Origin: Elusimicrobiota bacterium
GTDB lineage: Bacteria > Elusimicrobiota > Elusimicrobia > F11
Length of the DNA stretch: 64,000 nucleotides
Reading direction: 5' to 3'
Assembly (NCBI GenBank): GCA_044221725.1
Contig: JBGAON010000002.1
Location: forward strand, 1-64,000
In this document: in pieces, positions 1-64,000 of the stretch
Numbering within the stretch: the stretch's first letter is position 1
Layout: each line of letters opens with the position of its first letter
The notes under the pieces: generated by a model
The model's input: only the letters and a program-made list of their open reading frames with translations
Told to the model about the DNA's origin: nothing
Database searches by the model: none
Translations under genes and position numbers: made by a program

Positions 1-45
1 TTTCTTCTTGATGCGTATACCTGGATTTTTTACTGTCATCTTCAC
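1..45 (-). CDS. 5' end of a gene running off the left edge (MKMTVKNPGIRIKKK...), product unknown
   Basis: GTG at 45 preceded by a strong SD (GAAAGGAGG, complement of 52-60); frame is open to the window edge. Confidence 0.55.
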   Translation of the reverse strand, partial: MKMTVKNPGIRIKKK

Positions 46-154
46 CTGTGGCCTCCTTTCGGCTCTATGATTTCTCGTCGAAACCATTAAAGCGTCTGTG
101 AGGTCATGGGTCAAATTTCAACTGAATTTAGGAAACCGCCAAGTAACGGCGTTT

Positions 155-652
155 CTAATTTACTTTCTTCTTTGGTTGTCTGCTGGCGAGGCTCTTTGGT
201 TTCGGTTGCGACCAGACGGGCACAATCCGGAAATTGTATTTGCCGACCTCAACGATCTTTTCACGTCCCTTTGCGTCCTTGGAAATGATCTTTCGGTCCA
301 ATGTGAAATCAAAATCTTGGCGGTCGCCGGGTTGCATGATTGCTGCATCCACTGTTTTCATCACCGTGGCGCGCGGATGGCTCTGTTTAATCGCACCAAT
401 TTCGATTTTTAATTTTACGTTCTTTGCTGGTTTGGCGCCGTTGTTGTAAAGCTGTCCCTCGACGCAGATCTGTTCCGCGTCGCACTCCTCAAGAACTTCT
501 TGGTTCTCAACAATGATGTTCGCCTCGGTTGCTGGCCGGGTTGGGATTGCTTTGACAGCGTCCTGGGATGGTTCCGCGAAAAGCGGAGAAACAACGCCTA
601 TATATAGGAGGAACATAACGAAAATTGAGTTTGCCTGGTAAATTCGGCGCAT
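155..652 (-). CDS. Secreted/membrane-anchored hypothetical protein with a beta-sandwich (FxLYD-like) domain
   Basis: Hydrophobic N-terminus after the ATG at 652; 'VEGQLYNNGAKPAKNVKLKIEI' segment. The longer ORF start would overlap the divergent response regulator. Confidence 0.6.
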   Translation of the reverse strand: MRRIYQANSIFVMFLLYIGVVSPLFAEPSQDAVKAIPTRPATEANIIVENQEVLEECDAEQICVEGQLYNNGAKPAKNVKLKIEIGAIKQSHPRATVMKTVDAAIMQPGDRQDFDFTLDRKIISKDAKGREKIVEVGKYNFRIVPVWSQPKPKSLASRQPKKKVN

Positions 653-674
653 ATCCGTTACATTTTTAGCACGT

Positions 675-1046
675 ATGGGACGAATATTAATCGCGGATGA
701 CGAGCAATACATTCTCGAAGTGATGATGGACATTTTAGAAGCGGCCGGCCACGAGGTGGTGGGCGTGAAAGACGGAGAGGAGGCGCTTTTCAATCTGCAG
801 TCGAGCGCCTTTGATCTTGCGCTGATCGATGTGATGATGCCGAAACTCGACGGCTACCATTTGGCGCAAGCCATTCATGGTCTGATGGATCCTCCGATTA
901 TCGTAATTGTGACATCTCGAGACTTTGAAGGGGACCGCCAGGTGCTGATGGCCGCTGGCGCGAAAGCGTTTTTACCAAAACCTTTTGTTAACCGCGATCT
1001 CATCGAAATGGTGGCAAAACTACTCGCCGAAAAAAAGAGAAAATAG
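675..1046 (+). CDS. Single-domain response regulator (CheY-like receiver)
   Basis: ILIADDE, LIDVMMPKLDG (phospho-Asp), VTS and FLPKPF motifs. Confidence 0.95.
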   Translation: MGRILIADDEQYILEVMMDILEAAGHEVVGVKDGEEALFNLQSSAFDLALIDVMMPKLDGYHLAQAIHGLMDPPIIVIVTSRDFEGDRQVLMAAGAKAFLPKPFVNRDLIEMVAKLLAEKKRK

Positions 1047-1050
1047 TCGC

Positions 1051-1452
1051 ATGCGTTTATTTCTGGTCGTTCCTTTTATTGCGGCGCTCGCCGCCACCTC
1101 GGTTGTCCATGCCGAGGATCTTCCGAAAGTTCAAGAAGGGTTTGGTTCGTTGAAGGTAAAGTCGAGCGCTCCTGTGCCCGATGAGGTGACCGAAACTCAA
1201 GGGCACGCATTATCGCGGGAAGCGGCGATTGTGCGCGGACAAACAGCGCTCCTTACTTATATTCTTCAGAAAAAAACGCATTCCAAGAAAACGTTGTCCG
1301 AAGCCGAAATTCCATCGAACGAACTGCAAGATCACATTCGCGGTTATGTAAAAGGCGCGCGTCCGGTCAAAACCGAGTGGATAAAAAAAGTGTGCTACGT
1401 GACGCTGGTATTGGATAAATCGGAATTGAGGTCCATTTTAAGGAAGAATTGA
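1051..1452 (+). CDS. Secreted hypothetical protein (LPP20-like)
   Basis: Signal peptide MRLFLVVPFIAALAATSVVHA; 'ALSREAAIVRG...IRGYVKGA' pattern. Confidence 0.55.
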   Translation: MRLFLVVPFIAALAATSVVHAEDLPKVQEGFGSLKVKSSAPVPDEVTETQGHALSREAAIVRGQTALLTYILQKKTHSKKTLSEAEIPSNELQDHIRGYVKGARPVKTEWIKKVCYVTLVLDKSELRSILRKN

Positions 1453-2129
1453 TTCTGCGTCCCTTCTCCACATTCGTTGTTGGTCTCGCAATTTTTGCAA
1501 TCGCTGCCGCCTCAACTTCAATCGCTGCTGAGTCATCTCACCGTCGTCTTTCCGCTTACAATACATTCGCGCTCGACATTCCGTTCGATGGCGGTGCCAT
1601 GGTCACGTACTCACGGTTTTATCGGCTCGCGCGGTATTTCGATGCCGGCTTTGTTGCATCCGGTGGGCGTATCGATCGAGAGTTTGATTTGAAAGATGAT
1701 GCCAGTGGCGTTACGTTCAAGACGAAAACAAAAGCCTGGGTGTTGCCGCTAATTGGTCCGGTCGTCTCGGTGCACAATGAATGGATTGGTATCTCGCTCG
1801 GATACGCGGCGTTTTGGGCCGATACGGATATCACGATGCAAAACGATCTGGTGGGAACGTTAACGGGAAAGAAAAAGGCGTGGGGATCGGGAATCTACTC
1901 ACCGCTGTTGGTTCTCGATGTCTACGACCGCACGCACGACCTGGTGTTTGGTGTGGGACTCGGCGGATATTTTGGAACAAATTATCCCAATCTCGAGGCC
2001 ACCGCTCCCGGCGTAAAGGTTTCAACGGATGCTTCGCCGATCGATACGCTGACGTTTCACGTCCGCGTGTTGTGGGACGACAAACGCAAACCGCGCGAAC
2101 AACGGGAAAAGAAAGAAGAAGAGTTTTAG
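1449..2129 (+). CDS. Secreted protein, probable outer-membrane beta-barrel
   Basis: Signal peptide; alternating amphipathic beta-strand pattern rich in G/Y/F; start overlaps the upstream stop. Confidence 0.55.
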   Translation: MILRPFSTFVVGLAIFAIAAASTSIAAESSHRRLSAYNTFALDIPFDGGAMVTYSRFYRLARYFDAGFVASGGRIDREFDLKDDASGVTFKTKTKAWVLPLIGPVVSVHNEWIGISLGYAAFWADTDITMQNDLVGTLTGKKKAWGSGIYSPLLVLDVYDRTHDLVFGVGLGGYFGTNYPNLEATAPGVKVSTDASPIDTLTFHVRVLWDDKRKPREQREKKEEEF

Positions 2130-2720
2130 TTAGCGATGGGCCGCTTCGTAGGCGGAGATTTTGGATTCCTGCTGCAGCGTTAATCCAATATCGTCCAATC
2201 CGTTCAGCAAGCAATGGCGGCGAAATTCGTTTACTTCAAACGGAATCGTTCGGCCTGAGGGTGTGGTGATTGTTTGCTTTTCCAGATCGATGGCCAACTC
2301 GTAGCCGGGTGTGGCGCGCACTTCTTTGAACACATCATCAATGGTCGCCGCCGGCAAAACGATCGGCAAAATGCCGTTCTTGAAGCAGTTGTTGTAAAAA
2401 ATGTCCGCGAACGACGGTGCGAGAATCGCTTGGAATCCGTATTCGAGAATAGCCCACGGCGCATGCTCACGTGAACTGCCACAACCGAAGTTATCGCGGG
2501 TCACAAGAATGTTGGCGCCTTTGTAGCGATGATGATTCATTTCAAAGTCCGGGTTGTTGATCTTTCCGTTGTTCAGATAGCGCCAATCAAAAAATAGAAA
2601 CTCTCCAAAGCCGGTTCGTTCCACGCGCTTGAGAAACTGTTTCGGAATAATCTGGTCGGTGTCCACGTGTTGCGCGTCGAGCGGTGCTACGATGCCTTTC
2701 AATTTTTTAAACGGTTGCAT
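2130..2720 (-). CDS. leuD: 3-isopropylmalate dehydratase small subunit
   Basis: [38 protein letters not shown]. Confidence 0.98.
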
Positions 2721-2734
2721 GAGTTTTCCTTGTT

Positions 2735-2813
2735 CGTCGCCCTGGAATATCTCTATTCAGGGCCCATTTTAAATGGATCCGGCTAACGACGTGCCAGGAT
2801 GATGCCTGACGGC
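2735..2813 (-). repeat. Palindromic REP/RPE-like element, copy 1 (leuC-leuD intergenic)
   Basis: Reverse complement gccgtcaggcatcatcctggcacgtcgttagccggatcc...tgggccctgaatagagatattccagggcgacg aligns with 6601-6692; two hairpins. Confidence 0.8.
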
Positions 2814-2814
2814 G

Positions 2815-4224
2815 TCATTTGTAGTCCCAGCTTCGAATGTCCGTGAACGCGCCTTTGATGGCGGCCGCGGCGGCCATGGCGGGGCTCACCAAATGCGTGC
2901 GGCCACCTCGCCCTTGGCGTCCTTCAAAATTGCGATTGCTGGTCGAAGCGCAGCGTTCGCCGGGTTGCAGAATGTCGTCGTTCATCGCCAAGCACATACT
3001 GCAGCCGGACTCGCGCCATTCGAAACCGGCGTCCTTAAATACTTTATCCAAGCCCTCTTTCTCGGCTTCGGCTTTGACCCATTGCGACCCGGGAACCACC
3101 ATTGCGTGCACACGCGACGCTTTCTTGTGGCCCTTCACAACTTTCGCGGCGGCGCGCAAATCTTCAATGCGGCCGTTCGTGCAGCTACCAATGAACACGC
3201 GGTCGATCGGCAAATCTTTGATCGGTTGGTTCGGTTGAAGCCCCATATAAGCGAGAGCTTTTTCGTAAGTGTGCTTCAAATTCGGATCGGTCACTTTCGC
3301 CGTGTCTGGCGTGCGTCCTTCGATGTTGCAACCCATGCCGGGGCTCGTGCCCCAGGTGACTTGTGGCAAAATTTTGCTCGCGTCAAGTTCGAGCACCGCG
3401 TCGTATTTCGCGCCCGTGTCGCTCTTCAGCGCTTTCCATTTTTCGACGGCCGCATCAAACGCCGCGCCTTTCGGAGCGCGCGGACGGGATTTCACGTACG
3501 CAAACGTTGTTTCATCCGGAGAAATGAGGCCCGCACGCGCTCCCGCTTCGATCGACATGTTGCAAACCGTCATGCGCTGTTCCATCGTGAAATTGCGGAT
3601 CACGTCGCCCGTGTACTCTATTACGTAACCGGTGGCGCCGGCGGTGCCGATCTTGTCGATGATCGCGAGAATGATGTCTTTCGCCGTGATACCGTGCGAC
3701 AACTTCCCGTTGATTCGGACTTCCATCGTTTTCGGTTTGAATTGCTGCAAGCACTGGGTGGCGAGCACATGTTCCACTTCGCTCGTGCCGATACCGAATG
3801 CCAACGCGCCAAACGCGCCGTGCGTGGAAGTGTGGCTGTCGCCGCAAACGATGGTTTGGCCTGGTAACGTGAGGCCCAGTTCGGGGCCAATGATGTGAAC
3901 GACGCCGGAATTTGGATGCGACATATTGAAACATTCGATGCCGAATTCTTTGCAGTTGCGCTCAAGAACTTCAATCGCGCGCTGTGAGTTCGGATCTTTC
4001 ACCGGCACGATGCGGTCGGTGGTCGGAATATTGTGATCCATGGTCGCGAACGTACGCTCGGGTCGGCGAACCTTACGATGGTTGAGCCGCAGTCCGTCAA
4101 ACGCTTGCGCGCTTGTCACCTCGTGAATCAGGTGCAAGTCGATGTAGATAATGGACGCCTTGCCAGGTTCATCGTGAACCAGGTGGTTGTCCCATATTTT
4201 TTCAAGTATGGTTTTGGGTGCCAT
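2815..4224 (-). CDS. leuC: 3-isopropylmalate dehydratase large subunit
   Basis: [44 protein letters not shown]; start taken at ATG 4224 ([11 protein letters not shown]). Confidence 0.98.
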
Positions 4225-4277
4225 GGGTGCGGAATTGTACTTGATTTCTCCGACGGAAACCAAGTCTAGCGTTGTCT

Positions 4278-4607
4278 TCAATTTTGGTGCAGTTTCTTCG
4301 ATAGTTTCTTAAACGCTTTGTTAAATTTTTCGATGCCGGCTTTGGCGGCTTTCTGCGCTTGTTCTCCGCCTTTTTCCTTGCTGACTTTTACCACGCGACC
4401 CATGCGGTTCTTGAGTCTTGACGCTTCTTCGCTGTCGCGCGCGGCCTTGAGCGACTTCATGAGGCTCGTGGAAACTTTCTTCACGCTGGATGCGAGTTCT
4501 TGTTCCAAATCTTTGAACTCTTTGCTCGACTTCATTTGCTTGAACGCCTGCATCATTTCACTGCCGAGAGCCTTCAATTCTTCTCCAACGCTACTTTTTT
4601 TTGCCAT
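4278..4607 (-). CDS. Small basic coiled-coil hypothetical protein
   Basis: Lys-rich helical ORF with SD AGGAGG upstream. Confidence 0.7.
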
Positions 4608-4656
4608 AACGGCCTCCTTCCTGTATTGTGTGCGTACAAATATATCAAAGGAATAA

Positions 4657-6600
4657 ATGGACGATAGTCATTTTGAAAATTTACTGAAGCTCATCGAGCT
4701 CGAACGCGAAGCCGAAAAGGAAGAAAACAAGCGCGAACTCGAAAAATATCCGCTGCAAGTCCGAGAAACCTTAGGGAAAACCGTAACGCGCCTGCACATT
4801 GTGGATCAAGACGTCGGTGTGGGCGGAATTCCATTGTTGGTTCTACGCAGAAATATTCTTGGAAGTTCGACCGCGCGCGGATCCGCGCCGATGAGCATGG
4901 GCGGTCTCTCTCCGTTTCACGCAATGAACCAGGGTGACAACGTGCGCCTCACCTATCCCGCCGGTACGGAACTTAAGCCCGTGGACGGAACGCTTTATGA
5001 TGTGGGGGAATCTCAGGTCACGGTGGCGATCAATGGTTTTGTTCCTGACCCATGGCCCGCCGGCGCGTGTCAGATCGACATGCTCGGTTCCGACGCCACT
5101 TACAAACGCATGCGTCAGGCGCTCAGCCTTGTGCGTCACACAGAAAAACCCGCGCTGAAACGGTTGCGCAGCATTTTTCTTGACAACACGCCGGCCGCGG
5201 CGGACAAAAAAAAATCGTTCGAGATCTTCAACGAAAAGCTAAACGAATTTCAAATCCAAGCGGTGGAAAGTTGTTTGGCCGCCGAAGACGTGGCTCTTGT
5301 TCACGGACCGCCCGGGACGGGGAAAACAACGGTGCTTGTGGAAGTGATGCTGCAAACCGTGAAGCGCGGCGGGCGTGTGCTCGCGTCAGCGCCCAGCAAT
5401 ATTGCGGTCGATAACATGGTTGAAAAACTGCTGCCGTGGAATCTTCGTATTGTACGTATGGGTCACCCCGCTCGAATTTTGGATCCGCTTCGCCACGTAA
5501 CACTCTCGGCCATTATTGAAGAGCATCCGCTCACGGCCGAGATTCATCGCATGGATAACGATCGGCACCGATTGCTCACACAGCTACGCCGCAAACAAGA
5601 ACGCGGGCGCGGATCAACCGCGGAAGACCGGCATGCGATGCAAGCGGAAATCAATCAACTACGTAAAGAGGCCAGCGATATGGAATTCGCGCTGCGCCGG
5701 CAAATTATTCAGGACGCGCAAGTTGTTCTGTGCACGCACGGCGGCGTCGGCGGCGCGCTCAATCGCCAAAAGTTTGATCTCGTCGTGATGGACGAAGCAT
5801 CCCAAGCCACCGAACCCTTGTCATGGATTCCGATCACGCTCGCCAAGAAAGTTGTTTTCGCCGGAGATTCGAATCAATTGCCGCCGACAATTTATTCCAA
5901 AGAAGCGGCCGAGAAGGGACTCTCAACCACGCTGTTTGATCGACTCAAGAAAACGTTGAGCGAAGAATTTCAGACGTTGCTCCGCATTCAATACCGCATG
6001 CACGAATCCATTATGCGGTTCTCGTCCGACAAATTTTACGAAGGGAAATTGCTGGCGGACGAATCGGTGAAGGACCACACGGCCGATGAACTTCCCGGCG
6101 TGGAATCAACTGACATAACGAAAGTGCCCGTGGTATTTATCGATACGGCGGGCACCGGCTACACCGAGAGTTGGAACGAGTTGCTCGAAAGCCGCGAGAA
6201 CGACGGTGAAGCCGGTCTCGCCATTCGGTTGCTGGAGGAATTGCGTCACGCGGGCATTGAAGGAAGCGATATCGCGATTATTGCGCCGTACGTCGCCCAG
6301 GTGAAGAAGTTAAGACTGATGCTGCCAGAGAAAGGCGTCGAGATCGGCAGCATCGACAGCTTTCAGGGCCGCGAGAAGGAGGTTGTTATTCTCTCGCTCG
6401 TTCGCAGCAATGATAACGGTGAAGTCGGATTCCTGAGCGACACACGCCGCATGAACGTGGGCATGACGCGAGCGCGCCGGTTGCTGATTGTGATTGGCGA
6501 CAGCGCAACCATTTCGCGCCATCCGTTTTATGATGATTTCCTTGGCTATGTCGAAAAGATAAAAGCGCACCGGAGCGCATGGGAATGGATCGAAAGTTGA
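4657..6600 (+). CDS. Superfamily 1 helicase, Upf1/IGHMBP2-like (AAA_11/AAA_12)
   Basis: LNEFQ Q-motif, HGPPGTGKT, APSNIAVDN, DEASQA, GDSNQLPP, QYRMH, DSFQGREKE, RRMNVGMTRAR. Confidence 0.95.
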   Translation: MDDSHFENLLKLIELEREAEKEENKRELEKYPLQVRETLGKTVTRLHIVDQDVGVGGIPLLVLRRNILGSSTARGSAPMSMGGLSPFHAMNQGDNVRLTYPAGTELKPVDGTLYDVGESQVTVAINGFVPDPWPAGACQIDMLGSDATYKRMRQALSLVRHTEKPALKRLRSIFLDNTPAAADKKKSFEIFNEKLNEFQIQAVESCLAAEDVALVHGPPGTGKTTVLVEVMLQTVKRGGRVLASAPSNIAVDNMVEKLLPWNLRIVRMGHPARILDPLRHVTLSAIIEEHPLTAEIHRMDNDRHRLLTQLRRKQERGRGSTAEDRHAMQAEINQLRKEASDMEFALRRQIIQDAQVVLCTHGGVGGALNRQKFDLVVMDEASQATEPLSWIPITLAKKVVFAGDSNQLPPTIYSKEAAEKGLSTTLFDRLKKTLSEEFQTLLRIQYRMHESIMRFSSDKFYEGKLLADESVKDHTADELPGVESTDITKVPVVFIDTAGTGYTESWNELLESRENDGEAGLAIRLLEELRHAGIEGSDIAIIAPYVAQVKKLRLMLPEKGVEIGSIDSFQGREKEVVILSLVRSNDNGEVGFLSDTRRMNVGMTRARRLLIVIGDSATISRHPFYDDFLGYVEKIKAHRSAWEWIES

Positions 6601-7877
6601 GCCGTCACGGCCGTCATCCTGGCAGGGTGTTAGCCAGGATCCAATTTTCCGTAAGTAAAGTGGGCCCTGGATTAAGACATTCCAGGGCGACGGTATTATT
6701 GCTTTTGCTGGTGTTACCGCTTTTTGCGGCGGAGCCGGAAGTACTTAGTGTTAATCATGGCACGCCGAAATTTAAACCGGCGGACAGTCGGTTGCCCACG
6801 GTCAGTGACGATGGCCAGGTCGTCGCGTTCGAATCGATGGCGCATCTCTTGCCGGAAGATAAGAACAAAGAGAGCGATATTTATGTTTTGGATCGACGCA
6901 CCGGGAAACTTAAACGAGTCGTAGCACGGGATCCGTCGCGACGAAACGGTGGCCCGGCGGTGCGCGGCGACGGTAACGCGATCGCGTTCCATTCGTATAT
7001 TCGCGTGAACAAAAAGAAAGTCGATATCCCGCAGAGTGCCGATCTTTGCGTCTATGACGCGCGCACGGACACCGTGACCACGCCGCTCACGGCTTTCAAA
7101 GGAACGGAAATCGATGGCGAATCCATTTATCCGCGCTGGAGCGCCGATGGTGATCAATTGCTTTTTGTTTCCAACAGCACGCAACTCGCGCCCCAGTCAA
7201 AAGATGCTATTTCGCAGATTTATTCGTTCAATCTACGCGAGCAAGAACTTACGCTGATCAGCAAGAACGGAGAAAACGATGCATCGAACCGTTTGTGCGG
7301 AAATCCGCGCGTAAGTGCCGACGGCCAAAAGATTGCGTATCTGTCGAACGCCACCAATTTTGCGCCACCGCTCCCGCCATCCGCGCTCGCTTCTCATCTT
7401 TATTATTACGATTGCTCGCTGGGAACCACAACGCGAATCGATGTGTTCGAAAAAGGGTTCGATGCCAACGAATGGTTTGTGGGCGCGTTCGATATGGATG
7501 CCTCGGGAAACACGCTGGTGTTCGAAGCGCGGCACCGTGTGCCGGGAGATCCTGGCAAAACGCTTCGCTCATCGGATTTGTTTCTTTATGACCGCGTGAC
7601 CGACAAGGTTAGTTTGCTCACGACCGGACTGTTCGCGAACAAATCGCATGGGCCATCGTTGAGCGCTGATGGGAATTACATCGCATTTGCGTTGTACGAA
7701 GGAGACGGTGTTGTGATAAATGAGCGCAGCAGCGATCGTTGGCTGAAAGTGGCCGATGGTCATTGTGAGAACTTGGAGATTTCGAAGAACGGTTCGGTTG
7801 TTGTTTTCGATCGTGAGGGGAAAAAAACAAGAGACGTGTATCTCGTAAAGAATCCATTTAAAGAACAAAAAAAATGA
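6579..7877 (+). CDS. Secreted TolB/PD40-like beta-propeller protein
   Basis: Repeated P-x-x-S-x-D-G-x-x-(V/I)-A-F units; hydrophobic signal region. Confidence 0.85.
   Translation: MGMDRKLSRHGRHPGRVLARIQFSVSKVGPGLRHSRATVLLLLLVLPLFAAEPEVLSVNHGTPKFKPADSRLPTVSDDGQVVAFESMAHLLPEDKNKESDIYVLDRRTGKLKRVVARDPSRRNGGPAVRGDGNAIAFHSYIRVNKKKVDIPQSADLCVYDARTDTVTTPLTAFKGTEIDGESIYPRWSADGDQLLFVSNSTQLAPQSKDAISQIYSFNLREQELTLISKNGENDASNRLCGNPRVSADGQKIAYLSNATNFAPPLPPSALASHLYYYDCSLGTTTRIDVFEKGFDANEWFVGAFDMDASGNTLVFEARHRVPGDPGKTLRSSDLFLYDRVTDKVSLLTTGLFANKSHGPSLSADGNYIAFALYEGDGVVINERSSDRWLKVADGHCENLEISKNGSVVVFDREGKKTRDVYLVKNPFKEQKK
6601..6692 (+). repeat. Palindromic REP/RPE-like element, copy 2 (inside the 5' end of the beta-propeller ORF)
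   Basis: Hairpins atcctggc..gccaggat and gccctgga..tccagggc; homologous to 2735-2813. Confidence 0.8.
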
Positions 7878-8803
7878 AACCTGTTATCAAAGTTGAGAAT
7901 TTAGCGAAGACCTACGAGGTCTCCGAGCGCCAAGAAGGGTTTATCGGCTCGGTAAAAGGCTTATTTCACCGGAAGACGCGGAAGGTGGAGGCTGTCAAAT
8001 CCGTTTCGTTCGAAATTCAACCGGGCGAACTGGTGGCGTTCCTCGGGCCGAACGGCGCCGGCAAAACAACGACACTCAAGATGCTGTCCGGATTGTTGTA
8101 TCCGACGGGCGGCTCTATCGATGTTCTCGGCGGAACCCCGTTTGATAAGAAGCCAGAATTTTTGCGGCGTTTCTCGTTCGTGATGGGGCAGCGCCATCAA
8201 CTCTGGTGGGAATTGCCAGCGCTCGACACGTTTCGATTGAACGCCGCGGTTTTTGATTTGAGCAAAGAACGCTACGAGCGGCGCCTGCGCGAGCTCGATG
8301 AGTTGTTGAATCTGAGTCCGCTGTGGAACACGCCGGTTAAAAAAATGTCGCTCGGTCAGCGCATGAAAATGGAACTCGCGTGTTCGTTGCTGCACGAACC
8401 GGAATTGCTGCTGCTCGACGAACCCACGATTGGACTCGATGTCGTCATGCAAAAAACGCTGCGCGACTTTATCGCGCGCATCAACAAAGAGAAGAAGACC
8501 ACGGTTCTGCTCACGAGCCACAACATGGAAGATATCGAAACGCTGTGTCGGCGCGTGATCGTAATTCATCACGGCGTCATCCTTTTTGATGGAGATTTAA
8601 CAGACCTCGTAAACCGCTTCGTGCCCGCCAAGCGCGTGACCGCCGTGGTGGGAGATTCGCTCATGGAATGGGAAATCCCACGCGAAGACATTTCGAAGCG
8701 CGTTGCCGCGATCCTTAAAGAACATCCGGTCAAAGATTTAACCGTCGAAGAAATGCCGCTCGAAGATGTGGTGCGCCGAATTTTTAAAGAAGGTGCGGTC
8801 TAA
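7874..8803 (+). CDS. ABC-2 type exporter ATP-binding subunit
   Basis: GPNGAGKTT, SLGQRMK signature, LLDEPTIGLD, TSH. Confidence 0.95.
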   Translation: MKPVIKVENLAKTYEVSERQEGFIGSVKGLFHRKTRKVEAVKSVSFEIQPGELVAFLGPNGAGKTTTLKMLSGLLYPTGGSIDVLGGTPFDKKPEFLRRFSFVMGQRHQLWWELPALDTFRLNAAVFDLSKERYERRLRELDELLNLSPLWNTPVKKMSLGQRMKMELACSLLHEPELLLLDEPTIGLDVVMQKTLRDFIARINKEKKTTVLLTSHNMEDIETLCRRVIVIHHGVILFDGDLTDLVNRFVPAKRVTAVVGDSLMEWEIPREDISKRVAAILKEHPVKDLTVEEMPLEDVVRRIFKEGAV

Positions 8804-10272
8804 GCTTCGGTTTTTTTGGTCACTTCGTGCCAAATCATTACGTGTTTGGATTCTTTGAGAAATATTGAGCCCACCACGAACGTCACGCTGGCGACGACGA
8901 TTGGATAGTAAAGGCACGCGAAGATGTTGCCGGTTTTGGCGATCACGGAAATGCCGATGAGCGGAAGCAGGCCGCCGAACACGCCGTTACCGATGTGATA
9001 CGGCAACGATAGCGCGGTGTACCGAATCTTCGCGGGAAACGCTTCAACGAGATACGCGGCGATCGGTCCATAAACCATTGTCACGAAGAGAACCTGGATG
9101 AACACGAGAAAAATAAGTTTCCAGGCGATCGGGTTTGTTACGAGGTTTGCAAAACCTTCGTAGGGAAGAACCGGTTGCGCGGGTTGCATGACACCGTCCA
9201 CCAGTGTTTGAGGTGTCAGACTGACGGCACCAGTGACGGGATTTTTTTGCGAGACGGCCGTGACCACGTTTGATCCGGCGGCGGCTTGCATTGCGTGATA
9301 AATTGGGAAATAACAGAACGCGGCCAACAGGCAGCCCGTCATCATGATGTGCTTGCGACCAATGCGGTCTGACAAAGAGCCGAACACAACAAAGAACGGC
9401 ATTCCCATGAGCAGCGCGATCGCGATGATGTAATTGGCGGATGTTACGTTGACCTTGAGAATTGTTTGCAGATAAAACAGCGCAAAGAATTGGCCGGTGT
9501 ACCACACAACGCCTTGTCCGGCGGTGGCACCGAAAAGAGAAATCAATACGATCTTCAGATTTTTCCAGTGCGTGAACGCTTCGACCAGAGGTTTGCTTGA
9601 TGTCATGCCGGACCCTTTGATGTGTTGAAAGATCGGCGACTCTTTCATGCGCAGGCGCATATAAAGCGAGATTCCCACCAACAACATCGACAGCAAGAAC
9701 GGAACGCGCCAACCCCAGGCCGCAAACGCTTCTTTGCTCATCACGTTCTGTACGCTGAGGATAACAGCCAACGAAACAAAAAGTCCCAGCGTGGCCGTAA
9801 TCTGAATGAAGCTCGTGTAAAAGCCGCGCTTCTCGTCCGGAACATGTTCGGCGACGTATACCGCGGCGCCGCCATATTCACCGCCGAGCGCAAGCCCCTG
9901 CAACACACGGATGACCAGAAGAGCGATCGGTGCTGCGATTCCGATGGTCGCGTACGTGGGGAGAAATCCAATGACCGCCGTGGCGCCCCCCATAATCAGC
10001 AGTGTGACAAGGAATGCGTATTTTCGACCGACAATGTCGCCCACGCGTCCGAACACGAGCGCACCAAACGGACGCACAACAAATCCCACAGCAAACGTCG
10101 ACAGATACGCGATGAGCGCCAGCGTGTCGTTGCCCTTCGGATAAAAAAGCGGTGCGATGACGGCGGCCAGGCTGCCGAAAATATAAAAGTCGTACCACTC
10201 GATCATGGTTCCGACCGCGGACGCGGCGATGACCTGCCAGACGTTGGTGTCTTGCGGTTTGTGCGCGTTCAT
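8800..10272 (-). CDS. MFS transporter, metabolite:H+ symporter (MHS) family
   Basis: GTMIEWYDFYIFG, RPFGALVFGRVGDIVGRK, GGEYGGA. Confidence 0.93.
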   Translation of the reverse strand: MNAHKPQDTNVWQVIAASAVGTMIEWYDFYIFGSLAAVIAPLFYPKGNDTLALIAYLSTFAVGFVVRPFGALVFGRVGDIVGRKYAFLVTLLIMGGATAVIGFLPTYATIGIAAPIALLVIRVLQGLALGGEYGGAAVYVAEHVPDEKRGFYTSFIQITATLGLFVSLAVILSVQNVMSKEAFAAWGWRVPFLLSMLLVGISLYMRLRMKESPIFQHIKGSGMTSSKPLVEAFTHWKNLKIVLISLFGATAGQGVVWYTGQFFALFYLQTILKVNVTSANYIIAIALLMGMPFFVVFGSLSDRIGRKHIMMTGCLLAAFCYFPIYHAMQAAAGSNVVTAVSQKNPVTGAVSLTPQTLVDGVMQPAQPVLPYEGFANLVTNPIAWKLIFLVFIQVLFVTMVYGPIAAYLVEAFPAKIRYTALSLPYHIGNGVFGGLLPLIGISVIAKTGNIFACLYYPIVVASVTFVVGSIFLKESKHVMIWHEVTKKTEA

Positions 10273-10290
10273 GGGGCACCTCGCTTGTAG

Positions 10291-11190
10291 TTAGGGTAGT
10301 GTGGAGCTGACAAATCCGGCGCGGTTCGGAATCTCGATGCGCTTTAGCACGCGCGTCTCAATTTTGGACGGTTCGGCCAATGTTTCGGTTGCAATTCTCT
10401 CGAGCGTCACAAATTCAACGCCGTCCGATTTCCAGGCTTCGAGTTGGCGACGAAACAGCGCCAGGCGCGCCGTTGCTTCCACTTCGGTATGAATCGAATG
10501 GACTTCTGTTCCGTGAATTCGGTCGCGGTAATAATTCACAAAGCTTGCTTCGTCAGGCAGCGACTTGTCTCCGAGCATTTCGTCCCAGGTTGGAAGAGTG
10601 GACGGAATTTCGAGCGTGTGAAATTTCTGTCCGTCGCTCTCAATGAAGCACGGCGTTCCGCCGCGCGTGTCGGACGCGTACAACAAATCTCTTTTCTCTT
10701 GAACAATGAGCGAATTCGTGCACGCGTGCCAGCCGGGAGCGCCGGACGAGCGCGCTTTTCGTCCAAAAATTTTCTCAAACGTCTCGTGCGCGCGCGAAAC
10801 GTCGTGTTCGACGGCCGGAAGCGTCATTCGGCTCACTTTGTCGTGCCACCGGATGTGGTCCCAGCCGTGAACGCCGATATCGTGGCCAGAGAAACCCACC
10901 GATCGAATAACATCGGCCAATTTTTCGCCAATCATCGGGGAAGGAAGCAGCGTTCCGTACAGCATCGTGCGGGGGCCATAGAGCGCGGCCGCGTTCGACC
11001 GCAACATTTTTTTGAGGAAGCCTTTCTGAGTGAAAACGCGGAACGCCGCGCGTCCCGACGTGTCAGGTCCTAGAGTAAAAAGAAACGTCGCTTGTATTTT
11101 GAATTCGTCGAAAAGTTGCAGCAGGTTTGGAAGGCCGTTTTTCGTGCCTTCGTAGGTGTCGCAGTCAACTTTTAACGCGAGACGTTTCAA
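10291..11190 (-). CDS. arnD: ArnD-like polysaccharide deacetylase/deformylase
   Basis: [29 protein letters not shown] motifs; arn gene context. Confidence 0.8.
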
Positions 11191-12230
11191 ACAGGAACGG
11201 CGTTAGCGGCGCTTTTGCGGCCTTTCAGATAAAAATTAAGCGTGAGGCGGAGAGCTTGGTCCATTGTCACGGTCGGCTCCCATCCCAGTTTTTGTTTCGC
11301 GCGTTTGATCGACGGTGTGCGCGTCAGGATGTCTTGGTAGCCTTTGCCGTAATATTCGCCGGACGATACCGCGACAATTTTTGCTTTGGAGCCGATCGCG
11401 CGGTAGCCCGGATAGACTTTCACAGCGTCGACAAGACGTTCCGCCAATTGGCGCACGGACAAATCGTTTTTCGGATTACCAATGTTGAAAATCTGTCCGT
11501 CGGCCGCGCCACCTTTGTTTTCGATGATTTTCATGAGGCAATCGATACCGTCGGAAATGTAGGTGAAGCAGCGGCGTTGTTTTCCACCGTCCACGAGTTT
11601 GATCGGTTCGCCGTAAAGAATGTTGTGCAAAAACTGCGTCAGCACACGCGAGGAGCCTTCTTTTGGAGAATCAATGTTGTCCAAGTTCGGGCCAATCCAA
11701 TTGAACGGGCGGAAAAGCGTGAACTGAAGACCTTCCGATTGACCGAACGCGTAGATCACGCGGTCGAGCAATTGTTTGCTGCACGAATAAATCCAGCGTT
11801 GCTTGTGGATCGGACCGTACACGAGCGGAGATGATTCCTCATCGAATTCTGCGTCGGGGCACATGCCGTAGACTTCGGAGGTGGACGGGAACACGATTCG
11901 TTTCTTGTAGCGCACGCATTGCTTTACGATGCGCAAATTCTCTTCGAAATCCAATTCGAACACGCCGAGCGGGTTTTGAACGTACGACGCGGGCGTTGCG
12001 ATAGCCACGAGCGGCATAACGACGTCGCACTTTTTGATGTGGTACTCAATCCATTCTTTGTTGATGGCGATGTCGCCCTCGAGAAAATGGAGCCGTTCGT
12101 TGTCGAGGTAAGGTTCAATTTTGCTCGACGACATGTCGAGCCCATACACTTCCCAGTCGGTGTCTTTCAGGATGCGGCTCACAAGCGCGTTGCCGATGAA
12201 GCCGTTCACTCCCAAGATCAAAACTTTCAT
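11187..12230 (-). CDS. arnA: UDP-glucuronate oxidative decarboxylase (ArnA C-terminal domain as a separate protein)
   Basis: [52 protein letters not shown]. Confidence 0.92.
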
Positions 12231-12264
12231 TTAAAAATCTCCTAATTCGTCGATGACGGATAAT

Positions 12265-13122
12265 TTATTCCATCTCTAAAATTTCTATCTCGATGCCGTC
12301 ACCGCAGGTGACAAATGTTTGAGGACCTTCTTTGCGGATGTGGCCGGGCGCTGATGATACTTTTTTACCGGTCACGCGTGTTTTCCAAACCACGCATTCG
12401 CGTGCGTTCAATGTGGTTAACGCGCCCGGGTAAGGGTGCGTCACGGCGCGTACAAGATTATGTATTTTCTGTGCGGGCCAATTCCAATCAAACGTTCCAT
12501 CTTCTTTGGTGCGGCGACCGAAGTACGTTGCCTGCGAGGCATCCTGTTTCTTAAGTGGAGCGGTTCCGGCTTCCAAATTTTTTATCTGACGCGCAAGCAC
12601 CTGCACCGCCGCTTTTGTGACGCGGCTTTGAACCTCGGCCGTTGTGTCGTCTGGCCCAATGAGCACCGCTTCTTGATCGACAATGTCACCGGCGTCCGGC
12701 TTTTCAACCATCACGTGCAGGGTGGCCCCCGTTTGCTTCTCGCCGTGCAAGACGGCCCAGTTCACTGGAGCGCGTCCTCGATATTTCGGAAGAAACGAGC
12801 CATGCATGTTATAGGCGCCCAAACGTGGCACCTTGAGAACCGGTACCGGAATCATGTTCCGATAGTAAAACGATAGCAATAGATCGGGTTCAAAACGTTT
12901 GAGTTTCTCAACGTCGGCAGGGTTTTTGAAGTCGGCATCCAGCACGACGGGCACATTATTTTCTTGAGCGATTTTCGCGGAGGAAGCAAACCAAATTTTT
13001 TCGGTGGGGCTGTCTTTGTGGGTGTACAACGCCACCACATTGTGGCCGTGGTCCAATAAATATTTGAGGCACGCGTGACCGAGGTCGGAGTACGCGAAAA
13101 CGACAAGGCGCGCGGATGTCAC
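12265..13122 (-). CDS. UDP-L-Ara4N formyltransferase (ArnA N-terminal domain as a separate protein)
   Basis: VVFAYSDLG, SFYYR, NMHGSFLPKYRGRAPVNWA, HNLVRAVTHPYPGA. Confidence 0.9.
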   Translation of the reverse strand: MTSARLVVFAYSDLGHACLKYLLDHGHNVVALYTHKDSPTEKIWFASSAKIAQENNVPVVLDADFKNPADVEKLKRFEPDLLLSFYYRNMIPVPVLKVPRLGAYNMHGSFLPKYRGRAPVNWAVLHGEKQTGATLHVMVEKPDAGDIVDQEAVLIGPDDTTAEVQSRVTKAAVQVLARQIKNLEAGTAPLKKQDASQATYFGRRTKEDGTFDWNWPAQKIHNLVRAVTHPYPGALTTLNARECVVWKTRVTGKKVSSAPGHIRKEGPQTFVTCGDGIEIEILEME

Positions 13123-14123
13123 AGCTTGAGTTCGACCTGTCTCGCTTCTTGGGCATTCCCGCCGTAAATTTTTCGAATGAGAAATCGCGGTCGGCCGCGT
13201 ACTTCCTGATAAATACGGCCAATGTATTCACCGACAATGCCAAGCCCCGCCATGAGAATTCCGAGCACCACAAACGCGAGCGCGAACAACGTGAACACGC
13301 CTTCGGCTTCCGATTGGCGTAACAACACGAATCGACGAATGAGCAAGTAGAAACCAAACAACATGCCGCCGCCGGACACGGCGAACCCGAGCAACGTGAA
13401 AATTTGCAGCGGAACAACCGAAAATCCGGTCATCAAATCGAAATTGAGACGGATCAGTCGATAAAACGAATATTTCGTGCGGCCCGCTTCGCGGGCCGCG
13501 TGTGCGACTTCAATCTCAACCGTGCGGCGCCCAAACAAAAGTCCAAGCGCCGGAATAAAAGTGGAGTTTTCTTCGCACAGATTAATTTGATCAATCACTT
13601 CGCGTGAATATCCTCGGAGCATGCACCCATAATCGTGAAGTTTCATGCCGGTAATAAGGGTGGTGATCGAGTTCACAATTTTTGACGCGAATTTCCGAAA
13701 CAGCGTGTCTTGACGATTCTGGCGGACGCCGCCAACCACGTCGTACCCTTCCTCTAGTTTGGCGAGGATTTTTGGGATTTCTTCGGGTGGGTTTTGAAGG
13801 TCGGCATCGAGCGTAATGATCGCGTCGCCGTTCACGTTTTGAAACGCGGCCAAAATGGCCGGGTGCTGACCAAAATTTCGCGCGAGTTCAACGATCTTTA
13901 TTTTCCCGGGATATTTGGCGGCGTTCTGTTGCAGCATCTCGAGGGACCGGTCACGGCTCCCATCATCGGCAAAAATAAGTTCGTACGTGTGGCCGAGTGT
14001 TTCGAGCACCGGCATGAGCCGTGGAAAAAGCAGCGGAATATTCGCTTCTTCGTTATAAATCGGAATCACGATCGAAACTTTGTCGATCGGCCGACCTTTT
14101 CTTACTTTTTGAATTTCTGGCAT
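13119..14123 (-). CDS. arnC: Undecaprenyl-phosphate Ara4FN transferase (GT2)
   Basis: VIPIYNEE, DDGSRD, RNFGQHPA, DADLQNPPEEIP, DYGCMLR; two C-terminal TM helices. Confidence 0.88.
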   Translation of the reverse strand: MPEIQKVRKGRPIDKVSIVIPIYNEEANIPLLFPRLMPVLETLGHTYELIFADDGSRDRSLEMLQQNAAKYPGKIKIVELARNFGQHPAILAAFQNVNGDAIITLDADLQNPPEEIPKILAKLEEGYDVVGGVRQNRQDTLFRKFASKIVNSITTLITGMKLHDYGCMLRGYSREVIDQINLCEENSTFIPALGLLFGRRTVEIEVAHAAREAGRTKYSFYRLIRLNFDLMTGFSVVPLQIFTLLGFAVSGGGMLFGFYLLIRRFVLLRQSEAEGVFTLFALAFVVLGILMAGLGIVGEYIGRIYQEVRGRPRFLIRKIYGGNAQEARQVELKL

Positions 14124-15265
14124 ATCTCAATAACGGCTTCGACGGTATCGGACTGATCCTTGTCCGTCATCGTGGGGAATAACGGCAGCGAAAGTATTCG
14201 TTCGGAAACGAAATGCGCGTTCGGGAAATCTTTTGGTTTCCACTTGTACGCCTTCGCATTGAACGAAAACTCATGAACCGCCGAGTAATGAAGCCCCGTG
14301 CCGATGTTTCTCTCTTTGAGTTCCTGAATAAATTGATCGCGGTCGATTTTCATGCGCGCAATATCGATAAGCGGTGTGTACAGATGCCACGCGTGGCGGT
14401 GCGGGTACGGCACTTCTTTCGGGACGATCATCTGTGGAATGTCGTTGAATGCTTTTTGGTACGCCATCGCGCGTTTCGTGCGCTCCGCGATGAATCCGTC
14501 GAGTTTTTTGAGTTGATGGAGACCCATGGCCGCTTGAATGTCCATCATGTTGTACTTAAAGCCGGCTACCGCAATGTCGTAGCGCGGCGAGCCCGTCTTG
14601 GCAAAACGTTTCCACGCGTTTTTGTCCATGCCGTGAAATTTCAGAAGCGCGATTTTGTCGACGATCTTTTCGTTGTTGGCCACCACCATGCCGCCTTCCC
14701 CGGTCGTCATGTTTTTGTTCGGGTGAAACGAGAAGATGGACATTGTCGGGAACGAACCGATTTTCTTTCCCTTGTATTCCGTTCCCACGGCGTGGGCGGC
14801 GTCTTCGATGATAAAAAGTTTGTGTTCTTTCGCGAGCGCCAACAGCGGATCCAAATCGACCGGTTGTCCCGCGAAATGAACGGGAATGATGGCCTTCGTT
14901 TTCTTGGTTACCTTCTTCGCAACTTGATCGACATTCATTTGGAGTGTGCCCGGATCAATGTCGACAAGAACGGGTTTTGCTCCCACGAGCGTGACCATGT
15001 TCACGGTGGAGGCAAATGTCATCGCGGTCGTGATCACTTCATCGCCGCGACCAATGCCGTAGGCCAATAGCGCCAGATGCAGGCCCGCCGTGGCCGAAGA
15101 GAGCGCGGTGGAATAGGAACCGCCCACGTATTCGGCAAATTGTTTGGAGAATTTTTCGACCTTGGGGCCTGTCGTTATCCAACCACTGCGAATTGAATCG
15201 ATGATTTCGTTGATTTCGTCGTCGCCGACCGCAGGCCGGGCAAACGGGAGAAAGGAGTCTCTCAT
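14102..15265 (-). CDS. arnB: DegT/ArnB-family UDP-4-keto-sugar aminotransferase
   Basis: SGWITTGPK, IEDAAHAVG, FSFHPNKNMTTGEGG. Confidence 0.9.
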   Translation of the reverse strand: MRDSFLPFARPAVGDDEINEIIDSIRSGWITTGPKVEKFSKQFAEYVGGSYSTALSSATAGLHLALLAYGIGRGDEVITTAMTFASTVNMVTLVGAKPVLVDIDPGTLQMNVDQVAKKVTKKTKAIIPVHFAGQPVDLDPLLALAKEHKLFIIEDAAHAVGTEYKGKKIGSFPTMSIFSFHPNKNMTTGEGGMVVANNEKIVDKIALLKFHGMDKNAWKRFAKTGSPRYDIAVAGFKYNMMDIQAAMGLHQLKKLDGFIAERTKRAMAYQKAFNDIPQMIVPKEVPYPHRHAWHLYTPLIDIARMKIDRDQFIQELKERNIGTGLHYSAVHEFSFNAKAYKWKPKDFPNAHFVSERILSLPLFPTMTDKDQSDTVEAVIEICQKFKK

Positions 15266-15273
15266 AAGAGGCG

Positions 15274-16680
15274 CTATGGTACCTTTTTTGGTTCCTTTTT
15301 CGTCTCGAAGATCACGTACGAGCGCGTCGACTTGTTTTCTCGGTACGTAAACACTTTGTCCATCTTTTCATCGAGAATCGGATTCAATATCGCGAGTTTG
15401 TTTCGATTTGTCAGAAGCACGCCGTTCGGGGTTTCCTTAATCCAGTTTTCAAGGTCTTGCGTGGTTTTGAGGTTTGGGATTGTGCGTTCAAGATAAAACG
15501 GAAAGACCCCGCGCTCCATTTCGCTGAGGTCGAACGCCGCCAGTGTTTTATCGGCGGCGCGGTTTTTTATTTCGGTTACCACCGGCACGAACGTTTTGTC
15601 GCGATCAAGCTTTCGGATGAAGATAAGATCACCGGCGATGATGAGCGCGCACATCGTTGTGAAAACACGCACAAACCATTTGTAGGCGTTCGGTCGTGAC
15701 GCGATCCACGGGGCGCACCACAATGCGGCCGCGGGGAAAATCGGCAACAGATACATGCTTCGTTTGGACGATGAGAGACTAAGGAAAATGAAGATCGCGA
15801 GAAACCAGATCGCTGGAAACTTTGAACGCAGCGAAAAATTTTTCTTGAGTTGAAAAAAGATGGCTGCCGCGAAGAAAAACGTCCACGGCAAAAAGTCGAC
15901 GGGGAAAGAGCCGAAATAAAAATAAATCGGTTCCACGTGGTCCGTTCCATTGGCGACAAATCTTTTCCAATTGTTGTCGATAAAGAAAACGCGAAGAAAA
16001 TCTTGCCCACCCTGTTTCCAAAGCGCGTGGACCCAAGGCGCCACGAAGACAGCGAAAACAACCGTGCCCACGGCACTAATGGCGGCGAGACGTTTGAAGT
16101 TTTTCTGAACCACCAGGTCAACGCCGATCACAAGGCCCGCGAGCGCTACCGCCACAAACCCCTTCGTGTAAAACGCGAACGTCACAAACAGAACAAACAG
16201 CAGCGTTTGCGACGTCACGTAGAAATAAAATGCCCCGGTCAAAAGCGCGGCCAAAGACGAATCCATCAGTGCGAAATGGCTCATGCGGAAATATTGGGCC
16301 GCTGTTGCGACGATGGCCGCCGCGATAAAGCCCGTGCGCGCGTCGAACAGTTTGCGACCGATCAGGAAGGTGAAAAGAATTCCGAGAAATCCAAAGAGAG
16401 CAGCGGGAAGACGCGTGCGGCCATCCGAAATGCCACCGGTTAACTTGTAGATGGCCGAGCAGCTCCAATAATAAAGAGGAGGTTTCTCAAGGAAAGCCTC
16501 TCCGTTTAAATGCGGTGTCACGAGGTTTTTTGTGACGTACATTTCGCGTGCGATTCCCGCGTCACGTGTTTCATCGGGATTCCACAGCGAATGATCAAAC
16601 GTCCACGTAAGATAAAGTGGAAAGATGGCGAAAAAAAGCAACCAGAAATACCGTCTGTCGGAACCAACGTCGCTAATCAT
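15274..16680 (-). CDS. arnT: ArnT/PMT-like GT-C glycosyltransferase
   Basis: WNPDETR, EKPPLYYW, multiple TM helices, KRSMYLLP. Confidence 0.82.
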   Translation of the reverse strand: MISDVGSDRRYFWLLFFAIFPLYLTWTFDHSLWNPDETRDAGIAREMYVTKNLVTPHLNGEAFLEKPPLYYWSCSAIYKLTGGISDGRTRLPAALFGFLGILFTFLIGRKLFDARTGFIAAAIVATAAQYFRMSHFALMDSSLAALLTGAFYFYVTSQTLLFVLFVTFAFYTKGFVAVALAGLVIGVDLVVQKNFKRLAAISAVGTVVFAVFVAPWVHALWKQGGQDFLRVFFIDNNWKRFVANGTDHVEPIYFYFGSFPVDFLPWTFFFAAAIFFQLKKNFSLRSKFPAIWFLAIFIFLSLSSSKRSMYLLPIFPAAALWCAPWIASRPNAYKWFVRVFTTMCALIIAGDLIFIRKLDRDKTFVPVVTEIKNRAADKTLAAFDLSEMERGVFPFYLERTIPNLKTTQDLENWIKETPNGVLLTNRNKLAILNPILDEKMDKVFTYRENKSTRSYVIFETKKEPKKVP

Positions 16681-16703
16681 GAGTTGATGCTATTATCAAA
16701 TAA

Positions 16704-17498
16704 ATGAACAAATACTTCACTCTATTTGGCCTTTCGTGGCAGAAGCAACTCGAAGTCCGTAGCGATTTCTTTTTCGAGCGCGCGCGCAGTTTGGCCGTAA
16801 TGATTTCGATTTACTTTTTGTGGAGTACGCTGCTTGAGCATCAGACAAATCTGCTCGGTTACAGCCGCGTGCAGCTGTTGTCGTATGTGCTCTTGATGAC
16901 GCTGCTTCGGGCCTGGGTTCTTGGCTGCGTCAGCGACCGCATTCCGTCCGAAATTGCCACTGGAAAACTGTCGGAAATTCTGCTTCGTCCCCTTTCGCAC
17001 ATCGCTTACTGGGCCACGCAGGATGCCGCAATGAAAAGTCTCAATATTGTGTTTGCGATCCCAGAAGTCGTGATCTTCTCGCTGCTGATGGCATCGCCGG
17101 TCTTTTTCCCGAACGATCCGCTCACGCTGGTATGGTTTATCCTCAGCGTGTTGGGCGCCATGACGTTGTATTTTCAAATGAGCTACATCTTGGGCGTGAT
17201 GGGCTTTTGGGGATCGCAGTCCTGGGGACCGCGGTTCTGTTTCGAAGTGATTCTCGAGTTCTGCGCGGGCGCTTACTTTCCGATCGATATTCTGCCGTCG
17301 GCGGCTCAAAAGATTATTTCGGCGTTGCCGTTTCCGTATCTTGTTTATTACCCGTTGTCGATTTATTTGGAGCGGCTTTCGCCGGCCGAAATTGTTTCGT
17401 CTTTTGTTCACCAGATTTTCTGGATTGTCACGCTCGGTTTTTTGCTGCGCCAGTTTTGGCATGCCGGGCTCCGGCATTACGCAGCGGAGGGCGGATAG
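16704..17498 (+). CDS. ABC-2 family (DUF990-like) permease 1
   Basis: About 6 TM helices; G.LSEILLRP, GAYFPIDILP, LPFPYLVYYP; C-terminal YAAEGG. Confidence 0.88.
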   Translation: MNKYFTLFGLSWQKQLEVRSDFFFERARSLAVMISIYFLWSTLLEHQTNLLGYSRVQLLSYVLLMTLLRAWVLGCVSDRIPSEIATGKLSEILLRPLSHIAYWATQDAAMKSLNIVFAIPEVVIFSLLMASPVFFPNDPLTLVWFILSVLGAMTLYFQMSYILGVMGFWGSQSWGPRFCFEVILEFCAGAYFPIDILPSAAQKIISALPFPYLVYYPLSIYLERLSPAEIVSSFVHQIFWIVTLGFLLRQFWHAGLRHYAAEGG

Positions 17499-18296
17499 AT
17501 GTTCCCGGTGATCCGAAAGTATTCGCGTTTGCTCGGTGTGTTGGCGCTGAACAGTTTTAAGACACAGGTCTCCACATCGTTGGCATCGGCGGGCTATTTG
17601 CTCGGGAAGATTTTACGGTTTGGATTTTTTTTAGCGTATTTGCTGGCCGTGTTCGACCGGATACCGAACCTGAAGGGCTTCTCGATGCCCGAAGTGGTGA
17701 TTTTTTTTATGACGTTCAATCTCGTCGATGTTGGCGCGCAATTTTTGTTCCGGGGATTGTACGGTGTCAAAGTGCTCATTGAAGAAGGGGATTTCGACAA
17801 AATTCTCACGCAACCCGCGCATGTTCTGTTCCGAATTTCGGTGATGGGCATGGACTTGCTCGACTTGTTGACGTTGATTCCCATCGGTGCGGTCACGTTC
17901 TGGGCCGTCAAAAAATTACCCTACGCCATTACGATTCAGCAGGTGGGCGTGTACGTTCTCTTGGTCTTGAACGCAATGGTGATTGCCTACGCGTTTCACG
18001 TGATGATCGGTGCGTTATCGGTAAAAACTCAGGAGATGGAGGGCGCCATCTGGATTTATCGGGACGTTATGACGCTGGGTCGCTTCCCGATAAATATTTA
18101 TTCCGAAATTATGCGGGGCCTTTTTGTAACGGTTCTTCCGGTGGGCATCATGACCTCATTCCCTTCGCGGGCGTTATTGGGCCTGTTGTCAACAAAGGGG
18201 CTCGTTTACGCGATTGCGCTCGGAGCGGGTTTCTATCTCACGGCACAGGCGTTTTGGCGAAAAATGCTAAAGGAGTACACATCGATATCGACGTGA
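17499..18296 (+). CDS. ABC-2 family (DUF990-like) permease 2
   Basis: EGDFDKILTQP, RFPINIY; C-terminal YTS. Confidence 0.88.
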   Translation: MFPVIRKYSRLLGVLALNSFKTQVSTSLASAGYLLGKILRFGFFLAYLLAVFDRIPNLKGFSMPEVVIFFMTFNLVDVGAQFLFRGLYGVKVLIEEGDFDKILTQPAHVLFRISVMGMDLLDLLTLIPIGAVTFWAVKKLPYAITIQQVGVYVLLVLNAMVIAYAFHVMIGALSVKTQEMEGAIWIYRDVMTLGRFPINIYSEIMRGLFVTVLPVGIMTSFPSRALLGLLSTKGLVYAIALGAGFYLTAQAFWRKMLKEYTSIST

Positions 18297-18298
18297 CG

Positions 18299-18670
18299 TT
18301 AAACGGGCGTTTTTACTTTTGTGAGTTCTTTAATCCGTTCGTTTTTTTGCGCAATATCGTCGCGCAATTGTTGAAGCACGCGCATCACTTGTTCTTTCCA
18401 CGTCGTGATTTGCGCTTCGTACGCGCGCCATTTTTCCATTTCGGTATTGTACTGCTGCCAAGAATCTTTTAGTGCTTTTTCAAGTTTGTCGATCCGGTCC
18501 ATCGGCTCCGCATTCTTCACCAAAGAAGTAGGATTTCGGTCGAGGATCAAATCGGGAGATTTGAACCGAGGGTCATTATCAGCCGGGAGTTGTTCATCGA
18601 CGAAACATTTGCCGGCCAGAAGTTCTTCGCGTGTCAGTTTGCTCTTATTTTTTGTCATGCCGTTTTGCAT
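18299..18670 (-). CDS. Hypothetical protein with C-terminal coiled coil
   Basis: Fills the gap between genes; heptad pattern; start uncertain. Confidence 0.6.
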   Translation of the reverse strand: MQNGMTKNKSKLTREELLAGKCFVDEQLPADNDPRFKSPDLILDRNPTSLVKNAEPMDRIDKLEKALKDSWQQYNTEMEKWRAYEAQITTWKEQVMRVLQQLRDDIAQKNERIKELTKVKTPV

Positions 18671-18776
18671 GGTGGTGGCCTCGAAATTGAGTTTCACATG
18701 CAATTGTGCAACGCTTTTACCAGCCGTGGCGAATTAACAGAATGTACAATCACATTGTTTTAATAGGGTGTTTTTA

Positions 18777-21530
18777 ATGCTAACCGTTTTGTCTGGCTCG
18801 TTTCGATCCGGTCTCGAGAACGCGTTCGTCGAACGGGTGCTCGAACGAAAAAAAGATCCAATGTGTCCGCTGGCGGTGATAGCGCCATCGACTCGACTGC
18901 TGGACCGGTTGCAGCTGGCGTTGGCGGGCTCCGAGCGTTCCTTCCTTAATATATCGTTCCATACCTTTGCATCGCTCGCCGAGAAAATTGTCGAGACCGC
19001 CGGAAGTCTTGAGAAGCCAATCCTCAGCGATCCGTTGTTTTTCGACACGTTGGTGAAACAAATAGTTCGTGATGATAAACCGTTTCGTGAATTCGAAGAG
19101 ATCGCGATTCCAGAGGGGTTCCCACCCGCGGTTCGCAGTACGTTACGGGATTTGTTGGACGCCGGGATTAACGAGGAAAATGTTTTCGCTGCCGTTCAGG
19201 AGGAATTTGCTGGACAGAATGTCGACCTCGGGAGTTTGCGCAGCTTGTTGCGGCTTTACCGAATTTATTTGGACCGCCTCGAAAAACTTCCGGTGTTTCC
19301 GCGCTCGGAGTTGGTTCGTCGCGCAACGGATCTGGCGGCGACCTCGGAGTTTCTTAAGGGCTTCGACGAAATCCTTTATTACGGCTTTTATGATCTGACC
19401 GGCCTCCAGGTCGATTTTTTTCACGCAATCGTCAAAAATTTTCCGTCACGATTTTTCTTTCCGTACGAGCGCGACAATCCGGCGTTTCAGTTCGCGAAAC
19501 GTTTCCGCGACACATTTGTCCAGCCGGTGATGACCGACGAAATCGTTTTGGATAGGAAAACTGCGCAAGCGCCTTTTTCGGTGACGAACGTTTCTGGTTT
19601 TCGAGACGAAGCGTGGTTCGTGGCCAACGAAATTCGGCGTTTGCACGATGACGAGAAAATCGATTTCTCGGATATTGCGGTCGTTGCGCGCACGAAAGAA
19701 CGGCTTGGATTTCAATTGCAAGAGGCGTTTTATGATCGACGCATCCCGTACGGAACCGCGAATCGTTTGCCGCTCATTTCGTTTCCATTTGTTCAACGCG
19801 CGCTCGACCGTTTGAACGCGCACGCGCTGGCCGAGCAAATTTTCGAATGGGCCGAAGCGATTGAGATCACCGAGAAGGTTCTCGGTGCGCTCTTCGAAGA
19901 AGAGTCAACGTCCCCCGAAAACAAGAAGTGCCTTCTGGATGGGGTGCACGCATCGAAAGAGTTCTCTTATATCCAGCCAAAGACGCGGTGGGACGAGTTT
20001 GTGCAACTGCTACGGGATCGGTGGACACGCACCGACGTGGCGGACGCCCGCGCGACCCACGTAGGCGTGTCGTTGCTCTACGCGGAGGCGGCGCGCGGCC
20101 TTTCGTTCAAAGTGGTTTTTTTGATTGGCGTTGAAGAGAAAGTTTTTCCGCGCGTGGTTCGCGAAGATCCTTTTTTGCGCGACGACGCGCGTTTTGCGCT
20201 CAATCAGACGCTCGGTCATAAAATCGGCCAGAAACTTACGGCCATTGAAGAGGAGCGGTTGTTGTTTGAGCTCGTAACAACCGCGGCGTCGGATCGGCTC
20301 TATCTGGTGTATCGCCGCACCGATGACGATGGCGGTATCGTCGGCGCCTCGCCCTTTTTGCGCGCGTTCGCCGACGAACATGGTTTTGTGCTGGAGGATC
20401 ACGTGGTGTCCGTTCCGCGAACCTATTTTGAGAAAGTCCGCACGGCCCATCCCGCGTCGCTCGATACGAGCGACGTGGTCGCGGGTTTGTTGGCGAGTGC
20501 CAGAGAAGAGGAGGCGCTAGCGTTTGCAAAAGAGCTGGGCCGTGACCACGAGGCGCTCGCGCGTGGCCGGCGATTGCAAAAGGCGATTCATGCGTTCAGC
20601 GATCCCGGTGTTTTTGATGGGCTTATCGGTTTGGTTGCGACATCCGAGGCCTTTGTTGGCGGACGAATTTCGGCCACGGCGCTTGAAACCTACCGGTTGT
20701 GCGGATTCAAATATTTCGCAACACGCGTGTTGGGACTTTCCGAAATCGAAACCGATGAAATCGAGAGCGGTTTGCGCGCTGATGTGCGCGGTCAACTCGC
20801 GCACAAGTTCCTGGAAGCCTTTTATCGTCGCTTAACGCAGGATGGGGCGTCACCAATCTCGAACACGTGGTCGCAAAAAGATTATGACGAGGTTTTTGAA
20901 TCGGTGGTCCCGGTCGAGGTTCCAGCCGACCTGACGTTGCCGCCGCTCGTGTGGCAAGCGACTCGAAAATTGTTGCGTGAAGAACTTGCTCGGTTTGTGC
21001 GCGACGACGTGTCGCGTTTCGCTCCCGATTGGCAGCCCACTTATTTTGAGAAAGTTGTTGAAGGCACCTTGCCCGCGCCCCTCGGCAGCACCAGATGGGC
21101 CGCAAAAATTGATCGCATTGATTTGTCGTCCGACGGCATACGCGTTGTGGACTACAAGACGGGCCGTCCGTTCAAAGGGAAAACCGTTTCCGCGCTCGCG
21201 AAAAAAGGCGAACGGTTGCAGGCGCCGGTTTATCTTTCGCTCGTGCAAGCGACGCTCGAGAAGCTCGGACAAAATAAAAAGAATGTGGAGTTCCAGTACC
21301 GATTTGTTAGCGCGCCGGCGCAATCGCGTACGTTGAATCAGCAGGAATGGACCGATGAAGCCTCGCACATGCTGACGGTTTTGAAATTGCTGGCCGATGC
21401 GGTCCAGGCCGGCAACTTTGGAATGAATCCGGGCCGGCATTGCGATTTTTGTGCGGTCGTGCGCGCGTGCCGGCGCCACCACAGTATTTCGGTTTATCGC
21501 GCGTCCGCGCCGATGGAAAAATCCTCGTGA
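18777..21530 (+). CDS. addB: AddB/RexB-like nuclease subunit (PD-(D/E)XK, Fe-S staple)
   Basis: Degenerate helicase N-terminus; ISATALETYRLC, KIDRID, VVDYKTG, CDFC.....C. Confidence 0.85.
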   Translation: MLTVLSGSFRSGLENAFVERVLERKKDPMCPLAVIAPSTRLLDRLQLALAGSERSFLNISFHTFASLAEKIVETAGSLEKPILSDPLFFDTLVKQIVRDDKPFREFEEIAIPEGFPPAVRSTLRDLLDAGINEENVFAAVQEEFAGQNVDLGSLRSLLRLYRIYLDRLEKLPVFPRSELVRRATDLAATSEFLKGFDEILYYGFYDLTGLQVDFFHAIVKNFPSRFFFPYERDNPAFQFAKRFRDTFVQPVMTDEIVLDRKTAQAPFSVTNVSGFRDEAWFVANEIRRLHDDEKIDFSDIAVVARTKERLGFQLQEAFYDRRIPYGTANRLPLISFPFVQRALDRLNAHALAEQIFEWAEAIEITEKVLGALFEEESTSPENKKCLLDGVHASKEFSYIQPKTRWDEFVQLLRDRWTRTDVADARATHVGVSLLYAEAARGLSFKVVFLIGVEEKVFPRVVREDPFLRDDARFALNQTLGHKIGQKLTAIEEERLLFELVTTAASDRLYLVYRRTDDDGGIVGASPFLRAFADEHGFVLEDHVVSVPRTYFEKVRTAHPASLDTSDVVAGLLASAREEEALAFAKELGRDHEALARGRRLQKAIHAFSDPGVFDGLIGLVATSEAFVGGRISATALETYRLCGFKYFATRVLGLSEIETDEIESGLRADVRGQLAHKFLEAFYRRLTQDGASPISNTWSQKDYDEVFESVVPVEVPADLTLPPLVWQATRKLLREELARFVRDDVSRFAPDWQPTYFEKVVEGTLPAPLGSTRWAAKIDRIDLSSDGIRVVDYKTGRPFKGKTVSALAKKGERLQAPVYLSLVQATLEKLGQNKKNVEFQYRFVSAPAQSRTLNQQEWTDEASHMLTVLKLLADAVQAGNFGMNPGRHCDFCAVVRACRRHHSISVYRASAPMEKSS

Positions 21531-24500
21531 TTGTGGAGCGCGCGGCCACGGCCGACCAGCAGGATCGCGATATCGCGACGTTCAAGCTCGACAAAAACAT
21601 TGTCGTGTTGGCCGGCGCCGGAACCGGCAAAACGACACTTCTCATCGATCGACTGACGTCGCTTATCATCGGTCGCGAAATTCCAATCGAACGCATCGTG
21701 GCGATCACGTTCACAAAAAAAGCCGGCGAGGAAATTCGCGAGCGATTGGAAGAACGATTGCGCTTGATTCAAGAAGGTCTGTTCGCGAACCCCACGTTTG
21801 ACGAGGCTTTCGGCCAAAATCGGACGAATTGGGCGAAGCTCGCGACAAAGGCACTTGATGATATTCCAAAGGCGCAGATTGGAACCATTCACAGTTTTGC
21901 GTCGCATCTGTTGCGGTTGTTCCCGTTGCAGGCGGGTGTGGATCCAAAATTCCGGGAAGATGAGGGAATGATCGCGGAGTCGGTTTTCAATCAAGCGTGG
22001 GGCCGTTGGATGAACACGGAGTTCGCCAAAGGAAGTGCGAACGAAACCGCGTGGTTGCCTCTATTGGAACGATTGTCGGTCGATGAGATCCGTCAGATTG
22101 CGTTTCAGCTCGTTAATCCGTTCGTGGAATTTTCCGCTTTAAAAAGACCTGTTGAGCTGGCGCCTGTCGTTTCGAAGATTGAGCGAGAATTTGCGCTCCT
22201 GAAAAAGGAGTATCCGCTTCCAACGCGCGCGCCGGCGTTTCTTCCCGCGCTTGAAGCGTTGGCCGCGGTACTCAAATTTTTGAGCGAGCGAAAATCGGTA
22301 CCCCTCGATCTTTTGGAGCTTTTGGATGCTCTGAAAAATCCGCCGACCGATTGGAAGCCGGTCAAACAGAAATTGATCGAGATAAGAAACGTAACGGTGA
22401 CATTGGCGCTTGTTGATGAAACGCTTTTCAAACAGCTCTTGGAGCTCCTTATGCCACTCGTTGATTCGGTGCGGAGGAAGCTGGCGCAGACGGGAGCGGT
22501 CTCGTTTGATGGATTGCTTGTTTTTGCGCGCAATCTCGTGCGCGATTACAAAGACGTTCGCGAAACGCTAAAGCGCCGGTTTGCCACATTCCTCGTCGAC
22601 GAATTTCAAGACACGGATCCTTTGCAGGGAGAAATTCTGTTTTTCTTGGCCGAAGCAGAAAACGGTGGCGCGCAGCGTTGGCAAAATGTGCAGCTGCAGC
22701 CGGGTCGCCTTTTTGTGGTGGGAGATCCGAAACAATCGATTTACCGGTTTCGCGGCGCCGATATCGCCGCGTTTGAAGCGTTTGAAAGCCAAATGAAGGA
22801 ACAAGGTGCGTTGTCGGCCACGCTTTCGGTTAATTTCCGCAGTGATCCGGTGATTTTGGATTTTGTGAACACGATTTTTCCCACCGTGATGCACGAAGAA
22901 AGATTTTTGCAGCCCGCTTACGCGCCGCTCGCACCGTGCAACAAAACGCCGACGCCGAGCGCCGTGAAAGTGATTCGGCTCGCGGCCGAAAATGAAAAGC
23001 TTTCGGCGGCAGATCGCCGTGCGATGGAAGCCAATGTTATTGCCGAGTGGGTTTCCGAGCAGGTGAAAAACGGTGTTCGCTATGGCGACATGGCGCTTCT
23101 GCTGCGCAGCTCGTACGCGTTTGATTCGTACTTGGAGGCTTTCCGGCAACACGGAATCCGTTATCTTGCGGAGGGAGAAAAGACATTTTATCGCACGAGC
23201 GAGGTGGTGGATTTTTTGAATCTTTTATCGGTCGTCGCCGATCCGTCGGACCGGCTCGCGTTGGTGGGCGTTTTGCGATCGCCGGTGGGCGGCATGAACG
23301 ATCGCGAGATTTTCGAACTAACGAAGCAGAACAAGTTAAACGTTCGACACTTTGCCACGCTGCGAGAATTGGCCGAAGAAGCGCGCGTTCGCCCGGTGGG
23401 GGAAATGATTCGCGAAGTGTTGCGACGCACGTGGACAAAAGAATTGGTCTCAACGTCGGCGCATGGCGAACAGGCGGTGGCAAACTTGCTGAAGATCGGG
23501 CAGCTGGCCGACGCATGGAACGATCAGGCGCCGCTCACTCTAAAGCAGTTTGTGCAGCGTTTCGAGAAATTTCGCAGCGAAGAACGCGATGAGGGCGAAA
23601 ATCCATTGGCCGATGTTACGTACGATGCGGTTAAGGTTTTGACGATTCACAAGGCGAAAGGACTCGAGTTTCCGGTCGTTATTCTGCCCAATCTTTCGGC
23701 CGGGGAGCGGCGAGGCATGGATCGCGATCCGATAAAAAGAGACTGGCGTACGGGGCTTATCGGGCTTCGGCTCGCCGACAGTGGCTGGACGAATGCCGCG
23801 ATGGCCGTGATCGAGCAGCAAGAGGACCGTCGGGAAGAAGCCGAAGAGATTCGCGTTTTTTACGTGGCGGCCACACGCGCAAAATCAAAATTAATTTGTT
23901 TTGTTGATGCTCAAGCGAAAGAGCCAACGCGATTTGCGGCAACCGTGCTGGCAGGTCAGGCTGTCACCGGCGTTCTTACGGAGGATCTGCAAAAGGACAA
24001 GGAACCCTATCGCGCGTTTGCGCCTCAAAAATTGGATGTCTCGTTGAAATGGATTCCTTCCTCGCTGGTGAACGCGTTTCGTGAACGTGAGCGCGAATTC
24101 GAAATATTGAGCCAACAGAGAGTTTTCGCGTCGCCCACGTTGCTTCTTTCTGAGCCAGAGAAACTACCGTTCCGTTTGGATGATGAAGATGTGGCGTTGG
24201 CGCGCGACGCAGCGATCAATCTCGGTCATGTTTGTCACAAGGTGCTCGAAGAATGGGATTTTGGCTCCCAGGCGTCGTCTCACAAAAAAGCGCTTGCGCT
24301 CGGGCTGCTGCGCGCGGCAAAGCTTCTTGAGCTGGATCCGGCGTTGGAAACCAATGTCAAAATTCTCGAGGAAGCCAACGGCATTCTTGCGCCGTTCTTT
24401 GCGTCCGAAATTTATGGACGGTTGTCGAAATCGGTGATCGTCGGCCGCGAAGTGCCGTTTCTTTATGCGGCCAGCGATCGGCCTTTTCGCGCGATGCGCG

Positions 24501-24709
24501 GGTTCATTGATCTGCTTTACGAAAAAGACGGCCAGCTCATCATCGCCGATTACAAAACCAATCGGCTTAACGAGCGGACCGAAAAATCATTGATCGACCA
24601 CTATCGTGTGCAAGGGCGAGCTTACCAAGAAGCGGTGTTCCGTTCGCTGGGTCGAAAAGCCGAGTTTGAACTTATCTTTCTCCGCGGCCCCAAGAGATTT
24701 TTTGTTTAA
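21527..24709 (+). CDS. addA: AddA/UvrD-like helicase-nuclease
   Basis: AGAGTGKT, VDEFQDT, VGDPKQSIYRFRGAD, TIHKAKGLEF, YVAATRA, GFIDLL..ADYKT; GTG start overlaps the addB stop. Confidence 0.9.
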   Translation: MIVERAATADQQDRDIATFKLDKNIVVLAGAGTGKTTLLIDRLTSLIIGREIPIERIVAITFTKKAGEEIRERLEERLRLIQEGLFANPTFDEAFGQNRTNWAKLATKALDDIPKAQIGTIHSFASHLLRLFPLQAGVDPKFREDEGMIAESVFNQAWGRWMNTEFAKGSANETAWLPLLERLSVDEIRQIAFQLVNPFVEFSALKRPVELAPVVSKIEREFALLKKEYPLPTRAPAFLPALEALAAVLKFLSERKSVPLDLLELLDALKNPPTDWKPVKQKLIEIRNVTVTLALVDETLFKQLLELLMPLVDSVRRKLAQTGAVSFDGLLVFARNLVRDYKDVRETLKRRFATFLVDEFQDTDPLQGEILFFLAEAENGGAQRWQNVQLQPGRLFVVGDPKQSIYRFRGADIAAFEAFESQMKEQGALSATLSVNFRSDPVILDFVNTIFPTVMHEERFLQPAYAPLAPCNKTPTPSAVKVIRLAAENEKLSAADRRAMEANVIAEWVSEQVKNGVRYGDMALLLRSSYAFDSYLEAFRQHGIRYLAEGEKTFYRTSEVVDFLNLLSVVADPSDRLALVGVLRSPVGGMNDREIFELTKQNKLNVRHFATLRELAEEARVRPVGEMIREVLRRTWTKELVSTSAHGEQAVANLLKIGQLADAWNDQAPLTLKQFVQRFEKFRSEERDEGENPLADVTYDAVKVLTIHKAKGLEFPVVILPNLSAGERRGMDRDPIKRDWRTGLIGLRLADSGWTNAAMAVIEQQEDRREEAEEIRVFYVAATRAKSKLICFVDAQAKEPTRFAATVLAGQAVTGVLTEDLQKDKEPYRAFAPQKLDVSLKWIPSSLVNAFREREREFEILSQQRVFASPTLLLSEPEKLPFRLDDEDVALARDAAINLGHVCHKVLEEWDFGSQASSHKKALALGLLRAAKLLELDPALETNVKILEEANGILAPFFASEIYGRLSKSVIVGREVPFLYAASDRPFRAMRGFIDLLYEKDGQLIIADYKTNRLNERTEKSLIDHYRVQGRAYQEAVFRSLGRKAEFELIFLRGPKRFFV

Positions 24710-24750
24710 GCCGAAGCAGTAAAAAATCAGATTCGTACGTACTGGGTTTG

Positions 24751-25833
24751 ATGACACGTCACCAAATCTACGATTATTTTTTCATTGCTCTGTTGCTCGC
24801 TGCGCTGGCCGGTGTCGCGCTTGTGTTCTCGCCATTTTTGGGGGCCCTTTCGGCGGCGTTCGTGTGCGCGCTCACGTTTTATCCGATGTACAAATCCTTT
24901 GGTCTGTGGTGGCCGCGGTCGAGCGTTCTGTTTCGCGCTGCGTTGGCCGATGTGCTTGTTTTCCTGTTTGTCGTTACGCCAATTCTCGTGTTTGCTTGGA
25001 CGGTGGTACAAGAGTCAAACGATCTGCTACCGATTCTTAAGCAAGGGAGAACCACGGTCGATCAGATTCGCCGCGACGGCGACATTCCAACAGCGGCGTC
25101 ACTGGTGGTACCCGTGCGGAGCTTTCTCGCAAAGTCGTTCGGTATCTCTCATGACGAATTTCGGCGCCAAGTGGTGGGGGGCATCGATCGGGGATTGCAG
25201 TATTTCACGGGGTTTGGCACGGCTTTTGCAGCCAATTTTTTTGGTTTTCTTATAGGCCTTGTGGTGATGTTTTTTTCGTTGTTTTTCATGTTCCGCGACG
25301 GCGAACGTTTTTACGAGTCCATCGTGCGATTGGTGCCGTTGCGGCAAGAGAACAAAGATATGCTCGCACAGCGCGTGCGCGACACGATGGTTGGTGTTGC
25401 GCGTGGCTGGCTGCTTGCTTGTCTGCTGCAAGGGGTGCTCGCGGCGCTCGGTTATTTAATAATTCGAGCCGACGGCGCCTTGATTCTCGGCATGTTGTCG
25501 GCGCTCATCGGACTGGTTCCGGTCGTTGGTACGTTCGGAGTTTGGATACCGGTGGGAGTTTTTTATCTGGTCAAAGGGGCGTATCTCAAAGCGATTTTCG
25601 TTTTTGGCTGGAATGCTGTTATCGTGGTTGCGCTCGTGGATACCGTGATTCGTCCTTATTTGGTGGGCAAGCGTGCGGAGCTTCCATTGTTTGCCTTGTT
25701 TTTCGCTTTGTTGGGCGGAATCGAGATTTGGGGTGCAAAGGGAGTTATTTTGGGGCCGCTGCTTGTCGCCATCGCGCCGGTGCTGCTTGAAATTTACCGA
25801 GAGCGATTCATTCGAGATCCGAATCAGTTCTGA
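24751..25833 (+). CDS. AI-2E family transporter (PerM-like)
   Basis: Multi-TM; FFMFRDG, PVVGT, GGIEIWGAKGVILGP. Confidence 0.9.
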   Translation: MTRHQIYDYFFIALLLAALAGVALVFSPFLGALSAAFVCALTFYPMYKSFGLWWPRSSVLFRAALADVLVFLFVVTPILVFAWTVVQESNDLLPILKQGRTTVDQIRRDGDIPTAASLVVPVRSFLAKSFGISHDEFRRQVVGGIDRGLQYFTGFGTAFAANFFGFLIGLVVMFFSLFFMFRDGERFYESIVRLVPLRQENKDMLAQRVRDTMVGVARGWLLACLLQGVLAALGYLIIRADGALILGMLSALIGLVPVVGTFGVWIPVGVFYLVKGAYLKAIFVFGWNAVIVVALVDTVIRPYLVGKRAELPLFALFFALLGGIEIWGAKGVILGPLLVAIAPVLLEIYRERFIRDPNQF

Positions 25834-26192
25834 TCGTCGCGAATGCGTATCATCGTGACCTGATTCTTCTTTACCACGTTGAGATCCACACGCTCGCCGG
25901 TGCGCATGTCCGCCATGTCGATGATTTCGCCTTTGCCATTTAAAATTCGTGCGGCCGCCGCGTTAAACGTTTTCGTTGTCCCATTGTTGTTTTTTACATC
26001 GACGTCTCCGGACCCGGTGTCGATACGTTCGAGCGTGCCGTTAACAATCGTGCCGTCGGGCGGCGTTCCGTTGCCGCTTTTTGCCCGCTCGATCTGATTT
26101 TGCGCCATGCCATTTGCCGAAAGACTTAGAAACGTAAAGCACGCGATGGAGTAAACAGGTCCCATCGGTTTTTTTATTCTTAAAAATGTCAT
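25824..26192 (-). CDS. Small secreted beta-strand (OB-fold-like) hypothetical protein
   Basis: SD GGAGG; signal-like N-terminus. Confidence 0.65.
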   Translation of the reverse strand: MTFLRIKKPMGPVYSIACFTFLSLSANGMAQNQIERAKSGNGTPPDGTIVNGTLERIDTGSGDVDVKNNNGTTKTFNAAAARILNGKGEIIDMADMRTGERVDLNVVKKNQVTMIRIRDDQN

Positions 26193-26284
26193 ACGGCCTC
26201 CAATTAATTTTCGTACGTCACGTTGGCCGCGGAAGTTCAGTTAGGTAAAATTTTAAGCAACATTTCCAAAAAAGGAGAAAAGTC

Positions 26285-26755
26285 ATGGCAAAGCCTATTC
26301 CCGACGGTTATCACTCGATTACCCCAAGCCTCACGTTCAAAGACACGAAAGCCGCGGTGGAGTTTTATCGCAAAGCGTTCGACGCGAAAATTCTTGACGT
26401 GTTCCCGAACCTAAACGGGCAAGGGATCATGCACGCAACCCTGCAAATCGGAAATTCGATCATCATGATGGGCGACGAAATGGGGCCGACAAGCAAAAGC
26501 GCGGAAACGGTCGGTGCGTCTCCGATCAGTCTTTTTGTCTATGTCTCCAACGTCGACGAAGCGTTCAACAAAGCCGTTCAAGCCGGTGCAAAAGTAATTT
26601 ACCCGGTGGCCGAAATGTTTTGGGGGGACCGTGCCGGAAATCTTATGGACCCGTTTGGGTACCAATGGATGATTGCCACGCACAAACGCGACATGACAAA
26701 AGATCAAATCAAGAAAGAAGCCGAAGTGTTTTTCGCCCAGATGGCGAAAAAATAA
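26285..26755 (+). CDS. VOC/glyoxalase family protein (PhnB-like)
   Basis: PIPDGYHSITP, HATLQIG, MFWGDR, DPFGYQW. Confidence 0.93.
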   Translation: MAKPIPDGYHSITPSLTFKDTKAAVEFYRKAFDAKILDVFPNLNGQGIMHATLQIGNSIIMMGDEMGPTSKSAETVGASPISLFVYVSNVDEAFNKAVQAGAKVIYPVAEMFWGDRAGNLMDPFGYQWMIATHKRDMTKDQIKKEAEVFFAQMAKK

Positions 26756-26880
26756 TGAGCATCAGATTCCAAAAATCGATCTGCAAGTTGTGGTTCGAGA
26801 ACGTCGCTTTGCCCGACCTGTGAACTCGGTGGTCCTTAAAAAAAGCTCCGAGAACGTTGACATGTTTGCTACACTTCCGC

Positions 26881-26957
<77 letters not shown>

Positions 26958-27011
26958 TTTAAAACCATAGCTTAAGAGCAGTTAGGAAAACTTAAGTCAG
27001 CTTACATTCTC

Positions 27012-27046
27012 AAGGCGATTCGGAGTTTTTCCGGACCGCCTTTTTT
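27012..27046 (+). terminator. Probable intrinsic terminator after tRNA-fMet
   Basis: aaggcgattcgga-gtttt-tccggaccgcc imperfect hairpin followed by T6. Confidence 0.6.
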
Positions 27047-27119
27047 GTTGCCATCCCATCCAGATGACGGTTCCCTGTTTGCTCGATTTGTTGGATTTTT
27101 GGTGTGTTTAGTTATGATG

Positions 27120-27138
27120 CCGATCAGTAAACCGATCA
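27120..27138 (+). repeat. 19-bp motif copy (CCGATCAGTAAACCGATCA), putative integrase arm site
   Basis: 18/19 identical to 44675-44693. Confidence 0.8.
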
Positions 27139-27167
27139 CTTCATTGAGCGGTCGAACGAATATCAAA

Positions 27168-30131
27168 ATGAATAGCCACAAACGCGTGCAGAAAAAATTA
27201 ACCAAAGAGGAACTGAATAGTCGGTTATCTGACCGGCAGGTTACTTTGTTGGGTGATTACGAGAATTATCACGCCAAAACCCTCTTTCAATGTGCAAATA
27301 GCCATACTTGGATGGCCGCACCAGCCAATGTGCTTAATGGCACTGGATGTCCCACATGTTCCGGCAATCGTCCTCTAACCCAAGAAATTGCAAACGAAAG
27401 GTTAAAAGCCAGAGGAATCCGGATGTTGGATCCGTATGTCCATCAGAAATCGAAGGCACGGTTTCAGTGCAAGGAGGGGCATATTTGGGAAACATCATCA
27501 GGGACCGTCTTGTATGAAGGAGGCTGTCCGAAATGTTCAAAGGTGTTAGCCGCAAATAAAAAGCGATTAAAACCGGAAGCAATCCAGAAAAGGCTTGAGG
27601 GTCGGGGCATAGTATTGGTGAGCCAATATTCGCACGCCAACGTCAAAGCTAACTTCAAATGTGGACATGGTCATATTTGGGAAGCAACTCCGGCCAGCGT
27701 AATGAGCGGTAATGGCTGCCCGCAATGTTCTGGACGGGTTCCACTAACAAAAGAAATCATTCAATCCCGAATTGAAAAGCGGGGCATAACCATACTCAAT
27801 TTTTCCGGATCTAAATCCAGATCGCGCTTTGGTTGCGGAGAGGGCCACGAATGGGAAACGAGTCCTTCTAATGTAGTTAATGGGTCCGGATGTCCACGCT
27901 GCGCTAAACAGGCTCAAGAAAACCGCTATAGAAAAATCATCGTTGATGGGCGTGAATTTAAATCAATCCAAAGCGCGGCTCGACATTATGGGCGTTCGAG
28001 CAACAATATTGCTTACCGGCTTTCTAAAGGCTGGACACCTGAACAAGCGGTTGGACTTCACCCACGCCCAAGTTTCGCTGGAAACACCGCTGGCATTCCA
28101 GTAAGGGTGCAGGGCCTTGAATTCTCGAACCTCAAACAAGCGGCAAAACATTTCGGGCGTAGCTACACCTACCTCGTTGGCAGATTAAAGGATGGAAAAA
28201 CGATTGAACAGTCGCTCGGTCTGATCAAGCGAACAGATTCACTTCAATCTGAATATCCTGAATTAGCCAAGCAGTGGCACCCTGAAAAAAACCTTCCGCT
28301 AACTGCCGCGTCAGTAACACCTCATTCAGGAATAAAAGCGTGGTGGTATTGCCTGAATGGTCATGATTGGCAGGCTTCAATCAATAGTCGCGCTCGGGGT
28401 GGACACGGTTGCCCATTTTGCGCAGGTCAAAGACCGACAAAAGAAAGAAATTTCGCTGTCAAATTTCCCGAATCGGTCAAGCAATGGGACTTCGAGAAAA
28501 ATCAGAATCTTCGGCCAGAGGAATGTTCAACTCGCTCTAAGAATGACGTTTGGTGGAAATGTGAGCGAGGCCATTCGTGGCATGCGACGATTCAAAATCG
28601 CACAAGAAAGTGGAAGAGCTCATGTCCTTATTGCATGAATCTAAGATTAGGCTTCGACAATAGTCTTGCTCAAGTGCGTCCAGACATAGCAAAAGAATGG
28701 CACCCAACTAAAAATGCTCCCTTAACTCCAAACGATGTTGTGGCAGGTGGAAGCAAACCAAGATGGTGGATTTGTAAGCATGGTCACGAATGGCAAGCAC
28801 CGATAAATCGTCGCGTTATCAACGGATCCGGTTGTTCAAAGTGTTCGTTACAGACTTCAAGAATTGAAATTGCCGTTTATTCAGAACTAACTGCATTGTT
28901 CGAGGACGTAGTTTGGCGGGAAAAAATTGCCGGATATGAGTGTGATATCTATTTGAAAACTCATGACATCGGAATCGAAATTGACGGGGTCTATTGGCAT
29001 AGTCGGAAGCCAGAGTTAGAGGTAAAAAAATCAAAGTTGTTTGAATCAGAAGGATTGCTGTTGTTCCGTCTAAGAGAGAAAGGACTACAAGCCTTAAGTG
29101 AGCGAGATGTGGCTTTTAAATTTTCTGACAAAGAGTTTCACGTCATCTCTCGATTGGTGAATAGCATCTTGAAGCACGCAAATCTTACGGAAGCCCAACG
29201 AGTAAGGCTTCAAAACTATATATCGGGTCCAGGGCTAATTAATGAGAAGTTTTATCACAAGCTAATCTCAAACCTCCCTGCGCCGCCACCGGACCAATCT
29301 TTGGCTGCGAAGAATCCAGCGATTGCAGCGCAGTGGGCTTTCGATCTCAATGCACCTTTGTTGCCCGAGCATTTTCGATGTGGAGCAAACAAATATGTTT
29401 TTTGGCGATGCTCTGACGGACACACTTGGAAAGCATCGATCAACAATCGGGCCTTACAAGGAACAAAATGTCCTGGTTGTCCTGGCAAGTCCACGGTGAC
29501 GGTAAACGAAGACAACAACTTTGCTTCCAAATATCCCCATCTTGTGCGCGAATGGCATCAAGAAAAAAATGGTGACGTCCTTCCTGGAAAAATTAGGCAT
29601 AAATCGAACCAGATATTTTGGTGGTTATGTAGCAAAGGCCATGAATGGAAATCCTCTCCGAGCAGCCGTGCGAGTGGTCACGGGTGCCCATATTGTTACG
29701 GCCGTTTTGCCTCAAAGGAAAATAATCTGGCATATAAATATCCGGAGTTATTAAAGGAATGGGACTATGAAAAGAACATCGGTCTGAATCCTTCTGAATT
29801 TACTCCACATGTAAATAAGAAGGTGTGGTGGAACTGCAAAAATGGTCACAATTACCAGGCAACAATATCCAATCGAACGAGAAATAAGTCGGGATGTCCA
29901 AAATGCGCACAACACGCAAATCGAAAACATTCAATTGACGATTTTGAGAAACTCGCCAATAACCGTGGTGGAAAATGTTTGAGTACTGAATTTACGAGCA
30001 GTAGAGACAAAATGAAATTTTCCTGCAAAGAAGGACATGTATGGGAAACGCGAGCGGATAGCGTTTTGTATACAGATAAATGGTGTCCAGAGTGTGCAAG
30101 AAAAACGCGCAGAACCATTTCAATTTCCTGA
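27168..30131 (+). CDS. Large zinc-ribbon repeat protein (treble-clef/DUF4379-like repeats, NUMOD1-like HTHs, central PD-(D/E)XK/Vsr-like nuclease domain)
   Basis: 11 C-x3-H...C-x2-C units; ECDIYLKTHDIGIEIDGVYWH motif; start taken at ATG 27168. Confidence 0.85.
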   Translation: MNSHKRVQKKLTKEELNSRLSDRQVTLLGDYENYHAKTLFQCANSHTWMAAPANVLNGTGCPTCSGNRPLTQEIANERLKARGIRMLDPYVHQKSKARFQCKEGHIWETSSGTVLYEGGCPKCSKVLAANKKRLKPEAIQKRLEGRGIVLVSQYSHANVKANFKCGHGHIWEATPASVMSGNGCPQCSGRVPLTKEIIQSRIEKRGITILNFSGSKSRSRFGCGEGHEWETSPSNVVNGSGCPRCAKQAQENRYRKIIVDGREFKSIQSAARHYGRSSNNIAYRLSKGWTPEQAVGLHPRPSFAGNTAGIPVRVQGLEFSNLKQAAKHFGRSYTYLVGRLKDGKTIEQSLGLIKRTDSLQSEYPELAKQWHPEKNLPLTAASVTPHSGIKAWWYCLNGHDWQASINSRARGGHGCPFCAGQRPTKERNFAVKFPESVKQWDFEKNQNLRPEECSTRSKNDVWWKCERGHSWHATIQNRTRKWKSSCPYCMNLRLGFDNSLAQVRPDIAKEWHPTKNAPLTPNDVVAGGSKPRWWICKHGHEWQAPINRRVINGSGCSKCSLQTSRIEIAVYSELTALFEDVVWREKIAGYECDIYLKTHDIGIEIDGVYWHSRKPELEVKKSKLFESEGLLLFRLREKGLQALSERDVAFKFSDKEFHVISRLVNSILKHANLTEAQRVRLQNYISGPGLINEKFYHKLISNLPAPPPDQSLAAKNPAIAAQWAFDLNAPLLPEHFRCGANKYVFWRCSDGHTWKASINNRALQGTKCPGCPGKSTVTVNEDNNFASKYPHLVREWHQEKNGDVLPGKIRHKSNQIFWWLCSKGHEWKSSPSSRASGHGCPYCYGRFASKENNLAYKYPELLKEWDYEKNIGLNPSEFTPHVNKKVWWNCKNGHNYQATISNRTRNKSGCPKCAQHANRKHSIDDFEKLANNRGGKCLSTEFTSSRDKMKFSCKEGHVWETRADSVLYTDKWCPECARKTRRTISIS

Positions 30132-30278
30132 AAAATTCCTCCGATTGATTTGTGGCCCATTTGGTTCTTTTATCGCCCTTTGGTTCCAATCAGAGCAGCA
30201 AGAAATATCCATAGATCAGCCAAGCTTTGATCAGGTAAATTATTGTCATGGATACGTTTTTAAACGCAGAGAAAACGC

Positions 30279-30653
30279 GTGCCAGGTAGGCCGTTTGAGG
30301 CTGGAAATACAGCAGCAGTTGGGCATGGCAGGCCGAAAGGATCGAGCCGTGTGCTGACTTGCAAAGAATTTGCGGAGCGGGAAGGGTATCAGCGATTAAT
30401 TGGTCTCGCTCGCGGGGAAAGTTATCGGGTGACAAGAAACGGTCAGGATGTCGACTTGTATCCGGACCTCGATTTGATTTTTGAGTCCCTCAAACTTCTT
30501 ATGGCCTATGGAATTGGTAAGCCCGCTCAACTTCTAAATGTCACCCACAATGTTGAATCACTTGCCGATTGGGTCGCCGTGCATTTTGCATCTCAAAAAA
30601 ATCTCGCCGGAACTCCCGCTGAAAAAAAGCTTATTGACATTGATACTAAGTAG
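30279..30653 (+). CDS. DUF5681-like protein, possible terminase small subunit
   Basis: N-terminal GRPFEAGN...GRPKG motif typical of this phage family. Confidence 0.55.
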   Translation: MPGRPFEAGNTAAVGHGRPKGSSRVLTCKEFAEREGYQRLIGLARGESYRVTRNGQDVDLYPDLDLIFESLKLLMAYGIGKPAQLLNVTHNVESLADWVAVHFASQKNLAGTPAEKKLIDIDTK

Positions 30654-30669
30654 TTGATACCATGCTCGC
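30634..30669 (+). promoter_or_regulatory. Sigma70 promoter for a leaderless HTH-regulator mRNA, overlapped by 14-bp-period direct repeats
   Basis: TTGACA-18 nt-TACCAT with TG extension; ATG 6 nt after the -10; TTGATAC twice. Confidence 0.75.
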
Positions 30670-31176
30670 ATGAAAGCTGAAATCGATCATGGCCATCGCC
30701 GTTTCTTGAATATCCGAGAAGTCGCGCAAGAAACCGGATTGTCGATTCCCACCATCAAGAGGTATTCCTCTCTCAAGCTTATAACTGCACCCACTCGTGA
30801 ATCATACGGGCGAGAGGGATTCAAAGGACTTTGGTCTGTTGATGTGGTTGAAGAGATTTCAAGAATTAGCGAATTGAAAAAAGAAGGGCTTCAGATAGAG
30901 GAAATACGGGAAAAGATGAAATCCGAACCAAAGTATCGAACTTTGGTTGAGTCCTCAAATGGATATTACGATGACACCAAAATGCTTTCACTGATACGTG
31001 CAGTCCAAAACATCATGCCATCAGATGTAAATCAGGCGATCGTTTTCCAGGCGACTAAAAAAGTTGCCAAGCAATTTCTTGCCCGTGTTGAGAGGCTTAG
31101 TCGCAAAGCGCAAAAGGTATATCCCGAGTATCCAAAGGGGTACGCGGCGGGCAAGAGCAAGAAGATAAAAGCGTAA
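30670..31176 (+). CDS. MerR-like HTH regulator
   Basis: LNIREVAQETGLSIPTIKRY...LKKEGLQIEEIRE. Confidence 0.8.
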   Translation: MKAEIDHGHRRFLNIREVAQETGLSIPTIKRYSSLKLITAPTRESYGREGFKGLWSVDVVEEISRISELKKEGLQIEEIREKMKSEPKYRTLVESSNGYYDDTKMLSLIRAVQNIMPSDVNQAIVFQATKKVAKQFLARVERLSRKAQKVYPEYPKGYAAGKSKKIKA

Positions 31177-31191
31177 AATTTTTTTGTCTTT

Positions 31192-31216
31192 CATGGTATT
31201 AAACACATGGTATTAA
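31192..31216 (-). promoter_or_regulatory. Direct-repeat operator upstream of the replication operon
   Basis: CATGGTATTAA twice at 14-bp period; reverse complement matches 30640-30664 at 19/25. Confidence 0.7.
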
Positions 31217-31244
31217 TAATTAACAGAGAACGAGGTAGCTAACG

Positions 31245-32105
31245 GTGGCGAGATCCCGAGCCTTACATCAGAGATTTTTCTCAAGTGAACACAATCAACG
31301 CCTGAACGATCGGCAGCGCCTCCTATTTTTGGGCCTGATCTCTACCGCCAACGACCAAGGCAAGCAGCGGGGAAATCCTGCCATCGTTAGGGCGACCATA
31401 TTTCCCTACGATGAAATCCCATTAATGGATATCGAAAACGATTTGCGTGTTTTAGATAAGGAGGGCTTGATTGCCTGCTACCAAATCGGTGACTCCCACT
31501 ACATAAAGATTTGCAAATGGGACTCCTATCAGAGAGTCGAACATCCTGGAAAGGATGATTGCCCCAACCCGAGTATTCAGGCTACACCATCCTCCAATAT
31601 CATCGATGGAAGAGTGCATTCAGGCAGTTTTCCCGAGGATTTCGGGAAACCTTCACGAAACTCTCATGAAACCCTCATGAAGAATGAGAGAGGCGCTCTT
31701 GTAGAAGAGAAGTTAAGAGAAGAGAAGGAAGTTAGCGCAGCGACCATCGTCACCGAAGGCGCAGCGCAATCCAACGGTAGCCCTGAAAACCTAAGCCCAC
31801 CAGAAAATCCCACGAGTTCTCCAGAAATCGCTAACGCGATCTTTACATTCCCAACGAATGGATCCGTCAAGTCTTGGGACTTAACTCTCGAACGAATCAT
31901 TACCATGCGTGATCTATATCCTGGAGTTGATGTCGATCTTGAAACCAGAAAGGCCCTTCAATGGACAATCGACAATCCGAGTCGACGCAAAACAGTGAAA
32001 GGTATGCCGCGTTTTATTTCTTCTTGGCTCGAAAGAGCTCAAAACAAGTCAGCAGGGACCAAATCGAGAGCTGACAAAGGATCCGCGACATGGCCGACGG
32101 AATAA
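31245..32105 (+). CDS. Phage-type replication initiator
   Basis: N-terminal MAR.R...FF/RLLFLGL...DDQG-like wHTH region, low-complexity linker, C-terminal YPGVDV...W...NP.RRKT..GM.RFI..WL; directly upstream of a helicase. Confidence 0.75.
   Translation: MARSRALHQRFFSSEHNQRLNDRQRLLFLGLISTANDQGKQRGNPAIVRATIFPYDEIPLMDIENDLRVLDKEGLIACYQIGDSHYIKICKWDSYQRVEHPGKDDCPNPSIQATPSSNIIDGRVHSGSFPEDFGKPSRNSHETLMKNERGALVEEKLREEKEVSAATIVTEGAAQSNGSPENLSPPENPTSSPEIANAIFTFPTNGSVKSWDLTLERIITMRDLYPGVDVDLETRKALQWTIDNPSRRKTVKGMPRFISSWLERAQNKSAGTKSRADKGSATWPTE
31629..31681 (+). repeat. Iteron-like repeats inside the initiator gene (putative origin)
   Basis: GAAACCTTCAC/GAAACTCTCAT/GAAACCCTCAT 11-bp tandem plus inverted repeat TTTCCCGA..TCGGGAAA. 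Confidence 0.6.
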
Positions 32106-32926
32106 ACGAGCAAGTGAGTGAGTTGTTAAAAGCGGAAGAACGTCTTGCGCAATACGCAGGGCCGGATCGGGTCATCCATCACACTGAATTTCCACGCGAG
32201 GAACAGCAGAAGGAACATTTTTACTCTGGTATCGGTGAGCTCGATGCCGAGGTTGAGGGATTTCAACGAGGTGAGCTGGTCACGATTTCTGGTTACACGG
32301 GCCAAGGCAAAACAACATTGGCCGATACACTCGCGAAAAGGTTCATGGACACTGGAAACCCCGTCTTGTTCTTTTCATTTGAGGTTCAAATGACGGCCTT
32401 TCTTGAGAAGTATCGCGAGTCGAAAGCGTCACCTCTTTACATTCCTCTTACACTCGAAACAATGAATTTACCCTGGATCCGTGATCGCGTGCTTGAAGCG
32501 AAAGCAAAACATGGTTGCGAGGTTGTCGTAATTGATCACCTGCATTTCATAGTTGATATGGCCTTCAGGCAAAACATGTCTCTCAATATCGGTGCCTGTA
32601 TGCGTTATCTCAAAAAAGAAGTGGCCTCGATGTTAAATGTCCTTGTCATTCTTCTGGCTCATACGGCACAACCTACTGATAACGGTGAAGAATTACACCT
32701 TGGAAAGATTCGTGATTCTTCCTTCATCGCGCAGGAGAGCGATATGGTTTTAATGATCATGCGATTAGCCGATCGCCCACCTGGAAACCAAAAGCTGATT
32801 GCTCCTTCATTTTCCCAAAATCGATCTCGTTTAATGATTGAGAAAGCACGAAGAACCGGTGCATTCAAAAAGCGAATAACACTTGTTAAGCGCGGGCATT
32901 GGTTTGAAGAGGAGCTGCCTACATGA
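32090..32926 (+). CDS. DnaB-like SF4 helicase (C-terminal ATPase domain only)
   Basis: SGYTGQGKT, FFSFE, VIDHLH, IRDSSFIAQESD, KAR. Confidence 0.88.
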   Translation: MADGINEQVSELLKAEERLAQYAGPDRVIHHTEFPREEQQKEHFYSGIGELDAEVEGFQRGELVTISGYTGQGKTTLADTLAKRFMDTGNPVLFFSFEVQMTAFLEKYRESKASPLYIPLTLETMNLPWIRDRVLEAKAKHGCEVVVIDHLHFIVDMAFRQNMSLNIGACMRYLKKEVASMLNVLVILLAHTAQPTDNGEELHLGKIRDSSFIAQESDMVLMIMRLADRPPGNQKLIAPSFSQNRSRLMIEKARRTGAFKKRITLVKRGHWFEEELPT

Positions 32927-33567
32927 TCGATGGACGTGATTTCGTCATTTCTCATCTGTACGAAACGTTTCATAACCGTCCTGGTTGGCTGGCGGAAGTG
33001 ATCAAGCTCGACATACTTGATAAGGGTGAATTGGAAGATTTGGAGCGGCTTGCCGAATACCGAGACTCGGTAGAAATTGAAATAGAAAAGTGGTGTCGAA
33101 GTCTTCCAGCTTTTTACCAGATTGATGCGTTGGATTCTGATGACGAAAAATTATCTGAAGTTATGAGACGCCTTGCCGAGATTGAAGCGGCATTAGCCGA
33201 ATCTTGGCAACGGAACGATCACTATATTTTCAGGCAGGGAATTAGAGCCCGATCGAACTACAAACAATTGTGTGCTTATCGAGAAAAGCTACTACGGCGT
33301 GTTCATCATAAAGAGCCAGTGGCATTTCGATTGTCCGAAAGTCGATTGGAGCAGGCCCGTCAGGTCCCATTAGAAAAGCTGGTTCAGCCAAACGCCAGAG
33401 GGTATGTGAATTGTCTTTGGCACGAGGACGAGAATCCATCGATGTTGGTCAAAAACGGATATGCATGGTGTTTTGCTTGCTGCACTTGGGCTGATTCGAT
33501 CAAGTGGATACAACAAGAAAGAGGTCTCTCATTTGGAGAGGCCGTTTCGTGGTTAACTGCTATATGA
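32923..33567 (+). CDS. CHC2 zinc-finger (primase Zn-binding domain) protein
   Basis: CLWHEDENPS...WCFAC...DSI.W......SFGEAV. Confidence 0.8.
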   Translation: MIDGRDFVISHLYETFHNRPGWLAEVIKLDILDKGELEDLERLAEYRDSVEIEIEKWCRSLPAFYQIDALDSDDEKLSEVMRRLAEIEAALAESWQRNDHYIFRQGIRARSNYKQLCAYREKLLRRVHHKEPVAFRLSESRLEQARQVPLEKLVQPNARGYVNCLWHEDENPSMLVKNGYAWCFACCTWADSIKWIQQERGLSFGEAVSWLTAI

Positions 33568-34133
33568 CCGATATGTCTCTGCCATTATTTCAGAAGTATT
33601 CAACCGTAGTTGCCGACCCCCCGTGGCAATTTCGGCGGCAACCGCGTTCAGTCAGTCCTGGATATAAGCTCCTGACTTTGGACGAAATAAAAAGAATCCC
33701 ACTAAAAGATATTTCCAAAGAAAACTCTCATCTGTATCTATGGATTCCAAATGCGTTTATCAAAGAAGGTGTGGAAGTAATGCAGGCATGGGGATTTGAA
33801 TATAAGACCGTAATCACTTGGGCAAAACACCAAATTGGGGTCGGTAATCATTTCAGAAATTCCACCGAGCAAATTCTCTTTGGAGTGCGTGGGCGTCTTC
33901 CATTGTTGCGCCGTGATTTGCGGACCTGGTTCTTAGCTGACCGCCGCCAACACAGTCGCAAGCCCGACGAATTTTATCGACTGGTGGAATCAGCCTCGCC
34001 GGCGCCGCGGATCGATATTTTTTCGCGTGAAAAGCGAGAGGGATGGGACCAATGGGGAGACCAAATTAATTTTTTCAATCAACAAATACAGGAGGCAGAC
34101 CATGTCGGAACAAAAACCACTACTAACAGCTAA
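33564..34133 (+). CDS. MT-A70 family adenine methyltransferase
   Basis: ADPPW, LYLW, AWGFEY, W.K, FRNSTE, HSRKP, IFSRE. Confidence 0.92.
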   Translation: MTDMSLPLFQKYSTVVADPPWQFRRQPRSVSPGYKLLTLDEIKRIPLKDISKENSHLYLWIPNAFIKEGVEVMQAWGFEYKTVITWAKHQIGVGNHFRNSTEQILFGVRGRLPLLRRDLRTWFLADRRQHSRKPDEFYRLVESASPAPRIDIFSREKREGWDQWGDQINFFNQQIQEADHVGTKTTTNS

Positions 34134-34296
34134 GCAAGCAGCAGTATTTTTGGGTGTATCGATTTTCACTCTGTACGGATGGACCAGCGCCGGGAAAATT
34201 CCTCACAGGAAAGTTGGGAGCCTCCTGCGGTTCGACGAAAACGAGCTCGTTCAGTGGACGAAGTTGCACGGCCAACTGGCAGTAAAAATAGCTTGA
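34102..34296 (+). CDS. Excisionase-family HTH protein
   Basis: LLTAKQAAVFLGVS..TLY.W...GKIP..KVG..LRF; SD GGAGG. Confidence 0.88.
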   Translation: MSEQKPLLTAKQAAVFLGVSIFTLYGWTSAGKIPHRKVGSLLRFDENELVQWTKLHGQLAVKIA

Positions 34297-34325
34297 TCGA
34301 TCGAGATGATCTGATCAATGATCGG
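34295..34325 (-). repeat. Inverted copy of the 19-bp motif / GATC cluster upstream of the integrase
   Basis: Reverse complement of 34307-34325 is CCGATCATTGATCAGATCA (16/19); five GATC within 34295-34323. Confidence 0.7.
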
Positions 34326-34372
34326 TAGGTTTAGCTGTGTTTATTTAAGTCTATCGATTGTGAGGTGAATTT

Positions 34373-35485
34373 ATGGCTATTAGGTTGATCGATTCGCAAA
34401 AGAAAAAATATCGGATTTCTTTCTGGTATCGAAAACGGCATTACGCCAAGGTGGTCTGTGGTAATAGAGGAATCGCCGCAGACTTGGAGGCTCGAATGAG
34501 AACCGCGCTTGCAGAAAATCGTTACTTTCCTGAACGGAAAATTAGAGAGATGTCATTCAAGGATGTTGCGAAAAAGTTTTTGGCTGAATGCCGAACATTT
34601 GAGCGGTCCAAACATAAAGTGCGAATTTATATAGCAGGGTGTCTAAAAGAGTTTGGAGTCATGAAAATGAATGAAATCCGCTCGCAAGATGTCGCGAGCT
34701 TTCGAGATGAACTTGGTAAGCGAATGAGTCCCGTTTCTGTAAACCACTATCACCGTGTTCTGAGAAGGTTATTCAACTGGGCAAAAGAAGAACATTTGTT
34801 CTTAGGTGAGAATCCTGCGTCCGGTAAAAGGGTCCCGTTGGCAAATGAGCGTCCGTTTTGGCGATCTGAATTTTTATCGGAAGAAGAGCTGCAGAAAATT
34901 CTTGAAGTGGCAGATGAAAAAATAAAACCAATTATCCTTTGCGCGGCATTGACGGGGATGCGTTTAAATGAAATCAAGCGAATGAAAGGACAGGATGTTG
35001 ATTTAGATCGGTGCGTGATTCGGATTCCAGAGAGTAAAAATGGGGAATCTGGATGGGTTCCAATCCCTGATACGCTTTATTCGGCCATTGCTCCCGTTAT
35101 CAAAAATAGCTCTGCGGCAGAAAACCAAGTATTCAACTTCACAAATTTCGAGCGAATGTGGAAACGAGCTCGGTTGAATGCAGGAATTAAGATGCGATTC
35201 CATACCCTTAGGCACACTTACGGCTCGCATTTAATGATGAAAACGGGAAATCAGGGGGCAGTGCAATCACTGCTCCGACACAAATCCCCTGCTATGACGG
35301 CCCGCTATGCACACTTGGCACCAAGCTTTTTGAGGCAAGCAGCGCTTACTCTCGACAAAATGTTTCCGTCAAAAGGTCCTGCGTTGAACAACGGGGCAGC
35401 TGAGGCCGCAACCATTTCAACCGAGGAGTTATCTGATTCAGGAGGGCACTTAATTTTAGACACAAAAGAAAATAAAAATGAGTAA
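34373..35485 (+). CDS. Tyrosine recombinase/integrase
   Basis: TGMRLNE (R), SKNG (K), HTLRH, LRH, TARYAH (Y); N-terminal arm-binding-like region. Confidence 0.96.
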   Translation: MAIRLIDSQKKKYRISFWYRKRHYAKVVCGNRGIAADLEARMRTALAENRYFPERKIREMSFKDVAKKFLAECRTFERSKHKVRIYIAGCLKEFGVMKMNEIRSQDVASFRDELGKRMSPVSVNHYHRVLRRLFNWAKEEHLFLGENPASGKRVPLANERPFWRSEFLSEEELQKILEVADEKIKPIILCAALTGMRLNEIKRMKGQDVDLDRCVIRIPESKNGESGWVPIPDTLYSAIAPVIKNSSAAENQVFNFTNFERMWKRARLNAGIKMRFHTLRHTYGSHLMMKTGNQGAVQSLLRHKSPAMTARYAHLAPSFLRQAALTLDKMFPSKGPALNNGAAEAATISTEELSDSGGHLILDTKENKNE

Positions 35486-35496
35486 CGGAGGAAATT

Positions 35497-36036
35497 ATGA
35501 TCATAGCTGCAGATGTTGGGTGTGAAAAATGTAACTCAAAAATAACGCATTTGAAGGATATTCAAATCGAGCAATTTGATTCGGTCCGGCTTTCGATTTG
35601 TGAATGCCTAGATTATTTTAATGCAGAGCTGAGCACCAAGGATCCGCGAGAGAAGGAAATCGAAATGCTACTGCGCGGAGAAGGTATTGCAAGAGAACGA
35701 ATTCCAGACGTTATTTTTAAGATTGGGCTTGTGATGACTGATGATGGATTGGGATTTGGCGACCTTACACTACATATTGGTATTGGAACAATAGAGCCGG
35801 TGTGGAATGCCTTGATTCAGAGATGGCCTCTACCAGAGTTTCCAGACGAAAATCCAGAAAACATCCAATCTGATTGCAAGGTCGATTTGGATTTATTGAT
35901 GTTGGAAGTATTTAGAAATCAAAAGAAAAAATATTTAAAAAATGAAGATATCAACCGGATGTTTCGGTGGCCATTAAAATTATTGGCTGCGGCGGGAAGA
36001 ATCCATCTTGGCAAGGAATGCTGGCGTCTCAAATAG
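35497..36036 (+). CDS. Hypothetical protein (CxxC...CxC N-terminus)
   Basis: SD GGAGG; lies in an operon between the integrase and terminase. Confidence 0.7.
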   Translation: MIIAADVGCEKCNSKITHLKDIQIEQFDSVRLSICECLDYFNAELSTKDPREKEIEMLLRGEGIARERIPDVIFKIGLVMTDDGLGFGDLTLHIGIGTIEPVWNALIQRWPLPEFPDENPENIQSDCKVDLDLLMLEVFRNQKKKYLKNEDINRMFRWPLKLLAAAGRIHLGKECWRLK

Positions 36037-36040
36037 TTCT

Positions 36041-37495
36041 ATGGCCGCTGGAAAAATCGAAGAGCTACCGGATTTAAGTGCATTCCAAAATAAGATCAGA
36101 AATGATCCAGCTTTCTTCTTACGTGAATGTTTGGGCCTCCATCCATGGGAAATGGAAATAAAAATCATCGAATCAGTTCGGGACAACCCCAAAACTCTTG
36201 TAGCGGGCTGCGTATCTTCCGGAAAAACCCATGCAACCGCTGGGTTGGTGTTTTGGTGGCTCATGGCTTATGCGCCAATGGCACGTATATTTTGTCTCGC
36301 CCCAACTGAACGCCAACTCAAAATTAACCTCTGGCGTGAAATTCCACGGATGCACAGCGCGTCCAAAGTCAAATTAGGCGGAGAAATGATGCCGCTCTCT
36401 CTCCAGTACCGACTCGGCGATGACTGGTACGCGTTGGGGTTTAGCCCACAGGATGAAATGGGTGTGTTCGGAATTCACGGCCCTCATGATTTGATTGTCA
36501 TTGATGATGCTCAGGGCTTGAAACAGGAAATTTGGGAGGCATTGGAGAATGCCATGGCCGGGGGCACCACACGGCTCCTGGCATCATGCAATCCCGTCGT
36601 GACCAGCGGCGAAATTTACGAGGCCATGACATCGAAGCGAGGAAAATACAATGTCATCCGAATTCCCGCAGGAATCACACCCAATGTTAAAGAAGGAAAA
36701 ATAATTATTCCTGGAATGATTACTAAGGAAACCGTTGACCGCTGGATTCAGGAATATGGAGAGGATTCTGATTTTGTCAGAACGAAAGTGAAAGCCCTTC
36801 TTCCAAAACAGGAACCAGACACGCTTATTCCATTGGATTGGATCGAGGCAGCAATGGAGCGGGAGATCGAAGTTTCAAACGAGTATCCGATTTTGGGAGT
36901 TGATGTCGCTCGATTTGGTGACGATAGAACAGTAATTTTCCCAGTCCACGGGCTTAAAGCAATTGATCCAGTCATACTTCAAGGCGCCGATACCATGGCA
37001 GTGGCAGGAAGAGTCAAATTTGAAATGGAAAACCATAAAGCTGGTGCAGCATTTGTTGATGTCATTGGAATTGGGTCTGGGGTGTGTGATCGGTTAGCGG
37101 AGCAAGGCGTGGTTGTTTATCCTGTGAATGTCGCATCCAAAGCGCGGAACGAAAAGAAGTTCGTTAATTTACGTAGTGAAGTATGGTGGGCTGCACGAGA
37201 AGCATTGGACCCCAAAAACCAAAACATCTATTCCTTGCCCAATAACAAGCACTTGATGGCGGAATTGGCGGCATCCAAGTTTATGGTCGATTCTTCTGGT
37301 CGCATTCGGGTTGAACCCAAAGATGAGATGAAAAAGCGCCTCGGTCACTCACCTGACTTGGCTGATGCGTTCTGCTTGGCGATGTATGGCCGGTTCGTTT
37401 TACAGCTTCAGGCGTATTACGCTTCGGACCTTGAGGATGGAGATTCTTTTATTGATTTGGATGGAGTGTCACCGTCCTCAATTGTTTTTTCTTAG
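36041..37495 (+). CDS. Phage terminase large subunit
   Basis: Walker A GCVSSGKT, APTERQ, Walker B IVIDDA, CNP coupling motif, RNase H nuclease LGVDVAR.GDD and SPDLADA. Confidence 0.9.
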   Translation: MAAGKIEELPDLSAFQNKIRNDPAFFLRECLGLHPWEMEIKIIESVRDNPKTLVAGCVSSGKTHATAGLVFWWLMAYAPMARIFCLAPTERQLKINLWREIPRMHSASKVKLGGEMMPLSLQYRLGDDWYALGFSPQDEMGVFGIHGPHDLIVIDDAQGLKQEIWEALENAMAGGTTRLLASCNPVVTSGEIYEAMTSKRGKYNVIRIPAGITPNVKEGKIIIPGMITKETVDRWIQEYGEDSDFVRTKVKALLPKQEPDTLIPLDWIEAAMEREIEVSNEYPILGVDVARFGDDRTVIFPVHGLKAIDPVILQGADTMAVAGRVKFEMENHKAGAAFVDVIGIGSGVCDRLAEQGVVVYPVNVASKARNEKKFVNLRSEVWWAAREALDPKNQNIYSLPNNKHLMAELAASKFMVDSSGRIRVEPKDEMKKRLGHSPDLADAFCLAMYGRFVLQLQAYYASDLEDGDSFIDLDGVSPSSIVFS

Positions 37496-37711
37496 ACGGG
37501 TAGCTCTCGAAGCTACCACGCAAACAAGTAGAGTCTTCCAGAAACAATTGGAATTTAGCGACTTTGAGAATTTAACAGAATCCTGTTACAAGGATGTGTT
37601 CGTTTTTCTGATCAACTCTCGAACATTGATAACCTTGGGTAATTCATACTTTCAATTCTAAAATCCAGGATAACTCTTGATTGTGATGTGGTTTCCTGCA
37701 AAAATAACCCA

Positions 37712-37969
37712 ATGAAGAAATGGATTCCCTTATTCTTGTTCTTGGTGTTCGCGCATGACATCGCCATCGATGCCTTCGACGCTGATTGCCAAGATAAAGC
37801 GGGAGCTGTGTGTCACACTTGCGTTTGTCAGACCCACTTCGTCAATCCAGTTATTGGCACTCAGCAAAAACTATCGGTTTCAACTGAGTACGCTCCTGCT
37901 CCCGAACCTATTTTAGCCTTCAAAGATTTCTCCAAGTCTCTTTTCCGCCCTCCTAAAGCTCTCGCCTAA
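37712..37969 (+). CDS. Small secreted CxxC protein with C-terminal RPP; putative DUF2946/CruR-like arrest leader
   Basis: Signal peptide, CHTCVC, ...SLFRPPKALA; directly upstream of tolC-czcA. Confidence 0.65.
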   Translation: MKKWIPLFLFLVFAHDIAIDAFDADCQDKAGAVCHTCVCQTHFVNPVIGTQQKLSVSTEYAPAPEPILAFKDFSKSLFRPPKALA

Positions 37970-38060
37970 TCGACCGTCACGGCGGTCCATCCCAACAATA
38001 GTTTGAAATTCAGCCCATCGATATTTGTCGATGGAGAAGTGTTTTATCTTAGGAGTTTCC

Positions 38061-39326
38061 ATGCGAAATCTATTTGCACGTCATGTCATATTTTTTCTGT
38101 CGTTGTTTTTGTTCATAGTTACGTTTATTAGTGCAGCCGAGCCGGTTTACACGATTCCCCAAGTGGTATCGATGGCTCTGAAAGAGAACCCTCTTCTTAT
38201 TTCTGAGTCGGCGCGTGTAGAGGAGAAACGATTGGCTGGAAGCCAATCAAGAAACTGGTCTGGCCCGTCTGTGGAGGTGGCCGCCGGTCAGCGTAAAGAC
38301 GAAAGCAATTCCGGATCCCGTTTCGAGGCGGCTATTTCCCAACCATTGCCGTTGTCAGGAAAGCAGGGCCTTCGTGGTCGTTTGCTTGATTTGGAATCCG
38401 AGTCTTGGAAAGCCCAGCGAGCCGCATCGGAGGCGATGATCACCTTGAACGTCGTTCGCCTTTCCTTTGAATATGCGATCAACCGGCGTCTGGCGAATTT
38501 TGTCGTTATGCGTCAAAAGCGGTTTTCACTCATCAAGTCCTATATGGAAGGCCGCGTGTTTCCATCTCCTCAAAAGAAAGCAGAAAGCCGCATTGTCCAA
38601 AATCGCATGAATACCCTCCTGTCTGCAGCGTTGCAATCCCAGGCAAGTTATCGAGCCTCATTTGAAGACCTTCGCGTCTACGCCCCCATGGAATCGGGAA
38701 TCTATCCTGAAATAAATATTCCATGGTATGCAGGGTCAAAAAATCTCGACGCTTCCGATGGATTGGAAAAAGCTCTCAAGAATAATCCCGATCTCCGTTT
38801 AAGAGAATTATCGGTCAAAAGCACTGAGATAGAAAAAGCACTGGCCTCAAAAGAACGATGGCCGGACACTGCATTAATCGCCTCCTATGAAGAAGGAAAA
38901 GCAACGGAGAAGGAAACAAACACGGGGGTAGGGATCGGGCTTGAATTCCCCTATTGGAATGGAAACCGGTCTGGATTAAAAAGCTTAGAGAAAAAGAAGA
39001 TTGCAGAACAAGGATTACGTGATCTTCAGGAGCGGCAAATAAAAGCTGATTTGCCTCGGGCGCTGATTGAGTTCGAGGCCGCTCGAAGCGCAGTAAAAGA
39101 ATACCCCGAATCGTTACTCAATGAAATCGAAACGAATCTCCGTGGGTCGGAGGAAGGATTTCGAAAAGGCCAGGTGGATCTTCTGACATTTTTGGAATTA
39201 GACGATTCCTCGGCTGAAACCTATCGCCACATCCTTGAAGCACAGATGAATTATGTGACGAAAGCAACAGAGCTTTTACGCTTAACCGGTGAGCAAGACA
39301 TCCTCGCCCGCCTTGAGTCCTTGTAA
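38061..39326 (+). CDS. TolC/CzcC family outer-membrane efflux protein
   Basis: ALKENP, ISQPLPLSGK, ALKNNPDL, FRKGQVDLL; SD AGGAG. Confidence 0.88.
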   Translation: MRNLFARHVIFFLSLFLFIVTFISAAEPVYTIPQVVSMALKENPLLISESARVEEKRLAGSQSRNWSGPSVEVAAGQRKDESNSGSRFEAAISQPLPLSGKQGLRGRLLDLESESWKAQRAASEAMITLNVVRLSFEYAINRRLANFVVMRQKRFSLIKSYMEGRVFPSPQKKAESRIVQNRMNTLLSAALQSQASYRASFEDLRVYAPMESGIYPEINIPWYAGSKNLDASDGLEKALKNNPDLRLRELSVKSTEIEKALASKERWPDTALIASYEEGKATEKETNTGVGIGLEFPYWNGNRSGLKSLEKKKIAEQGLRDLQERQIKADLPRALIEFEAARSAVKEYPESLLNEIETNLRGSEEGFRKGQVDLLTFLELDDSSAETYRHILEAQMNYVTKATELLRLTGEQDILARLESL

Positions 39327-39336
39327 GGAGACCCAA

Positions 39337-42300
39337 ATGAAAACACGAATTTTGGAATGGACGTTAAAAAATAGAATCGGAGTTACATTGTTTTTTGCGT
39401 TGGGAGCGGGAATTGGTCTTTATGCTCTCACCACGTTACCGGTAGATGCAGTGCCAGACATTACACCAGTGCAAGTCATGGTGAACACAAAAACCAAAGC
39501 GCTCGATCCTGAGCAAGCCGAGAAAACCGTTTCCTTCCCTATCGAAACTGAGATGAGTGGGATTGCGCACGTCAAAGAAGTCCGATCTCTTTCTAAGTAT
39601 GGGCTTTCTCAGGTCGTCATAAATTTTGAGGACGGCACAAATATTTACTGGGCGAGACAGCAAGTATCGGAACGGCTTCAAAGCGTTCAGGGTGAGTTGC
39701 CTGAAGGGTTATCGCCAGAGTTGGCTCCGATAACAACGGGACTGGGAGAAGTGGTGATGTATGTGGTTCAAGCAAAACCTGGGACCATTTTGGCGGAAAA
39801 GCCGGAAAAAGAACGGCTCCTATATCTCCGAACCATTCAGGATTTCGTTATTGCTCCTACCCTTAAAAGATCGGTTAAGAACGTGGCAGAAGTAGATTCA
39901 ACCGGTGGGTATAAAAAGGAAATTCACATCGAGATTTTCCCGAAAAAATTGGAAACACATGGCTTGAGCATTGAACAAGTGGTTGAACGCCTGGAAGGAC
40001 TTGGCGAGAATTTTGGAGGAGGTTACATTCAGCCTGGTGGTAAACAAGTGATTGTACGAACGTCAGGACGGCTCCATGATTTGAAAAGTATTGGCACTCT
40101 TTCCGTTAAATTAGACGTGAGCGGCAGGCCTATTCCACTTTCGAGCGTGGCGGAAATTCGTGAGGATTATTCTCAGCGAATGGGCGGCGCGACGTATGAC
40201 GGTAAAGAAACGGTCTTGGGAACCGTGCTGATGTTAAGCGGCGCAAACTCAAGACAAGTGGCGATAGATACCGAGCAAGCACTTAAGGATGTCGCTCTGC
40301 CTGCCGACGTAGAGACGAAGCTTCTCTACAGTCGAAGTTATCTCGTTAACGCGACCCTAAAAACCGTGGCGAAGAATTTGGCGGAAGGTGCCGCTCTTGT
40401 GATCGTGATTCTCCTTTTAATTTTGGGGAATTTCCGAGCGGCGGTGTTTGTGTCTTTGGCCATTCCATTGTCGATGTTATTTGGCGTGATAGGAATGAAA
40501 TGGTTGGGAATCTCAGCGAGTCTTATGAGTTTAGGTGCTGTAGATTTTGGACTTCTCGTGGATGGCGCAGTGGTCATGATTGAAAACGCTCTTCGTCGTT
40601 TGGAAGAGCATCAAGGGCCGCTTGATCATGAAAAGAGATTCAAACTGATTCTGGACTCGGCTTCCGAGGTGATCAAGCCAGTTGGTCTTGGCCTTCTCAT
40701 TATCATGCTTGTATATGTTCCGATCCTTTCGTTGGAAGGAATCGAAGGGAAGCTTTATCATCCGATGGCCGTCACGGTGCTGATGGCGCTCGGTGCATCG
40801 CTTCTCGTTGCCGTATTCCTCATGCCGGTTCTCGCTTACTTTTTCTTGCGTCCTCCCAAAGGCGGCGGAAAGGAAGAGAAATTTGTTTATCGATCCTTAA
40901 AAAACCTCTATCAGCCCGTTTTGGATCAGAGTTTGGCTCGGCCTTGGCTGGCATTAGTCCCTTCGATAATTCTTATCGTTGTTGCACTATTTATCTTTCA
41001 ACGACTGGGAGGAGATTTCATGCCGCCGCTTGATGAAGGCGACATGGTTATCAATCTAACGAGAGAGTCGGATATTGGTGTTGACGCATCTCTTGAAATG
41101 CAAGGAAAGAGTGATGCCGTGATCAAACAATTCAGCGAGGTAGAGCACGTTTTCTCGCGCATCGGAACGCCAGAATCAGCGACCGATCCGATGGGTGTAC
41201 ATCTTGCGGATACGTTCGTGATTCTTAAGAAGAACCATTCTCTATGGAAGAAAAATTCCGATGGAAAAGTTCGATCGAAAAAAGAACTTTACGATGCCAT
41301 TAAAGATGCGTTGGAAAAAGAAATCACTGGTCAAGATGTGAATGAAAACCAACCAATCGAAATGCGATTCAGTGAAATTATGGAAGGAAGCCGAGCGGAT
41401 GTCACATTAAGGATCTATGGGAAAGATCTTCCTGTCCTCCTTGGGTTGCTTGAGAAGTCGATCTCCATCCTCAAAGATGTTCCTGGAACAGAAGCAGTCG
41501 AGATGGACGCTTTGACGGCGCTCCGAAAAAGTCCTGTGTTAAGTGCTGAGCCGAATTACACGGCTATTGCTCGATATGGACTTGATGTTCATCATGTGAA
41601 CCGGCTCTTGGAAGCCGCGATGGGTGGAAAGGAAGTGGGAAGCTTCTACGAGCATCAATGGCGGTTTCCTATCGTTCTCCGAGTTGAAGAGGAAAGCCGT
41701 GAGAATATTGAAACCATTAAGTCTCTTCCAGTTGGATTGCCGGATGGAGGCACCATTCCGCTTCACAAAGTAGCCAACTTTGAACGGACGGAGGAAGTAA
41801 CCACCATCGCTCACGATTACTCACAGCGGTATGCCGCAGTGGCCGTGTTTCTTTCGGGGCGGGACATTCAAAGTTATGTAAAGGAAGCACGTAAGGTAAT
41901 TGGAGATAAATTGGATCTTCCCGAAGGGTACAGCATCAGTTGGGGTGGTCAATTTAAAAATCTCGAACGTGCTCGAAAACGCTTGGCTCTTATTGTGCCG
42001 CTGGTATTAATTGGGATACTTGTCATTCTCTGGCGTGCGTTCGGAAGTTTTTCACAGGCGATGCTAGTTTACACTGCTGTTCCGCTCGCGATGACTGGCG
42101 GCGTTTTCGCATTGGCGATGAGAGGCATTCCCTTGAGTGTTTCGGCATCCGTTGGATTTATCGCTCTAATGGGGATTGCGATTTTAAATAGCATGGTGCT
42201 TGTCAGCTTTTTCAATCAACTCCGATTAAAGGGTATGACCGCGCATCAATCCGCTAGAGAGGGAGCGTTAACACGATTGCGGCCTGTGGCGATGACGGCG

Positions 42301-42471
42301 CTTGTCGCCAGCCTTGGGTTTGTGCCGATGGCTTTGAATACCGGCATCGGTGCCGAAGTTCAACGCCCGTTGGCAACGGTTGTAATTGGCGGACTTGTAA
42401 CATCAACTTTGTTGACACTCATTCTAGTCCCTGCGCTTTATAAATTGTTTGGAGGAAAACAGCATGAATAA
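39337..42471 (+). CDS. czcA: Heavy-metal RND efflux pump, CzcA/CusA family
   Basis: DAVPDIT, MSLGAVDFGLLVDGAVVMIEN (CzcA-type DFG..DG..VEN), RLRPVAMT, EVQRPLATVVIGG. Confidence 0.9.
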   Translation: MKTRILEWTLKNRIGVTLFFALGAGIGLYALTTLPVDAVPDITPVQVMVNTKTKALDPEQAEKTVSFPIETEMSGIAHVKEVRSLSKYGLSQVVINFEDGTNIYWARQQVSERLQSVQGELPEGLSPELAPITTGLGEVVMYVVQAKPGTILAEKPEKERLLYLRTIQDFVIAPTLKRSVKNVAEVDSTGGYKKEIHIEIFPKKLETHGLSIEQVVERLEGLGENFGGGYIQPGGKQVIVRTSGRLHDLKSIGTLSVKLDVSGRPIPLSSVAEIREDYSQRMGGATYDGKETVLGTVLMLSGANSRQVAIDTEQALKDVALPADVETKLLYSRSYLVNATLKTVAKNLAEGAALVIVILLLILGNFRAAVFVSLAIPLSMLFGVIGMKWLGISASLMSLGAVDFGLLVDGAVVMIENALRRLEEHQGPLDHEKRFKLILDSASEVIKPVGLGLLIIMLVYVPILSLEGIEGKLYHPMAVTVLMALGASLLVAVFLMPVLAYFFLRPPKGGGKEEKFVYRSLKNLYQPVLDQSLARPWLALVPSIILIVVALFIFQRLGGDFMPPLDEGDMVINLTRESDIGVDASLEMQGKSDAVIKQFSEVEHVFSRIGTPESATDPMGVHLADTFVILKKNHSLWKKNSDGKVRSKKELYDAIKDALEKEITGQDVNENQPIEMRFSEIMEGSRADVTLRIYGKDLPVLLGLLEKSISILKDVPGTEAVEMDALTALRKSPVLSAEPNYTAIARYGLDVHHVNRLLEAAMGGKEVGSFYEHQWRFPIVLRVEEESRENIETIKSLPVGLPDGGTIPLHKVANFERTEEVTTIAHDYSQRYAAVAVFLSGRDIQSYVKEARKVIGDKLDLPEGYSISWGGQFKNLERARKRLALIVPLVLIGILVILWRAFGSFSQAMLVYTAVPLAMTGGVFALAMRGIPLSVSASVGFIALMGIAILNSMVLVSFFNQLRLKGMTAHQSAREGALTRLRPVAMTALVASLGFVPMALNTGIGAEVQRPLATVVIGGLVTSTLLTLILVPALYKLFGGKQHE

Positions 42472-42889
42472 TTGGATTCTTTATGCAGTAGGAGCCGCCG
42501 TTCTTTATGGGCTCCATCAAGTCTTCACAAAATTAGCATCACCCCACATCGGCGATGGTGTTGGAGGTTTTATTGTGGAGGCGACGGCGGCACTTACTAT
42601 TGCCGTTTATTTAATTGGGCTAAAGCTTGCTGGGAAGTGGGATCAGGGAATTTCAACACAAGGAATTGCATATTCGGCGTTGACCGGCCTTTGCGTTGGG
42701 GTCGGGACCATTTTCTTTTTCCTGCTTTTTCAAAAGGGCGGGCCGTTGTCCGCAGTTCCCATGGTTCTGGCCGGAGGAGCAGCGATCATGGCCATTATCG
42801 GTATTGTCTTTTTTAAAGAACCAGTTAGCATGTTTCGGGTTGCCGGAATTGGTTTTGCCGTGGTTGGTTTGGTTCTTTTACGTTATTAA
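42464..42889 (+). CDS. EamA/DMT family small transporter
   Basis: 5 TM helices, FFKEP motif. Confidence 0.8.
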   Translation: MNNWILYAVGAAVLYGLHQVFTKLASPHIGDGVGGFIVEATAALTIAVYLIGLKLAGKWDQGISTQGIAYSALTGLCVGVGTIFFFLLFQKGGPLSAVPMVLAGGAAIMAIIGIVFFKEPVSMFRVAGIGFAVVGLVLLRY

Positions 42890-42894
42890 ATCCG

Positions 42895-43125
42895 ATGGAT
42901 AATCTCACTCTTTTTGGCCTATTCGCGGTTTCATCCATGCTTATATGTTATGCGCTTGAGAAGCGCAGTCCATGGTTTATCCTGGGATTCGCCGTTGCCT
43001 GTGCGTTGGGGTCGATTTATGGATTTCTTCAGGGGGCCTGGCCGTTTGGAGTCGTAGAAGCGATATGGTCGGTCGTTGCAATGAAACGATGGTGGTCGAC
43101 TAAGAGGACTGGTACTGATCAGTAA
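42895..43125 (+). CDS. Small 3-TM membrane protein
   Basis: YALE, YGFLQGAWPFGVVEAIW. Confidence 0.8.
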   Translation: MDNLTLFGLFAVSSMLICYALEKRSPWFILGFAVACALGSIYGFLQGAWPFGVVEAIWSVVAMKRWWSTKRTGTDQ

Positions 43126-43235
43126 TCCGATTATTGTCGAAATACGGTACTGAAATTCCCATCGAAAACCTCTCGAATTTCGCTACAACCAATGCGTGGG
43201 GTAAATCAGCTCGGTAGCACTCAAAGTCACTAAGC
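43115..43235 (+). pseudogene. Relic att site: 19-bp motif plus decayed 5' half of tRNA-fMet
   Basis: Motif 17/19 at 43115; 43195-43235 matches tRNA nt 1-41 at 26/41 ungapped, 80 bp after the motif, the same offset as 44675 to 44755. Confidence 0.7.
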
Positions 43236-43250
43236 TATTATTTTATCGCG

Positions 43251-43709
43251 CTAGCAGCATCCGCTGCCGGACTTAATCGGTATCGCACCAGCCTTAGGTT
43301 GCCCACACGCCTCTTTGGCCAAGCAATCAGTATGTTTGTACCCAAGTTGCAGAACGACTTCTGCCTCCGTCACCTTGGCTCCAGTTACCGGATATTGGGA
43401 AATAACACCGCGCTCATACTCTACTTCGAGCGGAAGCTGATCCACTGGGATGATGCTCTCGGATAGCTTAAGGATTTTGCCGAGCTTGGCAGAGGAGAGT
43501 CTGTGATCGACGTCGGAACCGAGCCAAGTTTGAAGAACGCATGCCGTAGTCGATCGAGCCTTTCCGCCGCAATCGATAAACGTTTTCGTCACTTGCCCAA
43601 CTTCGGTTACATGGAATGATTCGGGGACACTTGTGCCATCGTTGAGTTGAATCCGTAACGCTCGATCTGGAATTTCTGAAAGGAGTATCTTCAATTCATT
43701 TAATTGCAT
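43251..43709 (-). CDS. DUF6428-like arsenic-operon protein
   Basis: FHVTEVG...FIDCGG, LEVEY, HTDCLA, C-terminal GSGCC. Confidence 0.8.
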   Translation of the reverse strand: MQLNELKILLSEIPDRALRIQLNDGTSVPESFHVTEVGQVTKTFIDCGGKARSTTACVLQTWLGSDVDHRLSSAKLGKILKLSESIIPVDQLPLEVEYERGVISQYPVTGAKVTEAEVVLQLGYKHTDCLAKEACGQPKAGAIPIKSGSGCC

Positions 43710-43711
43710 GG

Positions 43712-44170
43712 TTATTTGCCTCCCACCGGAACTCCGCTACTGATCATCTTGATGAATTCGATGACCTTCGCCTCAATTTCCTTGCGCACTCCGATTGTGC
43801 GGGTCAATTTTTCCTCGTGAGTTCCTTGGAAGCTCGATGGGTCCGCAAAACTCCAATGGATGCGTTTCGTGACCCCTGGGAATATAGGGCATCGCTCGGC
43901 GCTTGTTTCATCGCATACCGTGATGACATAGTGAAGCATCCTGCCTTCCTTAAACAAATCAAACACCCTTTTGGTTGGGTTCTTAGAAATATCGATCCCT
44001 ATATCGGCCATGGCCTCGATAGCGAGAGGATTTAGCTTACCTGGCTCAAGGCCAGCGCTTTCCACTTCAAAATCATCACCGCCAAATTTCTTAAGTAGCG
44101 CCTCTGCCATTTGGCTTCGCGCAGAGTTGTGAATACAGACAAACAGAACCTTCGTTTTCTTTTTTTGCAT
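43712..44170 (-). CDS. arsC: Thioredoxin-dependent arsenate reductase (LMWPTP fold)
   Basis: CIHNSARSQMAE, ITVCD....E.CP.FP, HWSF.DP; SD AGGAGG. Confidence 0.92.
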   Translation of the reverse strand: MQKKKTKVLFVCIHNSARSQMAEALLKKFGGDDFEVESAGLEPGKLNPLAIEAMADIGIDISKNPTKRVFDLFKEGRMLHYVITVCDETSAERCPIFPGVTKRIHWSFADPSSFQGTHEEKLTRTIGVRKEIEAKVIEFIKMISSGVPVGGK

Positions 44171-44204
44171 AGCTCCTCCTAAATTAACCGCCATCGACAC
44201 CGTC

Positions 44205-44224
44205 ATATTCGCTTACACAGATAT
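44205..44224. promoter_or_regulatory. Putative second ArsR operator upstream of arsC
   Basis: ATATTCGCTTACACAGATAT, 15/20 identical to 44589-44608. Confidence 0.55.
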
Positions 44225-44242
44225 ACTCATCAAAAAAAGGGG

Positions 44243-44590
44243 TTAGCAGCATCCGAACTTCCGGCAATCCAAACCTTTTAAAATCTTTTTGTCCTTCGCG
44301 AAGATCGGCGCATCTTCCAAACAGTCGCCGATGCAGGCCAACAGACCCTTATGAAAGGTTCCAGTGGGTTTGGCCAATGAGTAGTAAATCCATTGGCCTT
44401 CCCGCGTGGTTTCAACCAGTCCGTGCCGGCGTAGATAGGCCAGGTGACGTGAAATTTTAGGCTGGGGTGCCTTAATGACGGACATGATGTCGCAGACACA
44501 AAGCTGGCCGTTTGAGAGTAGACTCAAAATACGGAGGCGAGTCTCATCAGCGAAAGCTTTTAGAAGGTTGTTTGGGGAATCGTTGCTCAT
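44243..44590 (-). CDS. arsR: ArsR/SmtB repressor
   Basis: ADETRLRIL, LCVCD, QPKISRHL, REGQWIYYSL, C-terminal CC. Confidence 0.93.
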   Translation of the reverse strand: MSNDSPNNLLKAFADETRLRILSLLSNGQLCVCDIMSVIKAPQPKISRHLAYLRRHGLVETTREGQWIYYSLAKPTGTFHKGLLACIGDCLEDAPIFAKDKKILKGLDCRKFGCC

Positions 44591-44608
44591 ATTCGTTTAG
44601 GCGAATAT
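44589..44608. promoter_or_regulatory. ArsR operator palindrome at the arsR start
   Basis: ATATTCG-N6-CGAATAT perfect inverted repeat overlapping the start codon. Confidence 0.7.
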
Positions 44609-44674
44609 ACAAATCCAACATTAAAGAGGCAAGATCGGTTATTTGGCTACCATTAGCTGCTTTTCGAGGCATTC

Positions 44675-44693
44675 CCGATCAGTAATCCGATCA
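44675..44693 (+). repeat. 19-bp motif reference copy CCGATCAGTAATCCGATCA
   Basis: Two CCGATCA heptamers at 12-bp period, 80 bp before the second tRNA. Confidence 0.8.
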
Positions 44694-44754
44694 GTCGCAA
44701 AATCACCTTCGAAAAACCTCCTCGAAAGTGACTCAAAATAAATTACAATCAGTC

Positions 44755-44831
<77 letters not shown>

Positions 44832-44841
44832 TTTCCAAAAG

Positions 44842-45102
44842 GGTCCTGCCCGAGCCTGGCGGTAACAGAAAGTACCGATCACATGGGTTACACTATTTTC
44901 GCAGCGAAGGGATACGGTAGCGGCTCGAACCTTCTGCTCGTTTCATCAAAGTAGCCCAGATCATACTCCATAAAGCTGACCAACCAGATTCTGTCCCGAA
45001 CTTCGGGTGCGGACGTTGTGTATTGAACTCTTCGATATGTTCTCTCGAAACCTCGAAGGAGTTTGCCGTTGACGTTGTATCCAACCCGACTCTTATCCGA
45101 CA
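44842..45102 (-). mobile_element. Internally deleted IS481-family remnant
   Basis: Peptide EVRDRIWLVSFMEYDLGYFD...PLPYPFAAK resembles IS481 transposase C-termini; end repeats TGTAACCCATGTG../TGTTACC; the other end begins TGTCGGATAAG. Confidence 0.7.
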
Positions 45103-45125
45103 TAAGAGCTGGTATAATTAGCCCA

Positions 45126-45713
45126 ATGGAGAAAATAAAAGATTCCTATTCACGATCACCCAAAAAAGAGAAAGCGGCTTCGCCTCTCTCCAAAGTTGTG
45201 GTCGATAACCATAATCGGTTCCTTTCTTATCTCGCCAGCCGCGTTGAAAGCCGAGAAGCTGCAGAAGAAATCCTTCAGGCCGCTTACCTAAAAGGGCTCG
45301 AACGAGAGGGAACGTTAAAAGATACCGAAAAGATCACAGCTTGGTTTTTCCGTGTTCTTAAGAACGCTTTGACCGATTCCTATCGCCACAAAGCGGCAGA
45401 GAAGCGCGCCATAGAAAGGTACGGGTCCGGAACGGAACGAAATCAAATCCAAAGAGACCACGATCTAGAGAAAAATGTTTGCAAATGTATAAACCGAGTC
45501 ATGAAAACATTGAAACCGGAATACGCAGATGTACTTCAGAAAGCCGAAGTAGAAGATAAAAGCATAAAAGACCTCGCCTTCAAATCAGGAACATCACCCA
45601 CCAATATCAGTGTCCGATTACATCGTGCTCGTGCCAGCCTTAAAGAAAAGGTCCTTGAGACTTGCGGCGCCTGCGTGGACCACGGCTGCCTCAACTGCAC
45701 CTGTAAACACTAG
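45126..45713 (+). CDS. ECF sigma factor with CxC linker and Cys-rich C-terminus (CorE-like)
   Basis: AEEILQ, AWFFRVLKNALTDSYR, VCKC, RLHRAR, CGACVDHGCLNCTC; TGGTATAAT 7 nt before the ATG. Confidence 0.85.
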   Translation: MEKIKDSYSRSPKKEKAASPLSKVVVDNHNRFLSYLASRVESREAAEEILQAAYLKGLEREGTLKDTEKITAWFFRVLKNALTDSYRHKAAEKRAIERYGSGTERNQIQRDHDLEKNVCKCINRVMKTLKPEYADVLQKAEVEDKSIKDLAFKSGTSPTNISVRLHRARASLKEKVLETCGACVDHGCLNCTCKH

Positions 45714-45781
45714 CTGTAAGGTTTTTGAATCTCATACGTCTCTATTGGTGAAAGGCCAAAAAGGGCCGCCAAGGAGAATAT

Positions 45782-47998
45782 ATGAACCACAGTGAAACAA
45801 TCGAAAGACACGTAGTAAAAGAGGATCCCCGGTACGGTTCGTGCTGCGGATCACATCACCATAAGGAGAGCTCTGAATTGTTCGGAAACAAAGGAGCAAT
45901 CTATACCTGCCCAATGCATCCGGAGGTCCGCCAGAACGGTCCTGGTTCATGCCCAAAATGCGGCATGGCCCTGGAACCGCTGGACGGGACGACCTCAACC
46001 GCCGATGAAAGCTCCAATTCAGAATACCGAAGCATGTTGCACCGCTTCTGGGCAAGCCTCGTGCTGACGGTCCCTGTTATTGTGACAGCGATGGCTGAGA
46101 TGATTCCGCGCTTTGAGCATGTCGCGTCTTCAACGGGTGTTTCCTGGTTACAAATGGCGCTGACAACACCCGTGGTCTTGTGGTGCGGCTTGCCGTTTTT
46201 TCAACGAGGTTGGAGTTCGATTAAAAACCGAAGCCTAAACATGTTCACACTAATCGCCTTGGGTATTTCCACAGCTTTCGGGTTTAGCGTTGCGGCTATA
46301 TTTTTTCCAAACGTGTTTCCAGAATCCCTCCATGTGCACGGACGAGTTCCAGTTTATTTTGAGGCGGCAGCAGTCATCACGACACTTGTTCTTCTTGGAC
46401 AAGTCCTCGAGCTTCGTGCGCGAAGCAATACAAGCAGTGCGATTAAGGCTTTGCTGCAACTTGCACCCACGACAGCCCGCGTGGTGCGGAATGATAAAGA
46501 AGAGGATATTGATCTAGCCCATATTCAAGTTGGAGACGTATTGCGTGTTCGGCCCGGTGAGAAAGTGCCGGCGGACGGAAAAATCTCTGACGGCCAAAGC
46601 TTCGTCGATGAATCGATGTTGACCGGCGAATCAATACCAGTTGAAAAGAAATCTGGTGACAAAATCACTGGTGGAACGATTAATCAGACTGGCTCTTTTC
46701 TGATGCGAGCGGAGCGCGTTGGGAATGAAACTCTTCTGGCACAAATCGTGAAAATGGTTTCAGAAGCGCAGAGAACAAAAGCTCCTATTCAGCATCTAGC
46801 GGATGTTGTTTCTGGTTATTTTGTACCGATCGTGATCTTGGTGGCCGTCATCACCGCAGTGGTATGGGCGATGTTTGGGCCCGAACCCCGACTTGCTTAT
46901 GCATTAGTAAATGCGATTGCTGTTGTGATTATCGCGTGCCCATGTGCGTTGGGTCTCGCAACTCCGATTTCAATTATGGTCGGCACCGGCCGCGGTGCAC
47001 AGGCCGGCATCCTGATCAAGAACGCAGAGGCGTTGGAAAGACTTGAGAAGGTGAATACGCTCGTTGTCGATAAAACGGGAACGTTAACGGAAGGAAAACC
47101 AAGACTCGTATCTATTGAACCAAATTCTCCGTTCAGTGAGTCGGAGCTGTTGAAACTAACAGCCAGTGTTGAGCAAGGGAGCGAACATCCGTTGGCCCGC
47201 GCCATCGTTCAGGCGGCCAGAGAACGGACCGTGACACTGGCACCAGTATCGGGATTCCATTCTGTGACTGGAAAGGGCGTCATGGGCGAAGTGGAGAGCC
47301 GAAAAGTTCACATCGGAAGCGGAATCCTGTCTCACGTAGCCAATCGGAGCAATGCACAAAAGATTGCATCACTACGAAAGCAGGGACAAACAGTTATCGG
47401 TGTCGCGGTCGATGGAAAATTTGCTGGCCTTATCGGTGTCGCCGACAAGATCAAAGAATCCACTTTCGAGGCATTAGACACATTACGGAAATCGGATATT
47501 CGCATCATGATGCTAACGGGTGATAACCGCGCAACAGCGGAAGCCGTCGCTCACCAAATCGGTATCAGTGAAATTGAAGCCGAAGTGCTTCCGCAAGACA
47601 AAGCGAGTGTCATCAAGAAGCTGCAATCTCAAGGCCGAGTGGTGGCGATGGCTGGTGATGGTGTTAACGACGCTCCGGCGTTGGCTCAGGCTGATGTTGG
47701 AATTGCGATGGGTTCGGGAACTGACGTCGCTATTCAAAGCGCAGATGTCACGTTGGTTAAGGGTGATTTGCGTGGCATTGCCCGTGCACGGAAATTAAGC
47801 GAAGCGACAATGAGGAGCATAAGACAGAACTTATTCTTCGCTTTTATCTACAACGTTTTAGGTGTTCCTGTGGCGGCGGGTGTGCTTTATCCGTTTACGG
47901 GTCTGTTGCTCAGCCCGATGATAGCAGCCGCCGCTATGACTTTTAGCTCTGTCTCTGTAATCGCAAACGCACTGCGGCTGCGCAAAATTTCACTTTAA
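45782..47998 (+). CDS. copA: Cu(I)-translocating P1B-type ATPase
   Basis: YTCPMHP domain, TGES, CPC, DKTGT, SEHP, GDGVND, YN, MTFSS. Confidence 0.93.
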
Positions 47999-48010
47999 GG
48001 AAGAACAATC

Positions 48011-49309
48011 ATGAAAAAATTGTTTGCTCAAGTTATCGCTTTAGGTCTCACAAGCTCAATCGTCTATGGACAAGACCATAGCGAACATCACCAGCACCAA
48101 GGTCATGAGATGGGAAGCATATCCATGAGCGGCATGTACGGGTCTTATCCAATGACGAGAGAGGCATCCGGCACCGCCTGGGTTCCGGATTCAAGTCCTC
48201 ATGAAGGTTTACACTACATGGCTGGTCCATGGATGTTGATGCTTCATGGATTTGCAACTCAGGTTTACGACCACCAAGGAGGACCACGAGGCGATAACAA
48301 GAATTTCTTAGAGAGCATGTTTATGATGATGGCACAGCGGGAACTTGGTCCCGGCACGCTTGGATTTCGCACCATGCTTTCATTGGACCCAGCCATGGGA
48401 GAGAATGGCTATCCGTTGCTCTTTCAGACGGGTGAAACGGCTGATGGCGAGCATCATCTTATCGACCGACAGCATCCGCATGATCTGTTTATGGAACTCG
48501 CCCTTTCGTACAATTTGAAGTTAAGCGATACGAATTCAGTTTTCGTTTACGGCGGGTTGCCCGGTGAACCCGCATTGGGTCCAGCAACCTTTATGCACCG
48601 CTTCTCTGGGCTAGACAACCCAGAAGCACCAATCACGCATCATTGGTTGGATTCGACTCACATTACCTTCGGCGTGTTGACGCTGGGTTACGTGTATGAC
48701 AAAGCAAAATTAGAGGTCTCAGGTTTTAAGGGACGGGAACCAGATGAGAACCGGTGGAACATAGAATCGCCACGGATCGACTCTTATTCATACCGCTTCA
48801 CCTGGAATCCCTATCGCGATTGGTCAGGGCAAGTGAGCTACGGAAACATACATAGCCCGGAACAACTGGAGCCAGACGTTGATACGGAGAGGGTCACCGC
48901 ATCGATCGCCTATAACCGGTCCTTCGGAAAAAATAATTGGCAGACCACTGCGGCGTGGGGTCAGAACAAGAATGAAGACCATCATTTCGAAGCGCATTCC
49001 GAACGACTTGATGCCTATTTGGTGGAGTCCGCGCTGTCAGTCAACCGAAAACACACGTTTTTCGGCCGAGCCGAGACGGCGGAGAAGAACGAACTCTTTA
49101 ACGAAGAAGAGCCGCGTGCTGGAAATGTTTACGACGTAGGAAAGCTAAGCCTGGGATATATCTACGATTTTCTGAACCTTAGCTTTGGCGAGATCGGCGT
49201 CGGTGGCCTTGGAAGTGTTTACAGCGTGCCATCCGCAATTCGAGACGTGTACGGCGACTCGCCCACCTCTTACATGTTGTTTGTACGAGCGAAATTGGGA
49301 GCTGGATAA
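48011..49309 (+). CDS. Outer-membrane beta-barrel with His/Met-rich N-terminus (copper-associated)
   Basis: Signal peptide, HSEHHQHQGHEM, ASGTAW.P, DRQHPHDLFMEL, HHWLDSTHI. Confidence 0.75.
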   Translation: MKKLFAQVIALGLTSSIVYGQDHSEHHQHQGHEMGSISMSGMYGSYPMTREASGTAWVPDSSPHEGLHYMAGPWMLMLHGFATQVYDHQGGPRGDNKNFLESMFMMMAQRELGPGTLGFRTMLSLDPAMGENGYPLLFQTGETADGEHHLIDRQHPHDLFMELALSYNLKLSDTNSVFVYGGLPGEPALGPATFMHRFSGLDNPEAPITHHWLDSTHITFGVLTLGYVYDKAKLEVSGFKGREPDENRWNIESPRIDSYSYRFTWNPYRDWSGQVSYGNIHSPEQLEPDVDTERVTASIAYNRSFGKNNWQTTAAWGQNKNEDHHFEAHSERLDAYLVESALSVNRKHTFFGRAETAEKNELFNEEEPRAGNVYDVGKLSLGYIYDFLNLSFGEIGVGGLGSVYSVPSAIRDVYGDSPTSYMLFVRAKLGAG

Positions 49310-49380
49310 ATTATCAATATGATCTCGGTCATAGTTGTGGTTGGCGAGTAGTGGTAACTATAGAGTAAAGGGAGAAATCC

Positions 49381-49707
49381 ATGGAAAGGAAACTAATCGG
49401 ATTCGCGATCCTCTTCGGCGCAGTAATGTATGCGATTCCTGTTCAAGCCTGTCCGTCGTCGGAATGTTTCGAGCAGGCAAGCAAGCCGAGTTGCTGCGAT
49501 GCCGTTCGCGATTCCAATTCCGCTACCATTCCCGGCCTACTGCCGGACACCTTATCCCTAAGAAATATCGCCCCTCCGGTTCAGGTCGATTTTATCAAGC
49601 CGCCACTAATCACTACTCGCGTGCGTCGCGACTTCGATTTACTTAATTCTTTTTTTTTGGAACGCCAGCACTATACGAGTAGGAGTCCGCCCACAACTCC
49701 TGCATGA
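49381..49707 (+). CDS. Small secreted Cys protein with C-terminal RSPP; putative arrest leader
   Basis: Signal peptide ending VQA, C..C..CC, ...TSRSPPTTPA; SD GGGAG. Confidence 0.6.
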   Translation: MERKLIGFAILFGAVMYAIPVQACPSSECFEQASKPSCCDAVRDSNSATIPGLLPDTLSLRNIAPPVQVDFIKPPLITTRVRRDFDLLNSFFLERQHYTSRSPPTTPA

Positions 49708-49770
49708 GTACTGTGTCACTTGCAGAAAATGAAATGGATCGAAACCCACGACTTATAAAGGAGAATTGAT

Positions 49771-50028
49771 ATGAAAAAGTTTATGCTTGTCACTCTTGGG
49801 TCCGCAATGTTGATCGCGGCTCCCGTGTTTGCGGACACCATGACTCATAGTAACGGCATGTGCAAAAAGCACTGCAACCTCATGGACTTGGAGGAAAAGG
49901 TTAAGACGTTAAAGTCCCACGCCTCGACCGCGGATAAAATCGCCACAAAAGAGCATCTCCAAAAGGACATTGAGGCGTATGAAAAGAAGCTACAAGAGAT
50001 AAAGAAAGAGCTGGACGCAACGAAATAA
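49771..50028 (+). CDS. Small periplasmic helical protein with a MxHxxxMCxxHC putative metal site
   Basis: SD AAGGAG, signal peptide ending VFA, coiled coil. Confidence 0.75.
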   Translation: MKKFMLVTLGSAMLIAAPVFADTMTHSNGMCKKHCNLMDLEEKVKTLKSHASTADKIATKEHLQKDIEAYEKKLQEIKKELDATK

Positions 50029-50041
50029 GAGTATTGACTAA

Positions 50042-50078
50042 GCCGGGCATTGGGGGGCATCCCTGGTGCCCGGTTTTT
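50042..50078 (+). terminator. Intrinsic terminator
   Basis: gccgggca...tgcccggt hairpin followed by a T-run. Confidence 0.75.
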
Positions 50079-50107
50079 GTTGCCCTTCGTTCACGTTAGG
50101 TATGAAG

Positions 50108-50126
50108 CCGATTAATAATCCGATCA
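50108..50126 (+). repeat. 19-bp motif copy CCGATTAATAATCCGATCA at the end of the copper module
   Basis: 17/19 identical to 44675-44693. Confidence 0.7.
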
Positions 50127-50386
50127 ATGTGGTTACCATTCAGTCGTTTTGAATAGCGGTACCTGTTCGGTTTTTAAACGACGAGCAGTGTGAGCTTTGT
50201 TTCAAAGTTCTCAAGCGGCTTGAAGCTGCCGGAATTTTGCGTCAAATTGTTTCCAAGAAAACATCGAAGTGCTTGATCAGTTGAGAGGGAAAGCACGCCA
50301 TGGTGTTCAAGGCGCCCGTTATCAAGAGACCGTTTCTGGAGACGAGATATTTCGGCAAAGCGGTGATATCTGTAATGTCCAGCGAA

Positions 50387-51280
50387 CTATTGACCACGAG
50401 CAGAAGCCCCACGATTCGACAAAGGAACGTGGGGTTTTTTTTGTCGTTGGGCGGTGACCTTTGTGAATTCAGCGCCGAAATAAAGGATTTGCGCGGAATA
50501 GTACAACCACAAAAGCAAAACGAGCACGGACCCTGCTGTTCCGTACGATGATCCGACAGTTCCTTTGCCAAGATAAATCCCGAGAACGGATTTCCCAATG
50601 GTGAACAGCACCGAAGTGAACACCGCGCCTTCCCATACATCGCTCCACCGCACGTGTGTGTTCGGCAGAAGCTTAAAGATCGCAGCAAACAAAAAAGTAA
50701 TCACGGTGAGCGACACGAGCATATTGATCGCTTGCAGAAGCCATTCGGGGAGAGGCAAAAGGTAGCCGAAATAGCGTCCCATTGTGGCGAGTAGGGTACT
50801 AATGACCAACGAAACCAAAAGTAAAAAGCCGATTCCGAGGACCATGCCGAAAGAAAGCAGTTTATCTTTGACCACGTTCATAAAACCCGAAACCTGCGGG
50901 GCGTTCCAAATTTTGTTCAGCGTGAATTGAAGGTCGTCCATAACGGCGGAAGCCCCGAGCAGCAATGTGCCAAAACCGATGATGGTTGCGAGCGTGCCCG
51001 ACGCCGGTTTTTTTGCCGCTTGCAGCATGCTTTGAATGTCGCGCGCAGTTTGGTCGCCCATAGTGGCACGGAGTTCGTTGAAAATGCGGTCTCTCGTTTC
51101 GCTCATGCCAAAAACGAGCCCGGCGATGGCGATCGTGAGCAGCAAGAGTGGCGCCAGCGAGAAAGCCGTGTAATAAGCCAGCGATGCGCCGAGGCGCGTG
51201 CCGCCGTCGTTTTTCCATTCATTGAATGTCTCTTTCAGCAAGGTGAAGATGTTCGAGGCATAGGAGCGCAAGGTCCGCAT
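50387..51280 (-). CDS. YihY/BrkB family membrane protein
   Basis: GASLAYYTAFSLAP, LNKIW, YGTAGS...LLWLYYSAQI..FGAE. Confidence 0.93.
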   Translation of the reverse strand: MRTLRSYASNIFTLLKETFNEWKNDGGTRLGASLAYYTAFSLAPLLLLTIAIAGLVFGMSETRDRIFNELRATMGDQTARDIQSMLQAAKKPASGTLATIIGFGTLLLGASAVMDDLQFTLNKIWNAPQVSGFMNVVKDKLLSFGMVLGIGFLLLVSLVISTLLATMGRYFGYLLPLPEWLLQAINMLVSLTVITFLFAAIFKLLPNTHVRWSDVWEGAVFTSVLFTIGKSVLGIYLGKGTVGSSYGTAGSVLVLLLWLYYSAQILYFGAEFTKVTAQRQKKPHVPLSNRGASARGQ

Positions 51281-51371
51281 ACGTCAGCTACGAACGAAAA
51301 TGAACAAAAGTTTCGTTCGTAAAATAATTGTTCGATGCCGACGTTCGACGATCAATCGAACGAGGTTCGCG

Positions 51372-53930
51372 TCACTCGTAGCCGTATTTTCGAATAAATC
51401 GCCTTTTTACTGCTTGTACGGTTACGAGATAGCCGATCACAATAAAGAATATGGCGACGAGCAAGGACGCCGGCGGAACAACAAATCCAAATGGTTTCGC
51501 AAGCGGAGTGAACGGCAACAGAAGTGCGATCGACACAATGATGAACGTGGTCAGCAAAAGAAATTTGCTTGGTGGGCTTTCGACAAACGGAATTTTGCTG
51601 TTTCGGATGACATGAATCACTGTGGTCTGTGTGAGCAACGACTCAAGGAACCAGCCGGTATGGAACAACGCCGGCGAGGCGCGAAATACCCAAATGAGCG
51701 TGCCAAACGTGAGGAAATCGAACGCCGAACTAATAGGGCCGAACACAATCATGAAATTTTTTATCGAAGAGACGTTCCAGCGTCGCGGCCGCGATAAATA
51801 CGTGGTTTCAACGTTGTCCGTGGGAATTCCAACCTGGGAAATATCGTAAAGGAAGTTGTTCAGCAAAATTTGGATGGGCAGCATCGGAAGGAAGGGCAAG
51901 AACAAACTCGCTCCCGTCATGCTGAACATGTTGCCGAAGTTCGAGCTCGCGCCCATGCGGATGTATTTGATGATGTTGCCGAACGTTTTTCGTCCTTCCA
52001 CGACGCCGTCTTCGAGCACCATCAAACTTTTCTTGAGCAAGATAATGTCGGCGGATTCTTTGGCGATGTCGACAGCATTATTGACCGAGATGCCAACGTC
52101 GGCTGCTTTCAGCGATGGTGCGTCGTTGATGCCATCGCCGAGATAGCCAACCACGTGGCCGTTTTTTCGTAGCAGATCGATAATCATTTCTTTTTGGAGC
52201 GGCGCGAGCCGCGCGAACACCGTGGTGGATTCAATGTGCTGTTTCAGTTCATCGACTGACATTTTTTCAACCATGTCACCGGTCAAAAGACCTTTGATGT
52301 TGAGCCCCACATCGCCGCAGATCTTTTTTGTGACGAGTTCGTTGTCGCCGGTCAATACTTTTACTTCGATGCCCCGCCGGTGCAGTACCTCGATTGCGCG
52401 ACGCGTTGAGTGTTTCGGCGGATCAAGAAACGCCAAGTATCCTTTGAGAATCAGATTGTTCTCGTCATCACGCGAATACGCGGATTGCGACGTTTCCATG
52501 TCTTTGTAGGCGACAGCGAGCACGCGAAAGCCGTCGGCGCTGAGTTTGTCGTATTCTTCTTTTAAGTCGGCGACGACGATGCTTTCGAGATCGAGCAGAT
52601 CGCCTTCCAGTTCGTAACGGTTGCAGCGTTTAAAAATTTCCTCGGGCGCGCCTTTCGTGATCATGCGGTGTTTGCCTTCGTAATCCACCACGACCGACAT
52701 CACACGCCGCGAAAAATCGAACGGGATTTCGTCCACCTTGGAATACTTCTTCACGACGAGTTTTTCGTGCTTGAGAATGGCGATGTCGAGCAAGTTGCGC
52801 AAGCCGGTTTGGTAAAAACTGTTCATGTAGGCGAGCATCAGCACGCCTTTGTCTTCGCGGCGCAAAATATCGCAATGGTGTTCCAAAACGATTTTGTCTT
52901 TTGTGAGCGTGCCGGTTTTGTCCGTGCACAAAATGTCCATCGCGCCAAAGTTCTGAATCGAGTTCAGTCGTTTTACGATGACTTGCTTCTTTGCCATTGC
53001 GATCGCGCCTTTCGAGAGATTCATAGCGACGAGCATCGGCAACATTTCCGGCGTGAGGCCGACGGCGACCGCCAACGAGAACAGAATCGCTTCGAGCGCG
53101 CTGGACTTGGACAGAAGGTTGATCACGAAAATCGAAACGGCCATGACGAGCATGAACCGAATCATAAGCCATGTGAATTTTTGAATGCCTTCATCGAAAC
53201 TTGTGGTGCTGCGTTGGCGCGCCAGTTTACGTGACACCTCTCCGAATTTCGTCGAGACGCCGGTGTTAAGAACAATCGCGAGCCCCGTGCCGCTCACAAC
53301 CGAGGACCCCATGAACGCCAGATTGCGCGCGTCGAGCGATGTCGCGCCTTCGGTGGGTGGAACCGCAAATTTTTCCTGAGGCATCGATTCGCCCGTGAGA
53401 GCCGATTGATTCACGAACACGTCTTTGCAGGATAAGAATCGGATATCGGCGGGCACGATGTCGCCGGCCGCGAGCTCAATAATATCGCCGGGCACGATTT
53501 CGCGGATTTTTATTTCCCTCTTTTTGTCGGAACGCAGCACCGTCGCCGTGGCGCGAACCATTTCGCTGAGCTTTTCGGCTTCTCGGTCCGCTCGAAATTC
53601 CTGAATGAACGAAAGCACCACGCTGGCCGCCGCCATGGCGGCAACAATCACGGCGCTGAGTTTTTCTCCGAAAAACATGGAGAATGCCGAGATGATGAGC
53701 AATACCAAAACGAGCGGATTCAGAATTTTCATGATGAGTTGCATGAGAGCCGTACGTTTCTTTTTGCGCGCAGGTTCGTTTAAGCCGAATGTTTGTCGAC
53801 GGCGCAGAGCTTCCGCGTCGGTGAGTCCTTTTTCGGACGATCGAAGCTCATGAAAAAGAATTTCGATTGTGCAATGGTGTGTGTCGCACTTCCATTGTTG
53901 CGAGGAGCCCGTTAAAAAGAATGTTTCCAT
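51372..53930 (-). CDS. mgtA: Mg2+-transporting P-type ATPase
   Basis: VAVGLTPEMLP, SIQNFGAMDILCTDKTGTLT, DEIPFDF, ASSNFGNMFS, TGWFLES. Confidence 0.95.
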   Translation of the reverse strand: METFFLTGSSQQWKCDTHHCTIEILFHELRSSEKGLTDAEALRRRQTFGLNEPARKKKRTALMQLIMKILNPLVLVLLIISAFSMFFGEKLSAVIVAAMAAASVVLSFIQEFRADREAEKLSEMVRATATVLRSDKKREIKIREIVPGDIIELAAGDIVPADIRFLSCKDVFVNQSALTGESMPQEKFAVPPTEGATSLDARNLAFMGSSVVSGTGLAIVLNTGVSTKFGEVSRKLARQRSTTSFDEGIQKFTWLMIRFMLVMAVSIFVINLLSKSSALEAILFSLAVAVGLTPEMLPMLVAMNLSKGAIAMAKKQVIVKRLNSIQNFGAMDILCTDKTGTLTKDKIVLEHHCDILRREDKGVLMLAYMNSFYQTGLRNLLDIAILKHEKLVVKKYSKVDEIPFDFSRRVMSVVVDYEGKHRMITKGAPEEIFKRCNRYELEGDLLDLESIVVADLKEEYDKLSADGFRVLAVAYKDMETSQSAYSRDDENNLILKGYLAFLDPPKHSTRRAIEVLHRRGIEVKVLTGDNELVTKKICGDVGLNIKGLLTGDMVEKMSVDELKQHIESTTVFARLAPLQKEMIIDLLRKNGHVVGYLGDGINDAPSLKAADVGISVNNAVDIAKESADIILLKKSLMVLEDGVVEGRKTFGNIIKYIRMGASSNFGNMFSMTGASLFLPFLPMLPIQILLNNFLYDISQVGIPTDNVETTYLSRPRRWNVSSIKNFMIVFGPISSAFDFLTFGTLIWVFRASPALFHTGWFLESLLTQTTVIHVIRNSKIPFVESPPSKFLLLTTFIIVSIALLLPFTPLAKPFGFVVPPASLLVAIFFIVIGYLVTVQAVKRRFIRKYGYE

Positions 53931-54064
53931 AGGGGATTTATATTTCTTTTCGAGACAAAAAACCGATAAACATTTATAATTCTCGGCCCTTCTGCACCGG
54001 AAAAATCGGCTTTGCAGGGCAAGCCTCCGCCTAACAATTTATCTTCAATGGGGAAAATAAATTC

Positions 54065-56479
54065 ATGACACTCTTCGAACCTCTTTTCAGTGAGCAGTAC
54101 GCGCTGTACGAAAAAGTAGCTCTTGTCGCTAACGTTGTGGTCGCTCTCGCTGGTTTGGTGTATGCCCTGCTTCTTATGGGACAAGTAAAGAAAGCCGATC
54201 AAGGCACGCCGCGCATGCAAGAGATTGCTCAGGCCGTGCGCGAAGGGGCCAACGCTTACTTGTATCGTCAGTTCCGCGTCGTCGGCATTTTGATTGTTTT
54301 TATTACTGTTTTTCTTTACATGGCCGCGCGCATTTCGCACGTCGATTTGTCCATCGCTTGGGGACGCGCGCTCTCGTTCTTGGTCGGTTCGATTTTCTCA
54401 GCGCTTGTGGGTTTTGTTGGAATGCGGCTCGCCACAATCGGCAACTTGCGCGTAGCGGCGGCGGCGCCGAAAGGTTTCGGTGGGGCGCTTCAGCTGGGGT
54501 ACCGCACGGGCACGATTACCGGCATGCTCACCGATGGACTGGGCCTTCTCGGTGGATCGATCATCTTCCTTATATATGGTGAACATGCGTATGAGGCTTT
54601 GATTGGATTCGGATTTGGCGGCACGTTGCTCGCGCTTTTCATGCGCGTCGGTGGCGGAATTTACACGAAGGCGGCCGATGTGGGCGCTGATCTTGTCGGG
54701 AAATTGGAAAAGGGAATTCCCGAAGACGATCCACGAAACGCGGCGACCATTGCCGATAACGTTGGCGACAACGTCGGTGATTGCGCCGGAATGGCTGCGG
54801 ATATCTTTGAAAGCTACGAAGTGACGATTGTGGCAGCGATGATTCTCGGTTTGGCCAGCTTCGGCCACAAAGGGGTTATTTTTCCGTTGCTCGTGCGAGC
54901 GATCGGTGTGATCGCGAGTATTATTTCAACCTACAGCGTGCGGGCGGGGGAGAAGGGCAGTGTTGGTGAAGCCATGAGCAGTGTGAATCGGGGCTTCGTG
55001 ATCGGGTCGGTGCTTAGTATTGTCGGGTTTGTTGTTCTCGGATTTTTCTACCTTCGTTTCGATAGCATTTACATGACGATGTATCCGCAGGCGCTGGCGG
55101 GGTTTCCGGGCGGTGTTGATAGCTTGCCGTTTTGGGCGAATCTCGGTTTTCCGGGTCTTGATATGCGTCCCGCCTGGACCTGCTTGATCGGAATTATTTT
55201 GGCGGTAGCCCTCAACAAATGCACCGAGTATTACACGGGCACCGAATACGCCCCAGTGAAGTCGCTCGTGAAATCGTGCGAAACCGGCCACGCGACAAAC
55301 ATTATTCAGGGTTTGGCTGTCGGCTACGAGAGTTCGGTTGCCGCCGTGATTGTCATTTCGGGCGCGATCTTGACGAGTGTTCTTGTGTACGGTGGAACGA
55401 ATCCAACCTTTATCGCGTACGGCGTTGCGATGTGCGGCATCGGAATGCTGACGTTGACCGGTAACACAATTTCCATGGATGTTTTTGGTCCGGTCGCGGA
55501 CAACGCGAACGGCATCGGCGAAATGGGTTACGATAAAAAAGAAATGGGCGAAGCGAAGTACAAAGAAGCGCGGCAAATTCTGGCGGACTTGGACGCGGTT
55601 GGTAATACCACAAAGGCAATTACAAAAGGTATCGCGATTGGTTCCGCGGTGATCGCGGCCGTGTCGTTGTTTAACAGTTTTATTGTTTCGGTGGGATCCG
55701 GTGGGCAGGGCGAAACGGCAAAAATTTCCGGCGATGTGTTCAATGGAGTGGCGTCTCATCTCACGTTGTCCGATCCAACGTTGTTTATCGGTCTTCTGAT
55801 TGGTGGTTCCATTCCATTTCTGTTTAGCTCGATGACAATTCGCGCGGTGGGCCGCGCCGCCTTCCTCATTGTGCACGAATGCCGCATTCAATTTCGTGAC
55901 AAAGAGATCTGGGCCGGCACAAAGAAGCCGGATTACGGTCGCGTGGTGGACATTTGTACAACCGAAGCGCAGAAAGAATTGGTGGGTCCCGGCTTGTTGG
56001 CACTTTTGGTTCCGGCGATGATTGGCTTTACGCTTGGCACGATCGCCTTGGCGGGTTTCCTCGCGGGAATGATTGTGTCGGGACAATTGATCGCTGTGTT
56101 CATGGCCAATTCGGGTGGTGCCTGGGACAACGCAAAGAAGATGGTGGAAGACGAACCCGCAAACGCGGAAGCAAATACCGGCAAAGGCAGCGAGAAACAC
56201 AAAGCGGCGATTACCGGTGATACCGTGGGGGATCCCTTAAAAGACACGGCCGGGCCTGCTGTAAACCCGCTCATCAAAGTGATGAACATGGTGAGTTTGC
56301 TCATCATCGGCCTCATCTTGCCTTACGACCACAAGTTCGTGGAACAACTGAAAGCCTACAACGTCGATGTGCCGACGAAAGAGCACGGTGTGTTCTTCTT
56401 CTTTATTATTTTTGTGTGCGCGGCCGGCTTAGCCTGGGCCGTTTGGCAATCCAAGCGCGAACAAAAACACAATCACTAA
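54065..56479 (+). CDS. hppA: Membrane-bound pyrophosphatase, K+-independent H+-PPase type
   Basis: GGGIYTKAADVGADLVGK.E, EDDPRN, DNVGDNVGD, GNTTKA (Lys at the K+-determining site), GDTVGDPLKDTAGP. Confidence 0.93.
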   Translation: MTLFEPLFSEQYALYEKVALVANVVVALAGLVYALLLMGQVKKADQGTPRMQEIAQAVREGANAYLYRQFRVVGILIVFITVFLYMAARISHVDLSIAWGRALSFLVGSIFSALVGFVGMRLATIGNLRVAAAAPKGFGGALQLGYRTGTITGMLTDGLGLLGGSIIFLIYGEHAYEALIGFGFGGTLLALFMRVGGGIYTKAADVGADLVGKLEKGIPEDDPRNAATIADNVGDNVGDCAGMAADIFESYEVTIVAAMILGLASFGHKGVIFPLLVRAIGVIASIISTYSVRAGEKGSVGEAMSSVNRGFVIGSVLSIVGFVVLGFFYLRFDSIYMTMYPQALAGFPGGVDSLPFWANLGFPGLDMRPAWTCLIGIILAVALNKCTEYYTGTEYAPVKSLVKSCETGHATNIIQGLAVGYESSVAAVIVISGAILTSVLVYGGTNPTFIAYGVAMCGIGMLTLTGNTISMDVFGPVADNANGIGEMGYDKKEMGEAKYKEARQILADLDAVGNTTKAITKGIAIGSAVIAAVSLFNSFIVSVGSGGQGETAKISGDVFNGVASHLTLSDPTLFIGLLIGGSIPFLFSSMTIRAVGRAAFLIVHECRIQFRDKEIWAGTKKPDYGRVVDICTTEAQKELVGPGLLALLVPAMIGFTLGTIALAGFLAGMIVSGQLIAVFMANSGGAWDNAKKMVEDEPANAEANTGKGSEKHKAAITGDTVGDPLKDTAGPAVNPLIKVMNMVSLLIIGLILPYDHKFVEQLKAYNVDVPTKEHGVFFFFIIFVCAAGLAWAVWQSKREQKHNH

Positions 56480-56485
56480 TTGCCG

Positions 56486-58279
56486 TCATCCTGGTACGTT
56501 GTTGGATTTCATGCCGACGATGCACCTTTTTGACAGTGCCAGGATAATTGTGATCGCACAGATCATCAGTATCACTGTGAAAAATGCGTTTAAGTATCCG
56601 ACAAAGGCTTTGCCGGGTTGTTGGGCGAGCGGTAAGAAGTTTGTGAAAATATTTTGCCAGGCTGCCGATAGCGTTGTGATCGCGACAAAAATCATCGGTA
56701 CGAACGTCACCCACGCGTATTGCCGCTTGCCGAGATTTATGATCACCATTGTTCCAACGCATAGCGCAATGACCGCCAACAGTTGATTGGCAACGCCAAA
56801 CATGGGCCAAATGGTGGAAATACTTCCCGTTAGAATAAAATACGACCACGCTCCCACCACTGCTGCACTCGAGATGATCGCGCCCGGCAGCCAGTCGGTC
56901 CGCTCAAACGGTTTGTAAATCTTCCCGAGAAACTCCTGCGCAATGAACCGGGCGACGCGCGTGCCGGTGTCGATCGTTGTGAGAATAAACAGCGCTTCGA
57001 ACATGATCGCGAAGTGATACCAATAGGACATTAAATTCTTCATGCCCGGAAGCGCCGAGAATACTTGCGCCATTCCAACCGCAAGAGAAACGGCGCCTCC
57101 TGTTCGGCCGGCGACTTGTTCGCCCACTTCGGCGGCCAGCATCGAAAGATTTACGGGTTCCATTCCGAGCGCTGCAAATTTTGCCGCGGGCACATTGATG
57201 GCAAAATAATCCGATGGATGAAGCGCCGACGCCGCGATGAGTGCCGTGATGCCGACCAATCCTTCCATGAGCATCGCGCCGTAGGCAATCGGGCGAATGT
57301 CCATTTCATTGTTGATCATCTTTGGCGTTGTGCCCGATGACACGAGAGCATGGAAACCGGAAATGGCGCCGCACGCGATCGTGATGAACACGAACGGGAA
57401 AAGTTTTCCGGGAATAATCGGACCGCCGCCCGCCACAAACGAACTAAACATGGGTTGGTGCAGCGGCGGGTTTACCCAGAGGAGACCCAAAATCAAAAAT
57501 GCGATCGTTCCGATTTTCATGTACGAGCTTAAGTAATCGCGCGGACACAACAGCATCCAAACCGGAAGAATGGACGCAACAAAACCGTAGGCGGCGATGG
57601 CGAGTGTGACGCCGGTGGGCGTCAGCTTCAGATAAGGTTCCAAAAACGATCCTTGCACGTGTTTGCCGAACACAACCGCAAGAAGCATGCCGATCACGCC
57701 AATGATCGTTGCCTCCGCAATTTTTCCAACTCGAAACCGGTACATATAGAGCCCCATGAAAAACGCGAGCGGAATTGAACAGGCGATCGTGAAAACGCCC
57801 CACGAGCTTTCGTTTAGAGCGTTCACCACCGCCACGCCGAGACCCGCGAGCGCCACAACGATAATGAACAGGACGGCGATGGCGGTCGTAATTCCGGCCA
57901 CCGGTCCCAATTCTTGGCGAGCGATTTCGGCGAGCGATTTGCCGTTGCGCCTTGTGGAAGCGGTTAAAATAATGAAATCCTGTACGGCGCCGGCGAGCAC
58001 GACGCCAATCAAAATCCATAGAAATCCGGGAAGAAAACCAAATTGGGCCGCGAGGACCGGTCCGATCAATGGGCCCGCACCGGTAATTGCTGCGAAATGA
58101 TGACCAAAAAGAACCCATTTGTTGGTTGGATGATAATTTTCGCCGTCGTTCAGTGCGTGAGCCGGTGTGACGCGCGTGGGGTCCAGTGCAACGACCTTCG
58201 AAGCGAGGAACGCGCTGTAATAGCGGTACGCAATCGCTAACACGCACAACGTTCCAATCATTAAAGGGAGGGCATTCAT
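56486..58279 (-). CDS. cstA: Carbon starvation protein A family transporter
   Basis: [48 protein letters not shown]. Confidence 0.95.
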
Positions 58280-58391
58280 TGGCCGCGGATTCTAGCAGGG
58301 AATTCAAAATCTGTCTCATCCCTCGGAACTTCAAAAGCTATTCGGTCGTTTTGAGCTATAATTCCAGCATTCATAATAAGGAGATACGCTC

Positions 58392-59054
58392 ATGGAAACG
58401 ACTGTCGCAAACAAGGCCATACAACTCGGTGATGTTGCCCCCGACTTCGAGCAGGATTCAACGGAAGGGAAAATTAAATTTCACGAGTGGGCCGGCAACA
58501 ATTGGGTGATTCTGTTCTCTCATCCAAAGGACTACACTCCGGTATGCACCACCGAGCTTGGTGCGGTGGCGAAACTAAAATCCGAATTTGACAAGCGCGG
58601 CGTCAAAGCCATTGGCCTTAGCGTTGATCCATTGGTCGATCACAAGGGGTGGACCAAAGACATTGAAGAAACGCAGAATTGCAAAATGAATTTTCCGCTG
58701 CTTGCCGATGGCGATCGGAAAGTGTCGAGCTTGTACGGAATGATTCATCCGAACGCGAACGAGACGTTCACCGTACGATCGGTATACATCATCGATCCAA
58801 ACAAGAAGGTTCGCCTCATGATTACTTATCCGGCCAGCACCGGAAGAAACTTTAATGAGATTCTCAGAGTGATTGATTCGCTTCAACTGACCGACAAACA
58901 CAAGGTGGCAACGCCCGCCAACTGGAAGGAAGGCGAAGATGTCATTATTTCGCCGGCCGTCAAAGAGGAAGCCGAAATCAATAAGCTTTTCCCAAACGGA
59001 TACAAAGCCGTTAAGCCGTATCTGCGCTTCACTCCGCAACCGAACAAGAATTGA
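58392..59054 (+). CDS. 1-Cys peroxiredoxin (Prx6 family)
   Basis: FSHPKDYTPVCTTELG, YPASTGRNF, ATPANW. Confidence 0.96.
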   Translation: METTVANKAIQLGDVAPDFEQDSTEGKIKFHEWAGNNWVILFSHPKDYTPVCTTELGAVAKLKSEFDKRGVKAIGLSVDPLVDHKGWTKDIEETQNCKMNFPLLADGDRKVSSLYGMIHPNANETFTVRSVYIIDPNKKVRLMITYPASTGRNFNEILRVIDSLQLTDKHKVATPANWKEGEDVIISPAVKEEAEINKLFPNGYKAVKPYLRFTPQPNKN

Positions 59055-60532
59055 CGCGCTCAAGCGGCGTTCTTCTCCATCTGTCCTCTTTGCCGGGTTC
59101 GCACGGGGTTGGCGATCTCGGCAGAGAGGCTTTTCGTTTTATTCGTTTCCTCGAAGAAGCTGGACAGACCTGGTGGCAAATGTTTCCGCTGGGCCCGCCC
59201 GGAATGAGCAATTCTCCGTACCAAGTCCTATCGGCGTTTGCCGGCAATCCACTGTTCATTGATCTCGAAAGTTTGGCCCGCGATGGATTGCTTCCCGCCT
59301 CGGACATGCCCAGAAAAGGCCATTTTGCAAACGACCGCACCGATTACGACCAAGCGTGGCGTTACAAAAAGAAAATTCTTCGAAAGGCATTTTGGGTTTT
59401 CGAAAACCAACGCGGGTCGTTTTACTCCGCGTTTCGAAGTTTTTGCTACGAACAGCGCGATTGGCTCGATGATTATGCTCTCTATTGCGCCATTAAACAA
59501 AAGCACCGCGGCGCCGCATGGTACAAGTGGGACGCTCCGCTCCGAAATCGACAACCGAAAGCGTTGCGCGAAGCAGCGGCACAGTTGGCGATTGCCGTGC
59601 GGTATCATCAGTTTTTGCAGTTTTTGTTTTCACGACAGTGGCACCGACTGCGCAAAGAATGTCACCGCCGCGGCGTAAAGCTTTTGGGGGATATTCCGAT
59701 TTTTGTGGCGCATGACAGCGCCGACGTCTGGGCGAATCCGGAGCTTTTCTGGCTCGATAAGAAAGGAAATCTCACCTGCGTTTCTGGTGTGCCTCCGGAT
59801 TATTTCAGTCGCACCGGCCAGCGGTGGGGGAACCCGCTTTACCGATGGGATGCACTGAAAAAATCTGGATACGATTGGTGGATCCGCCGTTTTCGGCAAG
59901 TCTTTAACTTCTTTGATGCGACACGGCTCGATCATTTCATCGGCTTTCATAACTACTGGTGCATTCCGGCATCGGCGCGCACCGCGCAAAACGGAGAATG
60001 GGTTCGCGCTCCAGGCGAGGATTTTTTCGCCAAAGTAGAGCGCGCGCTGGGACGGGTGGCCATTTTCGCCGAAGACTTGGGTGTCGTTACGCCCGGCGTG
60101 AGCGCGTTGCGCGAAAAATTCCGTTTTCCAGGAATGAAAGTGTTGCACTTTGCGTTTTCGTCCGATGCGTCGAATCCTTTCTTGCCCCACAATTTCGGCC
60201 GCAATTCGGTTGTCTACACTGGCACGCACGACAACGACACAACACGCGGCTGGTTTAAATTGTTAACGGCACCCGAACGGCAGCGCGTGCTCGATTACGT
60301 CGAATCAAACGGACGGGAGATTCACTGGGATTTGATTCGGCTTGCGTTTGGCTCGGTCGCCGAGACCGCGATTATTCCGCTTCAGGATTTGTTCGGGCTC
60401 GGATCCGCGGCGCGGATGAACACCCCTGGTACGACCACCGGCAATTGGGAGTGGCGGCTCGATCACAGAAAATTAAACGACCGGTTGGCCACGCGGCTGC
60501 GAAAGCTAACGGAGACGTATGGACGTTCGTAA
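59051..60532 (+). CDS. malQ: 4-alpha-glucanotransferase (GH77)
   Basis: GVLLHLSSLP, GDIPIFV..DSADVW, GVPPDYFS.TGQ.WGNP, RLDHF, AEDLG, YTGTHDNDT. Confidence 0.96.
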   Translation: MTRSSGVLLHLSSLPGSHGVGDLGREAFRFIRFLEEAGQTWWQMFPLGPPGMSNSPYQVLSAFAGNPLFIDLESLARDGLLPASDMPRKGHFANDRTDYDQAWRYKKKILRKAFWVFENQRGSFYSAFRSFCYEQRDWLDDYALYCAIKQKHRGAAWYKWDAPLRNRQPKALREAAAQLAIAVRYHQFLQFLFSRQWHRLRKECHRRGVKLLGDIPIFVAHDSADVWANPELFWLDKKGNLTCVSGVPPDYFSRTGQRWGNPLYRWDALKKSGYDWWIRRFRQVFNFFDATRLDHFIGFHNYWCIPASARTAQNGEWVRAPGEDFFAKVERALGRVAIFAEDLGVVTPGVSALREKFRFPGMKVLHFAFSSDASNPFLPHNFGRNSVVYTGTHDNDTTRGWFKLLTAPERQRVLDYVESNGREIHWDLIRLAFGSVAETAIIPLQDLFGLGSAARMNTPGTTTGNWEWRLDHRKLNDRLATRLRKLTETYGRS

Positions 60533-62234
60533 CCGTCATATCACGATTGAAAACGTTCAGCCGTCCGTGGATGGCGGAAAGTATCCCGTGAAAAAAATAG
60601 TCGGAGAAGTTTGCGTCGTATCGGCCGATGTTTTCCGCGACGGACACGATCCGTTGGTCGTGCAGCTTTGCTGGCGCCACGAACAGGACCCCACGTGGAG
60701 CGAGACGTTCATGTCGGACGACGGAAATGACGGTTGGACCGCAAACTTCCGCGTCGAAAAAGTCGGTCGTTACCAATTTAGCGTTCGAGCCTGGAGCGAC
60801 GCGGGTGGCAAGCGCGTGGACGAAGAAAAACTTGCCGCTCCTTATGAAATTGTGGTGGACGAGCCGGTCGCACGCTTTGGCGCTTGGTACGAAATGTTTG
60901 TCCGGTCGCAGGGAACCGAACCCGGAAAAAGCGGAACTTTTCGCGACGCCGAAAAACGTCTTTCGGATATCAAAGCGATGGGATTTGACGTGGTGTATCT
61001 TCCGCCAATTCATCCGATTGGTCGCACGGCACGCAAAGGCCCGAACGATAGTTTGAACGTTGGATCGAACGATCCCGGCTCCCCTTGGGCGATCGGCAAC
61101 GAAAACGGCGGACACACGGCGATTGAGCCCGCGATTGGCACTCTGCAGGATTTTGATCGCTTTGTTGCGGCGGCGCAATCAATGAGCATTTCGGTCGCGA
61201 TTGACTTTGCTCCTCACTGCTCGCCGGATCATCCGTGGGTGACCGAGCATCCGGAATGGTTTTATCACCGGCCGGACGGAAGTATTCAGTGCGCCGAAAA
61301 TCCTCCGTACCGCTACGACGATATCTACCCGCTGAACTTTGACTGCGATGAGCACGAGAAACTTTATGATGCACTGCTCCATGTTTTTCTTTTTTGGATT
61401 GGCCACGGCGTACGAATATTTCGTGTTGATAATCCGCATACAAAGCCAGTCGTTTTTTGGGAATGGGTGATTCGCGAAGTGAAGCGCCGCACCCCCGAGA
61501 CAATTTTTCTTGCCGAGGCGTTCACGCGTCCAAAGATGATGAAAATGTTATCGAAGGCCGGTTTTTCGCAGTCCTACACCTACTTCATTTGGCGTAACAG
61601 CAAGCGCGAACTGGCGGAATACATTGAAGAATTGGCGGACCCGAAAATGTCCTGCTATTTTCGGCCGAATTTTTTTGTGACCACTCCTGACGTTTTGCCG
61701 CCGTATTTGCAAAATGCCGATGCCGCCGTGTTCAAAAGTCGTTTGGCGTTGGCGGCACTCTTATCGCCGACGTACGGGATTGTTAACGGATACGAACTCG
61801 TCGAGAACGTTGGGTTACCCGGAAAACAAGAATACGCCGACTCGGAAAAATTTGAAATCAAGGTGCGGGATTGGAATAAGGCGGGCAACATCAAACAAAC
61901 GGTTTCAATGTTAAACCGCATTCGTCGAGAGAACGTTGCGCTGCAGTTGATGGAGAATGTGACGGTGCTTCCTTCCAGTGGGAACGAGGTTCTTGTGGCG
62001 CTCAAGACCGCGCCGGATCGTTCGAATACGCTGATTGTCGCCGTAAGTTTGGATCCGCACGCCGTCCGAGAAACGTCGTTCGAAATTCCTATGGATAAAA
62101 TTGGCTTCTCATGGGAAGCTCAATTTGAGGTTCACGAGCTCGTGAGTGGATCGACGGTGACATGGACGAAAAATGTCCATTTGCGGATGGATCCGAGCAC
62201 CGAACCTTTTCAAATTTTTCGCATCAAACGGTAA
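60519..62234 (+). CDS. glgE: Alpha-1,4-glucan:maltose-1-phosphate maltosyltransferase (GH13_3)
   Basis: WYEMF, PPIHPIG, CSPDHP, ENPP, FRVDNPHTKP, FLAEAFT, QSYTYF, TPD. Confidence 0.92.
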   Translation: MDVRNRHITIENVQPSVDGGKYPVKKIVGEVCVVSADVFRDGHDPLVVQLCWRHEQDPTWSETFMSDDGNDGWTANFRVEKVGRYQFSVRAWSDAGGKRVDEEKLAAPYEIVVDEPVARFGAWYEMFVRSQGTEPGKSGTFRDAEKRLSDIKAMGFDVVYLPPIHPIGRTARKGPNDSLNVGSNDPGSPWAIGNENGGHTAIEPAIGTLQDFDRFVAAAQSMSISVAIDFAPHCSPDHPWVTEHPEWFYHRPDGSIQCAENPPYRYDDIYPLNFDCDEHEKLYDALLHVFLFWIGHGVRIFRVDNPHTKPVVFWEWVIREVKRRTPETIFLAEAFTRPKMMKMLSKAGFSQSYTYFIWRNSKRELAEYIEELADPKMSCYFRPNFFVTTPDVLPPYLQNADAAVFKSRLALAALLSPTYGIVNGYELVENVGLPGKQEYADSEKFEIKVRDWNKAGNIKQTVSMLNRIRRENVALQLMENVTVLPSSGNEVLVALKTAPDRSNTLIVAVSLDPHAVRETSFEIPMDKIGFSWEAQFEVHELVSGSTVTWTKNVHLRMDPSTEPFQIFRIKR

Positions 62235-62245
62235 CCAACGTCCCA

Positions 62246-64000
62246 ATGGAAAAGTACATTTGCATCCACGGTCACTTCTACCAGCCCCCGCGCGAAAACC
62301 CGTGGCTTGAATCGATCGAACTGCAAGATTCAGCCTATCCCTATCACGATTGGAACGAGCGCATCACGGCCGAATGTTATGGCCCGAACGGAACTTCCCG
62401 TATATTGGACGACGACAAGCGCATTGTGAAGATCATGAACAACTATTCGTTGATCAATTTTAATTTCGGTCCCACGCTGCTCAGTTGGATGGAGGAAAAT
62501 GCGCCGCACGCGTACCGGGCGATTTTTGAGGCGGATCAGTTGAGCGTAAAGCGATTTTCCGGACACGGTTCGGCGATTGCGCAAGTGTACAACCACATGA
62601 TCATGCCGCTCGCCAACGCTCGGGACAAATTTACGCAGGTGTTTTGGGGGATCCGTGATTTTGAATTTCGTTTTGGTCGCAAGCCCGAGGGAATGTGGCT
62701 CGCGGAAACGGCGGTCGATTTGGAGAGTCTCGAAATTCTCGCGGACCTCGGAATTACGTACACGATTCTCGCCCCGCATCAAGCCAAGCGCGTGCGCAAA
62801 ATAGGCGACAACCAATGGGACGATGTATCGAATGCGTCGATTGATCCAAAAAATCCCTACAAACTCAATTTTTCGTCCGGCAAAAGTATCGCGCTCTTTT
62901 TTTACGATGGGCCTATCTCGCGGTCGGTCGCGTTCGAGCGGTTGTTGGAAAAAGGCGAGTACTTGGTTGATCGTCTGATGACCGGTTTTTCTGAAAACGG
63001 AAATGGACAACAACTCGTCCACATCGCGACCGACGGGGAAACCTACGGCCATCACCACCGGTTTGGTGATATGGCGCTGGCGTTTGCGTTGAATCAAATC
63101 GAATCACGCGGGGTCGCGAAACTCACAAATTACGGAGAATTTCTCGCAAAATTTCCACCGGCGTTCGAAGTCGAAATCTTTGAAAATACCTCGTGGAGCT
63201 GTGTGCACGGCGTTGAGCGGTGGCGCAGCAACTGCGGCTGCAACATGGGCGGGCGTCCCGAGTGGAATCAGGTCTGGCGCAAGCCGCTGCGCGAAGCGCT
63301 TGATTGGTTGCGTGACACCACGGTGCCGCTGTTTGAGAAAAAGGCCGGGGAGTTGATGAAAGACCCCTGGATGGCGCGCAACGACTACATCGAACTTCTT
63401 TTTGATCGTTCAAGCGAAGAAGTGGACGATTTTTTTGGGCGACATGCGACGAGAGATTTGAGCGCCGCCGAGAAAATCCAAGGGCTGAAACTGCTCGAGA
63501 TGCAACGACAGGCGATGCTCATGTACACGAGCTGCGGTTGGTTCTTCGATGAAATTTCCGGAATTGAAGCCGTCCAAGTGCTGCAATACGCGGCGCGCGC
63601 GCTGCAGTTGGCCGAAGAACTTTTTGGTGAATCGCTGGAGACAGAGTTTTTGCGCCGCTTGGAATTTGCACCGAGCAACATTCCGGATTTGAAAAACGGC
63701 CGCGTCGTGTACAACCGGTACGTAAAGCCTTCCGCGATGGACCTTGCAAAGGTGGGCGCCCATTACGCGATAAGCTCCCTCTTCTCGAATGGAATCGATG
63801 AAACGAAAACCTATTGTTACACGATTGACTACGAAGAATTTAAAAATTTCGTGGCCGGCAAGGCGCGTCTTGTGCTCGGCGTCATCAACGTTACCTCCGA
63901 AGTGACGAAGGAATCCGATCGGTTTGACTTTGCGATCCTTCATCTCGGTGATCACAATCTGAACGGCGGTGTTATCCGGCACGACGGTGCGGACGCTTTC
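62246..64000 (+). CDS. GH57 / DUF3536 glycoside hydrolase, partial (runs off the right edge)
   Basis: Translated from ATG 62246: MEKYICIHGHFYQPPRENPW..., NFGPTLL, GMWLAE, ATDGETYGHH, MYTSCGWFFDE. Confidence 0.93.
   Translation, partial: MEKYICIHGHFYQPPRENPWLESIELQDSAYPYHDWNERITAECYGPNGTSRILDDDKRIVKIMNNYSLINFNFGPTLLSWMEENAPHAYRAIFEADQLSVKRFSGHGSAIAQVYNHMIMPLANARDKFTQVFWGIRDFEFRFGRKPEGMWLAETAVDLESLEILADLGITYTILAPHQAKRVRKIGDNQWDDVSNASIDPKNPYKLNFSSGKSIALFFYDGPISRSVAFERLLEKGEYLVDRLMTGFSENGNGQQLVHIATDGETYGHHHRFGDMALAFALNQIESRGVAKLTNYGEFLAKFPPAFEVEIFENTSWSCVHGVERWRSNCGCNMGGRPEWNQVWRKPLREALDWLRDTTVPLFEKKAGELMKDPWMARNDYIELLFDRSSEEVDDFFGRHATRDLSAAEKIQGLKLLEMQRQAMLMYTSCGWFFDEISGIEAVQVLQYAARALQLAEELFGESLETEFLRRLEFAPSNIPDLKNGRVVYNRYVKPSAMDLAKVGAHYAISSLFSNGIDETKTYCYTIDYEEFKNFVAGKARLVLGVINVTSEVTKESDRFDFAILHLGDHNLNGGVIRHDGADAF

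Follow-up and report, generated by a model that had tools for sequence, protein, structure and literature searches.

A double-heptamer motif beside initiator tRNA sequence in Elusimicrobiota: candidate arm-type sites of a tyrosine integrase and a probable crossover in the tRNA D-loop

A 19-letter motif built from two heptamers at a 12-bp period recurs through an island in an Elusimicrobiota genome, raising the question of what recognizes it and which of its copies are ends of a mobile element. The initial annotation had read the copies as integrase arm sites marking every module boundary of the island. Five copies are present in the window (the whole 64,000-nucleotide stretch that was analyzed), on the forward strand at 27120 (one mismatch), 43115 (two), 44675 (none) and 50108 (two) and on the reverse strand at 34307-34325 (three), all as first annotated; 0.01 copies were expected by chance, and none of 100 shuffles gave five. 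A genome-wide scan, which the initial annotation had proposed, revealed that the motif is not common: the 2.82-Mb genome holds six matches with ≤3 mismatches, five of them inside the island, and all four matches with ≤2 mismatches lie there. The copies are thus real, but "every module boundary" was too wide, since the window scan showed that TerL (ends 37495) is followed by the efflux module, and the zinc-finger gene by the replication module, with no motif in between.

Layout of the island and ends of the element

The left junction (attL, 26880..26960, + strand) is a complete tRNA-fMet (26881-26957) whose nt 13-24 (26893-26904) form the likely core, and the left-end (P′-class) motif (27120..27138, +) lies 239 bp past tRNA nt 1. 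The right junction (attR, 44675..44834, +) comprises the right-end (P-class) motif (44675-44693), a -10-like TACAAT (44744-44749) and a second complete tRNA-fMet (44755-44831) with its core at 44767-44778. The initial proposal on these two copies was supported, with 27120 as the P′ site and 44675 as the P site of an 81-bp tRNA-fMet duplication. The tRNA position 7-67 pair is G-U in the left copy, G-C in the right copy and A-U in the relatives G007, G002 and G004. No excision product was seen in the contigs, which break at the duplicated tRNA and so would not reveal one. Read depth was 24.1 in the island and 30.5 and 25.7 outside it in one run, possibly the source, and no verdict is drawn from these values.

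On the forward strand, the left part of the island holds a large DUF4379 zinc-finger/endonuclease-like ORF (27045..30131), a satellite-like module (30279..34133) with a MerR HTH, a replication initiator, a DnaB-like helicase, a CHC2 zinc finger, an MT-A70 methyltransferase and a DUF5681-like small protein that is possibly TerS, an HTH_17 excisionase-like gene (xis, 34102..34296), a 370-aa tyrosine integrase (34373..35485) with an N-terminal three-strand-plus-helix arm-binding-like domain, and a terminase large subunit (36008..37495; phrog_2, E 7e-33). Integrase, xis, replication and packaging genes thus occur together without a full virion set, as in a phage satellite. An integron was considered and rejected on the integrase profile (TIGR02249 score of 61.6 against a cutoff of 265) and on the junctions, which are tRNA-derived cores. 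The variant copy (34307..34325, -) sits within the TGATC-rich spacer between xis and int; the variant is conserved in seven related elements and is likely a regulatory site rather than a boundary.

The copies at 43115 and 50108 had both been proposed as further right ends, of which the former stood and the latter did not. Efflux cargo (37688..43125, +; a small ORF, TolC-like, CusA/CzcA RND, EamA and a membrane ORF of 76 aa with its stop codon within the 43115 motif) leads into a worn internal right end (43115..43230, +) with a P-class motif, a -10-like TACAAC and a degenerate tRNA nt 1-24 from 43195. The 100 bp downstream of 43115 share homology with the corresponding stretch at 44675 (p = 0.002) and with a relative's P site (z = 7.0), and the core at 43207-43218 matches at 10 of 12 positions and stands at the same +80 spacing (reached in 8 of 2000 shuffles). 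A CT-to-TC swap makes two changes within the likely overlap of this core, so that nested excision at 43115 is doubtful, and no P′ site was found beyond this worn end. It is followed by an arsenic cassette (43251..44590, -; ArsR, ArsC and DUF6428) that lacks an integrase and measures 1,560 bp core to core. Immediately 3′ of the right tRNA lies a transposase C-terminal remnant (44842..45000, -), presumably IS481-like; it holds a half-site at 44875, which was treated as chance and reads CCGGTCA in the G002 homolog. The copper module (45063..50030, +; ECF sigma, P1B ATPase and three more ORFs) is flanked by the right tRNA and an orphan P′-class arm (50087..50158, +; motif 50108-50126) with no core downstream. 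The best core match at 50108 is 7/12, equalled by 1339 of 2000 shuffles, and the flanks match left-end arms of G001 and G002 (78% over 58 nt; z = 6.2 and 4.3); lacking a core and carrying a left-end-type arm, 50108 is not a right end. The five copies are therefore not equivalent to one another.

The motif in relatives and its predicted binding partner

In Elusimicrobia-type relatives the motif keeps a fixed register relative to tRNA-fMet or to a 5′ fragment of it. The exact double heptamer occurs in 40 of 401 genomes of the phylum (the reversed control gave two matches), and of the 63 exact matches examined, 25 have a tRNA or the 5′ core of one within ~300 bp; in a split set post hoc, these are 25 of 41 matches with A/T-rich spacers versus 0 of 22 others, the remaining 16 of the 41 having no strict core nearby. 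Among 71 screened sites, on both sides, 37 have the core in register. P registers are +80 to +84 or +130 to +138, with two outliers at +50 and +71, and P′ registers are -138/-141 or -228 to -247, the latter common to G001, G002, G007 and 27120 of the window. The motif also bounds integrase-less cassettes of 1.5-8.3 kb (7 of 8 tested without an integrase match; 1.56 kb for the arsenic unit of the window), and tandem arrays are present in relatives, in support of the array proposed in the initial annotation. When all species were scanned, three of at least 119 loci listed, with full flanks for only 80 of those listed, adjoin tRNA-fMet sequence, all in Elusimicrobia, and the rest look like chance. 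With the window integrase as a single query no related loci were found in the genome or viral contigs, and an integrase alignment as query gave two distant viral matches only.

The N-domain of the integrase is modeled as three strands plus a helix (pLDDT 80-86) and resembles Tn916 and Arm-DNA-bind domains (ESM 0.95-0.96; neighbours PF02920, PF12167 and PF14657), while the three N-domains scanned gave no match to a Pfam arm-binding family. Structural comparison aligns the model with lambda Int, starting at residue 1 (Z 14.9, rmsd 15.1, 286 aligned). Three clade members with another N-domain have other period-12 repeats at the same place. In identity counts that, like the integrase tree, leave out L005, the window integrase is nearer to those three than to five CCGATCA integrases in its core-binding domain (49-55% versus 34-41%), but nearer to these five, more distant ones in its N-domain (51-60% versus 30-42%). 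The 19-mer is thus likely an arm-type site, predicted to be bound by the integrase N-terminal domain. The same co-variation extends to Xis, whose sequences divide along with the motif (identity 50-81% versus 40-46%), and in 8 of 8 motif-bearing elements examined xis is immediately followed by a TGATC-rich variant, which is absent in G030 and L250, so that the motif might instead be the binding site of the HTH_17 excisionase, or be common to Xis and Int with the same att geometry. We regard this as unlikely, because each unit has the motif at its two ends, integrase-less cassettes carry it too, the arm-binding-like N-domain of the integrase needs a site, and arm-type sites typically consist of paired period-12 repeats.

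Position of the crossover in the tRNA

All six tRNA-fMet 5′ fragments in relatives stop at nt 31-33, before the anticodon loop, and none holds the 7-nt loop expected of an anticodon-loop (A-site) crossover; all six 5′ fragments of related elements at other tRNAs hold the whole loop. The 81-bp repeat of the window is uninformative here, 15 of the 20 regions searched gave no 5′ fragment, and no left-end fragment of G030, G389, L250 or L251 was found in the sequence searched. The motif does not define this class of fragment, since it also flanks tRNA-Thr elements whose fragment has the anticodon loop (G013). Seven non-tRNA junctions, which were chosen on the D-loop 12-mer and may share descent, retain besides it the unselected G32 (7/7) and C33 (6/7), mirrored around the D-loop by G4 (6/7) and C5 (5/7). 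Fragments that end short of the anticodon loop, together with the retained 12-mer, place the crossover with moderate probability in the D-loop; its position in the 5′ part of the tRNA is absent from the initial annotation.

Alternatively, strand exchange could fall at the 5′ edge of the anticodon loop (nt 32/33), with an overlap that is very short or mismatched, as has been proposed for Fionnbharth Int and is known for IntDOT. The motif copies would then still be arm sites, and such a cut would also fit fragments that end at nt 31-33: these match their own host up to there, including family-specific nt 25-31, as either cut would produce, G32 and C33 are kept in the non-tRNA junctions, and the available text of PMC10865867 proposes a 3-bp overlap. 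We nonetheless think it improbable, as the G364 and G404 fragments deviate from the host at nt 32, the G032 junction at 159803 consists of tRNA nt 13-31 only, joined to non-tRNA nt 1-12, the G002 junction at 235095 begins at tRNA nt 15, and a conserved block extending 20 bp from the cut would be long for a core-type site. The secondary-site pair 159803/161496 of G032 is not direct proof of the crossover; 161496, like G044 16355 and L114 5126, is a P-core-P′ junction that hairpin insertions have interrupted.

Proposed stacking of units at the initiator tRNA

Taken together, it is quite probable, judging from sequence comparison, that the 19-mer at fixed distances from the tRNA-fMet 5′ part is an integrase arm-type site, that recombination takes place in the D-loop (nt 14-22) and that units stack. 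The circular attP would consist of the P motif, promoter, tRNA 5′ end, core, tRNA nt 22-33 and P′ motif, so that integration would put the element upstream of the tRNA and supply a promoter and 5′ end at attR. The P′ side in G000, G001, G002 and G007 carries the whole 3′ tRNA, and complete genes would be possible at both junctions. Repeated integration at one core would stack units, the older losing their integrase and some arms: the satellite-like unit with efflux cargo would begin at 26881 and reach the worn right end (43195), and the arsenic cassette would continue to 44755, with 26881-44755 (17.9 kb) as the main predicted excision product and poor excision at 43195. The copy at 50108 may be the left arm of an older unit, moved 5 kb off its tRNA by the copper module, possibly via an IS, and 34307 is likely autoregulatory. 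The fuller scheme of the initial annotation, in which the right ends of a live array (43.2, 44.8 and 50.2 kb) are all interchangeable and give nested circles, draws on a true attR-like junction at 43115 and on nested excision described for CIME/IME tandems in the available text of PMC5704250, but appears very unlikely given the P′ class and missing core of 50108 and the altered overlap at 43115.

The system resembles lambda Int-type heterobivalent integrases in its three domains with an arm-binding-like N-domain, in xis beside int and in paired direct repeats flanking a core in a tRNA gene, but here one double heptamer was detected per arm, int lies inside the unit and binding is predicted. 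As far as the accessible text of PMC4383910 goes, Islander classes A and J share the island upstream of a restored tRNA, the displaced 5′ fragment (159 of 3919 islands) and tandem arrays, whereas the present fragments end short of the anticodon loop, the D-loop 12-mer is the conserved core, and both junctions can be complete tRNAs, which the Islander tDNA filter appears to reject. CIMEs (ICESt1-type; PMC5704250, in part) likewise have integrase-less units with att sites, chimeric internal junctions and possible nested excision, but the mobile partner here is phage-satellite-like (TerL, replication genes) rather than conjugative and integration targets the 5′ part of the tRNA; the array represents CIME-type tandem accretion, a known process. 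Tycheposons/PICI-like satellites, as outlined in 10.1101/2020.12.28.424599, share a tRNA-targeting integrase, xis, replication genes, a terminase gene, cargo and stacking at one tRNA, but the present element belongs to another phylum, has TerL but no capsid gene among the ORFs scanned, and is likened by gene content, not marker profiles.

Neither arm sites nor accretion at tRNA genes is new in itself. Our literature search, confined to article text, listed no report of a D-loop/D-arm crossover or of such Elusimicrobia islands, and the available text of PMC4383910 and PMC8371274 lists three tRNA subsites (anticodon loop, T loop and junction/3′ end), to which a D-loop crossover, if true, would add another. 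We lean slightly towards a scenario in which the crossover of a small Elusimicrobia integrase clade has moved out of the anticodon loop and into the initiator tRNA's D-loop, making this a fourth subsite, and the clade restores the gene with its own promoter and 5′ end, the arm motif and 12-bp core serving a phylum-wide pool of stackable integrase-less cassettes. If so, an essential tRNA would have its promoter set by the element, and island finders may misplace or miss such elements, whose traces are 31-33-nt fragments or duplicates of the whole gene. Among sister integrases both N-domains and heptamers are swapped, a compact natural series in which to test the arm-recognition code, and the cargo shows a route for the build-up of metal-resistance genes in an uncultured lineage of wastewater-type samples.

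Motif copies and layout of the island

The initial annotation placed five copies of the 19-bp double heptamer (CCGATCA type, 12-bp period) at 27120, 34307 (inverted), 43115, 44675 and 50108. All five were recovered (0.01 expected; 0 of 100 shuffles reached five), and scanning the whole 2.82-Mb genome with up to 3 mismatches gave only one further match. The accompanying statement that every module boundary bears the motif proved too wide, as the TerL/efflux boundary is without a copy. An 81-bp duplication (26880-26960 and 44754-44834) containing a complete tRNA-Met(CAT), which we take from its sequence to be of the initiator type, bounds the island. The genes between the tRNA copies encode a zinc-finger/endonuclease-like protein, a DUF5681-like ORF, MerR, a replication initiator, a DnaB-like helicase, CHC2, MT-A70, an HTH_17 excisionase-like protein (Xis), the tyrosine integrase (Int, 34373-35485, + strand), the terminase large subunit, a CzcA-type efflux module and an ars cassette, and the copper module lies beyond the right tRNA. 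Contigs of three other wastewater/sludge studies and one unlabelled study contain short, nearly identical pieces of the region. Among the scanned ORFs, no membrane-fusion gene lies between or beside the TolC-like and CzcA genes (38025-42471). A 37-nt inverted repeat (2735-2771 and 6656-6692, 86% complementary) has its arms 3.9 kb apart.

Arm-site classes and the units they bound

The exact double heptamer is present in 40 of 401 phylum genomes (reversed control, 2 matches). Of its 64 matches 63 were examined, and 25 have a tRNA or tRNA 5′ core no more than about 300 bp away, all with A/T-rich spacers (25/41 versus 0/22 for other spacers, a split chosen post hoc). We then screened 71 exact and near-exact sites for the core 12-mer CAGCCTGGTAGC (tRNA nt 13-24). 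It lies downstream of 24 sites (P class, right-end arms), with nt 1 at +80 to +84 or +130 to +138 and two at +50 and +71, and upstream of 13 (P′ class, left-end arms), at −138/−141 behind a short 5′ fragment or −228 to −247 behind a whole or nearly whole tRNA. A complete unit in one relative (G025) reads, in order, 5′ fragment, P′, MT-A70, xis, int, cargo, P, TATAAT-like box and full tRNA. Eight units were tested (those measured span 1.5-8.3 kb), of which seven gave no integrase match and one holds a remnant; G032, a single-contig genome with such integrase-less units, has no close integrase (best E 5e-21). At least three public loci (L090, L097 and L114), all titled Elusimicrobia, share the motif-plus-tRNA architecture.

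Several variants accompany these units. The motif copies at G013:C9:24178 and G013:C18:29825 have the opposite orientation to the tRNA, which they precede by about 140 bp, and differ in this from other P sites. Another class of site has P and core but lacks the tRNA 5′ end (L253:3935, L254:11123, L255:2607, G025:C2:202745 and G025:C2:218561); such sites, frequently located just behind int, may mark insertions outside tRNA genes or right ends internal to a unit. Att cores and cassette tRNA copies (G032:C1:161580-161680 and 634000-634030, G044:C51:16437-16540, L114:5126-5210 and G001:C35:527-606) are repeatedly interrupted in the D-loop or T-loop by short REP-like hairpins, insertions that may lock units in place. 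A tRNA-fMet interrupted close to its anticodon by some 200-260 nt (G003:C113:4380-4656, G037:C11:41635-41968 and L114:10085-10423) possibly contains an intron. A heavy-metal ATPase block (G000:C3:88682-98138) adjoining another integrase of the source genome has 82-94% protein identity to cargo in the tRNA-fMet array of G002 (G002:C1:238900-248600).

Within the window, 27120 is of the P′ class (core register −239) and 44675 of the P class (+80). The copies at 43115 and 50108 had both been proposed as alternative right ends, which held for the former alone. The 100 bp downstream of 43115 can be aligned both to the corresponding stretch at 44675 (p=0.002) and to a site in G007 (z=7.0), and a 10/12 core carrying a CT-to-TC swap lies at +80 (matched by 8 of 2000 shuffles), with no P′ arm after it. 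At 50108 no core was found (best 7/12, equalled by 1339 of 2000 shuffles), and the copy can be aligned to P′ arms in G001 and G002, with the similarity continuing for about 35 bp downstream. It is an orphan left arm. Since a transposase C-terminal remnant begins 8 bp past the right tRNA, the copper module may have been inserted between that tRNA and the 50108 arm by transposition. In G004, clustered homologous czc, cop and ars genes occur without the motif, and synteny of G002 with the window resumes at mgtA, a pyrophosphatase gene and cstA. The 34307 copy sits in a TGATC-rich xis-int spacer present in seven related elements and absent from G030 and L250; the parallel with integrase autoregulation in KplE1 is loose, because the promoter described there overlaps attL (PMC2951348).

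Recognition of the motif

The modelled N-domain of Int comprises, confidently, three strands and a helix. Pfam HMMs gave no match to it; its language-model neighbours include Tn916 Integrase_DNA, Arm-DNA-bind_2 and Arm-DNA-bind_4. Alignment of the complete model to lambda Int covers residues 14-334 of the latter (Z 14.9, rmsd 15.1, 286 aligned); residues 1-54 of the model align weakly with an AP2 domain (Z 5.4). Int groups (support 96/90) with three members of its clade that lie beside the same tRNA but differ from it in their N-domain strands and in their period-12 repeats (CGTACC, GGTACCT, CGATACC), which are at −77 to −92. With L005 dropped from tree and comparison, its core-binding domain is 49-55% identical to theirs versus 34-41% to the five more distant CCGATCA integrases, whereas its N-domain is 30-42% identical to theirs versus 51-60% to the distant five. 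Int is the likely binder of the motif. Xis splits in the same way (50-81% versus 40-46% identity) and therefore stays a candidate binder. Many phylum integrases (L325, L326, L339, L345, L334 and others) are co-oriented with, and lie just upstream of, a variety of tRNAs; several have a period-12 double repeat of their own.

The crossover site within the tRNA

The 81-bp repeat alone leaves the crossover unplaced. Because the 7-67 pairing differs between the left copy (G7-U67), the right copy (G7-C67) and three relatives (A7-U67), the left tRNA is suggested to be a hybrid, with exchange between nt 8 and 66. In relatives, the host match of tRNA-fMet 5′ fragments ends at nt 31-33 in 6/6, the anticodon loop being nt 33-39. 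Related elements at tRNA-Ala, -Arg, -Ser and -Thr have the whole loop inside the fragment in 6/6 (five from 20 regions, 15 of which gave no fragment, and one from a separate comparison). One junction bears solely tRNA nt 13-31 and another begins at nt 15. The 12-mer is retained in seven junctions outside tRNAs, where the unselected G32 (7/7) and C33 (6/7) are mirrored about position 18.5 by G4 (6/7) and C5 (5/7). This pattern fits an overlap in the D-loop and a right arm that reaches to nt 33, an arrangement that would account for the fragment ends; the D-loop is the likely subsite. Cutting with a short overlap at the anticodon-loop edge is the rival reading, for which a precedent has been proposed (PMC10865867); it is favoured by the match of fragment nt 25-31 to each fragment's own host, and the non-tRNA junctions may share descent. 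An apparent secondary-site pair was withdrawn as crossover evidence after inspection.

The 11-member clade is split from more distant integrases (support 100/99) and is small, with two 50%-clusters matching at E below 1e-130. CCGATCA also occurs at tRNA-Thr elements whose fragments include the anticodon loop, and one member of the clade is located at tRNA-Gly, indicating that arm motif and tRNA target vary independently.

Accretion of integrase-less units is common to this array and CIMEs, for which nested excision is also described (PMC5704250), and stacking at tRNAs is common to it and tycheposons (10.1101/2020.12.28.424599). Islander describes subsites in the anticodon loop, in the T loop and at the junction (PMC4383910); a review names three tRNA regions for bacteria and, by extrapolation from a single archaeal case, the D and T loops (PMC8371274), and in PMC9897764 we found nothing further on subsites. 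Our literature search, with supplements, Williams 2002 and the 2020 TIGER paper outside it, found no report of D-loop crossover. In the proposed mechanism, Int would bind the motif as arm site and recombine within the D-loop, the element would restore the tRNA promoter and 5′ end, and units would accrete at the site and then decay. The main predicted excision product is 26881-44755 (17.9 kb), with a weak one ending at 43195 and none at 50.1 kb. No excision joint could be read from contigs of seven runs, a kind of data in which a joint can go unseen. The five motif copies are confirmed and their reading as integrase arm sites of a tandem cassette array is partly supported, and the main interest lies in the likely D-loop subsite.

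Follow-up and report, generated by a model that had tools for sequence, protein, structure and literature searches.

How did the decayed 5′ part of an initiator tRNA gene (tRNA-fMet) come to lie upstream of a complete copy of that gene, with ars genes between the two? The question is raised by positions 43115–43235 of the window, by which we mean the whole 64,000-nucleotide stretch of contig JBGAON010000002.1 from an Elusimicrobiota bacterium that was analysed here. The first-pass annotation took the partial tRNA for an old attachment (att) end with its crossover near the anticodon loop and gave the ars genes a separate integration history. We read 43115–43235, with fair confidence, as a decayed copy of the arm–leader–tRNA-front unit that precedes the tRNA-fMet gene at 44755 and as what is likely to be a dead internal att junction from the tandem accretion of tyrosine-integrase elements. 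Such elements would insert ahead of the initiator tRNA gene and provide it anew with a promoter and 5′ end. The two units are homologous, units of this kind recur at tRNA-fMet across the class and they are associated with one integrase clade.

The relic unit and its intact counterpart

All parts of the relic lie on the forward strand. It opens with a tandem motif, CTGATCA-N5-CCGATTA (43115–43133), which we take to be the integrase arm-type sites of a relic P arm; a 76-amino-acid open reading frame (42895–43125) has its stop codon inside this motif. A promoter-like element, TCGAAA-16-TACAAC (43162–43189), ends 5 bp before nucleotide (nt) 1 of the tRNA part, of which nt 1–24 are kept at 18 of 24 positions (43195–43218) and end in the left core-like segment AGCTCGGTAGC. 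At the predicted 7 bp overlap position (nt 25–31; 43219–43225) the relic reads ACTCAAA as against TCGCGAG in both intact tRNAs, a 3/7 match, and is predicted to be unable to recombine with the outer sites of the surrounding island. Weak residual similarity to nt 32–41 follows (5/10; 43226–43235), after which comes neither a tRNA 3′ half nor a P′ arm.

The intact P arm (44675–44754, forward strand) carries CCGATCA-N5-CCGATCA at 44675–44693 and TCGAAA-16-TACAAT at 44722–44749, and leads into the complete tRNA-fMet gene that forms the right outer att site (44755–44831, forward strand; predicted overlap 44779–44785). The last base of the relic −10 hexamer departs from the TACAAT of the intact copy, and the relic promoter is accordingly predicted to be weak or dead. 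A promoter scan called the intact copy (44722–44749) only, and found no more sites than in shuffled sequences, so the promoter-like reading rests on position: TCGAAA-16-TACAA(C/T) stands 5 bases before nt 1 in both arms, at the site of the −10-like hexamer in the native tRNA-fMet loci of relatives. In native loci and element arms alike this hexamer occupies bases 11 to 6 before nt 1, leaving only 5 bp to the mature 5′ end, a spacing that points to initiator tRNA transcripts with almost no leader in this class. Directly after the right tRNA, 44840–45103 (reverse strand) holds the C-terminal remnant of a transposase (53–63% over 38–43 amino acids to annotated transposase/integrase-core proteins), which we presume to be IS481-like.

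The 41-mer quoted in the first-pass annotation is 43195–43235, and realignment confirms its ungapped match to tRNA-fMet nt 1–41 (44755–44795) at 26 of 41 positions. The reported motif-to-tRNA distance of 80 bp also holds at both places (43115 to 43195 and 44675 to 44755). The shared spacer words survive in part: TCGAAA (43162/44722) and TACAA (43184/44744) are in register, but 'tcgaaaa' at 44709 does not line up. Over the whole unit, 43115–43235 agrees with 44675–44795 at 76 of 121 positions, ungapped and at an offset of 1560, whereas 20 neighbouring offsets give only 21–38.

A shuffle control and a tRNA search had been proposed as checks. In the former, 43100–43250 and 44660–44810 aligned with a local score of 94, which none of 2000 dinucleotide shuffles reached (mean 33.0, s.d. 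5.5, maximum 61), and chance is thereby refuted; with the motif left out the score is 65.5, again reached by 0/2000. Singly, the spacer score is reached by 25 and the tRNA score by 18 of the 2000 shuffles, and genome-wide the 26/41 of the tRNA part is the top non-tRNA site, yet 25/41 occurs at three others. The tRNA part being weak by itself, it is the in-register combination of motif, spacer and tRNA part that makes the relic significant. A profile built from 16 arms outside the window matches 43109–43220 with an E value of 8e-11, the second-best match in the genome after the intact arm, and its match ends at tRNA nt 26; a spacer-only profile matched neither window arm. Together with the motif–leader–5′-part units of relatives, the profile upholds the earlier view that the relic, like the arm before the tRNA at 44755, is an att end of this type.

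Chance similarity, or a simple local duplication of 44675–44795, would suit a tRNA part barely above genome background when taken alone, but is hardly credible against the shuffles, the independent profile and a spacer at least as close to the arm of relative G007. The relic spacer agrees with the neighbouring arm at 33 of 61 positions, with that of G007:C76 at 35/61 and with that of G001:C35 at 32/61, and it shares TTCCC.TCGAAAACC.C with the latter two. Since it is as close to the arms of other genomes as to its neighbour, two different element lineages are indicated, not a local duplication. Nor is the relic an assembly artefact: a contig from run X1, a possible source, covers 26928–44783 and one from run X7, of another study, covers 43109–43459, both with 0 differences.

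The tRNA search did not recover the relic. At E values up to 10 on 42900–45100, Rfam called it neither tRNA nor intron, and the intact tRNA was the only real match. It is accordingly very improbable that the relic is a functional small RNA, a decoy in the form of a tRNA half or the 5′ exon of a tRNA-fMet split by an intron. Its promoter-like leader, the group I introns in tRNA-fMet of relatives G003 and G024 and an RNA-library contig over 43109–43459 (no proof of transcription) would fit such a product, but no intron or RNA family appears up to that E value, neither an intron nor a 3′ exon follows the relic and no 3′ half or exon for it is found in the genome, the −10 box has changed and the substitutions differ among relics of different genomes. 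Intron-split tRNA-fMet genes, interrupted in the anticodon loop, were seen in the L032:4380-4655 region (G003:C113), at L034:8824-9560 (G024:C10), in L033 (G037:C11) and at L073:16490-16830 (G081:C1). In G003 and G024 the Rfam group I intron is above the gathering score; in G081 the split tRNA-fMet lies directly behind an element-type arm, and there was no Rfam intron call in L046.

The 17.9 kb island and its relatives

The relic sits in a 17.9 kb island bounded by two complete tRNA-fMet genes (26881 and 44755). These are the two copies of initiator-type tRNA-Met in the genome and are 76/77 identical; they lie within an 81 bp direct repeat with one mismatch (26880–26960 and 44754–44834). The left gene (26881–26957, forward strand; predicted overlap 26905–26911) is the left outer att site. 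The two outer sites keep arms and identical TCGCGAG overlaps, so the 17.9 kb composite is predicted to excise as one, carrying the ars genes. The two genes differ only at nt 67 (T at 26947 on the left, C at 44821 on the right). In G002, G004 and G007 T67 goes together with A7; by comparison, the left copy, with G7 and T67, looks like a hybrid of a host 5′ part and an element 3′ half.

A P′ arm follows the left gene (26958–27138, forward strand), with a terminator-like hairpin read from the sequence at 27012–27046 and a motif at 27120–27138; similar arms come after tRNA-fMet in G007 and G002. Directly inside the left att site, 27045–30131 encodes a 1028-amino-acid protein with nine DUF4379 treble-clef repeats and endonuclease-like PHROG matches, and G002 has a short similar open reading frame after its own P′ arm. 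The phage-like body (27139–43114, forward strand) holds endonuclease-like, replication initiator, DnaB, primase-like, MT-A70 and terminase-large-like genes and then TolC/CusA-type efflux and EamA cargo. On the same strand lie an excisionase-like HTH_17 gene (34102–34296) and a tyrosine integrase (34373–35485) of 370 amino acids in an open frame (PF00589, E 1e-26; phrog_1; below the Xer and integron cut-offs). The tyrosine integrase within the interval, the tRNA gene and same-strand copy at its ends and the same-strand relic 5′ part upstream of the intact tRNA are the marks of an Islander-type island. The DNA between the two tRNA genes is lower in GC, at 0.43–0.49 as against about 0.52. The distance of the integrase from the outer att sites, 7.4 and 9.3 kb, counts against our explanation.

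Within the window the CCGATCA-N5-CCGATCA motif is found at 27120, 43115, 44675 and about 50108, and inverted at 34325 before the integrase. The inverted copy, GATCATTGATCAGATCA (34307–34325, reverse strand), is a candidate autoregulation site; inverted motifs likewise precede homologues in G071 and G056. The fourth site belongs to an isolated P′-type arm relic (50096–50160, forward strand) that agrees with 27108–27138 at 26/31 positions and is 78% identical to G001:C35:308-365; no tRNA part stands before it. A 43-codon fragment without a Pfam match follows it, which to our eye presumably resembles the start of GSU2403-type nucleotidyltransferases, and downstream of the tRNA, 50096–50284 is likely to preserve the left end of a third element as a relic. 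The heptamer ACTAAGC (43229 and 50037) was considered as a duplicated core and dropped: it is a 7-mer in differing contexts, and no core lies 142 nt before the motif at about 50109.

A tRNA search in 41 genomes gave many 5′-only matches, and the arm motif, with up to one mismatch, is present in 47 of 251 genomes of the class. A census that used the motif alone covered 82 non-redundant matches, among them chance matches and copies in the window. For 30 of these, and for 14 of the 20 exact matches, a tRNA 5′ part or core was flagged in the vicinity, mostly at 77–83, 129–131, 139–146 or 229–248 nt. Two layouts are typical. In one, the motif is followed by 79–83 nt with TATAAT or TACAAT and then a whole tRNA; in the other, motif and leader are followed by nt 1–33 only, with a second motif 139–143 nt from nt 1. 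The layout of the window is repeated in G032, where motif, TATAAT and nt 1–33 lie about 1.5 kb upstream of motif, TATAAT and whole tRNA. Similar units occur in G025, G217 and G013, and in G032 and G025 the sole full-length tRNA-fMet match is preceded by an element-type arm. Close analogues of the relic, with an arm and 5′ part and then non-tRNA sequence, are L258 and G007:C76.

With 5′ fragments upstream of the intact gene and element DNA directly before the rebuilt tRNA, the layout indicates that in relatives the elements are located on the 5′ side of the tRNA and supply it with a promoter-like leader and the 5′ end. In G002 and G007 the whole tRNA is followed by a terminator-like arm as at 26958, from which we infer that elements of the window's family carry the whole tRNA in attP. 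As regards the native site, G007 has addA, the tRNA and then a related element, and in G002 different cargo separates addA from hppA; among the relatives compared, none showed an allele precisely empty of this element. A scan of genome collections returned at least 119 stretches, mostly chance, and among the matches listed family-type cores occur only in records titled Elusimicrobia or Elusimicrobiota. Of the matches from viral scans (five and four), the five are chance or host tRNA clusters and the four are absent from the 98-row junction listing described below.

Integrase homologues at 44–54% identity adjoin the motif or the tRNA. In a tree of 33 rows, from which three short fragments were left out, the window integrase falls in a ten-member clade (support 100/100), and only one of the integrase loci with the motif lies outside that clade. 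An intact tRNA stands directly after the integrase on the same strand in 15 of 29 homologue loci; clade members in G030 and G069 lie beside a whole tRNA-fMet with no strict motif, which counts against our explanation. A second class of arms (81 nt, with neither tRNA nt 1–12 nor a −10 box) accompanies symmetric non-tRNA cores near integrase homologues of 44–48% identity, at L024:17682, L025:13498, L073:13237, L095:3164, L378:26 and L173:6082, and the clade members concerned seem to use non-tRNA sites. Motif-delimited modules of 1–3 kb with no integrase, in L079 (G076), L081 (G050), L076 (G044), L080 (G038) and L073 (G081), hold addiction-module, Fic and methyltransferase genes and form cassette-like arrays.

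Position of the crossover

The similarity had been said to stop just after the anticodon loop, which the pair of sequences is too weak to fix. Beyond the 18/24, 3/7 and 5/10 given above, nt 42–77 agree at 10/36; nt 25–41 match at 8/17, borderline above chance (P 0.04 at 25% background), and the cumulative log-odds are flat, from 37.5 at nt 24 to a maximum of 39.3 at nt 42. As aligned, the pair fixes the right boundary of the relic only to within nt 24–42.

Thirty core-to-P′ junctions at tRNA-fMet were hand-picked from 98 rows and kept if a recognisable downstream arm lay at 139–143 nt; the other rows are whole-tRNA sites, upstream-arm sites or chance matches. Eight of the junctions come from genomes and 22 from a metagenome scan that fixed nt 17–24 and the motif, so left-side conservation is there by construction. 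The rows are related, and most are from bacterial families other than the window's, whose attP holds the whole tRNA and thus cannot itself show the crossover.

The last matching base in these junctions is nt 25, 26, 28 or 30 (one each), nt 31 (12), nt 32 (five) or nt 33 (nine), and identity runs from 29/30 at nt 31 through 17/30 at nt 32 and 11/30 at nt 33 to 0/30 at nt 34. The last match never falls inside nt 34–39 in this selected set, and the proposed crossover near the anticodon loop is probably wrong. A block at about nt 15–31 is shared by 12 junctions with a non-tRNA left side. In the P′ junctions nt 28–31 track the host tRNA isoform (TCGG, CAAG or CGAG), which, with the drop at nt 31/32, is simplest if nt 28–31 lie inside the overlap; six non-tRNA cores are variable at nt 25–31 and keep GCT/GCA at nt 32–34. 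Strand exchange would probably border a 7 bp overlap at gene nt 25–31 (end of the D-stem to the 5′ anticodon stem), flanked by AGC and GCT and lying 8 nt before the anticodon loop, and not the loop itself.

Two other positions were weighed. An overlap at nt 21–27 (TAGCTCG), centred between the longer inverted repeats GCCT/AGGC, has symmetry in its favour, with GACAGCC...GGCTGTC in G025 and GCCT...AGGC in G071 and G056 centred on nt 24; all variant cores keep TAGC, and G007:C76 breaks at nt 20/21. We nevertheless find it unlikely, because nt 28–31 follow the host isoform, identity drops at nt 31/32 and TAGC was partly fixed by the search. The other is a crossover in the anticodon loop (the Islander A site) that left a 5′ half now uniformly decayed, in keeping with the 8/17 over nt 25–41 and the peak of the log-odds at nt 42. 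Motif-linked 5′ halves of tRNA-Thr, tRNA-Gly and two tRNA-Arg do end two bases (GC) past the anticodon loop, and there an identity block covers the loop, which is flanked by GC/GC. The loop of tRNA-fMet is flanked by GG/CC, with AGC-N7-GCT 8 nt upstream, and no identity block covers it: none of the 30 motif-linked junctions reaches nt 34, and the log-odds gain only 1.8 between nt 24 and nt 42. The 5′ halves in G019:C66 and G034:C26 that reach nt 39–46 are without the motif of this family. A loop crossover at tRNA-fMet is therefore doubtful in our judgement. Those longer halves, three in tandem at L021:6378, 8886 and 12640 (G019:C66) and one at L030:9560 (G034:C26), have no CCGATCA motif and probably represent another, anticodon-loop family of upstream elements.

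Origin of the relic and of the ars module

In the mechanism that we propose, the CCGATCA tandem repeats would be arm-type binding sites of the integrase at 34373. The attP would carry the arm, promoter and tRNA 5′ part and, in the window's bacterial family, also the 3′ half and terminator, which would explain why both island ends are whole tRNAs. The relic would be the former right end of the phage-like/efflux element. The ars module (43251–44590, reverse strand) comprises arsR (44243–44590), an arsC-like LMWPc gene (43712–44206) and DUF6428 (43251–43709), without an integrase of its own; with the arm at 44675 it may be what remains of a second, adjoining element. The two elements would have come into tandem at tRNA-fMet, and the junction between them would then have lost function and decayed, while the second would have lost its left part, either through an ordinary deletion or because the integrase acted on a secondary site beyond DUF6428. 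Its diverged overlap and −10 box would leave the relic inert, the outer sites being used for excision and the ars module being captured cargo. Tandem accretion should also have left a P′ arm behind the relic, and its absence there counts against this mechanism.

A variant differs from this explanation only in how the junction arose. The same att relic could stem from an arm-bearing site and a secondary, non-tRNA site past DUF6428, by insertion or by deletion from a tandem junction, in which case the sequence after nt 24 was never tRNA. The identity does fall right after TAGC (nt 24), as in L258 and the non-tRNA cores of G025, G081, G071, G056 and L173, and neither a 3′ half nor a P′ arm follows. 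Against this, no matching inner left junction was found between 27138 and 43115, the overlap position has only 3/7 identity to the tRNA and the DUF6428 flank of G004 is no closer to the right part of the relic than shuffles are; we regard the variant as possible, though the less probable origin. A DUF6428 homologue occurs in two of 251 genomes, that of the window included, and in the other, G004, its context is unrelated and has no arm motif. Two identifications of the bases after the relic were dropped: the G004 ars/DUF6428 flank, whose score 27% of 5000 shuffles reach, and a decayed P′ arm, since P′ profiles are silent at 43222–43260.

On the explanation by tandem accretion, upstream-type geometry puts the newest element beside the rebuilt gene, which fits the earlier description of the relic as an older end; a secondary-site origin needs no such order. 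The separate history claimed for the ars module is likely only: the spacers come from different lineages (33/61), but no relative lacking 43236–44674 was found among five relatives or four contig sets, in which contigs cannot show absence. Nor did those four sets yield a trustworthy excision joint; two listed joints at tRNA ends have 22–33 bases on the short side and are likely to be from other organisms. The interval 43236–44674 contains only DUF6428, arsC-like and arsR, and thus no integrase or transfer genes, as in a CIME; its right arm is intact, but the left end is without a P′ arm and has the 3/7 overlap. By its gene content and ends, the ars module would work like a captured CIME remnant and is not an intact CIME.

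Suicidal splitting of the integrase gene is a feature of pTN3-like integrases; it does not apply here, where att lies outside the integrase gene. In that archaeal group a tRNA 5′ half serves as attB, and an element-derived promoter drives expression of the rebuilt tRNA, a situation that the review, citing Williams 2002, describes as seldom met in bacteria (PMC8371274). The 5′-part att and the promoter-like element leader before the rebuilt tRNA, here predicted from sequence, are alike, but the pTN3-type att described there includes the anticodon loop. Islander counts 159 islands with a 5′ fragment among 3919, lists 125 tandems and distinguishes crossover classes in the anticodon loop (A), T loop (T) and T/acceptor junction (J) (Hudson, Lau and Williams, PMC4383910). 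The island shares with them the tyrosine integrase, the same-strand 5′ fragment upstream of a tRNA gene and the tandem junctions; the predicted nt 25–31 site is none of the A, T and J classes given there, and the filters described reject both whole-tRNA outer sites and an integrase-less internal module of <2 kb (PMC4383910).

Islands at Klebsiella arg2A also lie upstream of the tRNA, at a D-loop sublocation described as novel, with a repeat of 5′ acceptor strand, D-stem and D-loop (10.1101/2020.11.02.365908). We liken them by site, not by integrase kinship: that case concerns tRNA-Arg in Enterobacteriaceae, whereas here the target is an initiator tRNA, identity extends to nt 31 and there are an arm motif and promoter-like leader. 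For ICEs and IMEs at the 3′ ends of genes, tandem accretion at one att site and the formation of CIMEs have been described (PMC5704250). Common to both are an integrase-less remnant in tandem with an integrase-bearing element, an internal chimeric att and a composite that could excise via its outer sites; unlike the cases described there, the element is phage-like, the geometry is of the 5′ type and only the right arm of the ars module is intact. In the cyanobacterial Tycheposon islands repeated integration at a single tRNA leaves partial copies of it behind and moves older cargo further into the island (10.1101/2020.12.28.424599), a likeness of pattern in the partial tRNA copies and not a tested kinship. 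Published work thus already covers 5′-fragment islands, accretion in tandem and a site in the D-loop; what differs here is the predicted cut just before the anticodon loop. Our literature search found no description of this clade, motif or nt 25–31 site, and the TIGER/Islander data may already list such islands.

The relic itself is an ordinary scar, and its moderate interest lies in the family behind it. For an integrase clade not yet characterised, the family defines a testable attB (about nt 14–34 of tRNA-fMet) and an arm motif. These arrays would escape island finders that discard full-tRNA matches and intervals <2 kb. For a wider proposal we see the grounds for and against as evenly balanced: the clade, whose named carriers are Elusimicrobiota, may keep a GC-N7-GC core preference, met in the anticodon loop of tRNA-Thr, tRNA-Gly and tRNA-Arg and at nt 25–31 in the initiator tRNA, while its elements would take charge of transcribing the sole initiator tRNA gene of the host and the 5′ stubs left behind would act as spare landing sites, so building arrays of 1–6 kb integrase-less modules (toxin–antitoxin, Fic, restriction and metal genes), the relic being one such stub. 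It would be a natural case of an integrase shifting its sublocation within tRNA genes with the core signature kept, and so bears on tRNA site choice. If the GC-N7-GC reading is true, DNA sequence and not tRNA stem symmetry would determine the site, and the A/T/J scheme would have no place for this tRNA sublocation. If the promoter reading holds, G032 and G025 would make their only detected initiator tRNA from element DNA, an arrangement rare in bacteria according to the review cited above (PMC8371274).
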